A stretch of DNA of 64,000 bases, taken from Okamejei kenojei (lineage: Eukaryota). Shown piece by piece: positions 1-64,000 of the stretch. The first letter of the stretch is position 1. Each line of letters opens with the position of its first letter. A program made the translations under genes and the position numbers. The stretch covers positions 97,960,001 to 98,024,000 of the forward strand of contig CM069132.1 of the NCBI GenBank assembly GCA_035221665.1, written 5' to 3'. The notes beneath the pieces were generated by a model. It searched no databases and was not told the origin of the DNA. It was given only the letters and a program-made list of their open reading frames with translations.

Positions 1-260
1 ACGACCTACCACAACTAAACCAACGAGTAAAAAAGTATCAATTTTTTCCATGGCGACTTTTTTTACTCGCGGGCATTTTTCACCATGTTGAAAAAGACGC
101 CGCGACCTAGCTGAGGCCTCGAGTGCATGGGGACTACTCTCGAGCATGAAGGAGAGTTACAAAGACCTCCTACGACCTCGTGTCTACCACGCTGTGAGTA
201 GGAGTCGAGGGCAAACTCGCCAGAACTCGCAGATTAGGTCGCCCAAGTGGGACAGCCCCT
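1..260. mobile_element. Right end of a non-autonomous TIR DNA transposon (PIF/Harbinger-like MITE), truncated by the window edge
   Basis: CpG-rich block ending …ggtcgcccaagtgggacagcccct followed by TTA (Harbinger-type target), inserted in a Penelope-terminus remnant (ttactccagcactttgtg). The left TIR is outside the window. Confidence 0.5.
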
Positions 261-1554
261 TTACTCCAGCACTTTGTGTTTTTTTTGTAAATCAACATCA
301 GCAGTTCCTCGTGTCTACGTTTAAACACAGATGTTGGGTTTATGCCTATAGTTTAATTTCTTTATGAATTAGATCTACCAACAAAAGCAAAAGGGATAAA
401 GTATTTGACAAATAAATAGATTAAGTATACAGCCTCTTTGGTCATTTGCACACAGACTTCACAGTACCTCTGTAGAGGTAGGACAAAGAGACACTTGTTC
501 AAAGTTGCAAAATGACAGATGAGATGTGCAAACTGCAGATTGCCAAGGAGACTGTACATGATAGTCTTATAGCTATAAAACAGCCATGAGATAATTAGCT
601 GGAATTGTGATAACTTGCTATTCTGTTTCATCTATCAATAAAAAGTACAACCACCTGAGGATATTTCCTTTTGTTCTGGGTACCAAGGATCACCTGGATG
701 GAACTTGCAGAGCAAATTGAGCAGAAAGCATTGAATGTGGATAAGAGAGGCTGTTTGATTTCACTCCGCGTATTACACCGTATTACACTTTGCACTTCAG
801 GTAATGTGAAGAAAATTAGCTCCTGTAGTGTTCACATTGCAGCATACATCTATCGCAATTCTTCAATTGCAGCTCATTCAGATTGTTCACACAGAAGGTT
901 ATATTTGAAAAACTTGCTGCATAAATCAAAAAGCCTAGCTGCCGTGCTGGATCTGACACGAGTCCAACTATTTTTCTTTATCATCATGATATTGTTGTAA
1001 TCCTTGTAAAAACGTGATGAACATTCCTAATCCATTCATAAATTTTGATCTGATAGCCACAGCAACATAGTTATTGTTTTATGAAAAATATTTGATTTTC
1101 ACCATGTCAAGTATCCAATCATTGCACCCAGTTTCATACTATAGTTTATTGCTTTCTTCTCAATTTGAGAGCATTGTGGCCAATTATTTCTATTACTTAC
1201 CTGACAGAGTATTCTGACTGAGCATTCTCTTCTGTACTTTATTGCTTCCTTGGGATTGATATATTGAAATCTAGTTTGGCAATCATGCACTGTTCTACGT
1301 GTAATCTTTTCACCCTATCAATTGTATTTATACCTGTAGTTTAGTTTAGTTTAGAGATACTGTGTGAAAACAGGCCCTTCGGCCCACCTACTCCATGCCG
1401 ACCTATGATCACCCGTACACTAGTTCAATCCGACACAATAACAGCTAAAAATATTTTAGTGACACCATGAATCGTTTTATGTAACTCAGGAAAATATTTA
1501 CTTTGATGGTTTCCTTGAAAATCCTCTCACTTACCTTCTTAGGGTTTCTAAGAA

Positions 1555-1995
1555 CAAATATTGCAAGGACTCGAGGGTCTGAGGTATAGAGAGAGGTTGA
1601 GCAGGCTGGGACTCTATTCCTTGGAGAGCAGGAGGATTAGTGATGTTATAAAGGTGTATAGAACCATGGGAGTAATTGATCGGGTAGACGCACAGAGTCT
1701 CTTGCCCAGAGTAGGGGAATCGAGAACCAGAGGACAAAGGTTTAAGGTGAAGGGGGAAAGATTTAATTGGAATCTAAGAGTTTTCACACAAAGGGTGGTG
1801 GATGTATGAACGAGTTGCCAGATGAGGTAGTTGAGGCAGGGACTATCCCAACGTTTAAGAAACAATTAAACAGGTACATCGATAGGGATATGGTCAAAAC
1901 GCAGACAGGTGGGACTAGTGTAGATGGGACATGTTGGTCGGTGTGGGAAAGCTGGGCCAAAGGGCCTATTTCCACAATGTATCACTCTATGACTA
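1555..1995 (+). mobile_element. CR1 LINE 3' fragment
   Basis: ORF GLRYRERLSRLGLYSLE…RTRGQRFKVKGERF…FTQRVV is typical of the CR1 ORF2 C-terminus; short-repeat tail. Confidence 0.9.
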
Positions 1996-3964
1996 TAACA
2001 AAAGAAATAGAAGCAGGAACTATGTCCCAGGTCCTGCTTGAATACATTTACTTGGTTGCTAACTAGATTTCCAAATGGATATTCTTCTTGTGTGAACCTT
2101 TTTAGAAATTGCAGGCAAACAAGATATTTCAGCAGAGTTCTGAATCATTCTACATGTTTACATCCATGCACGTCCTGCCGAAGTCTACCATTTGCTGCAA
2201 AAAGCAACTGTTTGAGGAATTTAGCAGATCAGGCAGCATCTATGGTGGCAAAGGGATGGCCAACTTTTGGGTTGAAACCCTGCATCAAGACTGCATTGGA
2301 TCAGTTATTTTGCTGCAGATTGCAGCATCTGTAGTCTCTTGTGTCTCTCCATATTAGTGCTCCACGGTGAAGCCTCTTCCAGGTTGGCCCATTTTGAAGC
2401 ATCCTCTGTCCGAGGTCTGTGAGTCTCTCTCTAACGTTGTTACTGCTCTGTTATTTCTTTTGATCTTTGCTGCCTGACCATGTTCTTACTATGGGTACCA
2501 TAGCCCTGTGTCCTGCCTCAGTACTTGTCTTTGCCACCAACCTGTACAGCATGGCTTCCAGCTTTAGGGGTACTAATGCAAGATTTCAACCTGAAATTGT
2601 GTGTATCCCTCTGCCTGCACAGATGTTACCTGCCTCACCGAGTTCCTCCTGAGGTTTGTTTTTTGTTCCAGATCACAACATCTCTTGTGTTTTGGAGTCT
2701 GTTGCTTGAGTGTGACCAGGGGCAGGCAGCCTGTCTGTTTTTTTTTTAAACAGGAGAGCACTGAATCTCAATGTCGCATCGTTCTCACTTTCCTAATTTA
2801 GCAAGTATCAGGGAACAATTCCTGGATCTTTCTAAATTAAAATTATAAAATGCAGGAAATATTCTGCAGCTCAGGCAGCATCTGTGGAGTGTGAACAATG
2901 AACATTACAGGCAATGACCTTTTTAAAAAAAATCAAAACTGGAACTTTTCTGGTCTAGTAACTTACTAATATACCCCATTGAGTGTTTAATGGCTAATTC
3001 AATGTCTCAGCTAATCCTATATACACTAATAGTATTACTAATGTAGCAACTGTTTGCAAAATTATTCTATATACACTCTTAAATAAAACCTAGAAAAGTG
3101 CCTGCCATGGGGTCCAAATTGTTATTAGAGCCCTGCCATAATTTATGGCATTCCCAGCTTGTTTCCCATGGTAAGCCTTCAGTGTGTTCAGCGTGAAGCC
3201 AAACCAACTCACTCTGCTTACATTTAAAAAAAATCACTATCGACCGTTCTGTAACCAATAAAAGCTTTTTAGAAAATTCATTGCAGAAAGTTAAAATTCT
3301 ACTTAAAACACAAATGTCAGCTGTATTTCCTTTCATTACAGGAAACAATTGCCCCATCGAATCCACGGCATTCCTCCAATCCACCAATTGCACCAACCTC
3401 CGACGCTAGATTTGGATTGCTTTCTCTGGAATATTGGAGGTTGAGGGGAAGGTTGCTAGAAATATATAAATAATGAGTGTCATAGACCTTAGTTATTAGA
3501 CAAAATCTTTTTCCCCCAGGGTGGAAATGTTCAACGAGAGGGCATGGCTTATAGGGGCAGAGTTTAATGGTGATGTGTGGGGCAAGTTTTTTTTTTACAC
3601 AGATTGGTGGGGGCCTGGAATGCACTGCCAGGGGGGGTGGGTGGTGGAAACAGAAAAAATAGTGGCGTTTAGGAGCAATTTTAACAAGCTCATCCCCCCA
3701 CTTATTTCCCTGGAACCTATTCTCTCTCTCATGCCCATTAACTCTCCCAGCCAGTTCTCCTGCCACCCACCCTGACTTGGGGGAACATATAGTGGCCAAT
3801 GAACTTACCCAAACAGTTCACCTTTGGGAAGTGGGGAGGAAACGAATCGTCCAGGGACCGCATGCAACCTTTGGACAGACAGCACCAGAGTTTTGGATCA
3901 AACCCCGATTGCTGGCGCTGTGAGGCAGTAGCACTACCTGCCGCACTGCTGAGATGTGCTGCTG

Positions 3965-4487
3965 GTTCATGCAATTCTGGTATCCCCCACTACAGGAAAG
4001 ATGTGCGGTTTTGGAGAGGGTACAGAGGAGCTTTGCCAGAATGTTGCCTGGATTGGAGGATTTCAACTACTGGGAGAGGTTAGATAGACTTGGATTGTTT
4101 TCTCTGGAATGTCGAAGATTGATGGAAAGATATACATTTTGAGAGGCCTAGATAGACAGTGAGAACCTTTTTTACCAGGGTGGAAAAGTTTAACTCTAGA
4201 GTGCAAGGGTATACTGAGAGAGGGGGAAAGTTTAATGGAGGTGTGGCACAAGTATTTTTTATGCAGTGTGTGGTGGGGGCCTGGAACGCATTGCCTGGGA
4301 TAGTGGTGGAGGCAGATATGATAGTGACGTTTATGAGGTTTTTAGATAGCACATGGAAGTGCAGAGAATATAGGGATATGGATCATGTACAGGCAAATGA
4401 GATCAGATTAATTTAATAGCATGTTCGACACAAACATTGTGCGCTGAAAGGCCCGTTCCAGTGCTGTACTGTTCTATGTTCTATGAA
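3965..4487 (+). mobile_element. CR1 LINE 3' fragment
   Basis: LERVQRSFARMLPGLEDFNYWERLDRLGLFSLE; (TTCTATG)n tail at about 4471-4485. Confidence 0.88.
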
Positions 4488-7199
4488 ACCTCTTAACATT
4501 TTAATGTTAAATGCAGCTGTGAAGCTCTATATATAATTGTTATTTAATGTTTGATTTAGTCTAACAGTGAAATTATATGGCTGTTAGATAATGAATGCCT
4601 GTTATTTTTACTGTTGGATCTAGTTATTATTTCAACAATAATGAATGGGGATGCACACTGAACGTAATTATAAAGTTGCGGTGAGTCCATTTTATTTGCT
4701 CTAGCCAGTAGCACATAACTGCTATTATAACAAGACAGTCCTCCAAGCTGAGGTCATGACTCCAGGAATTCAGGAAGCCTATTTAGTTAGCATCTTGAGA
4801 TAAGAGCTTATTTCATTACGAATAATATTGTAGAAAAATAATTTAAAAGTAGAATTACTAACAACATGTATGGTGAAATCAGATGTTGGAAGAATAGGGT
4901 ATTTTGTGAATATTAACTCAATTAAACTATTCAAAAGGGAATTAAATAAATTCCACTGCAGCGGGGAGCAGAGGAATGATGGTGCACATGTTTACTGTAC
5001 ATTTAGGAAGCCAAAGCCTCTTCAGCAGCTGGTCATAAGCTCACAACCTAAGCTGGCGAGGATTGGTTTTAAGTGAGAGAGGAATGATTTAATAGGAATC
5101 TGAGGGGCACCATTTTCACTCATAGGGTGGTGGGTAAGCGGAACGGGCTGCCAGAATGAGTGGTTGAGGCTGGTGCAAAAACAAAATTGAAAAGACACTT
5201 GGACAAGTACATGGATAGTAAAAGTTGAGGAGAATATAGACCAAATCTAGACCACAAAAGTGCGAAAATGGGACTTGCTTAGATGGGACAATCTTGTTTG
5301 ACGTGGATGAGTTGGGCTGAAGGGCCTCTTTCCGTTCTACATGACTATGACTCTTTGACTCTAACTTCTATCAACTAAAATGACAAAGTTAACCCAGGGA
5401 TGCCATCTATTGCACATTTTCTTCCAGGTTATGCAAGAGTTTAGATTTGAAAATGTATTGCCATCTCTTTGTCACTCAGTCCAAATACATGAATTCCTTA
5501 GCTAATGACACTGGGATCACCTTCATGCCAAGCAGTCCTTGAGGACAACTTTGGTATTTTCCCAATTGGTCAACTGTAATTTGCCCTCGTTGAAGAAGGA
5601 GTGGATGAGAAAGCGAAATAACACAGAACTAGTATGAACAGGTGATGGATGTCCGATGTGGACTCAGTGGGCGAAAGGGCCTGCTTCCATTCTGCATCTC
5701 TAAGCTAAACTGAACTGAATAATAACATACAAATATCAGATGACTGAATCGGGCCAAATTTGCGTGTTGGTGAAACTTTAGAACTTAAGAAATAGAACTA
5801 AAGAAGGCCATTGGCCTCTTATACCGGCTGCTCTATTTAATGTTCCTCTGCCATAGTGAAATTTTAAGGTGTCATTTGGCCTATTATATACTTGCTGTAC
5901 AGAGAGTCTTTATTTGTACATGTTCTTCCCGTTTCATCTTAAATCATTTTAAACATTTCTATTAACACCTGTCAATATAAACAATAAAGCAAATGATTTA
6001 AAACATCTATCAAATTGATAGTGCATAGTTAAGTTTGATAAACGTACAAATTAGTGTACAAGAACAGAACAGAAAGTTAAAAAAAAAATTCTGTTGCATA
6101 AAAACAGTTTTCCACGTTTTCAGAGGCATAGCTTCACAAATATTCAAGTTATCCCACAAACCCCCTGATAGCTTTATGAATCAGTGTTGAAAAATTATAG
6201 CTTTAATTTCTGAAGCACCCAAGCTATTTGAACTTCATTATTATGCACCCTGCTGTGTAATCTATGTTCCTTAATGTCTTTATATTTATACAATCATTAT
6301 TTCTCTACTGGTTAAGTTACATTTCACTTGAGAAATATGGCTATAAATGTCAAAACATGATATTTTGGATTAAACTAATCAGACAAGCTCCAAACTAAGA
6401 TAAAAGCTAATCATGGTTCTAAAAAATGTATTTCAGCATTCTGTAATTATTTATTGGGGATAAACCTCTCCCTCGACCTGGGGCACTATCATTGCATCAG
6501 CTCATGAAGAAAGAAAACAAATGAAATATTAATAGTGTTCTTTGAACCTCGGTAATAAATCCATAATTAGCCGTTTGTTAATATATGTAGCTTATATTTG
6601 AAGTGCGGTACAGATATTCATGAATTTACAAGTTTTAATTATTATTATAATATATTGACCAGGCAGTAAATGGGGAATACAGTCCAAATTAAACCTCAAC
6701 TGTGCTAGCAGAAGAAAATTATTCGTTAAAACTGTGGGCAGAAAAGGAATGTCAATTATACATTGCAATGAAGTGAATATTTCTGCACACTGTTTGACAA
6801 GTATTACCATATCAGCAAGCATTATCACAGTTTCACAAAAATCTTGTGAGTATGAGCTTAGTTTCAATAACATTGAAAGTAATGGCAAATCTTGAAGCCT
6901 CGTGCTCTGGCCACTATCTCACCACTACCCCTCTCCTCGTTATACTGCCGTTTTTCCCTCTCCACTCTCAATCCCGATGCAGGGTTTCAACCCAAAAGGT
7001 GGGCAATTACTTTACTCACTAAGATGCCACATGACCCGCTGATTTCCTCCAGCAGATTGTTGCATAGAATGATGGAATTGATGTGGCACAGAAGGAGCCC
7101 CACTGGCTTTATGTCAGTACCTAACAGAGCAATCCCAGCAGTCCCATTTCCTTGCACTTTCCAAGAGCCCCATTTCCCTTATAGACAAAGAGTGAGAAC

Positions 7200-7635
7200 A
7201 TAGAATATTACAACTCAGGGACAGGCCATTCGACCCTCAATGTCTGTGCTGAACACAATACCAAGATAAACTAATCTCATCTGCCTGGACGTGATCCATA
7301 TGCCTCCATTCCCTGCAAAAACTCCATAAATGCCCCTATTATATGTGCCTCCACCACCCACCACTCTCTGTGTAAATAAAAACTTGACTCGCATATCTAC
7401 TTTAAAGTTTAAAGCTATGCTCCCTCCCACCATAAAGCTATGCCTTCTAGTCTTTGACATTTCCACCCTGGGGAAAAAGGTTCTGACTATCAATCTCTGC
7501 TTCTTATAATTTTATATACTTCTATCAGGTCTCCCCTCAACTGTCCGTGGTCTAACATCTGTCCACCTTCTCTTTGTAGCTAATACCCCCAAATCCAGGC
7601 AGCATTCTGGGAAACCTCTTCTGCACCCTCTCCAG
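7200..7635 (-). mobile_element. CR1 LINE 3' fragment
   Basis: FFPRVEMSKTRRHSF…FTQRVV on the minus strand; tail agaacatagaa. Confidence 0.8.
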
Positions 7636-8869
7636 TGTGGAGTCTGTGAGTTCTCCCTGCAAGCACTTGGATCTCCTTGGGTGCTCCAGTCTCCTTCCAC
7701 ATCCCACAGGTTGCTAGCTAAATGTCAACAGTAAATTGCCCCTGGTATAGATGGTTGCTAGGAGAATCAGAGGGGTGGCAAAGGAATGTGAATAAGAATG
7801 GGTGACAGGGAAAGGAATGGTGAATAGGATTGTTGGGATTGTTCTGAGAGCTGTCATGGATTTGATGGTCCTGCTTCTAGGAAATATGAGAACAATGAGA
7901 TTTCTTCATAATCTTCTTTGCTGCATAGAAAAAAATCAATTCAAACCAACCTTATAACTCAGATAAAGAAAGTAAATTAGAGGAATTCAATCAAGGGTGT
8001 AAGATTGGGGAATGTTTCCGTGATGAAGAGGGTCAAGGGCATTTTTTAAATGAAGGGGAATTGAAGATTAATGATCTTCTGTTTACAGAATTTTCCTTTT
8101 GTCAAGTGCCGCACGAGTAAATTAGTTCTAACTTTCTGTTCCTTGCTTTGCCTAAAAAATATATTGCTAGTTAATGTTCGAGGCAGAGATAATGAAGTGA
8201 TGAATCATTTTTATTGCACTGTATTAAACATTGTTTAAGTGAGGTTTTATCTCATTATGCTGCAATTTTAATCTTTGTGTCGGGCAGGACTATTAAGATG
8301 ATAGTTAAAGACTTACAAGAAATCAAAAGGATAATGATGGCTTATTACATGTTGAAGTGCAATGTATGGATTCAACAGTTACAGGCAAATAAATATTTCT
8401 ATCCTCACCTGAGGGAATAAATATCTAGGTGTATTCCAAATAAATGTGTCAATGTGAATTTTACTGTATGCCTCCCTGAAGTATATTTACAGAGAAGAGA
8501 TTTAATTAAAATATATTTGCATTATGATCATACATCTGGTGTGATTGGCAAAAATAAATCCTTTATTAATACGCTCAAATCTGAACACTTCTCTACATTT
8601 ATTACCATATTTAAGGAACGATAAAGAAATTTAATGTGATTGCCAAAAATACAAGGATTGTGTTAGCTGATGTATAATGACAGAAATGTGGGAGGAAAGT
8701 GCAGAATATATCGATTTTACAAGTTTCATTATAACTTGACACTAAATTTCTTGAATACAATTAGTAGAAGTAATCCTAATATTGAGTACAAGAGTCCATA
8801 AATGGTTTAACATTGAGAATGCTCATCGATAAGAAGCTGAAGCTGAAGAACCATGGAATTCTCAATGGC

Positions 8870-10047
8870 TCACAAGATCATAAGTGACAGGAGTAGAATG
8901 AGGTCATTCAGCCCATCAAGTCTACAACACCAATAAATCATGGCTGATCCATCTCTCCATCCTATCCCATTCTCCTGCCTTCTCCTCATAACCCCTGACA
9001 CCCATACCAATCAAGAATCTATGATTCACAACTCTCTGGGTGGAAATGTTTTTCCTCATCTCCGTTCTAAACGACCCCTTATTTTGAAACTGTGGCCCCT
9101 GGTTATGGACTGCCCGAACATCGGGAACACGTTTCCTGCCTCTAGCGTGTCCAATCCCTTAATAATCTTATACGTTTCAATAAGACCCCTCTCATCCTTC
9201 TAAATTCCCGTGTACACAAACCCAGTCACTCCATTCTTTCAATATATATGAGAGTCGCGCCATACCGGGAATTAACCTCGTGAACCTACGCTGCAATCAC
9301 TCAATAGCAAGAATGTCCTTCCTCAAATTTGGACACGAAAACTGCACACAATACTCTAGGTGTGGTCTCACTAGGGCCTTGTACAACTGTAGAAGGACCT
9401 CTATGCTCCTATACTCAACTCCTCTTGTTGTGAAGGGCAACATTACATTAGCTTTCTTCGCTGCCTGCTGTACCTGCATGTTTACTTTCAGTGACACCTA
9501 GATCCCGTTGTACTTCTCCTTTTCCTGACTTGACACCATTCAGTTGATAATCTGCCTTCCTGTTCTCGCCACCAAAGTGGATAACCTCACATTTATCCAC
9601 ATTAAACTGCATCTCCCATGCATCTGCCCAATCACTTAACTTCACCCTGCATCCTCATAACATCCTCCTCACAGTTCACACTGCCACCCAGTTTTGTGTC
9701 ATGTGCAAATGTATTTTTATTTTATAGATGTATTTTTATCAATTGTAAATAGCTGCAGTCCCAGCACCAAGCCTTGCGGTACCCCACTAGTCACTTCCTG
9801 CCATTCTGAAAGGGACCCGTTAATCCCTACTCTTTGTTTCCTGTCTGCCAACCAATTTTCTATCCATGTCGACCCTACCCCCAATACCATGTGCTCTAAT
9901 TTTGCCCACTAATTCCTATGTGGGACCTTATCAAATGCTTTCTGATAGTCCAGGTATACTACATCCATTGGCTCTCCCTTGTCCATTTTCCTAGTTACAT
10001 CCTCAAAAAATTCCAGAAGATTAGTCAAGCATGATTTCCCCTTCATA
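8870..10047 (-). mobile_element. CR1 LINE fragment (RT region to 3' end, internally deleted)
   Basis: QQAAKKANVML…LYKALVRPHLEYCVQF and MQFNVDKCEVIHFG on the minus strand. Confidence 0.92.
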
Positions 10048-10321
10048 AAAAAGTACACATTCCATAAGATACATAAAGACATTGTTATCTTAGATTGTAT
10101 CTAAAAGCATCTTTGTTTATGTTTGTGCTATTTAAAATATATACTGTATGAATACTTTGTTGTTCACCAGTGGAAATACCTCATTATTTACCTTATTATA
10201 ACTTTGAAAACTTCTATCTCCCTACACTGAAATATCTCAACATAAATCTCATTGTAGTGCATCATTCATTCTGTGAAACATTTTGGTGAAGTTTCAATCC
10301 ATGTCCTATTGAGGGGTTATA

Positions 10322-10725
10322 AAGTCATAGAGTCATACAGCATGGAAACAGGCCCTTTGGCACAACTTGCCCACACCAACCAACATGTCCCATCTACACT
10401 AGTTCCAGCTGTCTGTGTTTGGCCTATATCCCTATATACCCGTCGTGTCTATGTACCTGTCCAATTGTTTCTTAAATGTTGTGATAGTCCCTGCCTCAAC
10501 TACCTCCTTTGGCATCTCGTTCCATGCACCCACCCTTTGTGTGAAAATGTTACCCCTCAGATTCCTATTCAATCTTTCCCCCTTCACCTTAAACCTATGT
10601 CCTCTGGTTATTGATTCCCTTACTCTCGGCAAGAGACTCTGTGTGTCTACCCAATGTGTGAAAATGTTACCCCTCAGATTCCCATCAAATCTTTTTCGCC
10701 TTCACCTTAAACCGTCAACCTATGT
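10322..10725 (-). mobile_element. CR1 LINE 3' fragment with a local ~70 bp duplication at its 5' junction
   Basis: PRVRESITRGHRFKVKGERLNRNLRGNIFTQRV; tgtgtgaaaatgttacccctcagattcc occurs at about 10538 and again at about 10655. Confidence 0.85.
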
Positions 10726-10771
10726 CAAACCTATGTTCAAAATTAAAATCTTTAGCAAGTTTAATTTTTTT

Positions 10772-11040
10772 TAGTTTAGAGATACAGAGCGGAAATAGGC
10801 CCACCAAGTCCACACGTTAACACACTATCCTACACACACGGGGACAATTTACTCGTAAACCAAGTGAATTAACCTACTGTACCTGTACATCTGGAGGAAA
10901 CCAAAGAATTTGGAGAAAACCCACGCGGTCAAGGGGAGAACTTACAAACTCCGTATAGACTGCACCCATAGTCGGGATCGAACCCGGGTCTACGGCACTG
11001 CAAGTCAGCAGCTCTACCTCTGCACAACCGTGGCCACCCT
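10772..11040 (-). mobile_element. tRNA-derived V-SINE (HE1-like)
   Basis: tRNA-like head with B-box (ggttcgatcc on the minus strand), V-domain-like core, CR1-like tail ending (TAAAC)n. Confidence 0.8.
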
Positions 11041-11469
11041 TAATGTTCATGGTAACCTAGCTTTTGTATTCATTGGCTTTAAATTGGACAGTGGGATTAT
11101 CTACTTCAGATCTGGCCTTTTAAAAGCTTATGAATTGAATGTTAAGATCACAGTACTCTCCTACTCAATTTGATAACATATTCACTTAGAATGTTTGTTT
11201 AGAATATATTTTGATACTTCATCTTTCCTATGCAGTAATATGATGATTTATTTTTCAAACAAATATATCCTTTTATCCGTATGGGTGTCAGGGGTTATGG
11301 GGAGAAAGCAGGAAAATTGGGTTAGGAGGGAGTGATAGATCAACCATGATTGAATGGTGGAGTAGACGTGATGGGCCGAATAGCCTGATTCTGCTCCAAT
11401 CACTAATGATACAGGATTGATTAATTGATGATCTACCTTGCACATCAATACCAACGTTCAATGAGCTTA

Positions 11470-11907
<438 letters not shown>

Positions 11908-11924
11908 TCATTAACCTGGCAACA

Positions 11925-13270
11925 CCTGTACCCTATACCTCCCCCTCGACACATAATCCTCCAACATTTTCGCCACCACCAACGGGATCCCACTACTAGC
12001 CACATCTGCATTCCGCAAAGACCGTTCCCTCCGCAACTCCCTGGTCAACCCGTCCCTTCCCACCCAAACCACCCCCTCCCCAGTCACTTTTCCTAGCATC
12101 ACCTTGTCCCTATACCTACCCCCTCAACTCCGTCCAAGGAACCTGGCAGTTTTTTCAGGTGAGACAGAGGTTCACTTGCACCTCCTACAGTCTCATCTCC
12201 TGTATCCGCTGTTCCAGGAGTGGACTCCTGTATACCGGCGAGACCAAGTGCAGGCTTGGTGATCGTTTCACTGAACACCTCAGCTCAGTTCACCTAAACC
12301 TACCTGATCTCCTGGTTGCTGAACACTTTAACTCCCCCTCCCATTCCCACACTGACCTATCCGTCCTGGGCCTCCTCCATTGTCAGAGTGCGGCCTAGCG
12401 CAAATTGGAGGAACAACACCTCATATTTCGCTTGGGCAGCTTACAACCCAGTGATATGAATAATGACTTCTCTAACTTCAGTAACCTTTGTCTTCCCTCT
12501 CTCTCTATCCCTCCCCCCATCTCAGTTCTCAGACTAGTCTGATTGTCCTCATTTACATTTTATCTCTGTTTGTTTTGTTGTTACCTTCTCCTAGCTAACA
12601 ATGATCTATTCTACAATTTCCTTGATCTCCATTGATCTCCATTGATCTCCGAGGCTTCGGCCGTGAGCCCTGTGGGCGAGGTAACATCGGGAGCTCGCAG
12701 GTCCCTCCCTGGTTGGTGGCCGATTCTCGGGAGCTCCCACAACAGCAGCTTCGTCCGCTGGACTGGAGGGTAGCAGCTTTGTCTGCCCGTTCGCGGAGCT
12801 TAAAAATCGGCCGCGGGATTTACCATCACCCGGCGGGGGCTTCAACATCCCTCGACGCCTCAACGCAGGGGGAGAACAAGCAAGGAAGAGATAAGATTTT
12901 TTGTCTTCCATCACAGTGAGGAGGTGCCTGGAGATTCACTATGATGGATGTTTGTGTTAAATTGTGCTCATTGTGTGTTTTGTTGCTTTTTTTCTGTCAT
13001 GACTGCATGGTACAAAATTTTGTTCGAACTTAGGTTTGAATGACAATAAAGGAAATTCAATTCAATCATTTCATCCCCTTTGTCTCGTTTTCACACCTTA
13101 CATTTCCTTATATCTGTATGTTCCTCTCCCCTGATTCAGTCTGAAGAAGGGTCTTGACCCGAAATGTCCCCCATTCCTTCTATCCAGAGATGCTGCCTGC
13201 CCTGCTGTTACTCCAGCATTTTGTGTCTATCTTTGGTTTAAACCAGCACCTGCACAACCTTCCTACAACT
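11925..13270 (+). mobile_element. Penelope-like retroelement 3' fragment (GIY-YIG endonuclease plus terminal repeat), interrupted at about 12646-13066
   Basis: RQRFTCTSYSLISCIRCSRSGLLYTGETKCRLGDRFTEH is a degenerate GIY-YIG; terminal motif ctgaagaagggtcttgacccgaaa at about 13141. Confidence 0.88.
12646..13066 (+). mobile_element. GC-rich non-coding retroposon fragment nested in the Penelope element
   Basis: CpG-rich body, hairpin tccatcacagtga…tcactatgatgga, AATAAA, then (ATTCA)n tail. Related 3' ends lie at about 25930-26045 (minus) and 54120-54275 (plus). Confidence 0.6.
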
Positions 13271-14072
13271 TTGCATGGTAAATAAACAGCTGATTAATGT
13301 AGAAACAAGGAACTGCAGAAGTTGGTTTACACAAAGGGACACAAAGCACTGGAGTTACACAGTGGGTCAGACTGTATATCTGAACAACATCGATAGGTGA
13401 CAATTCGGGTCAAGACCCTTCTTCAGAGTATGATTTAATGTGATTTAATCAAAGTTTGAATCAATTTAAGAATTGCCCGAGATGTGGTTACTGATCCAAA
13501 AATAGAACAGAGAACTGAATGAACCAAATGTCTGACTGACCAAATGTTTGATCAGTTTCACCCATCTCAAATTCTCTGAATGGACATAAATAATTGGGAA
13601 ATATATACCGCTCCAACCTAGAAACACAGTTAGTGCTTTGGTTTTATTCTTTAAAAAACGTTTTCATGGCTTTGTTGTGACTCTGGTTGTGAGAGTTATG
13701 GGAAAGGCATCTAAATGTGCCATCGCCACTATGTGCCATCACTGGAACCTCTGCTGGGAAAATATAGATTCTTAATTTCCAAGAGTTGAAATGATACTAA
13801 AATCATTGCAAGCAAGATTTTCATTGTACCTGTACTTCACTGTACTTGTGCATATCAATAAACTCAATTTGCCTTTGACTTGAACTTTGGGAAAAGTGGC
13901 TGTGATGTTGATGATTGAATTGATATGTAAATCATTTGCAGTGAATGGCAGGGTGAGATGAGGAGATTATCATTCCTTTTGCAACTGGTAAGAGAAGATA
14001 TTGTTTCTCTCAAAAAGGATACGGATGAAGGATAAAATTCTGCCATTTTGAACAAAATATAAGCAAATCAGA

Positions 14073-14338
14073 TGTGTAGGAAAGAACTGCAGACTGAAAC
14101 ATAGAAAATAGGTGCAGGAGGAGGCCATTCGGTCTTTGGAGCCAGCACCGCCATTCATTGTGATCATGTTAGATGCTGGTTTAAATCGATGATAGACATA
14201 AAATGCTGGAATAACTCATTGGGACAGGCAGCATCTTTGGAGAGAAGTCTGAAGAAGGATCTCGACCCAAAATGTCACCATTCTCTCCAGAGATGCTGCC
14301 TGTCCCGCTGAGTTACACCAGCATTTTGTCTATCTTAG
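14073..14338. mobile_element. Fold-back Penelope-terminus mini-element with a nested CR1 3' stub
   Basis: TSD gcaaatcaga at 14063-14072 and 14339-14348; CR1 tail fragment at about 14095-14168 inside; hammerhead-like motif at about 14249. Confidence 0.75.
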
Positions 14339-15240
14339 GCAAATCAGACGATCAGTTTACTGATGGATAGTAAAATATATTGTACTCATTCCATACTACG
14401 TTTGTGTATTAGACTCTTTAACTGAGGAAAACTGTTTTAATTTGAAATAATGTAATTATTTGAATTGTTGGCTTAAACAACATGATTATTTTTATGCTTG
14501 AGATAGCCCTTTAAAAGAATACTCTAACTTCTGTTGATGGTGTATTTCCAGTTGCAAATGCCGATGACGCAAGCCGATGCCTTTCGATGCTTCATTGCAA
14601 AGATTAAGTTGCAAATATGATAATGTTTTTAATTTCCTGTTTTAATCTTTCCATTTCTATAGAACAGAATGGCGAATTAACATGCCATTCGTTATGTTAG
14701 ACGCTTAAAATGTCCATGTCTATCAAATCTGATTCAACTAATGATAATTACTGTTCTCAATCAATGTTTAGTTGGGAGTCCCATACATTTTTTTACCCTA
14801 ACCTTGTCTCTGTCAATTAATGACAGTAGTTGCAAATGATGGATTGCGACTGGTGATCAACCATTAAAATAGCTTTGGGATTGAGAAATGGGCCCATGAC
14901 CATTCAACCATTAAGAAAGAGGAACAACCAACAGTAAAATTAATGAAGGCAAAGAGAATTATGATTTTTTTTGGAAAAACTTAACTGTTAAGTTTACAGG
15001 TACAAAATGCCAAATGAGTGTATAACAAGAGAAATATTACAATGAATTCAAAACTTCCACTGTTTTTGGAGAGGTTCTGTTCTTTATATCTGCACATTCT
15101 TATTTAGAGTTTAATTTATTATATTAAAGTCCAAATAAGAATTTAAAGAACCTAACTAAATTTGTGACCTTTCTGCCAAATGTCTATTGGAGCTATAGTG
15201 GCAATAAGTGGCAGGGAACATATAACTGGCAGGGAGCTAT

Positions 15241-17105
15241 AACTGGCAGGGAACATAAAAACTGACTGCAAAAGTTTTTATAGATATGTGAAGAGAAAGA
15301 GGTTAGTTAAAACAAATGTAGGTCCCTTGCAGTCAGAAACAGGTGAGTTGATCATGGGGAACAAGGATATGGCGGACCAATTGAATAACTACTTTGGTTC
15401 CGTCTTCACTAAGGAAGACATAAATAATCTGCCTGAAATAGCAGGGACTGTGGGTCAAAGGAGGAATTGAGTGAAATCCAGGTCAGTCGGGAAGTGGTGT
15501 TGGGTAAATTGAATAGATTAAGGCCGATAAATCCCCAGGGCCAGACAGGTTGCATCCCAGAGTACTTAAGGAAGTGCTCAGGAAATAGTGGATGCATAGT
15601 AGTGATAATCTTTCAAAACTCTTTAGATTCTGGAGTAGTTCCTGAGGATTGGCGGGTAGCAATGTAACCCCTCTTTTTTAAGAAGGGAGGGAGAGAGAAA
15701 ACGGGGAATTACAGACCAGTTAGTCTAACATCGGTAGTGGGGAAACTGCTAGAGTCAGTTATTTGGGATAGCAGCACATTTGGAAAGTGGTGAAATCATT
15801 GGACAAAGTCAGCATGGATTTACAAAAGGTAAAATCATGTCTGACGAATCTTGTGGAATTTTTCGAGGATGTAACTAGTAGCGTGGATAAGGGAGAACCA
15901 GTGGATGTGGTATATCTGGACTTCCAGAAGGCTTTCGACAAGGTCCCACATAAGAGATTAGTATACAAACTTAAAGCATACGGTATTAGGGGTTCAGTAT
16001 TGATGTGGATAGAGAACTGGTTGGCAAACAGGAAGCAAAGAGTAGGAGTAAACGGGTCCTTTTCACAATGGCAGGCAGTAACTAGTGGGGTACCGCAGGG
16101 CTCATGGGACCCCAGCTATTTACAATATATATTAATGATCTGGATGAGGGAATTGAAGGCAATATCTCCAAGTTTGCGGATGACACTAAGCTGGGGGCAG
16201 TGTTCGCTGTGGAGGATGCTAGGAGACTGCAAGGTGACTTGGATAGGCTGGGTGAGTGGGCAAATGTTTGGCAGATGCAGTATAATGTGGATAAATGTGA
16301 GGTTATCCACTTTGGTGGCAAAAACAGGAAAGCAGAATATTATTTAAATGGTGGCCGATTAGGAAAAGGGGAGATGCAGCGAGACCTGGGTGTCATGGTA
16401 CACCAGTCATTGAAAGTAGGCATGCAGGTGCAGCAGGCAGTGAAAAAAGCGAATGGTATGTTAGCTTTCATAGCAAAAGGATTTGAGTACAGGAGCAGGG
16501 AGGTTCTACTCAGTTGTACAGGGTCTTGGTGAGACCACACCTGGAGTATTGCGTGCAGTTTTGGTCTCCAAATTGAGGAAGGACATTATTGCCATAGAGG
16601 GAGTGCAGAGAAGGTTCACCAGACTGATTCCTGGATGTCAGGACTGTCTTATGAAAGAAAGGACTGGATAGACTTGGTTTATACTCTCTGGAATTTAGGA
16701 GATTAAGAGGGGATCTTATAGAAACTTACAAAATTCTAAGGGGTTGGACAGGCTAGATGCAGGAAGATTGTTCCCGATGTTGGGGAAAGTCCAGGACAAG
16801 GGGTCACAGCTTAAGGATAAGGGGGAAATCCTTTAAGACCGAGATGAGAAAGACTTTCTTCACACAGAGAGTGGTGAGTCTCTGGAACTCTCTGCCACAG
16901 AGGGTAGTTGAGGCCAGTTCATTGGCTATATTTAAGAGTGAGTTGGATGTGGCCCTTGTGGCTAAGGGGATCAGAGGGTATGGAGAGAAGGCAGGTACGG
17001 GATACTGAGTTGGATGATCAGCCTGATCATATTGAATGGCGGTGCAGGCTCGAAGGGCTGAATGGCCTACTCCTGCACCTAATTTCTATGTTTCTATGTT
17101 TCTAT
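15241..17105 (+). mobile_element. 5'-truncated CR1 LINE (RT domain to 3' UTR) with multiple frameshifts
   Basis: VYLDFQKAFDKVPH, SGVPQGS, ISKFADDTKLG; (TTCTATGT)n tail; near-identical to 43465-45342. Confidence 0.97.
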
Positions 17106-17791
17106 GTCTATTGGCAATAAGCTGAAACAATCATGCATTTTGGGCTTCCAACAATGTGTAATGAGGGTGAAATTATTACACCACCAGATAGAGCAATTAA
17201 CCAAGAAGACTCCTAAATTGATCAATCTATAATCCCAGTTTTACTTCACTAATGGAAATGAAAATCTGTTGCATTCTATAAAGAGTGTGTGACTTTACCA
17301 ATTTGCTGCCAGGCTGTGAAAGCAAAAAAAAATCCCAAAGATTTCTCAAGCACTGATGATAAGTAAGTAAAAATTACTAAGTAGTAAAATTGGTTGTTCC
17401 ATCTATTACTGCATTTAACATTCTTTGCAAAATACTTTTTCCAGTTAGGTGTTTGAAAAAAAAATCTGTGACTATAGCATGCAAGGCACACAAGAAGCAG
17501 CTGAATATTTAGGGCATTTGTCCACTAAAGCTTACCCAGTCATTCAATTAAATATTTCAGTCCAACTCCACTTTCTTCATTTCCCTTCACTCCCAAGAAT
17601 GTATTTGGAGCTAAGTCATTTATGTATGGGATGATTAAGATATGTTATGTAATTCCTCTTTTTTGTACCAACTGAAAAACAGACTTTAATATAACCACAC
17701 ACCTATTTGTTTTTTCAGATTAATTCAATATTCTACTGCAACAAAACATTTAAATAGTTGAAACAAGCATCCCGAGAGTCTGAATTTGTTA

Positions 17792-18067
<276 letters not shown>

Positions 18068-18220
18068 TTAGTTTGGTTTGAATATGAAGTAGGTTAGGCT
18101 GATGGGGGGGGGAGGGGGGGTCATCACCACGGCGAAGAATGTGGTGATGACAGTGAGATAAAATGTGGGCATGAATGGGAATAATCAAGGTGCAACACCC
18201 CATAAGGTGTCTGGGGAAAA

Positions 18221-18242
18221 AGAGAGAGAGAGAGAGAGAGAG
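18221..18242 (+). repeat. (AG)n microsatellite within a purine-rich tract about 180 bp upstream of the 219-nt exon acceptor
   Basis: agagagagag… run followed by a G/A-rich stretch to about 18390. Confidence 0.9.
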
Positions 18243-19300
18243 AAGGACTCGCTAATAACTGTGCCTTGTAGACTTGGAGTGAGACTGAGCTGCCAAGTGA
18301 GAGCAAGAAGGAGAGAGAGATGGAAAGAAAGATGGAGGGGGAAATGGAGAAGGGGAAAGAAGGAGGTTGAGGGGGGAGGGGGGGAGAGGGAGAGTCGGGC
18401 AGCAGTTGGGTGGGGTTAGGTCCGGATTCCCCCCTGCTTTACCTTGTTTTACACAAGGAGAAACCGAAAAGAAAATTGCAGACTTCATTGTATTCATACA
18501 ATGTTCATAACTTCCCTTAATGGTTTTCGTAAAGCTGGAAATCGTAACATGTAGTACACATTAATATTTCATTTTGTGACAATTTTGGAGGCATTAGCTC
18601 TTTCTGCTTATTATTTATACTCGGTTTTAAAAGTTACGCATTCTTAAAATCCTACTGCATTGGATAAAGACCTTATGTGCCCAAAAATCCATTATTTTCT
18701 TTGCAGTCTGAACAAAAACAAATCTTTAATTGGAGACATTTCTACATATAATGTTGAGAAGATCACAATAATTTCAGTAGCTTTACTTGTCACGAGCACA
18801 CAGGAAGACAATGAAGATGGCTAAGAGAACCTCTATAATAGTCTACTTCCCATGAGGAATGTGATAATTACATAACCAATCATTTAAAAATTATATACAC
18901 TTCTGTGGTCGTTTTATAATTGCCCATATGTCAAATCAGACAAAGTATGAAAAATTGACAAATTTGCTCATCTGACCTCTGATGAGCCACCAACTGTCTT
19001 ATCAATCTGTATGAATTCAGGAAGATGTTCAAATGCATCTTCCTGAAATTGAAGAATCATGTTAAAACAACAGTATTTGTCCTCAGAAAATGTATCTAAA
19101 TTGTCTCGCCTATAATGTCTTTATATATTTACTCAGATCATATCACAAGAATATTCCAGATTCATTCTTTTCTTATTATCAGTCATAATTTGCATTTATA
19201 TCACAAGCATATGTATGCAAGTGTTACTTTAGGATCATGATATACCAACCACAAATAAATTCCAACGATTGTTTAAAAAGTCATTGTCACATCAAATCTT

Positions 19301-19369
19301 GTGCCAGCTCGGCACGGACTGGAAGGGCCGAGAGGGCCTGTCTCCGTGCTGTAATTGTTATATGGTTAA
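19301..19369 (+). mobile_element. Very short LINE 3' stub; near-identical inverted copy at about 63789-63849
   Basis: tcggcacggactggaagggccgagagggcctgtctccgtgctgtaattgttatatggttaa is the reverse complement of 63789-63849. Confidence 0.75.
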
Positions 19370-20924
19370 ACAAATATCACACCTAGCATCTGTTAGGGTG
19401 TGAACATTCTGATTATTCAATAACCGGTCTGATTATTTAAGTGCTTGGCCAAATTGACACAAAAAGATCAAAGAATAATTTTAAATTTTACACATACTAT
19501 AAGAAACTTACATACGCTAAATCTTAAATTATTGTCGCCTCTTTCAGCCGGGTTGTGAGGAGATGCACAGTCCTTTTAGTTTCCAGATCATAATTAGTGT
19601 GGCCTACTCATGAGGGTGAGAATAGGATTTACTTTGAGCTGCAATAAGAGTTTATTTGGAGAAGATTTTGCATAGGATAGATTTGTTGGGCAGGCTGTGG
19701 CATAAGAGGATTGATACGGCAATAAAATGCATGAACAAAACAAATGGACTCTCAATTTGATATCATTTCAATGCAATTAATTCTGATTCATTTTGGCATA
19801 GAATTTTCAAAATCAACTATTTATAAAGCATATTTGAGAATGTCCATCTTTTCCATGGAAAGCATAGTCCCTTCTCCATAACTCTCCTCATCTTCTGGCA
19901 ACATTTGACTGGTATACCTCCTGGCACTTTCGCAGCAGAACTGACCCCAAATGTCTGTTATCTCCCAAATGCTGAACTTCCAAGGCAAGCATCCAATGTA
20001 GTCACAACAAGCCTAACTTGGAGTTTCATTATTTTTGTTATTAACCTTTCCAGTGCTTGTTTCCGGTGCCAATGGTGTGATGACAAAATCCAGAGGCTGC
20101 AGACTCTTTGAACAGTTCATGGACCAAGATTCTCTGCCTGTTTAACCAGATTCAGATTCCAGTAATTTATTTAAAATGTAGCTCAGCATTGTCCAAACAA
20201 ACATCTTCTAGAGGATGGACTAACCATGTATCAACATGTAGGCAAATCTTATGTCACTTTAACTTATGGAGCAATATTGATTGCATTTCAAAAGTTGTTT
20301 AATGGTCATGAAGAGCTCCAAAACATCTCAAAGTTGTTTAAGATATTATATAAACAAAGGGTCTTTCCTTTCAAACATGTATCTTATCTTATCTTTTTTC
20401 CTCAGCATGTCAAAAGATATTTAGCCCATTAACATAAATATGTGGAGCAAATGTTGTAATATACAATGTTCAGGAATGCTCAAACTTAAGGGTACAATTC
20501 AAACCATTTATTTAAGTTTTCCTCATACAATGGGTGGTCTTTTCAACTAATACTTAAGAGTGTTTTATTGTCATATGTCCCAGATAGGACAATGAAATTC
20601 TTACTTGCTGCTGAACAACAGAATATGTAAACATAGCACATAACGGGAGAAAAAAAGTTCAGTGTGTATATATACACATGACACATACTCAATAAATAAA
20701 CAAATATAGTGCAAGAATAATAATAGTCTGCTCAAATGAACTCATTTGAGATTTTTATTCTAAATTTCATTTTTCATTGTTAATTGTGGAATCCCTGAAC
20801 TAAATCACGGTTCAATTCCCTCTCAAACCCGAGTAGAAAAATCATGGTTAATGTCAATGAAAGTACTGTTGGAAGATGCATCCTTTTGATGTGAGGTCAA
20901 TTCATGACCAAATTTTAGACTTTC

Positions 20925-21225
20925 AGACTTGCGACGTTAGAGATGCAGCGTGAAAACAGGCCTTTCTGCCCACCAAGTCCATGCTGACCAGCGATCACCC
21001 TGCACACTAACACTATCCTACACACAAGGGTCAATTTACAATTTTACCTAAGCCAATTAACCTACAAACCTGTACGTCTTTGGAGCGTGGGGGGGAACCG
21101 GAGCACCCAGAGAAAACCCTCGTGGTCACAGGGAGAACGTGTAAACTCCGTACTGACAGCACCTGTAGTCAGGATGAACCTGGGTCTTGCCGCTATAAGG
21201 CAGCAACTCTATTGTTGTGCCGTCC
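20925..21225 (-). mobile_element. V-SINE (HE1-like)
   Basis: V-domain core (ggaaccggagcacccagagaaaaccc…gggagaacgtgtaaactcc on the plus strand), tRNA-like head, CR1-like tail. Confidence 0.8.
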
Positions 21226-22273
21226 ATTCTGAAGGACAACCCAGACAACATGGCACTACTTTGAAGAAAAGCAGTGCAGTTATACTTTGGGCCCTGAACA
21301 ATATTTATTCCTCAATCAAAAGATGAAAATCTGATTATTTGGATTTTATCACATTGCTGTTTGTGAGTTTTCTGTGCCTAAATAAGCTGTGTGTTTCCTA
21401 AATTGTATGTCTTTAATTATTCCATTGGCTGCGAAATCCTTTGGGAAAATCTGACCATGAAAGCGATATAGAAATGCAGGCCTATCTTTTTCACTTGTGA
21501 ACAAAAGTACAAATGTATTTTTAGCATACCTATGAAACTACCTTCAAGTTACATCTAAAACAAAACATAAATATATCACTTGAAAGTGCGTACAATACCT
21601 CACTGTGCTATTATCTCCAAAGTGATAAATATCAGACATTAAGGCAGTGCTAATAACTTTAACTCCAATTCTCACACTGACCTTTCTGGCCAGGGTGTCC
21701 TCCATTGCCAGAGTGAGGCCACGTGCACACTGGTGGAACAACACCTCATATTCTGCTTGGATAGCAATAGTATGGTCATTGAATTCTCCAATTTTAGGCA
21801 ACACCCTCCCCAATTTTTCTCCCCCCTCTCATCCCTGTGCCCCATCCTGTTGCACACCCATTTCTCCCACTATCCTCCTCATCTTTCCCCTTCCCCTGTC
21901 CCCTTCCATAAAGACTGATAACAGATTGGCTCATTGTTATGAGCCTTGTAATGATTATATAACTAAGAGAGATCTATAGTTCTTTCGTTTTGTGATTAGT
22001 AGAAACAAAGGGTGTATTTGTTCATGTTTGAAAAAAAATGATATCTAAAAATCAGCGAGTACGATGTGGTTTTCAGAACAAATTAAGTATTTTCAAATGT
22101 TTGCTTTGACCTGTTTGAATTTGAACTGCAAGTTATACCATGGTGAACCATGGAGAAACTGCCGATACCAAATTAATTTGACAACTTCACACCAGAGTTT
22201 CCCAATGTAAATGGTTAACATCAAAACAAAATGTGTAATAGAATTTTCATGTTCATGGTGCCACAATGAATTA

Positions 22274-22755
22274 GACATAGAACATAGAAAAATAGGTGCA
22301 GGAGTAGGCCATTCGGCCCTTCGAGCCTGCACCGCCATTCAATATGATCATGGCTGATCATCCAACTCAGTATCCTGTACCTACCTTCTCTCCATACCCC
22401 CTGATCCCTTTAGCCATAAGAGCCACATCCAACTCCCTCTTGAATATAGCCAATGACTGGCCTCAACGACCTTCTGTGGCAGAGAATTCCAGAGACTCAC
22501 CACTCTCTGTGTAAAGAATGTTTTCCTCATCTCGGTCCTAAAGGAATTTCCCCTTATCCTTAGACTGTGACCCCTAGTTCTGGACTCCCCCAACATCGGG
22601 AACCAATCTTCCTGCATCTAGCTTGTCCAACCCCTTAAGAATTTTGTAAGTTTCTATAAGATCCCCCCTCAATCTTCTAAATTCCAGTGAGTACAAGCCG
22701 ATTCTATCCAGTCTTTCTTCATATGAAAGTCCCGACATCCCAGGAATCAGTCTGG
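22274..22755 (-). mobile_element. Young CR1 LINE 3' fragment
   Basis: FPMLGESRTRGHSLRIRGNSFRTEMRKTFFTQRVVSLWNSLPQ; possible 7-bp TSD tgaatta at 22267-22273 and 22756-22762. Confidence 0.92.
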
Positions 22756-24324
22756 TGAATTAAAGGCATTTTGTCCCATGTTGCTAATTATACCACTCTT
22801 AAACATCAAGTGTATTCTCATGATACAAGGTGCAAACTAAAGCTCTGAGACAGGCTGACCTTTTACCAACATAAATTTGGAGCAAGCACGAAGGAAACAA
22901 GAAAAGCAATACTGCTTAGTAGGCAATTAAATATGTTTAGTTCCTGACAATAGGAAATTACATGACATATGAGGATGTCTTCCGCTTTGCATATTTTAAA
23001 GGAGGATGTAATTTCGCTAAAAGCTTGTAGCTGGAGAATAACTTTCACTGATATAATGAAATCCTATCATTGATGATTCATTAAGGACCAGGATGACAGA
23101 TCTTACAACTCAAATCCCATTACTTCACAAATGACTAATTTTACAGTGAAGAATAAGTATTTGTTAAACATAACCAGCTTTAGATTCCAATAATTTACTA
23201 TCTATTGAAATATCTAGTATATTATTCATCAGATTGTTTAAACATGTGCAATATAAATGACAAGTAAATTGAGAATGATTTATAGGATTATTGAAAAGAA
23301 GAAAATATAATATTCCAGCTTATCATAATACAAAGCCACTTTACTCACAAATGTTCAGATAGAATTATTGAGGGTTACAGAATTGAAAAGTTCATAGGAT
23401 GTTGGACTAATTAGTTGCAGAACAGGAGAGTAAAATATCTCATTCACTACACTAACAACTGATCCTCTGGCTGGCTATTAGTGGTTTTTGGTCCTTTATC
23501 ATTCACTAATTTAAACACAGTTTCAAACATTTGGAAACAAATGCATCTAAGACCACCTAGAAATATTAAACTCAGTGATGTTGAAAGATTAAACTGCCTG
23601 GATAGCACGCAAAATAAGCTTTTCCCTGTACCTCAGTACTCGTCATTATTTTATCAATCAATGCATTTATGTTGCATGGGATATACTTCCTTAAAATGGT
23701 TCTTTTCTTACCATCGGCTCGAACATTTTAAAAGTGTTTATCTTTGTAGCTGTATGTGACTGAAGTTGAGAGTTTACTTTACAAAATGAGATTATTTTAT
23801 TTAGCTAGAGAGCAAATAAATAAATCCATTTTGCCCATGGTCCTGAAGTTCCGTTACATTATTTTCTATTCTTCCATTTTCTATTGATCAAAAGTTAAAA
23901 TCAATAAGTATCAAGCAATACTTCTGAACTAAACAGTGTCAGTAGTTTCACATAGACTCAACGATAAACCAACTGACTTGAACTTGGCCCAGCACATTGA
24001 TGTAAAGATGAAGAGGGCACCCCAGTGCCTGTACTTCCTTTAAAGTTTAAAGAAATTTGGCATGTTATCCAATACTATAACAAACTCTAAATAGAGTTCT
24101 AGTCATATGGCCAGGAGACAAGCCATTCAGCTCAAATTATCCATGACGACCAAGATGGTCCATCTACACTATATCCGGATATGCCTGCTTTGGCCCATAT
24201 CCAACCTAACCTTTTCTGTCCATGTACCTGTCCAAATGTATTTTAAATGTTGTTATAGTACCTGCCTCAACTGGCTCCTCTCGCAGCTCAGTCTACATAC
24301 CCACCACATCTGAGTGAAAATGTT

Positions 24325-25010
24325 ACGATAAGATACAATAAAACTTTATACATCCCCGGAAGGAAATTGGCCTGTTGACAGTCACAACACACAAGGTACA
24401 CAAAAACTTAAAATTAAAAGTGAAAACAAAAAGAAAAAGACAAGCGACTGTTGGCTGGCTTCCGTGTGCACAGCGCCTTAAACGGAACAAATGAACAAAG
24501 AACAAAGAAACGTAGACTTATCCCCTGGGCAGAGGATTCTAAACCTAGAGTGCCCCCCCCCCCCCTCACCCCCCCGACGCCTCCACACCGAGTCACCCTT
24601 TGTTCTTCCACCATCCCTCACGATTGTCCCCCCATGCCGGTTCCCCATTGTCTTGTATGATCAGCCATAATCACATTGAATGGCGGTGCTGGCTTGAAGG
24701 GCTGAATGGCCTGCTCCTGCACCTATTGTCTTCCCCTCCCCCCTCACACTCATCGACCATCGGGCCCTGCTGCCACCGAGGCTCTCGTTGCCACCGAGGC
24801 CCACGTTGCTGCTGAGGCACCCGCCGCTGCTGAGTCACCCACTGTCGCCGCCGAGGCTCCCACCGCTGGGGGCTCCCATCGCCGCCACCACTGAGGCTCC
24901 TTCGGCTGAGACAGGCCTCGCCGCTCGGCTTCTCCGCAGTCCCCTGGAAAGCCTGGGGGGCGAGTCTTGCCTACCGGGGCACGTTCCGATCTTCGGTCAT
25001 CGTTCTGGAC
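24325..25010 (-). mobile_element. GC-rich retroposon fragment inserted between CR1 pieces
   Basis: Short-repeat tail (acgataagatacaat) and CpG-rich body with ccgaggc/ctgagg repeats; flanked by CR1 remnants at 24100-24322 and 25010-25210. Confidence 0.5.
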
Positions 25011-25430
25011 ATCCCAATTTCTATACGTAATACCCTGACTGACGAAGACCAACGTACCCAAAGCCTTCTTGACCACCTTAGCTACATGTGACACTATTTT
25101 CAAGGAATTATGTTCCTGTTCTCCGAGATCCCTCTGCTCTACAATAGCCCCTGGGCCCTGCCATTCGCTGTGTAGGTCCTGCTCTGGTTTGACTTCCCAA
25201 AATGCAACACCATTCTCAAAATGCATCCTGATTGGTTGCATCATAGGCCAGCACAACTCCAACACAGGGGAACGCAAGAGGCTGCAGAGGGTGATCTCAG
25301 CCGGGACCATTATGGGCACAGTCCTCCCCGCCATCAAGGAATGCCACCATCCAGTCCATGCCCTTTTCTCGCTGCTACCATTGGGCAGGAAGTACAGAAC
25401 ACAGGCTCAGGAACAGTTACTTTCTCACAA

Positions 25431-25655
25431 GTAAGGTAGACAAAGGTGCTGGAGAAACACAGCGGGTGCAAACTTAGTCTGAAGAAGGGTTTCGGCCCGA
25501 AACGTTGCCTATTTCCTTTGCTCAGTCTGAAGAAGGGTTTCGGCCCGAAACGTTGCCCATTTCCTTTCGCTCCATAGATGCTGCTGCACCCGCTGAGTTT
25601 CTCCAGCACTTTTGTCTACCTTCGATTTTCCAGCATCTGCAGTTCCTTCTTAAAC
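25431..25655 (+). mobile_element. Penelope-terminus mini-element with tandem hammerhead motifs, inserted in a Rex1-like 3' remnant
   Basis: 12-bp TSD actttctcacaa at 25419-25430 and 25656-25667; two ctgaagaagggtttcggcccgaaacg motifs 48 nt apart. Confidence 0.8.
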
Positions 25656-27338
25656 ACTTTCTCACAACTGTCAGGTTCCTGAACCAACCTGCACAACACT
25701 CGTCGTACCTAGGGAATGAAACTCTATGGACCACCTCTTGCACCTGAATAGACTCGTTTTATAATTCCGATTTGCACAAATTCCTTGTCTTCTTTACACA
25801 ATCTTTTTCTTTTTACTGTTTTGCAGAACATCATGCATTATTTCTGTTTTTGTGCATTTGTCTAATCTATATGCCTATGATGTTGTTGCAAGCAACATTT
25901 TCATTGTACCTGCGCAATTCATCTTGGAAAAATCAACTTTATTGTCATTCAGACCTTGCGGTCTGAACACTTCGTTTGCAGGTAAATAACAAAAACACGC
26001 AATAAACAATATTTAACATCCACCACTGCTGTGGTGGAAGGCAATTCTTCCTCTTCCTCTTCATTCACCATACTTGCCCATCCCCTCCACAGCTGCTGTC
26101 TGACCTGCTGAGCTCTTCCAGCACTTTAGTTTATTATTGTCACGTGTGCTGAGGTACAGGGAAAAACTTATGTTTGCGTGCTATTCAGTCGAAGGAAAGA
26201 CTATACATGATTACAATCAAGCCATCCATCGTGCAAAGATAAAAGGTAAAGAGTACAATATTTTGTGCAAGATAAAGTCATATAAATGAACTGCAGATGT
26301 TGGTTCAAACGATAGACACAAAATGCTGGGGTAACTGCGAGACAGGCAGCATCTCTGGTTAGAAGAAATGGGTGACATTTCGGGTCGAGACTCTTCTTCA
26401 GACTGAGAGTCAAGGAGATGGAGATACAGAGATAAGGAAGTGTAAGGTGTGAAAATGAGACATTAAAGGTGGATGAAGTTCAAGAAAAATGTAGAATAGA
26501 TCATTGTTAGCTAGGAGAAGGTGATAACAAAGCATACAGAGAAGATTAAATCAGTGGGACAGTCAGACTGGTTGGAGAACTAAGAAGGGAACAGCAAGGG
26601 TTACTTGAAGATGCGGCATAGGTGGAGGAATTGGGAGTAGGGGGATAGAGGACAGAGGAATTGGGAGTAGGGGATACTCCCAATTCCTCCATCTACACTG
26701 CATCTGCACCCAATATGAGGTGTTCCATACCAAGGCATCCCTCATTCTTTAGGGAACGAGGGTTGGGGGTTCCCTTCTTCCGTGATGAATGAGGCCTTCA
26801 CAAGGGTCTCCTCGGGATCCCACAGCTCCGCTCTTGCTCCCTCTCCCCCCAGTCACAACATGGACAGAGTCCCCCTTGTCCTCGCCTTTCACTCGATCAG
26901 CCATTTTCGCCACATCCAACGGGATCCCATCACTATCTCCAGACCTCCCAACATTTGATTGTCAAAATTCATAATATTTCCCCTCAAAATTCATATTTTT
27001 AAATGAAAATTCATAATATGTCGCGGCGCCCTATTCGGGGTCCCATGTCACAAATTCTAAATTGTGAAGAAGTATTTTAAATGCCAAAATGTGAAAAAGG
27101 TACATGTATGCTGAAAACATTTATAATTCTTTGTTAAACTTGATAAATTGGCACTAGACTCACCTTAATTTCTCTCACTTGGGGTTGTTGCCGGCGGCTA
27201 TGCGCCTGCGCACTGGTGCAGATCAGCGGGCTGCCGGCGGGCGGGTGCGGCACATGCGCACTTGGCCAGGTTGCCGGCGGGTCTGCGCCTGCGCACTGGG
27301 TGGGGGTGGGGGTGGGGGGGGAGGCCGGTGATGGGGCT

Positions 27339-27557
27339 TTAAAGAAGGAACTGCAGATGCTGGAGAATCGAGGGTACACAAAAAGCTGGAGAAACTCAGC
27401 GGGTGCAGCAGCATCTAAGGAGCGAAGGAGATAGGCGGACGTTTCGGGTCGAGACCTTCTTCTAGCTGAAGAAGGGTCTCAACCCGAAACGTCGCCTATC
27501 TCCTTCGCTCCTTAGATGCTGCTGCACCCGCTGAGTTTCTCCAGCTTTTTGTGTACC
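27339..27557. mobile_element. Fold-back Penelope-terminus mini-element
   Basis: Perfect 14-bp TSD ccggtgatggggct at 27325-27338 and 27558-27571; ~90-bp inverted arms centred near 27462. Confidence 0.85.
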
Positions 27558-27671
27558 CCGGTGATGGGGCTGCCGCGAGCGGCCGGCTGGCGGCAAGAAA
27601 GTGCCGCTGATCGCGCGGGCCGGCGCCGCCCGGGCTCTGGGCCGGGCGTGGCGTGGCTCGAAATGGCGCCA

Positions 27672-27845
27672 GGCCCGGCAACCCTCCCCCACTGCGCACG
27701 CGCGGCCACTGGGGCCCGGCAACCCTCCCCCACTGCGCACGCGCGTCCACTGGGGCCCGGCAACCCTCACCTACTGCGCACGCGCGGCCACTGGGGCCCG
27801 GCAACCCTCCCCACTGCGCACGCGCGGCCACTAGGGCCCGGCAAA
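27672..27845 (+). repeat. GC-rich minisatellite, ~41-bp unit, four full copies plus a partial
   Basis: Unit ggcccggcaaccctcccc(c)actgcgcacgcgcggccactgg. Confidence 0.92.
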
Positions 27846-28672
27846 GTGCCGCTGATCGCGCGGGCCGGCAAACCGGGGACACATGGCGCCGGCGTTCACC
27901 ACGGGAGGAAGAATTTAGCGGGATAATTAGGGTACAAATCGGGATGGCGGGAAGGGAACCTAAAAAGCGGGAATATCCCGCCAAAAGCGGGATAGTTGGG
28001 AGGTCTGCATCTCCACCCCTTTCCGCAGAGACCTTTCCCTCCACAATTTCTCTCTTAATCCTTGGTTAACCCGTCCCATCCTACCCAAGCCACCCCTCTC
28101 CAGGCACTTTCCCCTGCAACCTCAGGAGATGGAACACCTGTCCACATACCTCATCCCTCGACTCCATCCAAGGAGTATTTTCAGGTGAGGCAGAGGTTCA
28201 CTTGCACTTCCTCCAACCTCATCTACTGTATCCGCTGTTCCAGGTGTGGGCTCCTATATATCGGCAAGACCAAGCGCAGACTCGGCGATCGATTTGCTGA
28301 ACACCTCCAGTCAATCCGCCTAAACCTACCTGATCTCCCAATTGTTAAACACTTTAACTCCCCCTCCCATTCCCAAATTGACATTTCTGTCCTGGGCCTC
28401 CTCCACTGTCAGAGTGAGGCCCAGTGCAAATTGGAGGAACGGTACCTCATATTTTGCTTGGGCAGTTTACACCCCAGTGGTATGAATATTGAATTCTCTA
28501 ACTTCACGAAACCCTTGCTTTCCCTCTCTCTCCGTTCCTCTCCCTTCCTAGTTCTCCGACCAGACTGACTATCCCCCTGAGTTAATTTTATCTCTGGATG
28601 CTTCGTTGTCACCTTCTCCTAGCTAACAATGATCTATTCTACATTTTCTTTCAACATCCCCTTTAATGTCTT

Positions 28673-28768
28673 ACTGTCTGAAGAAGGGTCTCGACCCGAA
28701 ACGTCGCCTATCTCCTTCGCCTCTTAGATGCTGCTGCACCCGCTGAGTTTCTCCAGCTTTTTGTGTAA
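28673..28768 (+). mobile_element. Hammerhead-motif mini-element nested in the Penelope 3' region
   Basis: 14-bp TSD ccctttaatgtctt at 28659-28672 and 28769-28782. Confidence 0.8.
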
Positions 28769-30004
28769 CCCTTTAATGTCTTGTTTACACACCTTACACT
28801 TCGTTATCTCTGTGTCTCCCTCTCCCTTGCCTCTCAGTCTGAAGAATAGTCTCAACTCGAAACGTCAGACATTACCTCTATCCAGAGATGCAGCCTGTCT
28901 CGCTGAGTTGCCCCAGCATTTTGTGTCTTAAGTCCGATAAAGCCTGATTAAAGAGTTCAAAAGTCTCCAATGAGGTAGAATGGAGGTCAGGACCACACTC
29001 TAGCTAGTGAGAGGACCATTCAATTGGAATCAATTCAGATGGAAAGCAATTATTTAAAATGGGAAAAATATCAAAACATTTAAAATATTCAGCAAGACTT
29101 TGTGAAGGGGAGACTAACATTGATTGGAGTTTTCATGAAGCATCAATGAGGGCAGTGTGTTCAATTGAGCGAATGTGGCTTTTACAGTAGTAAGCATTTT
29201 GATGTAGTTTCACATGATAGGCTGGCCAAAAGAAATTGAAGGCCATGGAAAGCAAGGTGGCAAATAGTAAATTGGATTCAAAACCAGCTCAGTGGCAGGA
29301 AGCAAAGGGTAATAGTTGTTAGGAAAAATGTGATTTAAATGGAGATTGACATGAATGTTAGCAAGAATGGAGGATTTTAGATTGGATAGGCAGTGATTAT
29401 ATTCTTTGAAATAGAGGAGTCTGACAATTAAGGTGTGTAAAATTGTGAGGAGCTCAGGTAGATAAGACGAGCAGCCAGAACCCATGGTAGTTAATAGAGA
29501 CAGGATAAACCAGAGGGCATATAATTAAAGTAATTGATGACGGAGGGGAGATGAGGAAAATGAAACCACCAAGAGTGCGGTGGAGTTAATAAGCATTATT
29601 AACAACCACAAATAAGTATTATTAACTCCACCACAAAGAACCTGGTCCAGGTCACAGCTTTACAATTACTTCAAGCCCTTTGACGATGCTCAGAAACAAT
29701 GGTCCCTTTTTGGTTGTATTTTTTGTAATGATTTCTGTTACACTGTTCAGTGTCTCAAGCATTCCAGATAAGTAGCAATATCCTCAATGTGCATTCTCAC
29801 AAAACAATGAATTCATGGCTTTGCCGCAATTTCCTCCGTCACGGGGATTAAACAGATTGATTCTGTGCACCGTCTCAGCCTCATGTCCCCTGCTACATAC
29901 CATCCGTTCGTCGTCTCACTTTCACAGTGACATCTGTGGCTTTAGCCTTCTGAGTGGTTTTAATCGAGCTCAAGCCAAGCTTGAAGAACAACACTTTCTA
30001 TTTG

Positions 30005-30162
30005 TGTAGGAAAGAACTACAGATGCTGGTTTAAATCGAAGGTAGACACAAAATGCTGGAGTAACTCAGTCTGAAGAAGGATCTCAACCTGAAACGTCAC
30101 CCATTCCTTCTCTTCAGAGATGCTGCCTGTCCCGCTGAGTTACTCCAGCATTTTGTGTCTAC
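30005..30162. mobile_element. Fold-back Penelope-terminus mini-element in an older PLE remnant
   Basis: 16-bp TSD caacactt(t/a)ctatttg at 29989-30004 and 30163-30178. Confidence 0.78.
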
Positions 30163-31179
30163 CAACACTTACTATTTGGCATGTTATCTCCCTCGTGCCT
30201 TCACTGTCTTTAACTATAGCTCCAGCAATACATTTTCTTTTGCTTTTGAGCACGTATCTCTGTTTAACTGGGATGACTCAAAGCAAAACCATGAGTAGAA
30301 ACTGAAGATTAAAATGTATCGGTAACGGTCTGTGATGATAACATTGTCTCCCTCTTTGGCATAATTAACCATAATTATTTTCTGACGCTTACAACAAAAT
30401 TTAAGAACATCCAGATTAACAGATCTTAACTACTGACTAACTACCAAATCAGATTTTCTCTGATCTCTAATAAATACCAGCAGTACTAAATATTTAAGGG
30501 ATAAGTGCAATGGGCTTAAGATACAATCAAGGGCAAGATGTTTCCAAACTCAAGACTTACTAAATAACTTAATGTTACCCAGAGATAAAGAAAAAGTACA
30601 TAAAGCTCTGAAATGCTGCATGTTCATGGCCCATAGGCAATTAAATGCTAATCTCCAGAAGGCCGACACGTTGCAAGGGTGGGTTAATGCTGAGAGAACA
30701 GGACAGCAAAATAACACTTGGAATTAAAAATAATAAAAAAAGCTATTGCCCAGTTACCATTAATTATTTATGAAATGAAATGAACTTATCTCATCAATTC
30801 TGTTGGTCTTTACCTCCCATTGTTAACCTGGCCTTGGGATGGTTAAAATTGGTTACAAAATTCTCCTGAGATGAACTTTCTCAGAGGCATTAATGTCAAA
30901 TGACCTGCTGCAAATTGTCAACCCATTTTACTCTGCAGTGATAGCTTCCTGTTGAAATCTATGAGAGCATAAATTGTTGGAAAATAAAGTCAAGAATCGA
31001 AACTTGAGTGCTGATTACTGATAAAAACAATATCATGATGATAGGCTGATGACTGGTAAAAACAATGCTGGTGTTAATTTCAAAGATAAATTTAATTTGT
31101 TATGTTTTCATCTTAAGTATCAAACCAGGGCGCCACAATGTCATTGGACTACTTTTTCTTGCTATTAACAAGTAAAGAG

Positions 31180-32405
31180 TCAAAGAATCATTCAGCATAA
31201 AACAGGCCATTCAGCCCAACTCCACCATACCAATCAGCAGGAACCTTTCTATATTAATCCCATTGCCAGAACTTGCTCCTTAGCCTTCTGTTCATTACCA
31301 ATTTGCGCTAATCTAAATGCTTTTTAAATGCTGTCAATGACAGTTTTAACCTCTCCCTCAGGCAGTGAATTACAGGCACGTACCACTCTCTGAGTTAAGA
31401 AAACTATATCCCCTCCGAATCTCTTCTGCCTTTCCCAAAATCCATGTCCTCTAGGTGTATCTACATCTGATATATGGAAAGGTTTCATTACGCCTGCTCT
31501 ATCTACAACCCTCATAATTTTATATACCGCAATCATATCTTCTCTTAACCTCCTCCTCTCTATAAAGGACAGTCTTTGCTTCTCCAGTCTGCCCTCATGA
31601 CTGAATTGCTTCATCCCAGGCAATAACCTGATGATTCTCCTCTGCACCCCCACCAGCACTATCACATCTTTCCTATAGCTTACAGTACTCCAGTCAAGGT
31701 ATCACTAGCATTTTATAAAGTTGGAGCATAACCTTCCTACTTCTGTATTCAACTAATGAAGGCCAGTATCCAATATGCCTTTCTAACCATGTTATCTACC
31801 TGTGTTGCGATTGTCAAGGATCTATGGATTTGTACCGAGTTATTCACTGAGGCCCTACATTTATGGTGTATATCCTAGCCGCATTAGTGCTGCCAAAATG
31901 CATCACCTCATATTTGTCTGGATTAATTTCATTGATCATTTTTCAGCCCATTTCACCAACATATTAATATCTATCTGTAGTTAAGGCAACCTATCACACT
32001 ATCAACAACTCGATCCATCATTGTGTTATCTGCAAACTTACCGATCATGCCTCCCGCATCCACATCCAAGACACTCACGTAAATTATAAACAGCTAGTGA
32101 CCCAGCATCCATCCTTGCGGGACATCACAAGTCACAGGCACCGAATGGAAAAATCAATCCTACATCATCAACATCAGTCTACCATTGTCAAACCAATTTT
32201 GGATTCAGTTTGTCAACTTGTCTTGCATCCAATAGGTAATATCTTTTTGAACCAGTCTCCCATGTGAGACTTGTAAAAGGACTGAATAAAGTCCATTCAA
32301 ATTGCATCTACCTCATCGATACACTTTGTTAACTCTTCAAAAAAAAAAAGTTGACATAATCTGCCCTTCGCAAACCCTTATCGGTTATCTCTGATCAGTC
32401 CCTGT
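31180..32405 (-). mobile_element. Old, degraded CR1 LINE
   Basis: GVQRRIIRLLPGMKQFSHEGRLEK…LTQRVVRACNSLPE on the minus strand. Confidence 0.8.
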
Positions 32406-32407
32406 CT

Positions 32408-33850
32408 CAAGTCAAGTCAAGTTTATTCGTCACATCCACATACGAGATGTGCAGTGAAATGAAAAGTGGCAATGCTCGCGGACTTTGTGCAAAAAACAAA
32501 CAAAAAACCAAACAAACTACGAACAGAATGGAACAGAATCACATGTTCTTTTACATATTAAATATTGTGGGCGGAAGGAAAAAGGGGAAATAAAACCAAC
32601 AATTTTTTTTAAAAGCAGTAGAGTGGTACAGTAAAGTTAGTCCCTGGTGAGATAGGAGTTTACAGTCCTAATGGCCTCTGGGAAGAAACTCCTTCTCATC
32701 CTCTCCGTTCTCACAGCATGGCAACGGAGGCGTTTGCCTGACCGTAGCAGCTGGAACAGTCCGTTGCAGGGGTGGAAGGGGTCTCCCATTATCTTATTGG
32801 CTCTGGAGTTGCACCTCCTGATGTATAGTTCCTGCAGAGGGGCGAGAGAAGTTCCCATAGTGCATTCGGCCGAACGCACTACTCTCTGCAGAGCCTTCTT
32901 GTCCTGGGCAGAGCAATTCCCAAACCAGATTGTAATATTTCCGGACAAGATGCTTTCCACAGCCGCTGAGTAGAAGCACTGGAGGATCCTCGGAGACACT
33001 CTGAATTTCCTCAATTGCCTGAGGTGGTAAAGGCGCTGCCTTGCCTTACTCACGAGTGCTGCAGCGTGTGATGTCCATGTCATATCCTCAGAGATGTGGA
33101 CTCCCAGGTATTTAAAACAGCTCACCCTATCCACAGTATCCCCATTTATCCTCAATGGTGTGTACGTCCTCGAATGATGTGCCCTCCTAAAGTCCACGAT
33201 CAGCTCCTTAGTTTTTTTGATGTTCAAGAGAAGGCTGTTGTCCTGACACCAGAGTGCCAGATCAGTCACTTGCTTCCGGTAGGCCTTCTCATCGTTGTCT
33301 GAGATCAGGCCCACCACCAGTGTCATCAGCAAACTTGATTATCGAGTTGGAGCTCGGTAATCTAGCCACACAGTCATGTGTGTACAGGGAGTACAGTATG
33401 GGGCTGAGGACGCAACCCTGGGGGGATCCTGTGCTCAGGGTGAGGGACTTTGATGTATTTCCTCCCATCTTGACTACTTGGGTCTGGCGGTGAGAAAGTC
33501 CAGGACCCAGGCACACAGGGGGGTGTTGAGCCATAATTTCAGTAGCTTCTCGGCCAGTCTGGTGGGGACTATCGTGTTGAAGGCTGAACTGAAGTCTATG
33601 AACAGCATCCTCACATAGCCCCCCTTCTGGCTGTCAAGATGAGAAAGAGCGGTGTGCAAAACCTGGGAGACCGCATCATCCGTGGACGGTATGCGAATTG
33701 TAATGGGTCCATGTTGCAAGGGAGGAAGGCGCAGATGTGTTTCTTCACCAGCCTCTCAAAGCATTTCATGACTACCGAGGTGAGGGCCACCGGACGGTAG
33801 TCATTCAGACAGGCTGGGGAGGCATTTTTAGGTACCGGTGCAATGATGGG
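32408..33850 (-). mobile_element. Rex1/Babar-type LINE, 5'-truncated (RT plus C-terminal domain and 3' UTR)
   Basis: [60 protein letters not shown]…KARQRLYHLRQLRKF; AATAAA followed by (ACTTG)n tail. Confidence 0.93.
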
Positions 33851-33954
33851 GTTTTTTTAAATGATTATTAATTATCTTCCTCAATTTTTTTCCCAGTACC
33901 TTCCCAACTATTGATTTATGAGCAAAGTTTAATTTTTACATTTTGGGAACAGGA

Positions 33955-34740
33955 GTCATAGAGCTTAGAAAAGTACAACACAGGAACAGGCCCCTTGGCC
34001 CACAATGTCTGTGTCGAACATGATACCTAGTTAAATTAATCTCCTCTCCCTGCACATGATCCATATCCCTCCATTCCCTGCATATCCGTGCTTATCTGAA
34101 AAACTCTTAAATGCCTCTATTGTATCTGTCTCCATCACTGTCCATGCCACGGTCCCAAGTCACCCACCACTCACTGTGTAAAAATTTGACCCGCACATCT
34201 CCTTTAAACTTTGTTTCTCTCACTTTAAAATTATGCCTTTGAATCTTTGACATTTCCACCCTGGGAATAAGGTTCTGACAGAGTACTCTATCAATGCCTC
34301 TCGCAATTCTATATACCTATCAACCTCCGATGTTTCTGAGAAAACAAACCAAGTTTGCTCAACCTCCCCTTATAGCAATAAGGTTATTGCATGCAGTAAT
34401 GGAATATGTATGACAAGAAGATTGCACTGAGCAGGTCATTATCATTTCATTGCTTGAGATTTGCACTCCTACAAGGTATGGAATGATTGCCAGGTGAAGA
34501 GAGATTGTCTTTAAGGCCAATGCCAATGATCGTGGCAGCATTCTGTTAAACCTCTTCTGCACCCTCCTCAAAGCCTCCATATCCATCCTGTAATGGGGTG
34601 ACCAGAACTGCTCACAATATTCTAAATGCGGCTTAACCAAAGACCTAGAAAGATGCGCCATGACATCCTGACTCTTATACTAAATACCCCGAACAATGAA
34701 GTTGAGCACACCATCTCTCCCACTCTTACTTGTGTTACCA
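33955..34740 (-). mobile_element. CR1 LINE 3' fragment carrying a captured ~150-bp local sequence
   Basis: LVKPHLEYCEQFWSPHYRMDMEALRRVQKRFNRMLP; interrupted at 34381-34529. Confidence 0.85.
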
Positions 34741-36402
34741 GTCGACTCCTCAAGCCCTGCCTCCCCATTTAATATCATCATGGCTGATCTGCCCTGGGCA
34801 GTTCTTGTTTGCTAATTTCTCAACAGACTAGGGCGTGCTTATGGCTAGTTGGCAGACCACAGGGAACTATCAGCGAGCTGCAGTCAGGATGTAAGGATGC
34901 ATAAGTATAGAACATGCTGATACACACAGAGTTATGGAGCATGTTGGAGGTCTATTGCCAGCATGCAGTGACCCAATTAATTTGAATGAGCGAGTGGTGA
35001 AGAAGAGTCTCGATCTGAAACGTCACCCATTCCTTCCCTCCAGAGATGCTGCCTGTCCTGCTGAGTTACTCCAGCATTTTGTGTATATGAGCGGTTATAA
35101 AAGTTGTACAACACTACATAACTCGAATAAAAACAGACAACGCTAGAAATATTCAGACAGGCAGCATCTGCAGAGAGAGAACAATCTGCAGCATTTTGCT
35201 TATATATAAATCTAAGTTGTTTGTCTGATAGTGAAATGCAAGACGAAGGTGAAGGGATGTATTTTTGTCACCACTAAATTTTTTCGTAGAAGACAAAAAC
35301 ATTTCTGAAAACAGAACGTCTCACAATTTAAAAAAAAACCAAAATTATGAACCTGTGTATCATTTGCATTTTTGTAGGTTGCTGAAAGGACAGAGTGCGT
35401 GGTGATATGTAACGTGCTTTGGAACAATGATACTGGGCACAAGCCAAGAAAACTGAGTGATCCAAAGTGAAGTAATGAGGTTATTGCATGCAGTAATGGA
35501 ATATGTTATGACATGAAGATTGCATTGGGCAGGTCGTGAGCATTTTATTACTTGAGATCTGCACGCGTAGAGGGTGATGAGATGATCGCCAGGTGAGGCG
35601 AGATTGCCTTGAAGCTTAATGCCAAAATGATGGGATGGAGCAGAATGCTGAGAGCAACAGATTACTCTTGACTGCAGGCAGAGGAGAGAGGGGGAGAGGG
35701 GAGAGGGGGAGAGGGGGGGAGGGGGGGGAGGGAGGGAATGATGGAGAGGACAAGTGTGAGAGGGCAGTCAATGCTGGTAATCATGAGTGGTCAAATGATT
35801 TACAAACCAATGAACCAACAGCGTTGTGGGACATAAAACACTGCTTCCGGTATTGATTTACGGGGCTGGAAAGATGAAAACATATAAATTAGATATCTAT
35901 GGAGGTTCTACGTTAAATTGGTAACTGCCTGCTCAATGGGAAGGCAATTATAAACTAAGAAATAAGTGACTGCTGAATAGGTGATATTAATTATAATGAA
36001 ATTGATCGCTAAAATTATTTTGTTCTTTCTCCGACAATAAAATATTTGAAAAATTACATTTCCATACAGATGACAACACTTTCATGGTTTGAGCACAAAT
36101 TGCTTTGTTGACCTGATGAAAAAATGGCCTCAATCGTCTCCCCACTGACTAGATAACATAATAATAAACAAACAGCAGAGATGTGATAAAAGAAACAAGA
36201 CAAAGTGGAAAAGTGTTTTGTAAGATATTGCTTTTAAGCATAAAATCCTGAAAACGTTAGCAGGGGTAACGCACTGAAACTGATAAAATGGCAGTGTGCT
36301 TAAAATTATTTCACCGTTTGGTGTGATTTACAGTTGATAAGCAACACCAGCTTCACACTTTGCAGCTAGCACTAATTCACCAGGACTTGCTTCCTGCAAG
36401 GA

Positions 36403-37552
36403 CTCCATCCCCTATTCCCAATTCCTCCGTCTACGCCGCATCTGCTCCCAGGATGAGGTGTTCCACACCAGGTCATCACAAATGGCCTCATTCTTCAGGG
36501 AACAGGGATTCCCCTCCCCCACTATTGATGAGGCTCGCACCAGGGTCTCCTCCATACCCCGCAACACTGCCCTCGCTCCCCATTCCCCCACTCGCAAACA
36601 GGGCAGAGTCCCCCTGGTCCTCACCTTTCACCCCACCAGCCGGCAAATACAACATATAGTCCTCCGCCAGTTTCGCCACCTCCAACGTGACCCCTCCACC
36701 CGCCACATCTTCCCATTTCCCCCCCTGTCTGCCTTCCGCAAAGACCGCTCCCTCCGCAACTCCCTTGTCAATTCTTCCCTCCCCTCCCGCTCTACCCCTT
36801 CCCCGGGCACTTTCCCTTGCAACCGCAAGAAATGCAACACTTGTCCCTTCACCTCCCCCCTCCACTCCTTTCAGGGACCCAAGCAGTCCTTCCAGGTCCG
36901 ACAGAGGTTCACCTGCACCTCCTCCAACCTCATCTACTGCATCCGCTGCTCCAGATGCCAGATGATCTATATCGGTGAGACCAAGCGGAGGCTTGGCGAT
37001 CGCTTCGCCGAAACACCTCCGCTCGATCCGCAATAACCAACCCGACCTCCCGGTGGCTCAGCACTTCAACTCCCCCTCCCATTCCGCATCCGACCTCTCG
37101 GTCCTGGGCCTCCTCCACGGCCAGAGTGAGCAACACCGCAAGCTGGAGGAACAGCACCTCATATTCCGCTTGGGGACTCTGCATCCTTTGGGCTTGAACA
37201 TTGAATTTTCTCAATTCTGTTAACCCTTGCTGTCTCCTCCCCTTCCCACCTCTCCCTCAGCCCTCGGGCCCTGGCATTCCCTCTATCTCTATCTCCCTCC
37301 CCCACCCCAGTCGCACCAGCTTCTCATTTTCACACCACAAACAGCTTACAATGGCTTGTTCCCTTTATCATCGATACTTTTTTGCATATCTTTCATTCAT
37401 TGTTCCTTATCTCTCCACATCACCGTCTATATCTCTCGTTTCCCTGATCCCTGACCAGTCTGAAGAAGGGTCTCGACCCGAAACGTCGCCTATCTCCTTC
37501 ACTCCTTAGATGCTGCTGCACCCGCTGAGTTTCTCCAGCTTTTTGTGTACCC
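36403..37552 (+). mobile_element. Young Penelope-like element 3' portion (GIY-YIG, Cys linker, terminal repeat)
   Basis: GTFPCNRKKCNTC…RFTCTSSNLIYCIRCSRCQMIYIGETKRRLGDRFAE, RKLEEQHLIFRLGTLHPLGLNIEF; one frameshift near 37013. Confidence 0.93.
37455..37492 (+). ncRNA. Minimal hammerhead ribozyme motif in the Penelope terminus (representative copy)
   Basis: CUGAAGA(A)-GGGUC-UC-GACCC-GAAAC-GUC: conserved hammerhead boxes, helix II, palindromic ACGU helix III and a GUC cleavage triplet. Activity cannot be shown from sequence. Confidence 0.7.
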
Positions 37553-38047
37553 ACTAATTCACCAATCTGGCTTCTAGAAAGTTAGATGGCTGACAATTTA
37601 AGAAATGGGAAAGACACATTGTTATGGCACTTGGAGGTTGTTTTTGAAAAATGCTGTACATAAATGCAAGTATTCCCTGATTTACCAAGAAAATGCATTC
37701 CAGGCAAATGGAGCACAAGACACTGCAGATGCTGGAATCATGAGCAGAAACCAAAATGCTGGTGGTACTCGACGGGTCAGTCAGCATCTCTGGAGAGAAG
37801 GAATGGATGACGTTTCGGGTCGAGACCCTTCTTCAGACCCATTCCTTCTCTCCAGAGATGCTGCCTGCCCCGCTGTTACTCCAGAATTTGAGTCTATCTT
37901 TGGTTTAACCCAGCATCTGCAGTTCCTTCATACACAAGTGATAGATGAATACAGGTGAGGGAGAGTGATTGGCAGATGGGTGAAGTAAGTGACAAAGGTG
38001 AAAAGGGACTTGCCAGGCTTTGCCTTGCTCCCATATGTCTTTGCCTC

Positions 38048-38617
38048 TGTTACGACTCCCGAATGCAGGTACTTCAGTCGCGTAACATAGTCAAAAACCA
38101 GGCTCAAGTTCAAGAAAATAGTCTTTTATTTAATTAAAACTCAAACCTGATTCAAACAACCCAGACAAGGACAAGAATAAACTAATAAACAAAGATAACA
38201 GTGCTCCAGCCAGCCTCGCAATGGGCCGACGAACTAGAGTCTCTAACCTGCTTAAATGGAAATATCCCTTAAACAAAATACATGAAAACCCACAGGTCAG
38301 CCCTTATCTGTCCCAATTCAATATTAATTGACAAATGTAGCTAATAATACACAAAGTTCTATGCCATGTGGCCAGCCTCCTGTAGCTCACACCAGCAACC
38401 TGCTCCCAAGCCAGGGTCGATGAAGAGAGAGAGAATTCTGGGAGATTCTGGTATTTAAGCGTCCGATGGGTCACCGTCACCTGACGCAGCTTGGCCAACT
38501 GGGTACAGGAGCCCTTAACCCCTTAATTCCTGACTCCCAGCCACGGGGCCTGCACTCAGGAGAGAAACAGAAGAGTTAAGTACATAGCCTTCACCGGAGG
38601 GGGGGGAGTACCTAACA
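38048..38617 (-). mobile_element. Probable solo LTR (570 bp)
   Basis: Termini TGTTA…TAACA; 5-bp TSD gcctc/gtctc (1 mismatch); minus-strand TATA-like TTAAATA (38452-58) upstream of AATAAA (38125-30). Confidence 0.7.
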
Positions 38618-39118
38618 GTCTCCATAAATATAAAGTCACTCCCACTGAGTTCCACCAGCATTTGTGTTTTGCATTCCAGGAAAATATTTTGTGTAGCAAA
38701 ATCTAACAAATCGAAAAGACAGGGTGAAATACATTATGGATATTTTGGTACTGATGTATTCCTGGAGGTGAAAAGCGGCATCTCATTTGTCATGGTGAAG
38801 AATGCATTTGTAAATTGAGGACACTTACCTAAAAGAATCAGGAGGATTAAAGCAAACATTTCTAAACAGAATATTCATTAGTTGAGGAACACGTGACAGG
38901 TTCACATGCTGCTCCTCAGACTGGCTTTCGTAGAAAAATGATCTTAAAATGGCTCTAGGTTAAGCAATAGCTGGACTTTAAAATTCTCCTTGTTACTTTC
39001 AAATTGTTTCCTTTTCATCACTCTTCCCAGTTATGATAATATTTCCTGGATGGAAATTTCTCTTACATATCCGCTGTTTCCTAGCCTCTTGATCACTCCT
39101 GATTCGCTCTCAGTGTTT

Positions 39119-40001
39119 TGACCTGCCAGGGCTCAAAGGTTTATAGTCACTTCGTACAAGCCTCCTGTGTAAATAGCTCGTTCTAAGCTTCCCCCCAGTC
39201 TAGTTTCAGTCAAAAATCACTGAGTCAAGCACTTGCGCATCTAAACTTTATTTTGACAAAACACAATTACAATTCCACTACCATACCTAACCACCGCGGG
39301 TTCAATCCTCATATCTGCCTGATCAAGCCCTCTTAGCCTCGCTCAAGCAGAGACACTCCAGAAGGTCACGCAGTCTGAAGCATTCTCCCAGAAGATCGAC
39401 ACAGTACCTTGTGAGAGCGGTCTTTTATAGGTCCCCGAACCTTGAGGGGCTGAACCACATGGGGGTAGTCTCTTTACAGTCCAATAACAGATATCAATTA
39501 ACACAGTATATGATAGACATTTCCCTAACCCAATAATACAGTGACTAATACAATGTATTCAAATAGTGATCCTGAAAGGAAGCAAACATCACAACATGTG
39601 CCTTGATATTCAAGAAAACATGACAAGGCTCAATACTTAATCCAATCAACATCTAGCAAAGTAAAGTTTTGCAACATTATATACAATGTATATGTCTGGT
39701 TTGCATTCATCCCATCCATTCCATGCAATTTTCACCTAATTGTCAGGATCTGCAGATGTTTCATTCTCTTCCTGCAGCTCTTATCTGGGCTCTAGACAAA
39801 CTGGCACCATTCTGCAGTTTGTCCTATTTCTGCAGAAGGCACATTTAAATTGACCAAATGGCCTCGCAGCCCAGAAGCCTTTACTCAATTTTAGTGTCCT
39901 GGCCTCTCCAATTTGGCCAGAATTAACACTTGCACTTCAACCACTTTTTTTTGTTCCTTCAAGATACTCTTTAAAATGTAACCCATTGCCTTCTGTCTTC
40001 A
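39119..40001 (-). mobile_element. Possible ERV-like solo LTR
   Basis: Minus strand begins TGAAGACAG and ends …GGTCA; TATAAAA (39423-29) about 170 bp before AATAAA (39247-52). No matching TSD found, so the boundaries are uncertain. Confidence 0.5.
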
Positions 40002-40073
40002 GCACTGTCTTTCACCTTCGCATATCACTGTACCTTAATTGGTACACGTGACAATAAAAGACCTTTGACACCT

Positions 40074-40340
40074 TTAGTTTAGTTTAGTTTGGAGATAGGG
40101 TGTAGAAACAGGCCCTTTGGCCCGTGTGCTGGAATACTATCACCCATGCACTAGTTCTATGTTAACCCATAAACCTGTATGTCTATGGAATGTGGGAGGA
40201 AACCGGAGCACCTGGAAAAAACTGATGCGGTCACGGGGAGAACGTACAAACTCTTTACAGCCAGCTTCCTTAGTCAGGATTGAACCTGGGTCTCTGGCGC
40301 TGTAAAGCAGCAGCTCTACCTCTGCGCCAATGTGCTGCTC
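40074..40340 (-). mobile_element. V-SINE (HE1-like)
   Basis: (TTTAG)n tail on the plus strand, V-domain core, tRNA-like head. Confidence 0.8.
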
Positions 40341-41323
40341 CACTTTACATCTCTTTAGGTGACTTTGTGTTAAGTTGTGTTGATATTCAAGAAAACCAGA
40401 TAAGGCTCAATACTTAATCCAATCAACTTCTAGCAAAGTAAAGGCACTCAGCAGACAGCATCCAATGAAAGGGAAACTGTTAATGTTTTAGGTTGTGGAC
40501 TTACTGAAAAATGATGGTGGGCCTGAAACATTCAACTGTATTGCTCTCCACATGTGCTGCCTGATCTGCATCTATCTGTTTCTAGAATTTACATGTTTAT
40601 TTCAGATTTCCATCATCTTCGGTTTAAAAAAATTTCTATTTATGTCAAATTGTTTCCCGTAATCCTTCATTAGCATCATTGGACTTACTGGCACTTTAAG
40701 CATAGGATATAAATACAAGGTGCTGCCACTTTGACCTTGACTATGGCCTCAGATAACCTGCTTATCATTCCAATTGACAGAGATGCAACTGTGTAACAAG
40801 ACGTCAAGAAGGAATCAATTTTGGTTTAAGAGCCTCTGGGAAATGGGAAAATTAATTATAAATTTTAGGTATTGCTGTACAAATCTGCCTGATCCAACCA
40901 CTGTTTGCACATGTGGATTTCATAATCACATATGACGGCTAGGAAGATTAGACGTTCACGTGCATGGGGATTCACATTTGCTCATTATCTCCACATCATT
41001 ATGACAGCTAAATTTCTAGAATGGAATTGATTATTCAGAAAACTTTTCTCGACACCGATTCAAATGGTGCACACCACTTGCTGTGGCCAGACAAGTTGAG
41101 GAAAGGCAACACCAAGGACAGGGTATTAGACTGACACTAATGTGAGCAAAGTGTGATTCTTCTTGATGGTCCTCAGACAAAAAGGGCAGTGATGTTTATG
41201 GCAGTTGAGACTTAACCACGTTCACAAATGGACATTTAAGTGGCAAGAAACATTCATGTTATGCAAATGCTATGAAACAACGAGCTTCGGAAAGAAGCCT
41301 AACTGCAGATCTTTGATATTCAA

Positions 41324-41420
41324 AGATAGACACAAAAAGCTAGAGTAACTCAGCGGGACAGGCAGCATCTCTGAAGAGAAGGAATGGGTGACGTTTCGGG
41401 TCGAGACCCTTCTTCAGACT
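41324..41420 (-). mobile_element. 97-bp hammerhead-motif mini-element
   Basis: 15-bp TSD atctttg(a/c)tattcaa at 41309-41323 and 41421-41435; intact core gacgtttcgggtcgagacccttcttcag. Confidence 0.82.
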
Positions 41421-42186
41421 ATCTTTGCTATTCAACATCCACATTCTCTGTCATCAGATCTTTGGTGTTATTATTAACAAGAAATCAAATGGAACAACCA
41501 TGTAAACAATATTACTACAAGAGAGGATCACTGGCTGGGTATTTTGTATAGAATAGTTAATCTTTTGAAGTCCCAAGGGGACTTCATCTATAATACACTT
41601 CATTTGAAGTACCCTACACTTGTCTGTTGAATTAAGCTTTAGAAGAACTCAAGATGCTTGACACTATCTAAAGGCAAACAACCAGCAAAAAATAAATCAA
41701 ATCTTCCACCTTGGATAGTCAATCCCTTCAGCAATGAGCACTCCGTGGCTGCAATGTGTGACAGTTACATGATACAGAGGCTTAACTTGAGGCATAACTC
41801 TGAGGAGGGATCTTAACCCATCAACCATGTTCAACGGAGAAGCTGCCTGACCCCCTGAGTTCCTTGAACACTTTGCGCCCTTTTGTTTTTTAACTTGCTC
41901 AGTTTTCTTCAACAGCACTTCCAACCGCTTGCTGCTTCCGTAAACAGCACCCAACCATCCCATCCAGACTGGAATTTTTTTTTTCATTTTGGCAGAGTCA
42001 AAATCCTATCCAGCAACAACTCGAAAGTAGCTTTACCAAGGTTCAGGGGAGTGGCCATGCCAGAGTTGCCCACAACAGTAAAACAATGGTAATAATGTCT
42101 ACAGGCTTTGCTCCTCTGTTGACTCTCTGGAGAAGCAGCTTCAAGTGGTCCATGTGCCACCATCCTTGTTGTTTGCATTGTGATTA

Positions 42187-45100
42187 GAGGCGCCCGGGGA
42201 GCCGTTGGTGCGAGAGGGTGGAGTTACCTGCGCTGTGAGTATAAATCTAGCGCGGGGCTTGCTTTTCACAGAGGCCCGGGGAGCCGTTGGTGCGAGGGGG
42301 TGGAGCTGCCTGTGCTGTGAGTATAAATCTAGCGCGGGGAGCCGTTGGTGCGAGAGGGTGGAGTTACCGGCGCTGTGAGTATATATCTAGCGCGGGGCTT
42401 TTTGCTGTGAGACTGAAATCTGCAACGGGGTAAGAGCGTTGTAAAAACAAGCCTGAAGGCTTTGTGTCTCAATGCAAGGAGTATTCGTAATAAGGTGAAT
42501 GAGTGGATAGCTATTAAAGATTATGATACAGTTGGAATCACGGAAACATGGCTCCAGGGTGACCAAGGCTGGGTGCTGAACATCCAGAGATATTCAATAT
42601 TCAGGAGGGATAGAGAGAAAGGAAAAGGAGGTGGGGTAGCATTGCTGGTTAGAGAGGAGATTAACGCAATGGAAAGGAAGGATATTAGCTTGGAGGATGT
42701 GGAATCGGTATGGGTAGAGCTGCAAAACACTAAAGGGCAGAAAACTCTGGTGGGTGTTGTGTACAGGCCACCTAACAGTAGTAGTGAAGTTGGGGATGGT
42801 ATCAACCAGGAAATTAGTAATGCGTGCGACAAAGGCAAAACAGTTATAATGGGCGACTTCAATCTACATATAGATTGGGTGAATCAAATCGGCAGGGGCA
42901 CTAAGGAAGAGGATTTTTTGGAATGTATGCGGGATAGTTTTCTAAATCAACATGTAGAGGAACCAACGAGAGAGCAGGCTATTTTAGATTGACTATTGAG
43001 TAATGAGGAAGGGTTAGTTAGCAGTCTTGTTGTACGTGCCCCCTTGGGCAAGAGTGAGCATGGTATGGTCGAGTTCTTCATTAGGATGGAGAGTGACATT
43101 GTTAATTCAGAAACAATGGTTCTGAACTTAAAGAAAGGTAACTTTGAGGGTATGAGATGTGAATTGGCCAAGATTGACTGGCAATCAATTCTAAAAGGGT
43201 TGACGGTGGATACGCAATGGAAGACATTTAAAGAATGCATTGATGAACTACAAAAATTGTTCATCCCAGTTTGGCAAAAGAATAAATCAGGGAAGGTAGC
43301 ACATCCGTGGATAACAAGGGAAATCAGGGATAATATCAAAGCAAAGGATGATGCGTACAAAGTAGCCAGAAAAAGCAGCCTACCAGAGGACTGGGAGAAA
43401 TTCAGAGACCAGCAGAGGAGGACAAAGGGCTTAATTAGGAAAGGAAAAATAGATTATGAAAGAAAACTGGCAGGGAACATAAAAACTGACTGCAAAAGTT
43501 TTTATAGATATGTTAAGAGAAAGAGATTAGTTAAAACAAATGTAGGTCCCTTGCAGTCAGAAACAGGTGAGTTGATCATGGGGATCAAGGATATGGCGGA
43601 CCAATTGAATAACTACTTTGGTTCTGACTTCACAAAGGAAGACATGAATAATCTGCCGGAAATAGCAGGGGACCGCGGGTTAAAGGAGGAATTGAGTGAA
43701 ATCCAGGTTAGTCGGGAAGTGGTATTGGATAAATTGAATGGATTAAAGGCCGATAAATCCCTAGGGCCAGATAGGCTGCATCCCAGAGTACTTAAGGAAG
43801 TAGCTCCAGAAATAGTGGATGCATTAGTGATAATCTTTCAAAACTCTTTAGATTCTGGAGTAGTTCCTGAGGATTGGCGGGTAGCAAACATAACCCCTCT
43901 TTTTAAGAAGGGAGGGAGGGAGGAAATGGGGAATTACAGACCAGTCAGTCTAACATCGATAGGGGGGAAACTGCTAGAGTCAGTTATTAAAGATGGGATA
44001 GCAGCACATTTGGAAAGTGGTGAAATCATTGGACAAAGTCAGCATGGATTTACGAAAGGTAAATCATGTCTGACGAATCTTGCGGAATTTTTCGAGGATG
44101 TAACTAGTAGCATGGATAGGGGAGAACCAGTAGATGTGGTGTACCTGGTCTTCCAGAAGGCTTTCGACAAGGTCCCACATAAGAGATTGGTATACAAACT
44201 TAAAGCATACGGCATTGGGGGTTCAGTATTGATGTGGATAGAGAACTGGCTGGCAAACAGGAAGCAAAGAGTAGGAGTAAACGGGTCTTTTTCACAATGG
44301 CAGGCAGTGACTAGTGGGGTACCGCAAGGGTCCGTGCTGGGACCCCAGTTGTTTACAATATATATTAATGATCTGGATGAAGGAATTGAAGGCAATATCT
44401 CCAAGTTTGCGGATGACACTAAGCTGGGGGGCAATGTTAGCTGTGAGGAGGATGCTAGGAGATTGCAAGGTGACTTGGATAGGCTGGGTGAGTGGGCAAA
44501 TGTTTGGCAGATGCAGTATAATGTGGATAAATGTGAGGTTATCCGCTGGTGGGAAAAACAGGAATGCAGACTATTATCTAAATGGTGGCCGATTAGGAAA
44601 AGGGGAGATGCAGCGAGACCTGGGTGTCATGGTACACCAGTCATTGAAAGTAGGCATGCAGGTGCAGCAGGCAGTGAAGAAAGCGAATAGTATGTTAGCT
44701 TTCATAGCAAAAGGATTTGAGTGTAGGAGCAGGGAGGTTCTACTTCAGTTGTACAGGGTCTTGGTGAGACCACACCTGGAGTATTGCGTACAGTTCTGGT
44801 CTCCAAATCTGAGGAAAGACATTATTGCCATAGAGGGAGTGCAGAGAAGGTTCACCAGACTGATTCCTGGGATGTCAGGACTGTCTTATGAAGAAAGACT
44901 AGATAGACTCGGTTTATACTCTCTAGAATTTAGGAGATTGAGAGGGGATCTTATAGAAACTTACAAAATTCTTAAGGGGTTGGACAGGCTAGATGCAGGA
45001 AGATTGTTCCCAATGTTGGGGAGGTCCAGGACAAGGAGTCACAGCTTAAGGATAAGGGGGAAATCCTTTAGGACTGAGATGAGAAGGACTTTTTTCACAC

Positions 45101-45342
45101 AGAGAGTGGTGGGTCTCTGGAACTCTCTGTCACAGAGGGTAGTGGAGGCCAGTTCATTGGCTATATTTAAGAGGGAGTTAGATGTGGCCCTTGTGGCTAG
45201 GGGGATCAGAGGGTATGGAGAGAAGGCAGGTACGGGATACTGAGTTGGATGATCAGCCATGATCATATTGAATGGCGGTGCAGGCTCGAAGGGCCGAATG
45301 GCCTACTCCTGCACCTAATTTCTATGTTTCTATGTTTCTATG
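42187..45342 (+). mobile_element. CR1 LINE with complete but disabled ORF2 (APE endonuclease plus RT), tandem-repeat 5' end, no ORF1
   Basis: APE motifs CLNARSIRNK, GITETWL, GGGVALLV, GVVYRPP, IMGDFN; RT motifs GVPQGSVLGP, KFADDTKL; stop at 42990-92, frameshift near 44545; (TTCTATGT)n tail. Confidence 0.97.
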
Positions 45343-46459
45343 ATAAAAACCTGATGTCATCGCTTCAATTACTTTGAGAAGGCAACACAGAACAGAAGTT
45401 GTGTTTTTTTCCTGTCTAAACAAAAGGTGTTTGTAAATATGTGTGACATGTTATTAGTGATAAGAGCGGAGGATTATTGTTTCCAGGCACTCCACAAACG
45501 AGGCCAATTTATTCATGGCCGTATAACCCAAAAAGTCACACAAGAGACTGCTTCATTTGAATACCAAGACAATATCATGGGAAACAACATCGCAATCTTG
45601 GTCACCATGAGCAACCACCTGCATCTGGTTATTGTTGATGCTGTTAACACTGATTTTGTAATCCTTTTTCAGATCTATAGAAATTAATGCAAAATTATTG
45701 TGCATTTTCACTTTCCATTTCCTGAACAATAGTCTCAAATTCACCATCATTACGTCGATGCCAGTACCCTGCAGCATTATAGATTACAATTTCCATCTGT
45801 TGGACTGACCACTGACTGCCTAGTTCAATAAAAATATCAGGTAAAGCAGATATGACATTGCCTAGGCAGGCATCCACATAATCATTGCCTCCAACAGCTT
45901 TATTTATTGTTTGCTGCTACAGCTGTGCTTCTGGCATAAAGGAACCACACTGCTCTCAGTTTATTATTTTCTCAGCACATTTACGAATGGCATGTTCAGT
46001 TCAGATTTGATTTTGCTGCAAGGTATAGTCAGATTGACACAGTATTTTTTAATCTTGCTTTATATTTTTTGATAAGAAACGGGGTAATGCATTCAGGAAC
46101 AGTGAGTAATTAAATGCTATTAATCAAATTGCAAAATGCCATGAAAGCTGAACGTCTAAAATAAAAAGAAAATTCAGGGAACAGCACCTTTGCCCAGATC
46201 ATTACTGACTTCATTTACTTCAGAAATTGTGTCACTACAGATCTTGTCCTAACTCAGATTTACCAAAACACTGCATGGTACGTTTTACCCATTTATGACC
46301 TTTTAAGCCCAAAGAAGATATTTATTTCATCCTGACTCTACGTTTCACTTTCTTCATCTATTATCCACCCAACTACACCTGAAATTCTGCTGAATTTTTC
46401 CACCAATTGGACATCCACAAGGTATCATGGATCACCAACAGCAGCAGAAGTGTACGCAA

Positions 46460-46738
46460 CCAAGTGTAGAAGCGGTAGAGTTGCCAGTTTACAGCGCCAG
46501 AGACCCGGATTCGGTCCTGACTACAGGTGTTGAGTGTACTGAGTTTGAACGTTCTCTCTGTGACTGTGTGCGTTTTCTCCGGGTGCTCCAGTTTCCTTCC
46601 ATATTCCAAAGGCAAGCAGGTTTGTAGGTTAATTGGAATCTGTAAAAACTGTCCCTAGTGTGTTTGATCAATGGTTGGCGTGGACTCGATGGGCCAAAAG
46701 GCCTGTTTCCAAGCTGTATTTCTAAAACCAAATCTAAA
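46460..46738 (+). mobile_element. V-SINE (HE1-like)
   Basis: tRNA-like head (gcggtagagttg…acccggattcggtcc), V-domain core, CR1-like tail. Confidence 0.78.
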
Positions 46739-47393
46739 ACCACAATATGTAACCTCATCGCCCAACTTCCCATCCTTGCTATGCCAATTGCCACAGGGGT
46801 TAAGCATTCTCTACAGAGAAATACCAGGAGCAATACCAGTTGTATCAATTGGTGAAATTGCATCACTGGGCATGCGTACAAAAACAGCATAAATAGTATG
46901 CATAGAGTGAGTGATTTTAAAATCAGTGAATCAGATGAAAGCTCTCCAATCTTCCCACAATGTACCCATAGTGGTGGTGGAAATTTAAACATCTAACGGG
47001 AAGCAGATACTCCAAGAAGATCCAACCTCAAGAATGGCAGGGCCCAGCACACAAGTGTTTGAGACGAGGCTGAAGCAATTGAAACCATGCTCAGCTAAAT
47101 GTGCCAAAAGTCAATAAATCTTAGCCTCTTTGTGAGATCAGAACGCAGTCATCAGTTAATGCAATGCAGAGCCACCACTTTACAAAGGCAATTTGAAATA
47201 GGCACTCATTGCTGGCCGGGTCAACAATACTCAGATAAAAAAAGAGTAAATTAAAAAAAAACTTAGTTTCATTGGTTTAACGACCTCATCGTAATGCTTA
47301 TCCAATCCCTCTGTTTCTCTGCTCCCCAACAAGAAATCTTGGTGGTTTCTTGAACAGAGGGTAAATAAACCACTATTCATTATTCCTGACTTA

Positions 47394-47668
47394 CAGTGCC
47401 GGAGTCCCAGGTTTGATCCTGACTATGGGTGCTGTCTGTACGGAGTTTGTACGTTCTCCCCGCGACCACGTGGGTTTTCTCCGAGATCTTCGGTTTCCTC
47501 CCACACTCCAAAGACGTGCAGGTTTGTAGGTTAATTGGCTTGGTAAATGTAAAAATTGTCCTTATGTGTTGTGTGTAGGATAGTGTTAATATGCGGGGAT
47601 TGCTTGTCGGCGCGGACCCGTTGGGCCGAAGGGCCTGTTTTCGCGCTGCATCTCTAAACTAAACTAAA
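47394..47668 (+). mobile_element. V-SINE (HE1-like)
   Basis: ggagtttgtacgttctcccc…ggtttcctcccacactcc core; (CTAAA)n tail. Confidence 0.85.
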
Positions 47669-48929
47669 GTGGAAAGACATTATGAAGCCGCTGCGTGTAT
47701 CAGCAGCAGCTGGTGCCTTTGCCAGTCAGTACGATGCAAGGGGATTATTGCTGAGTCCTTGCAATGAAGGTTGTGTCATCTCCGAAGTGAACGTCATGGT
47801 CTCATGGCTCTAATAAAAGTATGGAGAAAGTCTCTTCCAGTTTTCTTGACAACTCCTTTCCCAGTCATTTGGGCGTCACAAAATGTTCATCAATTGCTGC
47901 ATCTGCACCAACCTTGTCAGTAAAGCATCCTAGTCATGGCCTTTTTAGATTCCTCTAGTATAGATAAATGGATTTGGATCACCTCCAGCATCAGATTCTC
48001 AGGACTGCTCCAGCATAGTATCTCTCTCTCTTGACACTAGCTCTTCCAATCAATCTTGCTGACTTGTGGTGGTGAGGTGGGATGTCAGATGCAGAAGCAC
48101 ACTGCGTCATCATCATTATCATTCCGTGACCATTACTGGAAGAGTCTTCTTCCACTCTTCCCTCCACTCCTTCAACTTCTTCAACTCCTGCTGTTCTTCC
48201 TACCCTGCAGTCCTGCTATTCTGATGAGCAGGAAAACATGTCTCTCCTCATTTTGAACACTGTTTTTCAATCCTGGGTGAAAAAAACAAGCCATCTCCTG
48301 CTAATTTTTACCCAGTCAATCGCACAAAACAACCCTTTCTCCATCTACTCCATTTACACTTCACACTGCCTCGGGAAAGAAGCTGATATAATCAAGACCA
48401 TTTTTACCCCAATTATTCCCTCTTCTCCCTTCTCCTGTCAGGCAGAAGATACAAGTGTCTCAGGTGTCTGAGCAGCCAATTTGATTTTCTCCATATGATC
48501 TAAAGGCCATGGGACAAGAAAACAAGCTGGCTGTGGTACTGAGGACTTGAGATATACATTCAGCCAGACTATTTCAGTACCACTACATCCAATTATCAGC
48601 AAAGTGATGGAAGAAGTCTTTGACTGTGTTATTACATGACATTTGCTGACGTGGTCACACACCCCAGGTTTTTGTTTTTCCTGGACCACTTGACTCTAAC
48701 CCTCCAACACACAACACTCAACAGCAAACATGCACCCAATTGCTTAATTACAAAGGTGAGATGAGAATGATTGCTAAACACATCAAGATACCATTTGACC
48801 GAGTGTGGCATCAAGGAGCCCTTGTAGAACTAAAATCAATGGGCAGCAAAAAGAAAGCACGTTAATACTCAGTGTCATATCTCACACAAAGGAATAAAAA
48901 CAGAAACTGCAATGGATTTGCAGTATTTT

Positions 48930-49237
48930 GTTAGAGATATAGCGCAGATATAGGCCCTTTGGCCCACGGAGTCCGGACTGACCAGCGATCCCCGCACATT
49001 AAACACTATCCTACACACATTAGGGACAATTTACACCTACACTAAGCCAATTAACCTACATACCTGTACATCTTTGGAGAGTGGCAGGAAACCGAAGATC
49101 TCCGAGAAAACTCACGTGGTCACGGGGAGAATGTACAAACTCCGTATAGACAGCACGCGTAGTTGGATCAAACCCATTTCTCCGGCGTTGCATTCGCTGT
49201 CAGGCAACAACCCTACCGCTACGCCACCGTGACCGCC
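48930..49237 (-). mobile_element. V-SINE (HE1-like)
   Basis: Same family as 47394-47668 in reverse orientation. Confidence 0.82.
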
Positions 49238-49609
49238 ATAGTAGTATCTCCAGGCAGGGATTTGATTAAAAAAAACACAGTTGCTTCAAATGCTTCATTG
49301 AAAATTGTTCAATTATTTTACCCTTGTGTTCTTTTTGTTAATCAGTATCAAATTTGAAGTTCATTGCTGTATATTTTGAGGTAATTTGCCAAAGCAGGTA
49401 AATTATTAAGAATAATTGCTGCACACAAACTATTCCTGAACAGCGACTCTTTGCTATTTTCTCGAATTCTATATAGCTTATACAAATACGAATCATCAAA
49501 TTGATCAATTGAAGATAAAGATTACGGAGGATAAATCTTAATGATTTGCAAGGAGAATGAAAATTCTTCTAAGTATTGCATTACATTTGACAGAATCAAG
49601 TTATCAATA

Positions 49610-51130
49610 TCAAATGTGTCAGCCTCGATAACAATCAGCACGGGAGCACCTCAAGGCTGCATGCTCAGCCCCCTGCTGTACTCACTCTATACTCAAGACT
49701 GCGTAGCCGGTCAAAGTGCGAACTCCATCATCTAGTTTGCTGACGACACCACTGTTGTGGGACATATCACTGATGGGGATGAGTCAGAGTATAGAAGAGA
49801 GATCGAGCAACTGTCCATATGGTGCCAGCACAATAACCTGGCCCTCAACGCCAGCAAAACCACGGAACTGATTGTGGACTTTGGAAGGAGTGGGATGGGG
49901 ACCCACAGTCCCGTTTATATCAACGGGTCGATGGTTGAAAGGGTCAAGAGCTTCAAATGCCCGGGAGTGCACATCTCTGAAGATCTTTCCTGGTCCGAGA
50001 ACACTAATGCAATTATCAAGAAAGCACATCAGCGCCTCTACTTCCTGAGAAGATTATGGAGAGATGGTTTGTCAAGGAGGACTCTCTCTAACTTCTACAG
50101 GTGCACAGTAGAGAGCTTGCTGACTGGTTCCATTGTGGCTTGGTTTGGCAACTTGAGCGCCCTGGAGAGGAAAAGACTTCAAAAAGTAGTAAACACTGCC
50201 CAGTCCATTATTGGCTCTGACCTTCCTTCGATCGAGGGGATTTTTTTTTTTTAATAATATTTTTATTAGAAGTAATCCATCATAACAACGGTATAACAAC
50301 TTTTCAAATACACAAACAACTTAATTCAATAAGTATACGAATGTTACAAATAATTCTTATAAACATTCTATTTTTTAGAAAGTAGAAAGTATTTTTTAGA
50401 AAGAAAAGAATAGATTTTAATCAATAAGAATGGTGATTAAATAATAATTTTGATTATATAGGGAGAGAAAGAGAAGAGAAAAAAAAGAAAAAAGAGAAGA
50501 AAGAAAAGAAAAAAAAAGATTATAGTATATATTATTCATCTTAATAGTGAATAACACAATTTCAAATAACAATATCAATAGAGACATGCATACAAATCCA
50601 AAAAAAAAAGGAATTATTTTCATCTAATCCTGCCGGGTATCCATTGAGTTGTGATGCCAAGAACAGTTACCCCTTCAAATATTCTGTATGTGGAGACCAT
50701 ATCTGTTCAAAGAGTTCGTATTTGTCCTATCGAGGGGATTTATCGCAGTCGCTGCCTCAAAAAGGCTGGCAGCATCATCAAGGACCCACACTATCCTGGC
50801 CACACACTCATCTCTCTGCTACCTTCAGGTAGAAGGTACAGGAGCCTGAAGACTGCAACGACAAAGTTCAGGAATAGCTACTTCCCCACAGCCATCAGGC
50901 TATTAAACCTGCCTCGGACAATACTATGATCATTAATAACGCATTATCTGTTATCTGTTATTTGCACTTTATCAGTTTATTTATTCATGTGTGTATGTAT
51001 TTATATAATGACACATGGACACACTGATCTGTTTTGTAGTAAATGCCTACTATGTTCTGCGTGCCGAAGCAAAGCAAGAATTTCACTGTCCTATCAGGGA
51101 CACATGACAATAAACTCACTTGAACTTGAA
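49610..51130 (+). mobile_element. Rex1/Babar-type LINE, 5'-truncated, interrupted by an L1-type fragment
   Basis: STGAPQGCMLSPLLYSLYTQDC, FADDT, KKAHQRLYFLRRL, LLPSGRRYRSL…FRNSYFPTAIRLLN; AATAAA followed by (ACTTGA)n tail. Confidence 0.92.
50244..50728 (-). mobile_element. L1/Tx1-type LINE 3' fragment with poly(A) tail
   Basis: 13-bp TSD atcgaggggattt at 50231-50243 and 50729-50741; poly(T) on the plus strand; minus strand reads DKYELFEQIWSPHTEYLKG*, resembling an L1 ORF2 C-terminus. Confidence 0.8.
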
Positions 51131-51410
51131 TAAATCAAAGGATCTGAACAGCACTGTGCTGTAGTTAGTGGAATCTTAACCAAGTTGATTTAAAGTAGCA
51201 AAATATGCTAAATGTAGGAAAGTGACATAATCTTGGTCCATACTGAAAGTAAAAAAATATCCTGAGGACCTACAGTATGTGCTGCAGTGAAACTGGCTTG
51301 GCAATGATTTTTGTTCTAGTTTTCAGGACAGTTATGAACTTCAAGGTGACTATGTTAAAAAGGCAAAAGCCTATCCTGACTATGTAGGAATCCAGTTGGA
51401 CAGTAGCTAG

Positions 51411-51544
51411 TGTGTATGAAGGAACTGCAGATGCTGATTTAAATCAAAAATAGACACAAAATGCTGGGGTGACTCAGCAGGACAGGCAGCATCTCTGGAG
51501 AGAAGGAATGGATGACATTTTGGTCAAGTCTGAAGAAGGATCTC
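51411..51544 (-). mobile_element. Penelope-terminus mini-element
   Basis: 13-bp TSD ggacagtag(c/t)tag at 51398-51410 and 51545-51557. Confidence 0.75.
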
Positions 51545-53319
51545 GGACAGTAGTTAGAGGTGGCTTTTGAATATGCTCTATGGGGACTGTGTCCTGATGC
51601 CAGCAAAGTATACTCACTGTTCATGTTAGTATACTTACTTTGCTGACTGGATAAAAATCTATTTCCTCGGGATTCTGGGATTCTCCAAATAAGAATAATT
51701 AGCCAATCGTGAAAGTCAATTTAGATCAAACTATGCATAGGTAAACCTTCAAGTCACTTTCCTTTAATAATGTTTTGCATACAGCCTTTCATTTTCTGGT
51801 TGCAGCTTGCAGCTTATTTTTTTCCAGTCCAAATTTAGAAATAGTATTTATTTCCAATAATGTAATGATTTTGAATATTTGAAGGTGATATCAAGGCCAT
51901 CATCTGAGCCAGGTAACATAATTAGTCTTTGAACTGAATCTTCAACAGTTTATAGTTTAATTTCAAATCATTTGGCTACCTTGAATGCACTTCCTGACAT
52001 TTAGAATTAATGATTTGTGTTTTCAGTTCCCAGTTTTGGAAATACAAATACAGAAAATGTTGGGTACACTCAGCTGGCTAAACAACATCTGTGGAGAGGG
52101 AAGCAAAAGTTAATGCTTCAAGTCAATGACCTGATGAAAGAGCAGAGTTTTGCAAATTTTGGAACTGATCTAAACCTGTTTCAGACTTAGATGGATCCTT
52201 TGGTCCGGTTGGGAATGGGAATGATTGAGGAAGGAAGATGGGCAAGAAGGAGGAAGCTATGTGGAGGGAATGAAGAGCTAATTGGGAGAGGGTTATGTGG
52301 ACATCAGAATTGGTCCATTGCATTGTAGTTGAGGCAGGAGGAGCACTTCCGCATTACTTGGCTCAAATTTCACTTCTACAGTTTACAAGAAACTTTTCTG
52401 TAATGATGGCCTCACGGTATCTTCAAAAACTATTGGCTTTTCTCCATATAAAACGTATTTTTCTGAACACAGCCATCCTAGTATTATAGAGGATCCCCAA
52501 ACAGACATTAGGATTTTGATTGGAATATATGGGGGAGCAATCTCTGACAGACACAGAACAGGATACGGAATGTATGTCATTTTATTGCAGTGGCAGGCAG
52601 TATCTTATGGGGTATGTCTGGGGTCAATGTTTGGAGACCAGATGTTCATATATTTAAACAAGTTAACTGAATAGACAAGCAGCAAACAAAGAATTGTAAA
52701 CGCTGGTTAACACACACAAGGACACAAAGTACTGGTGTAACTTAGTAGGTCAGGCAACACCTCTGGATAACATGGATAGGTGACATTTCGGGTCGAGACC
52801 CCTCATTAGACACGTACAAGCAGTATAACATGAACAGATGCGAGCTAAGAAAAAAAAAACAGAATGTGTCCTATTTAAATAGTAATAGATTGGGCAATGT
52901 TAGAGAATAAAGTGACTTGTGCATTCTTATTCACCAGTAACTGAAGGCAAGTATGCAGGTGTAGCAGGCAGTTAAGAAAGCAAAAGGTATGTTGGATTTA
53001 ATTGAAAGGGATTTTGAGCACAGGAGCAAGGATGCTCGCTGCAATTATACAGGGCCAAGGTGAGATGGCACCTGGATTACTGAAAGTACAGGGGAGGGAA
53101 CTGGAGGTAGTAAAAGGCCAGAACATTTCAGGACCGGCAACAGATGACCAAGGAATTGCGGAGCCCATAACAGCAAATTTGTGTTAAAACATGGTCCTGA
53201 CCCGCTGAGTTATTCCACCACTTCATGTCTATCTTCGGTATAAACCAGCATCTACAGTTCCTACCTACACATTTTGTCTGCTCCTCTGCAAAATCTCCTC
53301 AAGGTATGCCTACTTTGAA

Positions 53320-54275
53320 TCCGCTACGACGGGAGTTCAGTGATTTTTTTTTGTCATTGTTTTTCTTTTGTTTTTTGGGGGTTTTTTTTGGTGTGTCTAA
53401 TGTTAGTTTAGGTGTCTATTGATGTGTCTTGTGTGGGGGGTGGTGGGGAGGGGAAAGGGGGAAACCGTTTTTGGTCGTCTCCTCCACGGAGAGGCGACTT
53501 TTTCCATGTCGCCTCCGTCGCCGCCTAACAGCATGGATTGGAGCGGCCTTTCCCGGAGTATCAGCAACAGGCGCAACGTGGCATTTTCCATCACGGAGTG
53601 GGCGAACCCTTGCCGGAGGTCGCCAGAGAGGAATGCTCCGATTGCTGGCCTGGAGACTTTGGCACCGTGGGGGCTGTGGTTTGCTGAGCTTCTAGCCGCG
53701 GGCGTGGCGTGGACTTGCCATCTGGAGCCCGGGATCCCTTGCCGGGGATTACCAGAAAAGAGCTCCGACCGCCGGCCGGCGGCCTATAACATCCTGAAGC
53801 CGCGGTCTGCGGAGCTTCTAGCCGCGGGCGTGGCGTGGACTTACCATCTGGAGCCTGGGATCCCTTGCCGGGGATTACCAGAGAAGAGCTCCGACCTCGG
53901 CCCGTGGCCTATAACATCCTCTAATATCCTGAAGCCGTGGTCTCTGGTAGGAAAGTGACGATTCGGGACCGCCAAGCCACGGAGACTGTTTGACCATCCC
54001 AACGTCAGAGTTTTGATCTTCACAACGAGGGGGCCTATACATCGGGCTGTCCATAGTGGTGACTATGAGGGTTTATGGCACTGACCACAGGTGAACAAAG
54101 GAGGAGGACTGGCTGAACTTTGTCGCCTTCCACCACAGTGAAGAATCATGTGGTGGATGTTTGTGTTAAATGTTATTATGTATTGTGTGTTCTATTAAGT
54201 GTATCGTTGCTGGAAAATTCATTTCACCGCACCTTCGGGTGCATGTGATGAATAACATTTATATTGACTTTAACT
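53320..54275 (+). mobile_element. GC-rich non-coding retroposon with an internal ~126-bp tandem duplication
   Basis: gagcttctagccgcgggcgtggcgtggactt… at about 53686 and 53812; 3' hairpin ccaccacagtg…tgtggtgg shared with 12907. Confidence 0.6.
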
Positions 54276-55062
54276 TTGTCCTCTTCCACTGCTCCCTCTC
54301 TGTGATTCCTACTGCTCTCGAGCTCTACAACCAGGACCATGTTTTAACCCAGACTCGCTATTATGAGCTCCACCCTTCCTTGGTCATCAGTTGCTGGCCC
54401 TGATATGTTCTGGCCTTTTCCTACCTCCAGCTCCCTCCCCTCTACTTTCAGTCTGAAGAAGGGTTCCGAACCGAAATGCCACCCATCCTTTTTCTCCAGA
54501 GATGCTGCCTGACCCGCTGATTAACACCAGCATTTTGTGCCTGTACTTTTCTATGTTCTATAGGCCAATGTTTCTTTCCAATTGGCCATACTATTGCAGT
54601 CAATATTAGTTTAGTTTAGTTTAGAAATATAGCTTGGAAACAGGCCCTCGGCCCACCAAATCCATGCCAACCAATGATCACCCATACACTAGTTCAATCC
54701 TATAGGCCAGGAACAATTTACAGAAGCCAATTAACCTACAACCTGTACGTCTTTGGAAGGTGAGGGAAGCCGGCATTTTAAAAAACAACTTTACTGCTGC
54801 AATTATAATGGTCCGATTCCGTTCCATGTTAAGTCCCTTTAGTCATTAGTCAATAATCATTTCTTGGATGGGCAGTCCACCCACACTGTCCAAATGACCG
54901 TCCATCCAGAGTAACATCATTGGTTCATCTTTATGCTGGGTGGAAATTCCTTTGCACCTCAATTCGAATATATGGCGACCAAGCAGAAGCTTAGGAAAAT
55001 AATGTCAGGTCACCTTTATCATCCGAAAAATTAATAAGAAACTCTGGTAACTGTTAAAAGTT

Positions 55063-55327
55063 TTAGTTTAGTTTAGTTTAGAGAAACAGTGCAGAAACAG
55101 GCCCTTCACCCCACAGACTAGCACACTAACACTATCCCACACACACTAAAGACAATTTACAATTTTACCAAATGTAAACCTGCACATCTTTGGAGGGTGG
55201 GAGGAAATCAGAACACCCGGAGAAAACCCAGTCACAGGGAAAACGTACAAACTCTGTACGGACAGCACCTGTAGTCAGGATGGAACTGTACGGCAGCTAT
55301 TCTACCTCTGCACCACCGTGCCGTCCC
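55063..55327 (-). mobile_element. V-SINE (HE1-like)
   Basis: (TTTAG)n tail and V-domain core; a further truncated copy lies at about 54607-54775. Confidence 0.8.
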
Positions 55328-57225
55328 TAGCTAAATCCCGTTTTGCATTTTGTTATGCAAGAGTATTTAGAGCATCCACATACACTATTGAAAAGGTGTG
55401 ACAGGAGATGCCAACTAGCAGAATTGTTACATCCACAAGGGATCATTGGATGATTTCAGCCTGGTTTAGTAATTAAATGAATTTGACATTATGTTAATGG
55501 TTTGGCCAATTATCAGGTATTTGTACAAGGACTTGACCCAATTGCATTATGCAATATATTGTCAAAAGAATCCAGAGAACAATATTATCCTCAATATGTA
55601 AATTCTTTTATCGAAACAGTGTTTGTCCTTTTAGGATGCAAATGCTTCTGACAGATGAGCCTCTTCAATAATTGGTAGTCAACCAAAATCAGCTAAATTG
55701 CCATCTGTCTGGAGAATCATACAGGATCAGAGGTGCATTCTCGTGAGGGCATCAAGTTCAGCTATAAAATAAAAGCTTAGCAATTGGCATACTGTGGAAG
55801 GTTCAGACCTACAGTGTCTAATAACTGGGGTTACTCTCTGCCAAATGTAGATATTAACATAAGCACAAAGCTGTTCTATAAAAAAAACCTCTCAAAATCT
55901 CACCAGTTGGGATTCAGTTTGTTTATGTTACCCAGAGTCTATGTAACCTCAGACTCTATTATGCAAATTTCCAAGGTGGATAGATCCTCTGGCTCATATT
56001 CAGGTCTGCCACCGGTACTTCAACCAGTTGAGTGACTTCAGTTGCTTTAGTAACACATGTAAGCATCCTAATTTAATACAAATTAACTAATGGATCATAG
56101 CTCAAATTGCACAAAAATAATATTTCACGGAGAGAGAAAATATTGTTAAGGGTTATGATGAAATTCACGTAATTAGAGGAGTGCAATATATCATTGGGTA
56201 ATCACATAAAACAAGAAAGATACTCTAATTTTACGATCTGATATCATATGGCTTGACTAAAGCAGTCATTTTTGACAATCTGCTCCAGTTTGGCAAACTG
56301 TTCAAAGCTTTTGGGGTCCCTGATTATCTTGTAACTTTTAAACTGACTTCATGATTTGTTTATATTTGCCTTCCTTCGTGTGTCTGTAAATTTATACTCT
56401 TGTTTATAACCAGAATCTGGATTGATGACATTCAAATATAATGTGTATAAGCATTCTGCAAAGCTAAGTCATGCAAGCACATTTAATTTATATTTAATTT
56501 GTAAATAATAAGCTAAATTAATAGTTTATTATTTAAAGCCCACAGGAAAAATCATTACGTAATAACAATTACATATTGCCTCCAAGCTATTTTTTAACTT
56601 GTGTAAATATATATTTAAAATAACATAATTTTTAGTAGGAAAATGGTACAGGAAAATTAGATTTCAAAGAGTGACCTTCCTGTTTTTAATTTATTTATGC
56701 AGAGATTGGAGGGATATGGATCATGTGTAGGTAGGAGATTAGTTAATCTTGGCACCGTGTTTAGCACAGGCATTGTTCCTGTGCTGCACTGCTCTATGTT
56801 CTCACTTCCATACAAAATCCCAACAATAAACTGTCAATTGTTTCTCAACATAGTAACTCAATTAATTATTTTTCATGCAGACACCATTGAAGATTTCTGT
56901 CTAATTAGAATGTCATTAGATAAGTAAAGTCAAAGGTGAATAAAATTGTGAATTAACTGTGTGATTTTGCAAATTAATGACTCTACATGATATTCAAGTC
57001 GTGAGACATTTGTGATGCATTTAAGTTTTGGTGCAATGGTTTATGAGTGAAATTAACCATATTTCCATGCAATTCATTATTCTTTATATGATCTATATGC
57101 TTATGGTGAAGATTAGGATTAATATATGCAGAGGTTATTGTGTATTTTCAAAGTGTAGGCCCTGTTTAAAATGCTTGTTGCATTGATTTAATTGTCCAGT
57201 TATTAACGATCAATAATAATCTTAG

Positions 57226-57596
57226 AAACATAGAAACATAGAAAATAGTGCAGGAGGAGGACATTCGGCCCTTCGAGCCAGCACCGCCATTCATTGTGAT
57301 CATGGCTGATCGTCCACTATCAATAACACGTGCCTGCCTTCTCCCCATATCCCTTGACTCCACTAGCCCCTAGAGCTCTATCCAACTCTCTTAAATCCAT
57401 CCAGTGATTTGGCCTCCACTGCCCTCTGTGGCAGGGAATTCCATAAATTCACAGCTCACTGGGTGAAAAAGTTTTTTCTCACCTCAGTCTTAAATGACCT
57501 CCCCTTTATTCTAAGACTGTGGCCCCTGGTTCTGGACTCACCCAACATTCCTGCATCTAGCTTGTCCAGTCCTTTTATAATTTTATATGTTTCTAT
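57226..57596 (-). mobile_element. CR1 LINE 3' fragment
   Basis: (TAGAAACA)n tail on the plus strand; 3' UTR homologous to other CR1 copies. Confidence 0.88.
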
Positions 57597-57717
57597 ATCT
57601 TGTGGGTAGAAATGCTGGAGAAACTCAGCGGGTGAGGCAGCATCTATGGAGCGAAGGAAATAGGCGACGTTTCAGGACGAGACCCTTCTTCAGACTGATA
57701 ATCTTGTAGTACCTGAT

Positions 57718-57938
57718 GTTTAAGAAAGAACTGCAGATGCTGGAAAAAAGTTAGACAAAAATGCTGGAGAAACTCAACGGGTGAGGCAGCATTTATGGAG
57801 CAAAGGAATAGGTGACGTTTCGGGTCAAGACCCATCTTCAGAAGACCCTTCAGAAGGGTCTCGACCCGAAATGTCACCTATTTCTTCGCTCCATAGATGC
57901 TGCCTCACCCGCTGAGTTTCTCCAGCATTTTTGTCTAC
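57718..57938. mobile_element. Fold-back Penelope-terminus mini-element (adjacent monomer at about 57604-57697)
   Basis: 15-bp TSD cttgta(g/a)tacc(t/c)gat at 57703-57717 and 57939-57953; ~90-bp inverted arms. Confidence 0.78.
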
Positions 57939-58259
57939 CTTGTAATACCCGATCATAATTTTTGCATGTAACTTTAAATTAATGACTGCATTAGTTGCAT
58001 TTAAACTATTCAAAACTTCCCATTTATTGTGTGCAATAATGTAAAATGACATTACCTATATCTTTCATACATGAAATGACTGACATGAAATTAATTCACA
58101 GCTTTTTTAAAATTATTTTGTCTTTATTTAACCCCAACAACAATCTTAAAATGTAACCTCAACAATAACATCCAAATAATAAAGTTTGGGATTGGCAAAC
58201 ATTTCAATTATTAATGTCTCCTGAATGCTGCTGCCGCAAGAGTACTCTTTTTACATAGA

Positions 58260-58535
58260 GAGATACAGTGCGGAAACAGGCCCTTGGGCCCACCGGGTCC
58301 ACATCAACCATTGATCATCCGCATATTAGTTTTGCATCCTGCATACTATAGGGCAATTTATAAAAGCTAATTAACTTACGAACCTGCACGTCTTTGGAAT
58401 GTGGGAGGAAACCAGAGCTCCCAAGGAAAAACAGGGAGAACATACAAACTCTGTACAGACAGCACCTGTAGTCAGGATTGAATCTGGGTCTCTGGCGCTG
58501 TGAGGCAGCAGCTCCACCACTACACCACTGTGCCC
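58260..58535 (-). mobile_element. V-SINE (HE1-like)
   Basis: tRNA-like head at about 58470-58535, V-domain core, CR1-like tail. Confidence 0.8.
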
Positions 58536-59486
58536 CCGTTCCTGGTCTGCCATGTGCGTCACAGCAAGTCTGAAGTAGGGTGTCGACCCAAACCGTCACC
58601 CATTCCTTCTCTCCAGAGATGCTGCTTGCCCCGCTGAGTTACTCCAGCTTTTTGTGTCTATCTTCTATTGTTCATTTATGTGGATAAGTTGTCAAGAAAG
58701 GAGCACCGTCATTGATGACTCAATGTTTCAAAGTGTAGTAGGAGCTGCAGTTCATTTATGTGTGTTGTCACTTCAAAAGCACGCAAAGAAGTATGAAAAG
58801 AGTCAATTGCATCATGTAAACTCACATTTTAAGATTCCTCTCAATCCTAAATTTTAGAGAAGCAAAGACTGAAGGGAATGGACTTTGTATTGTTAAGAGG
58901 CCTGGGATAAGTAATAATTCTTACATTTATGTAAAAATTATTCAAATCAATCTGAAAAGCAAATACATTAGTTCTACTATCACCAGAACAGCCAAACAGC
59001 AGTGTGATGGCAATGAATTTTAAATTATCGCTGGAAGTGATATGAACATATCAGTTAGAAACAGGAGTAGCTACTCGGCTGCTTGAGTTTATTTCACCAT
59101 TTATTCAGGTCATAGGCTCATCCAATTATGAACTCAGCTCTGCAATCCAGGATACAGCAGTCCAGGGCACAGAAATGGACCCTTTTCCCCCTTCTCCATG
59201 CCAACCACGATGCATATCTACATAAATCCTATTTGCCTGCATAAGGCCTGTACCCTCCATGCTTTTCTTACGTAAGCAACTGTCCAAATGCTTTCTAAAT
59301 ATTGTAATTGCATCTGACTTCAAGGTGTCCTGTGGCAGCCCGTTCCAGATATCCACTGGATTTCTGTGTGAAAAACGGACCTTTTACAACTCCTTTAAAC
59401 TTCACTCACCTTAAACCTGCACTTTCTGTTTATCGACTCGCTCCTTGGAGAAAAGTTTTAACCATCGATCCTATCTGTGCTCATCA

Positions 59487-60594
59487 TCTATACATAACTA
59501 AAACTCTGATCTTGTACTCTTCCGGTTTGAGTGTTTTTACTATTTGCGCAAAGACGGTACAGGATAATGGTCCGATTTTCCGCCAGCTCACTCACCGTTC
59601 TCCTGTGCTGTGAGTGCAACAAGTTTCGTTCAGATCGGTGGTATATTGTAAAAGTTAGCGAGGTTTAAAAATCTTAAAAACTGCACATGCGCAGATCGAT
59701 CTCCTCTCCTGCCAGTCAGCGCGGCACGGATTGGTCTCTTCTTCTGTCACTCCGCGGGACGGTCCTCCCCTTCCTGCGCCATCATGTCTTTACTGGAGCT
59801 GAGGGACGCTGTGGATGGCCGGCAGAGGTCTCCAACTGGACGCAATTTTCGGAGGGACCGGAAGCAGCACGGCGCGGAGTCAGAGATGTCGCCAAAACGG
59901 AAAGCGGAGACTGATCCCGGTGGAGGAGAATGACCAGCGACCAGTGACCAGCGCCCGCTGTGAGTCTCCATTGCACCACCAGCCCCTTACCCCTCGCTGG
60001 CTCCTGCCCTCCTACCCGTGATACCCCCCTCTCCCCCATGGCTCTTCTCCAGCTTTTCTCTGAGCTCTCTCCCCCCTCGCCCCCCGCCCACACACCACCT
60101 CCCCCACAACTCGCTCGCTCACACACCTCCCTCCCCCCACAAACCTCCCCCACCCACACACCCCCTCCCCCCACAACTCTCCTGCCCCCACACCCCACTC
60201 TTCCCCTCCCCCATCCTCCCTCCCCCCACAACGCGCCCACACACCCCCCTCCCGCACACAACCCACCATACCCCCTCCCACAACCCTCCTTCCCCCCTCC
60301 CACACCTCCCCTCCCACCCCACACCCCCGCCACACATCCCCTCCCTCCAACTCCCCCCCCACCACTCCTCCCCTCCAACCCCATCCCCCCCCCGCCACAC
60401 ACGCCCTTTCTCCCTCCCCCTCCCCTCCTCACCTCCCACACATGAAGAGGAGGGGGAGGGAGTGCTGGGGATGAGGGGAAATGAGCTGTGCCTGCACAAT
60501 TAGGGGCTATGGGTGAGTGGTGGAATATTGCATTGAGGAATGGGTTGCATTGGGGAACCAGGCCTTCCGTGTGACTGGGACCCAACGGGTCTAG
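59487..60594 (+). mobile_element. Non-autonomous Helitron
   Basis: A|TCTATACATAACTAAAACTC…GACCC-AAC-GGGTC hairpin…CTAG|T, no TSD; splits a minus-strand CR1 (…gctcatca|tattttata…); internal C-rich low-complexity tract. Confidence 0.85.
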
Positions 60595-61039
60595 TATTTT
60601 TATAAACCTTCATGTGGTCAATCCACAGCCACTCGACATTCCACTGAGAATAAACACAGGCCTAATGAATCTCTTCTGCCCTCTCTCTGTTGCGACCACA
60701 TCCTTTGTGCAGTATGGCAACCAGTATTGTACACAACACAATGTTGTCTAATCAATGTTTTGTACAGTTGCAACCAGTGTTAACTCTTTTTTCTCAATGC
60801 CTCCGTCTATGAATGGAAGCATACCGAATGTCTTCCTCACTACCCTATCCGCATATGTCGCCAATTTCAACTGTGATCTTGGACCTCAAGGTCCCTATTA
60901 TGTCAATGTTCCTGTGGCAATTTACCCAATATGTCTCAACAAAACTTGACATCCCAAAGTGCATTATCTCATACTTGTCTGAATAAAATTCCATCTGTCA
61001 CTGTTCCGCAAAACTTTCCAGCCGATCTATGTTCCAATG

Positions 61040-62515
61040 TCTTGTTTGTCATTTGCATCAATGATTTGCATGAGAATGTACAAGGCATGATTAGTGAATT
61101 TGCAGATGACACTAAAGTGGGTGGCATTGTAGATAGTGAAAATGGTTGTCAAAAATTGCAGCAGGATCTTGATCGGTTGGGCAGGTGAACTGAGGGATGA
61201 TTGATGGAATTTAATACAGAGAAATGTGAGGTTTTGCATTCTGGAAAGCTGAACCAGGGCAGGAACTACACAGTGAATGGCGGCATTCTGGTGAGTGTTG
61301 AGGAGCAGAGGGATCTAAGGGTTTAGGTACATAGTTCCATGAAAGTGGCATCACAGATAGGTAGGGTGCTCTAGAAGGCTTTTAGCACATTGTCCTTCAT
61401 CAGTCAGAGGTTGGGAGGTCATGTTACAGTTATACAAGACATTGGTGAGGTAACATTTGGAGTACTACTAGACCAAGTGGGACCCGTTGGATCCCTGTCA
61501 CACAGGAGGCTTGGTCCCCCAACGCAACCCGTTCCCCCAACGCAATATTCCACCACTCGCCCATCGCCCCCACGGGAGGCCTGCTCCCCCAATGCAACCC
61601 ATGCCCCAAAGCAATCTTCCACCTTTCACCCATAGGCCCCAACTGCCAGGAAACAAAAATCCAATTGTACTTGCTGCCAGGACTGGGATTTGCAACATTG
61701 TAGCGGGCAGGGCTACAATCCCATTGTGAAGTCATGGCTGTAACTGCCACTGCAACTTCAAGTCATTTTTCTCAGTGGGGTTTTGTAAAGATAAAAATGT
61801 GAATAACTTGTAAAATAGAACAACAATCTGAACAAAACATGATATAAACCACCACAGGACAATGGCGAGTAAGGTGGTCCAAAAATTGTAGTGTTGTCCT
61901 GTACCGTTTTGGCGTAATTTCAGGATCAGACAGAATCACACACACACACAGACAGACTCACAGACATAGAAACAAACAAGATGAGAGTTTTAGTAATATA
62001 TTGATGTTCAGTTTTGGTCATCCTGTTACAGGAAATATGTTGTTAAGCTGCAAAGAGTGCAGAGAATATTTATCTGAAAAGGGTGCAGAGAAGATTTATG
62101 AAGTTGCAAGGACTCGAGAGCCTGAGTTATAGGGAGAGTTTGAGCAGGCTTGGACATTACTCCTTGAAGTGTAGGAGGGCGAGGGGTGATCTTATAAGGT
62201 GTGCAAGATCACGCTGGATCATTCAGGAATCAAGAATCAGCGGACATGGGTATAAAGTGAAGGGGGGGAAAGATTTAACAGAAATCTGAGAGATACGTTT
62301 TTAACACAACCGGTGGCATGTATATGGAACAAACTGCCAGAGGAAGTAGTATTACAGCAGGTACTATTACAACATTTAAAAAACATTTGGACAGCTACTT
62401 GGATAGTATAGGTTTAGAGAGATATGGGCCAAATGCAGGTAGGTGGGACGATAGTAGATGAGGCATGGGCAAGTTGGGCAGAAAGGGCCTGTTTCCACAA
62501 TGTGCGACTCTATGT
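61040..62515 (+). mobile_element. CR1 LINE fragment (RT to 3' UTR) split by a Helitron
   Basis: INDLHENVQGMISEFADDTKVGG…LQQDLDRLG; LQGLESLSYRESLSRLG. Confidence 0.88.
61468..62004 (-). mobile_element. Non-autonomous Helitron (same terminal family)
   Basis: Minus strand A|TCAATATATTACTAAAACTCTCATCTTG…GGGATCCAACGGGTCCCACTTGGTCTAG|T; splits a plus-strand CR1 (ggagtacta|tgttcagtttt). Confidence 0.87.
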
Positions 62516-62732
62516 AAGGGAGTCTATCTTACCAGAAACTGCCAGAATTAACCTCTCTGTCGAGCTCAGCCCCTGAGTCCTGACAATGTCCTCGTAAATC
62601 TTTACTGCACCCTTTCCAGTTTGATAACATCTTTTTTATAACAGAGTGACCAAAACGGAACAGAACTCTAAATGTGGTCTTACCAATGTTTTATACAACT
62701 GTAACTTGACCTCCCAACTTCTATACTCAATA

Positions 62733-63385
62733 GGTACACAAAATGCTGGAGAAACTCAGCGGGTCCAGCAGCATCTAGGGAGTGAAGGAGATAGGCAACG
62801 TTTCGGGCCAAAACCCTTCTTCAGACTGATGGGGGGTGTGGGGAGGCGGGGGGGAAGAAAGGAAAAAGGAGGAGGAGGAGCCCGAGGGCTGAGGGAGAGG
62901 TGGGAAGGGGAGGAGACAGCAAGGGTTAACAGTATTGAGACAACAAGGGTTAGCAGAATTGAGAGAATTCGATGTTCATGCCAAAAGGATGCAGACTCCC
63001 CAAGCGGAATATGAGGTGCCGTTCCTCCAATTTGCGGTGTTGCTCACTCTGGCCGTGGAGGAGGCCCAGGACAGAGAGATCAGATACGGAATGCGAGGGG
63101 GAGTTGATGTACTGAGCCACGGGAGGTCGGGTTGGTTAATGCGGACACATCGGAGGTGTTCGGCGAAACGATCACCAAGCCTCCACTTGGTCTCACCGAT
63201 ATAGATCAGCTGACATCTAGAGCAGCGGATGCAATAGATGAGGTTTGAGGAGATGCAGGTGAACCTCTGTCAGACCTGGAATGCCTGCTTGGGTCCTTGA
63301 ATGGAGTGGAGGGGGGGATGTAAAGCGACAAGTGTAGCATCTCTTGCGGTTGCAAGGGAAAGTGCCCGAGGAAGGGGTGGAGCGT
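62733..63385 (-). mobile_element. Penelope-like element 3' fragment
   Basis: GTFPCNRKRCYTC and GIY-YIG remnants on the minus strand; hammerhead motif at about 62797-62825. Confidence 0.88.
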
Positions 63386-64000
63386 GATAAAACATTAAAC
63401 ATATGAATTAAATAAAATACCAGAGCAAAAGGAGGCTACAGATTTTTGGTTATTGAGTAGAGCTACTACTCGTGAAAAAAAGCTGTTTTTATGTCTGGCG
63501 GTGGCAGCTTTGACACTCTCTGCTTCCTTCCAAGAAGACAATTTCCAATCTGTCAGCTATCTCTCCTTGAATCAAGCTACCTCAGCCTCTAAATATATCA
63601 AAAAACTTTGCTTCCTGGAAAACGTGAGTAACTGAATTACAAAGACTCATGACCCTCAAAAGATTTTTAAAAAATTACCTATTTTCTGAATTAATTGGAC
63701 TGCCATATATTTTTTTAACTGATTTCTGGTTCCAGGAAATTAAGTACTGTTTAATAAATAATGTGTTATTATAAAATGTTCTGTTACATTAACCATATAA
63801 CAATTACAGCACGGAGACAGGCCCTCTCGGCCCTTCCAGTCCGTGCCGACCATTAGAAATTGCAAATTCTAACCTTACCATGCTACGTGTCAAGCGTGAT
63901 CATTTTTCTTTGTGAACTATCTTAAAGGGAGAAGAAATGATACATGCAAATTGAGACATAGAAACATAGAAACATAGAAATTAGGTGCAGAGTAGGCCAT

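Follow-up and report, generated by a model that had tools for sequence, protein, structure and literature searches.

The tiny hammerhead-bearing insertions described here are real and very common in the genome of Okamejei kenojei, where their motif occurs at about 290 per Mb, and they are the terminal ~95-133 nt of autonomous, endonuclease-positive Penelope-like elements (PLEs), likely formed as dead-end by-products of internal priming and run-off. They were characterized in a window of 64 kb, the whole stretch of DNA analysed, which lies entirely within CNTNAP2, a gene on the minus strand; short copies occur genome-wide, however, and there is nothing special about this gene. Positions in the element are numbered from the A of AGTCTGAAGA as +1, the predicted ribozyme cut being after +31.

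A strict scan of the 64-kb window for CTGANGA..GAAA gave 20 matches, 15 of which belong to the family (24-nt motif), whilst five are unrelated chance matches; the initial annotation had counted about 20 motifs on both strands. With a profile HMM 37 arms were found, 21 plus and 16 minus, 28 of them scoring at least 40. All eight inserts originally named lie between target site duplications (TSDs) of 10-16 bp, four exact and four with one or two mismatches (Table 1; window TSDs were partly read by eye), and those at 14073, 27339, 30005 and 57718 are indeed fold-backs. The tail of the first of these is broken by a fragment of another repeat, and the insert at 51411..51544 is an inversion without duplication. 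The claim that the inserts were independently placed does not extend to the 27339 dimer, which is a passenger of an element with terminal inverted repeats (TIRs); the same dimer and TIR element occur at two further loci, with 97% identical copies of the element in L267 and L286. Nor are long TSDs a mark of the tiny copies, since the 1.17-kb insertion at 36383-37551 has one of 13 bp and the full-length element L162 one of ~13 bp. In a random genome sample of 1.2 Mb covering all subfamilies, a TSD score of at least 9 was found for 30/101 short monomers and 28/75 fold-backs, compared with 0.9% and 0.5%, respectively, with swapped flanks; TSDs in this sample are above chance.

Table 1. PLE-derived insertions and neighbouring features of the window (window coordinates)
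Feature	Position	Strand	TSD
Fold-back insert: minus arm with tail, plus arm +1..~+95	14073..14338	.	10 bp, exact (14063-14072/14339-14348)
Short inverted arm, partial copy (+1..+47) and tailed full copy (+1..+132)	25431..25655	+	12 bp, exact
Element with 13-bp TIRs, 1,068 bp, holding the 27339 dimer	26940..28007	.	6 bp
Fold-back dimer inside TIR element: tail arm from +6, other arm from +4	27339..27557	.	14 bp, exact
5'-truncated PLE: GIY-YIG region, 3' UTR, pLTR motif at 28836	28008..28934	+	
Monomer of 96 bp from +2, without tail, inside 3' UTR of older PLE copy	28673..28768	+	14 bp, exact
Fold-back: tail arm from ~+66, plus arm +1..+95	30005..30162	.	16 bp, 1 mismatch
Young 5'-truncated autonomous-type PLE: RT end, GIY-YIG, 3' UTR, pLTR motif at 37457	36383..37551	+	13 bp
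Fold-back with joint +2/+31	37716..37934	.	searched, none found
Monomer of 97 bp from +1, intact core, sense to CNTNAP2	41324..41420	-	15 bp, 1 mismatch
Tail arm (to ~+21) and inverted +1..+18 piece	51411..51544	.	13 bp, 1 mismatch
Fold-back dimer, tail on minus arm only	57718..57938	.	15 bp, 2 mismatches
5'-truncated PLE: GIY-YIG region, pLTR motif at 62827	62732..63382	-	
CNTNAP2 exon (LamG/EGF)	11473..11715	-	
CNTNAP2 exon	17825..18046	-	

The assignment of the unit to the minimal-hammerhead terminus (pLTR) of a PLE is borne out by two intact elements, L161 and L162, in which a single 1,197-aa ORF with reverse transcriptase (RT; motifs read by eye) and C-terminal GIY-YIG domains is flanked by motif copies, and mobilisation by this protein is accepted. 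The young PLE at 36383..37551 is 98.5% identical to L161. A Pfam GIY-YIG match was obtained at 28059-28565 (E 1.8e-5), and a Pfam search of the fragment 36341-37033 gave no match. Features of endonuclease-positive PLEs are present, namely pLTRs from partial tandems plus an inverted 5'-truncated copy, and a tail of 30-40 nt often found at a single end; a Cys-rich motif is visible in the L162 protein. The element may belong to the Neptune clade, in which such a motif precedes GIY-YIG.

Copies have two 3' ends, at ~+95 and ~+133, and their 5' ends cluster at about -3..+8, a width of ~10 nt, so that the question of fixed or random 5' ends is answered in favour of clustering. The start of 26/29 TSD-anchored short monomers falls at +1..+7, either within the core or immediately upstream. 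Among 199 3'-complete monomers, 107 start at +1..+8, an upper bound as some may be long copies of once-sampled subfamilies, and 45 are spread from -22 to beyond -320. There is no peak at the cleavage site (+32), starts at +31..+36 accounting for 6/199 of these monomers, and cleavage-defined 5' ends were therefore rejected. TSDs were found at the inferred breakpoints of only 1/37 long copies, with nine far TSDs seen; this scarcity probably reflects a search misplaced by partner-limited breakpoints and inverted 5' arms.

Of 63 fold-backs, 49 have a tail on one arm and none on the other (P=4e-6), and in 56/75 an arm extends to +5 or beyond. A same-strand neighbour within 220 nt was found for 36/352 arms of the sample. 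Where head-to-tail multimers occur, each junction is a different joint and starts lie mostly inside the core, those of the ~575-nt multimers mostly at +6. The retrozyme pattern, in which every unit of a head-to-tail array has its complete ribozyme and cleavage sets the ends, with the identical joints of a circular template, was thus not what was found, all 22 of 22 joints being different.

Hammerhead models of Rfam gave no match in the window at E<=10, leaving the proposed covariance-model check negative, and the hammerhead call thus rests on the published description of minimal hammerheads in metazoan PLEs (PMC4209133). The consensus agrees with that type I description in its core boxes, the extra base between 9 and 10.1, the G10.1-C11.1 pair and a helix III with palindromic 15.2/16.2; the same study reports opposite-strand pairs, and mostly single copies that it ascribes, as probable, to truncated PLEs. 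However, helix I has only 2 contiguous pairs here (subfamily sequences, by inspection) rather than the 4-5 bp of the Schistosoma families in PMC4209133, and cleavage is only predicted. A complete core is present in 34/352 arms of the sample, i.e., an intact core is kept by ~10% of copies. The predicted excess conservation of core nucleotides was nevertheless found, non-CpG core positions having 79 mismatches vs 123 expected from other invariant positions, and this counts against the by-product model. Minimal hammerheads have been published as having low activity (PMC4209133), and eight of nine Xenopus dimers were without cleavage (bioRxiv 10.64898/2026.07.22.740005). In the stubs the ribozyme would be a decaying passenger.

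Signs of how the stubs arise come from 22 junctions, all different, at which a pLTR stub is joined to the ORF near +580. The ORF side ends at +573..+583, the filler is mostly A-rich and ends in G at 16/22 junctions, and an extra G precedes all 13 of the 13 junction starts at +6. With a control anchor at +1001, 0 junctions were found (anchor present in 29/60 loci vs 57/60); the zero from a second control is left out of account, as its anchor is absent from the reference and from all 60 loci. Extra G and A-rich filler are as expected if the enzyme runs off at the capped end of an RNA and then jumps to another template: an untemplated G has been ascribed to cap copying (PMC3287187), and template jumping is described for the R2 RT (PMC8857657). 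In the young subfamily, copies with a non-T at +5 have G in 47 of the first 100 listed (~30 expected, P=3e-4), and in two dimers (L275/276 and L281/282) each arm has the additional G. The random all-subfamily sample has no excess of G at 5' junctions (27/81 vs 24.8 expected), and the extra G was rejected as a general feature; the +6/G class makes up only ~6% of young-subfamily copies (1,751/28,457), leaving the main cluster at -3..+5 without cap evidence, and the G could also be a non-templated addition without a cap. A T-to-G variant in the source was discarded, 0/15 inspected G-bearing loci continuing into the upstream consensus. Junctions between ORF and pLTR through A-rich filler are likely new; neither the 5' cluster nor the oligo(A)+G jumps were found described in a literature search whose scope stopped short of subscription journals, repeat databases and supplements.

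Under the run-off model the element's own enzyme would prime at either of two internal sites, +95 or +133, on the pattern of the anole Poseidon element PAc, where two internal RT start sites bound the tail, both strands are cut and extended, and uncleaved RNA is used (PMC11167929). Copying would then run off where the RNA probably has its 5' end, right at the hammerhead core or a little upstream, the pLTR promoter presumably starting transcripts around -3..+6. Priming in the 5' copy would give a stub, whilst priming in the 3' copy or on read-through RNA would give the ordinary long truncated copies; both target ends, primed one per site, may produce the head-to-head dimers, and the concatemers may come from a jump, after run-off, to the oligo(A) terminus of a short transcript that stops near +580. 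A more specific version, which we advance only tentatively, is that PLE transcription begins inside the core and ends prematurely, yielding a capped ~575-nt transcript whose 5' ribozyme is thereby disabled; internal priming and copying to the cap would be followed by a strong-stop-like stub at each target end or by an oligo(A) jump. ORF-linked 5' pLTRs mostly run upstream past +1 (21/30 and 11/30 in two sets with few shared loci), and the model thus needs a second, read-through class of template or strand transfer.

These upstream continuations would sit comfortably with a variant of the by-product origin, in which long read-through RNA is the template and the 5' cluster is an RT stop where the folded or protein-bound hammerhead has its 5' edge. 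Short copies start most often at +2, which coincides with the 5' edge of the 2-bp helix I; the random sample has no G excess, and the ribozyme of the anole element works with protein assistance (PMC11167929). Against this, physical RNA ends are suggested by the G at all 13 of the +6 junctions with A-rich filler and by insertions in which both segments stop alike, at +6 or, as in L187, at -39/-40; we regard such a stop as unlikely. Ordinary random extreme 5' truncation is scarcely tenable. The breakpoints of long copies do spread continuously, but starts per nt number ~13 at +1..+8 (upper bound), 0.1-0.2 upstream and 0.4-1.5 inside. Exact counts of the young subfamily across the genome point the same way: 26,706 copies have +5..+38 and 12,323 reach -12, whereas an equally long 3' extension is kept in 22,149, from which ~44% of young copies stop within the 16 nt of -12..+4, and this reading is already contradicted.

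The initial annotation had favoured a non-autonomous family in its own right, retrozyme- or SINE-like, with short copies that PLE enzymes re-copy after transcription. A clustered 5' end (the defined end of a SINE), high copy number and own TSDs would fit, as would the variants that dimer arms share (93 vs 34.5), short:long proportions that vary among clusters (P=0.02) and the proposal that retrozymes, also in one chondrichthyan, are PLE pLTR derivatives (bioRxiv 10.64898/2026.07.22.740005). However, each of six sequence clusters, at a resolution limited by the 95-nt length and ~10% divergence, contains short, fold-back and long forms and none is short-only, so that no separate SINE or retrozyme lineage, with a master distinct from the autonomous partner, was found. 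The ends lie off the cleavage site, the multimers have no common joint and in most cases are missing the first two bases of the core, and re-copied flank was absent, among the loci examined, for 8/9 window inserts tested, the ninth having moved within a DNA transposon. We therefore consider such a family distinctly improbable. Still less credence is given to a 5' boundary that is a 3' splice site (pyrimidine tract, AG|TCTG), with stubs copied from spliced RNA. In all long subfamilies a run rich in pyrimidines and closed by CAG directly precedes the core, and helix I is where the intron of Drosophila virilis Penelope ends (PMC4209133), but TSDs adjoin +1..+3 without a common upstream exon, the starts at +6 and -3 are at odds with it, and a GT..AG joint was seen in 0 of the 15 joints listed (43 more are unlisted) from contigs of public runs that are possibly DNA, three of them probably so. 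These contigs showed no RNA 5' end either, which counts against the run-off model.

The layout of these insertions is already published. In the parts of PMC3846280 and PMC8557442 consulted, insertions of endonuclease-positive PLEs such as Adineta Pen2a likewise have 5'-truncated copies, a head-to-head inverted copy, partial tandems and a 30-40 nt tail that is often one-ended; their TSDs are 8-10 bp, whereas the skate insertions, mostly pLTR-only, have a sharp 5' cluster, TSDs of 10-16 bp and some junctions with oligo(A) and an extra G. For PAc, too, ribozyme cleavage is unneeded and RNA-seq reads ending at the cleavage site were not found; its ORF starts inside the hammerhead, that of the skate element after the tail, and run-off stubs and template jumps are absent from the main text (PMC11167929). 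Metazoan non-LTR retrozymes (PMC7229834; bioRxiv 10.64898/2026.07.22.740005) are similarly non-coding, PLE-related and equipped with type I hammerheads and long TSDs, but occur as arrays of tandem units, each with a complete ribozyme, and have circular RNA, whereas the skate stubs are monomers or inverted pairs; tandems are rare among them, vary in their joints and mostly have a broken core. R2 elements, in which run-off goes with template jumps or snap-back (PMC11371274, PMC8857657), share the untemplated bases and jumps to other RNA ends. The PLE enzyme is of another class than those of L1 and R2, its priming is internal, and the inverted arm in the skate insertions is usually a second copy of the same segment. 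Twin priming of L1 gives 5'-end inversions, as in the skate stubs.

Minus-strand copies such as 41324-41420 are sense to CNTNAP2, as first proposed, but the suggestion that they load its pre-mRNA with cleavage sites is weak. The density is ordinary, the 28 higher-scoring arms per 64 kb comparing with ~19 expected from the random sample, and neither CNTNAP2-specific enrichment nor strand bias is evident in the window. A complete core is found in 10/37 arms, five of these ten being sense to the gene; helix III requires a second molecule, and the core of fold-backs is buried in long hairpins. On the sense strand of the gene, the fold-back at 37716..37934 has a predicted long helix I enclosing an intact core. 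The stubs are probably not working cut sites in CNTNAP2, and their importance for its biology is probably little.

It is rather for how PLEs insert, and why their ends come to be tandem and inverted, that these insertions matter. If the run-off model is true, the start of transcription and both priming sites can be read from the stubs in the genome itself; priming at two ends and jumps between templates would be seen to happen in vivo, and the case for ribozyme cleavage and RNA circles as the source of most copies would be weakened. Should the ~575-nt capped transcript also prove true, the genome of this skate would record hundreds of thousands of such events, and template jumping would provide a route to PLE tandems without an RNA circle.

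The repeated unit in the window consists of the final 95-133 nt of Penelope-like elements (PLEs). Intact 1,197-aa ORFs with RT and GIY-YIG are flanked by two copies of the motif, and the window copies at 37457, 28836 and 62827 come after GIY-YIG coding DNA, bearing out the Penelope-terminus identity proposed in the initial annotation. The recurring motif described there is real, with 15 of 20 strict-pattern matches in the window belonging to one family and 37 arms (single copies of the terminus) found by profile search, and the eight inserts named as having their own target site duplications (TSDs) all do (10-16 bp; four exact, four with one or two mismatches). Numbering is from the A of AGTCTGAAGA as +1, with the core from +4 and the predicted cut after +31. 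The motif agrees with the minimal hammerhead of PMC4209133, but helix I is only 2 bp here, and the suggested check against hammerhead models, a scan with Rfam, detected no hammerhead.

Across 120 evenly spaced 10-kb stretches from the large contigs of the genome, 352 arms scoring at least 40 were found (~290 per Mb, extrapolating to roughly 0.8 million genome-wide), and the density in the window (28 arms) is unexceptional. TSDs flank 30 of 101 short monomers and 28 of 75 fold-backs (head-to-head pairs of arms), against 0.9% and 0.5% in swapped-flank controls, and those of long copies are equal in size to those of short copies. Arms in this sample end at about +95 or +133, matching the anole element, in which two internal RT start sites delimit the tail (PMC11167929). 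Two distinct PLE insertions (L187:1097-1861 and one in L277) have ~200 nt of 3' flank in common and thus occupy the same site within another repeat; a target preference is possible.

The initial annotation asked whether the 5' ends are fixed or random, and they are clustered: among 199 3'-complete monomers, 107 (an upper bound) begin at +1..+8 with no common upstream sequence, as do 26 of 29 TSD-anchored short monomers at +1..+7, while 45 reach upstream with breakpoints in a continuous spread. For the young subfamily, exact matching across the whole genome counts 26,706 copies at +5..+38, 12,323 reaching -12 and 22,149 with a 3' extension of equal length; ~44% end within the 16 nt from -12 to +4, a figure which unrecognised upstream variants could inflate. 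Random truncation is contradicted by this clustering and these counts, and ends defined by cleavage are contradicted too, with 6 of 199 monomers starting at +31..+36. The position of the 5' ends off the cleavage site also tells against the proposed independent retrozyme or SINE-like family (retrozyme criteria from the accessible text of PMC7229834 and PMC6765202), as does the clustering of 216 copies, in which short, fold-back and long forms occur in each of six sequence clusters, 95 nt being of limited resolution; proportions of the forms differ among clusters (P=0.02). The tiny inserts are best read as run-off stubs. Retrozymes have already been proposed as PLE derivatives, according to the available part of bioRxiv 10.64898/2026.07.22.740005.

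Of the inserts with TSDs, 27339 was not inserted independently here but rides in a TIR element. When nine window inserts were compared with all fetched loci, it alone recurred elsewhere with its own flanks, because it is carried inside this 1,068-bp element; the remaining boundary-crossing matches came from the window itself or reflected homology within the family. At L282 and L291, a fold-back was duplicated along with ~1.6 kb of the repetitive DNA around it, the two copies being 94% identical.

Head-to-head pairs account for 127 of the 352 sampled arms. Where neither arm has lost its 3' end (63 pairs), the tail (~+95 to ~+133) is on exactly one arm in 49, on both in 3 and on neither in 11 (P=4e-6); a one-ended tail with an inverted copy is described qualitatively in the accessible portions of PMC8557442 and PMC3846280. 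Non-consensus bases common to both arms of a dimer number 93, versus 34.5 for random relatives, which fits a single source or later conversion. Two dimers have an extra G on both arms and the 51411 insert is an inversion without duplication, from which we infer that priming on two target ends fits better than snap-back.

The window covers introns and exons of CNTNAP2, which lies on the minus strand; the best protein matches of its exon are CNTNAP2 (96% to a stingray entry, pointing to a probable cartilaginous fish host), with flanking exons on both sides of the window. The claim that this gene is loaded with potential self-cleavage sites is weak. The core is complete in only 10 of 37 window arms, five of them sense to CNTNAP2, and in 34 of 352 sampled arms, and cores are predicted to be buried in long hairpins in fold-backs and to be without helix III in monomers unless a partner is present. 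For motifs of this type, published work gives activity that is low or depends on protein (PMC4209133, PMC11167929), and of 9 Xenopus dimers 8 failed to cleave in the accessible part of the bioRxiv study. The essential G12 lies within a CpG, and 26% of copies have it mutated, much as non-core CpG guanines are (17-21%); this argues against selection once the copies had inserted. At core bases outside CpGs conservation is higher (79 mismatches versus 123 expected from other invariant positions), for which the way hits were selected and selection acting on source elements are both possible causes. As a candidate for cleavage assays, the fold-back at 37716-37934 stands first: it is joined +2/+31, and its CNTNAP2 sense strand has an intact core that is predicted to be enclosed by a long helix I.

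Among ORF-linked terminal repeats, there are inserts in which a stub follows an upstream segment whose end lies near +580. A genome-wide pattern search gave 22 such junctions, all different, with the ORF side at +573..+583 and mostly A-rich filler; a control anchor at +1001, about half as common, gave none. A-rich filler is likewise seen at single junctions deeper in the ORF, and some composites are head-to-tail dimers or trimers of a ~575-nt unit. All 13 junctions starting at +6 have an extra G in front. In L1 and SVA, untemplated G is attributed to cap copying (accessible text of PMC3287187), and the RT of R2 can jump to another template once it has added untemplated bases (likewise PMC8857657). 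This suggests capped RNAs that mainly begin at +6, less often at -3..+1, and that terminate early with oligo(A); AATAAA and ATTAAA are absent from the element. G is found in 47 of the first 100 listed +6-class copies. Against the generality of the cap reading, this class comprises 1,751 of 28,457 young copies, and a random sample has no G excess (27/81 versus 24.8 expected). ORF-linked repeats read through +1 in 21 of 30 and 11 of 30 in two sets, which requires a further class of template that is long.

Locations of individual features (window positions unless a fetched locus, L, is named)
Feature	Location	Remarks
TIR element with Penelope fold-back inside	26940-28007; L267:1021-2079, L286:1021-2090 (reverse-complement coordinates)	GC-rich, 1.07-kb, non-coding; 13-bp TIRs, 6-bp TSD; interrupts older PLE ORF in window
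Head-to-tail multimers of 5'-intact, 3'-shortened PLE segments	L258/L259, L261/L262, L254, L288/L289	Mostly joined by A-rich filler + G
Split tail of a fold-back's minus arm	14073-14171	Split by ~75-nt fragment resembling LINE 3' end
Young LINE copies, presumably CR1-type	42417-45258, 15241-17023	Endonuclease and RT frames; 94-96% mutual identity; further fragments at other window sites
Second dispersed short repeat family	10893-11032, 21048-21182, 40153-40334, 46456-46647, 47386-47564, 49021-49176, 55231-55288, 58393-58532	By resemblance, taken to be probably a tRNA-derived SINE

The layout is real and abundant, and as a form of Penelope insertion it is largely known; a repeat pipeline could take its head-to-tail multimers for retrozymes. 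A literature search of main texts turned up no description of the 5' cluster as quantified here or of jump junctions with oligo(A)+G, and supplements may bear on novelty; these two features are the part worth following.
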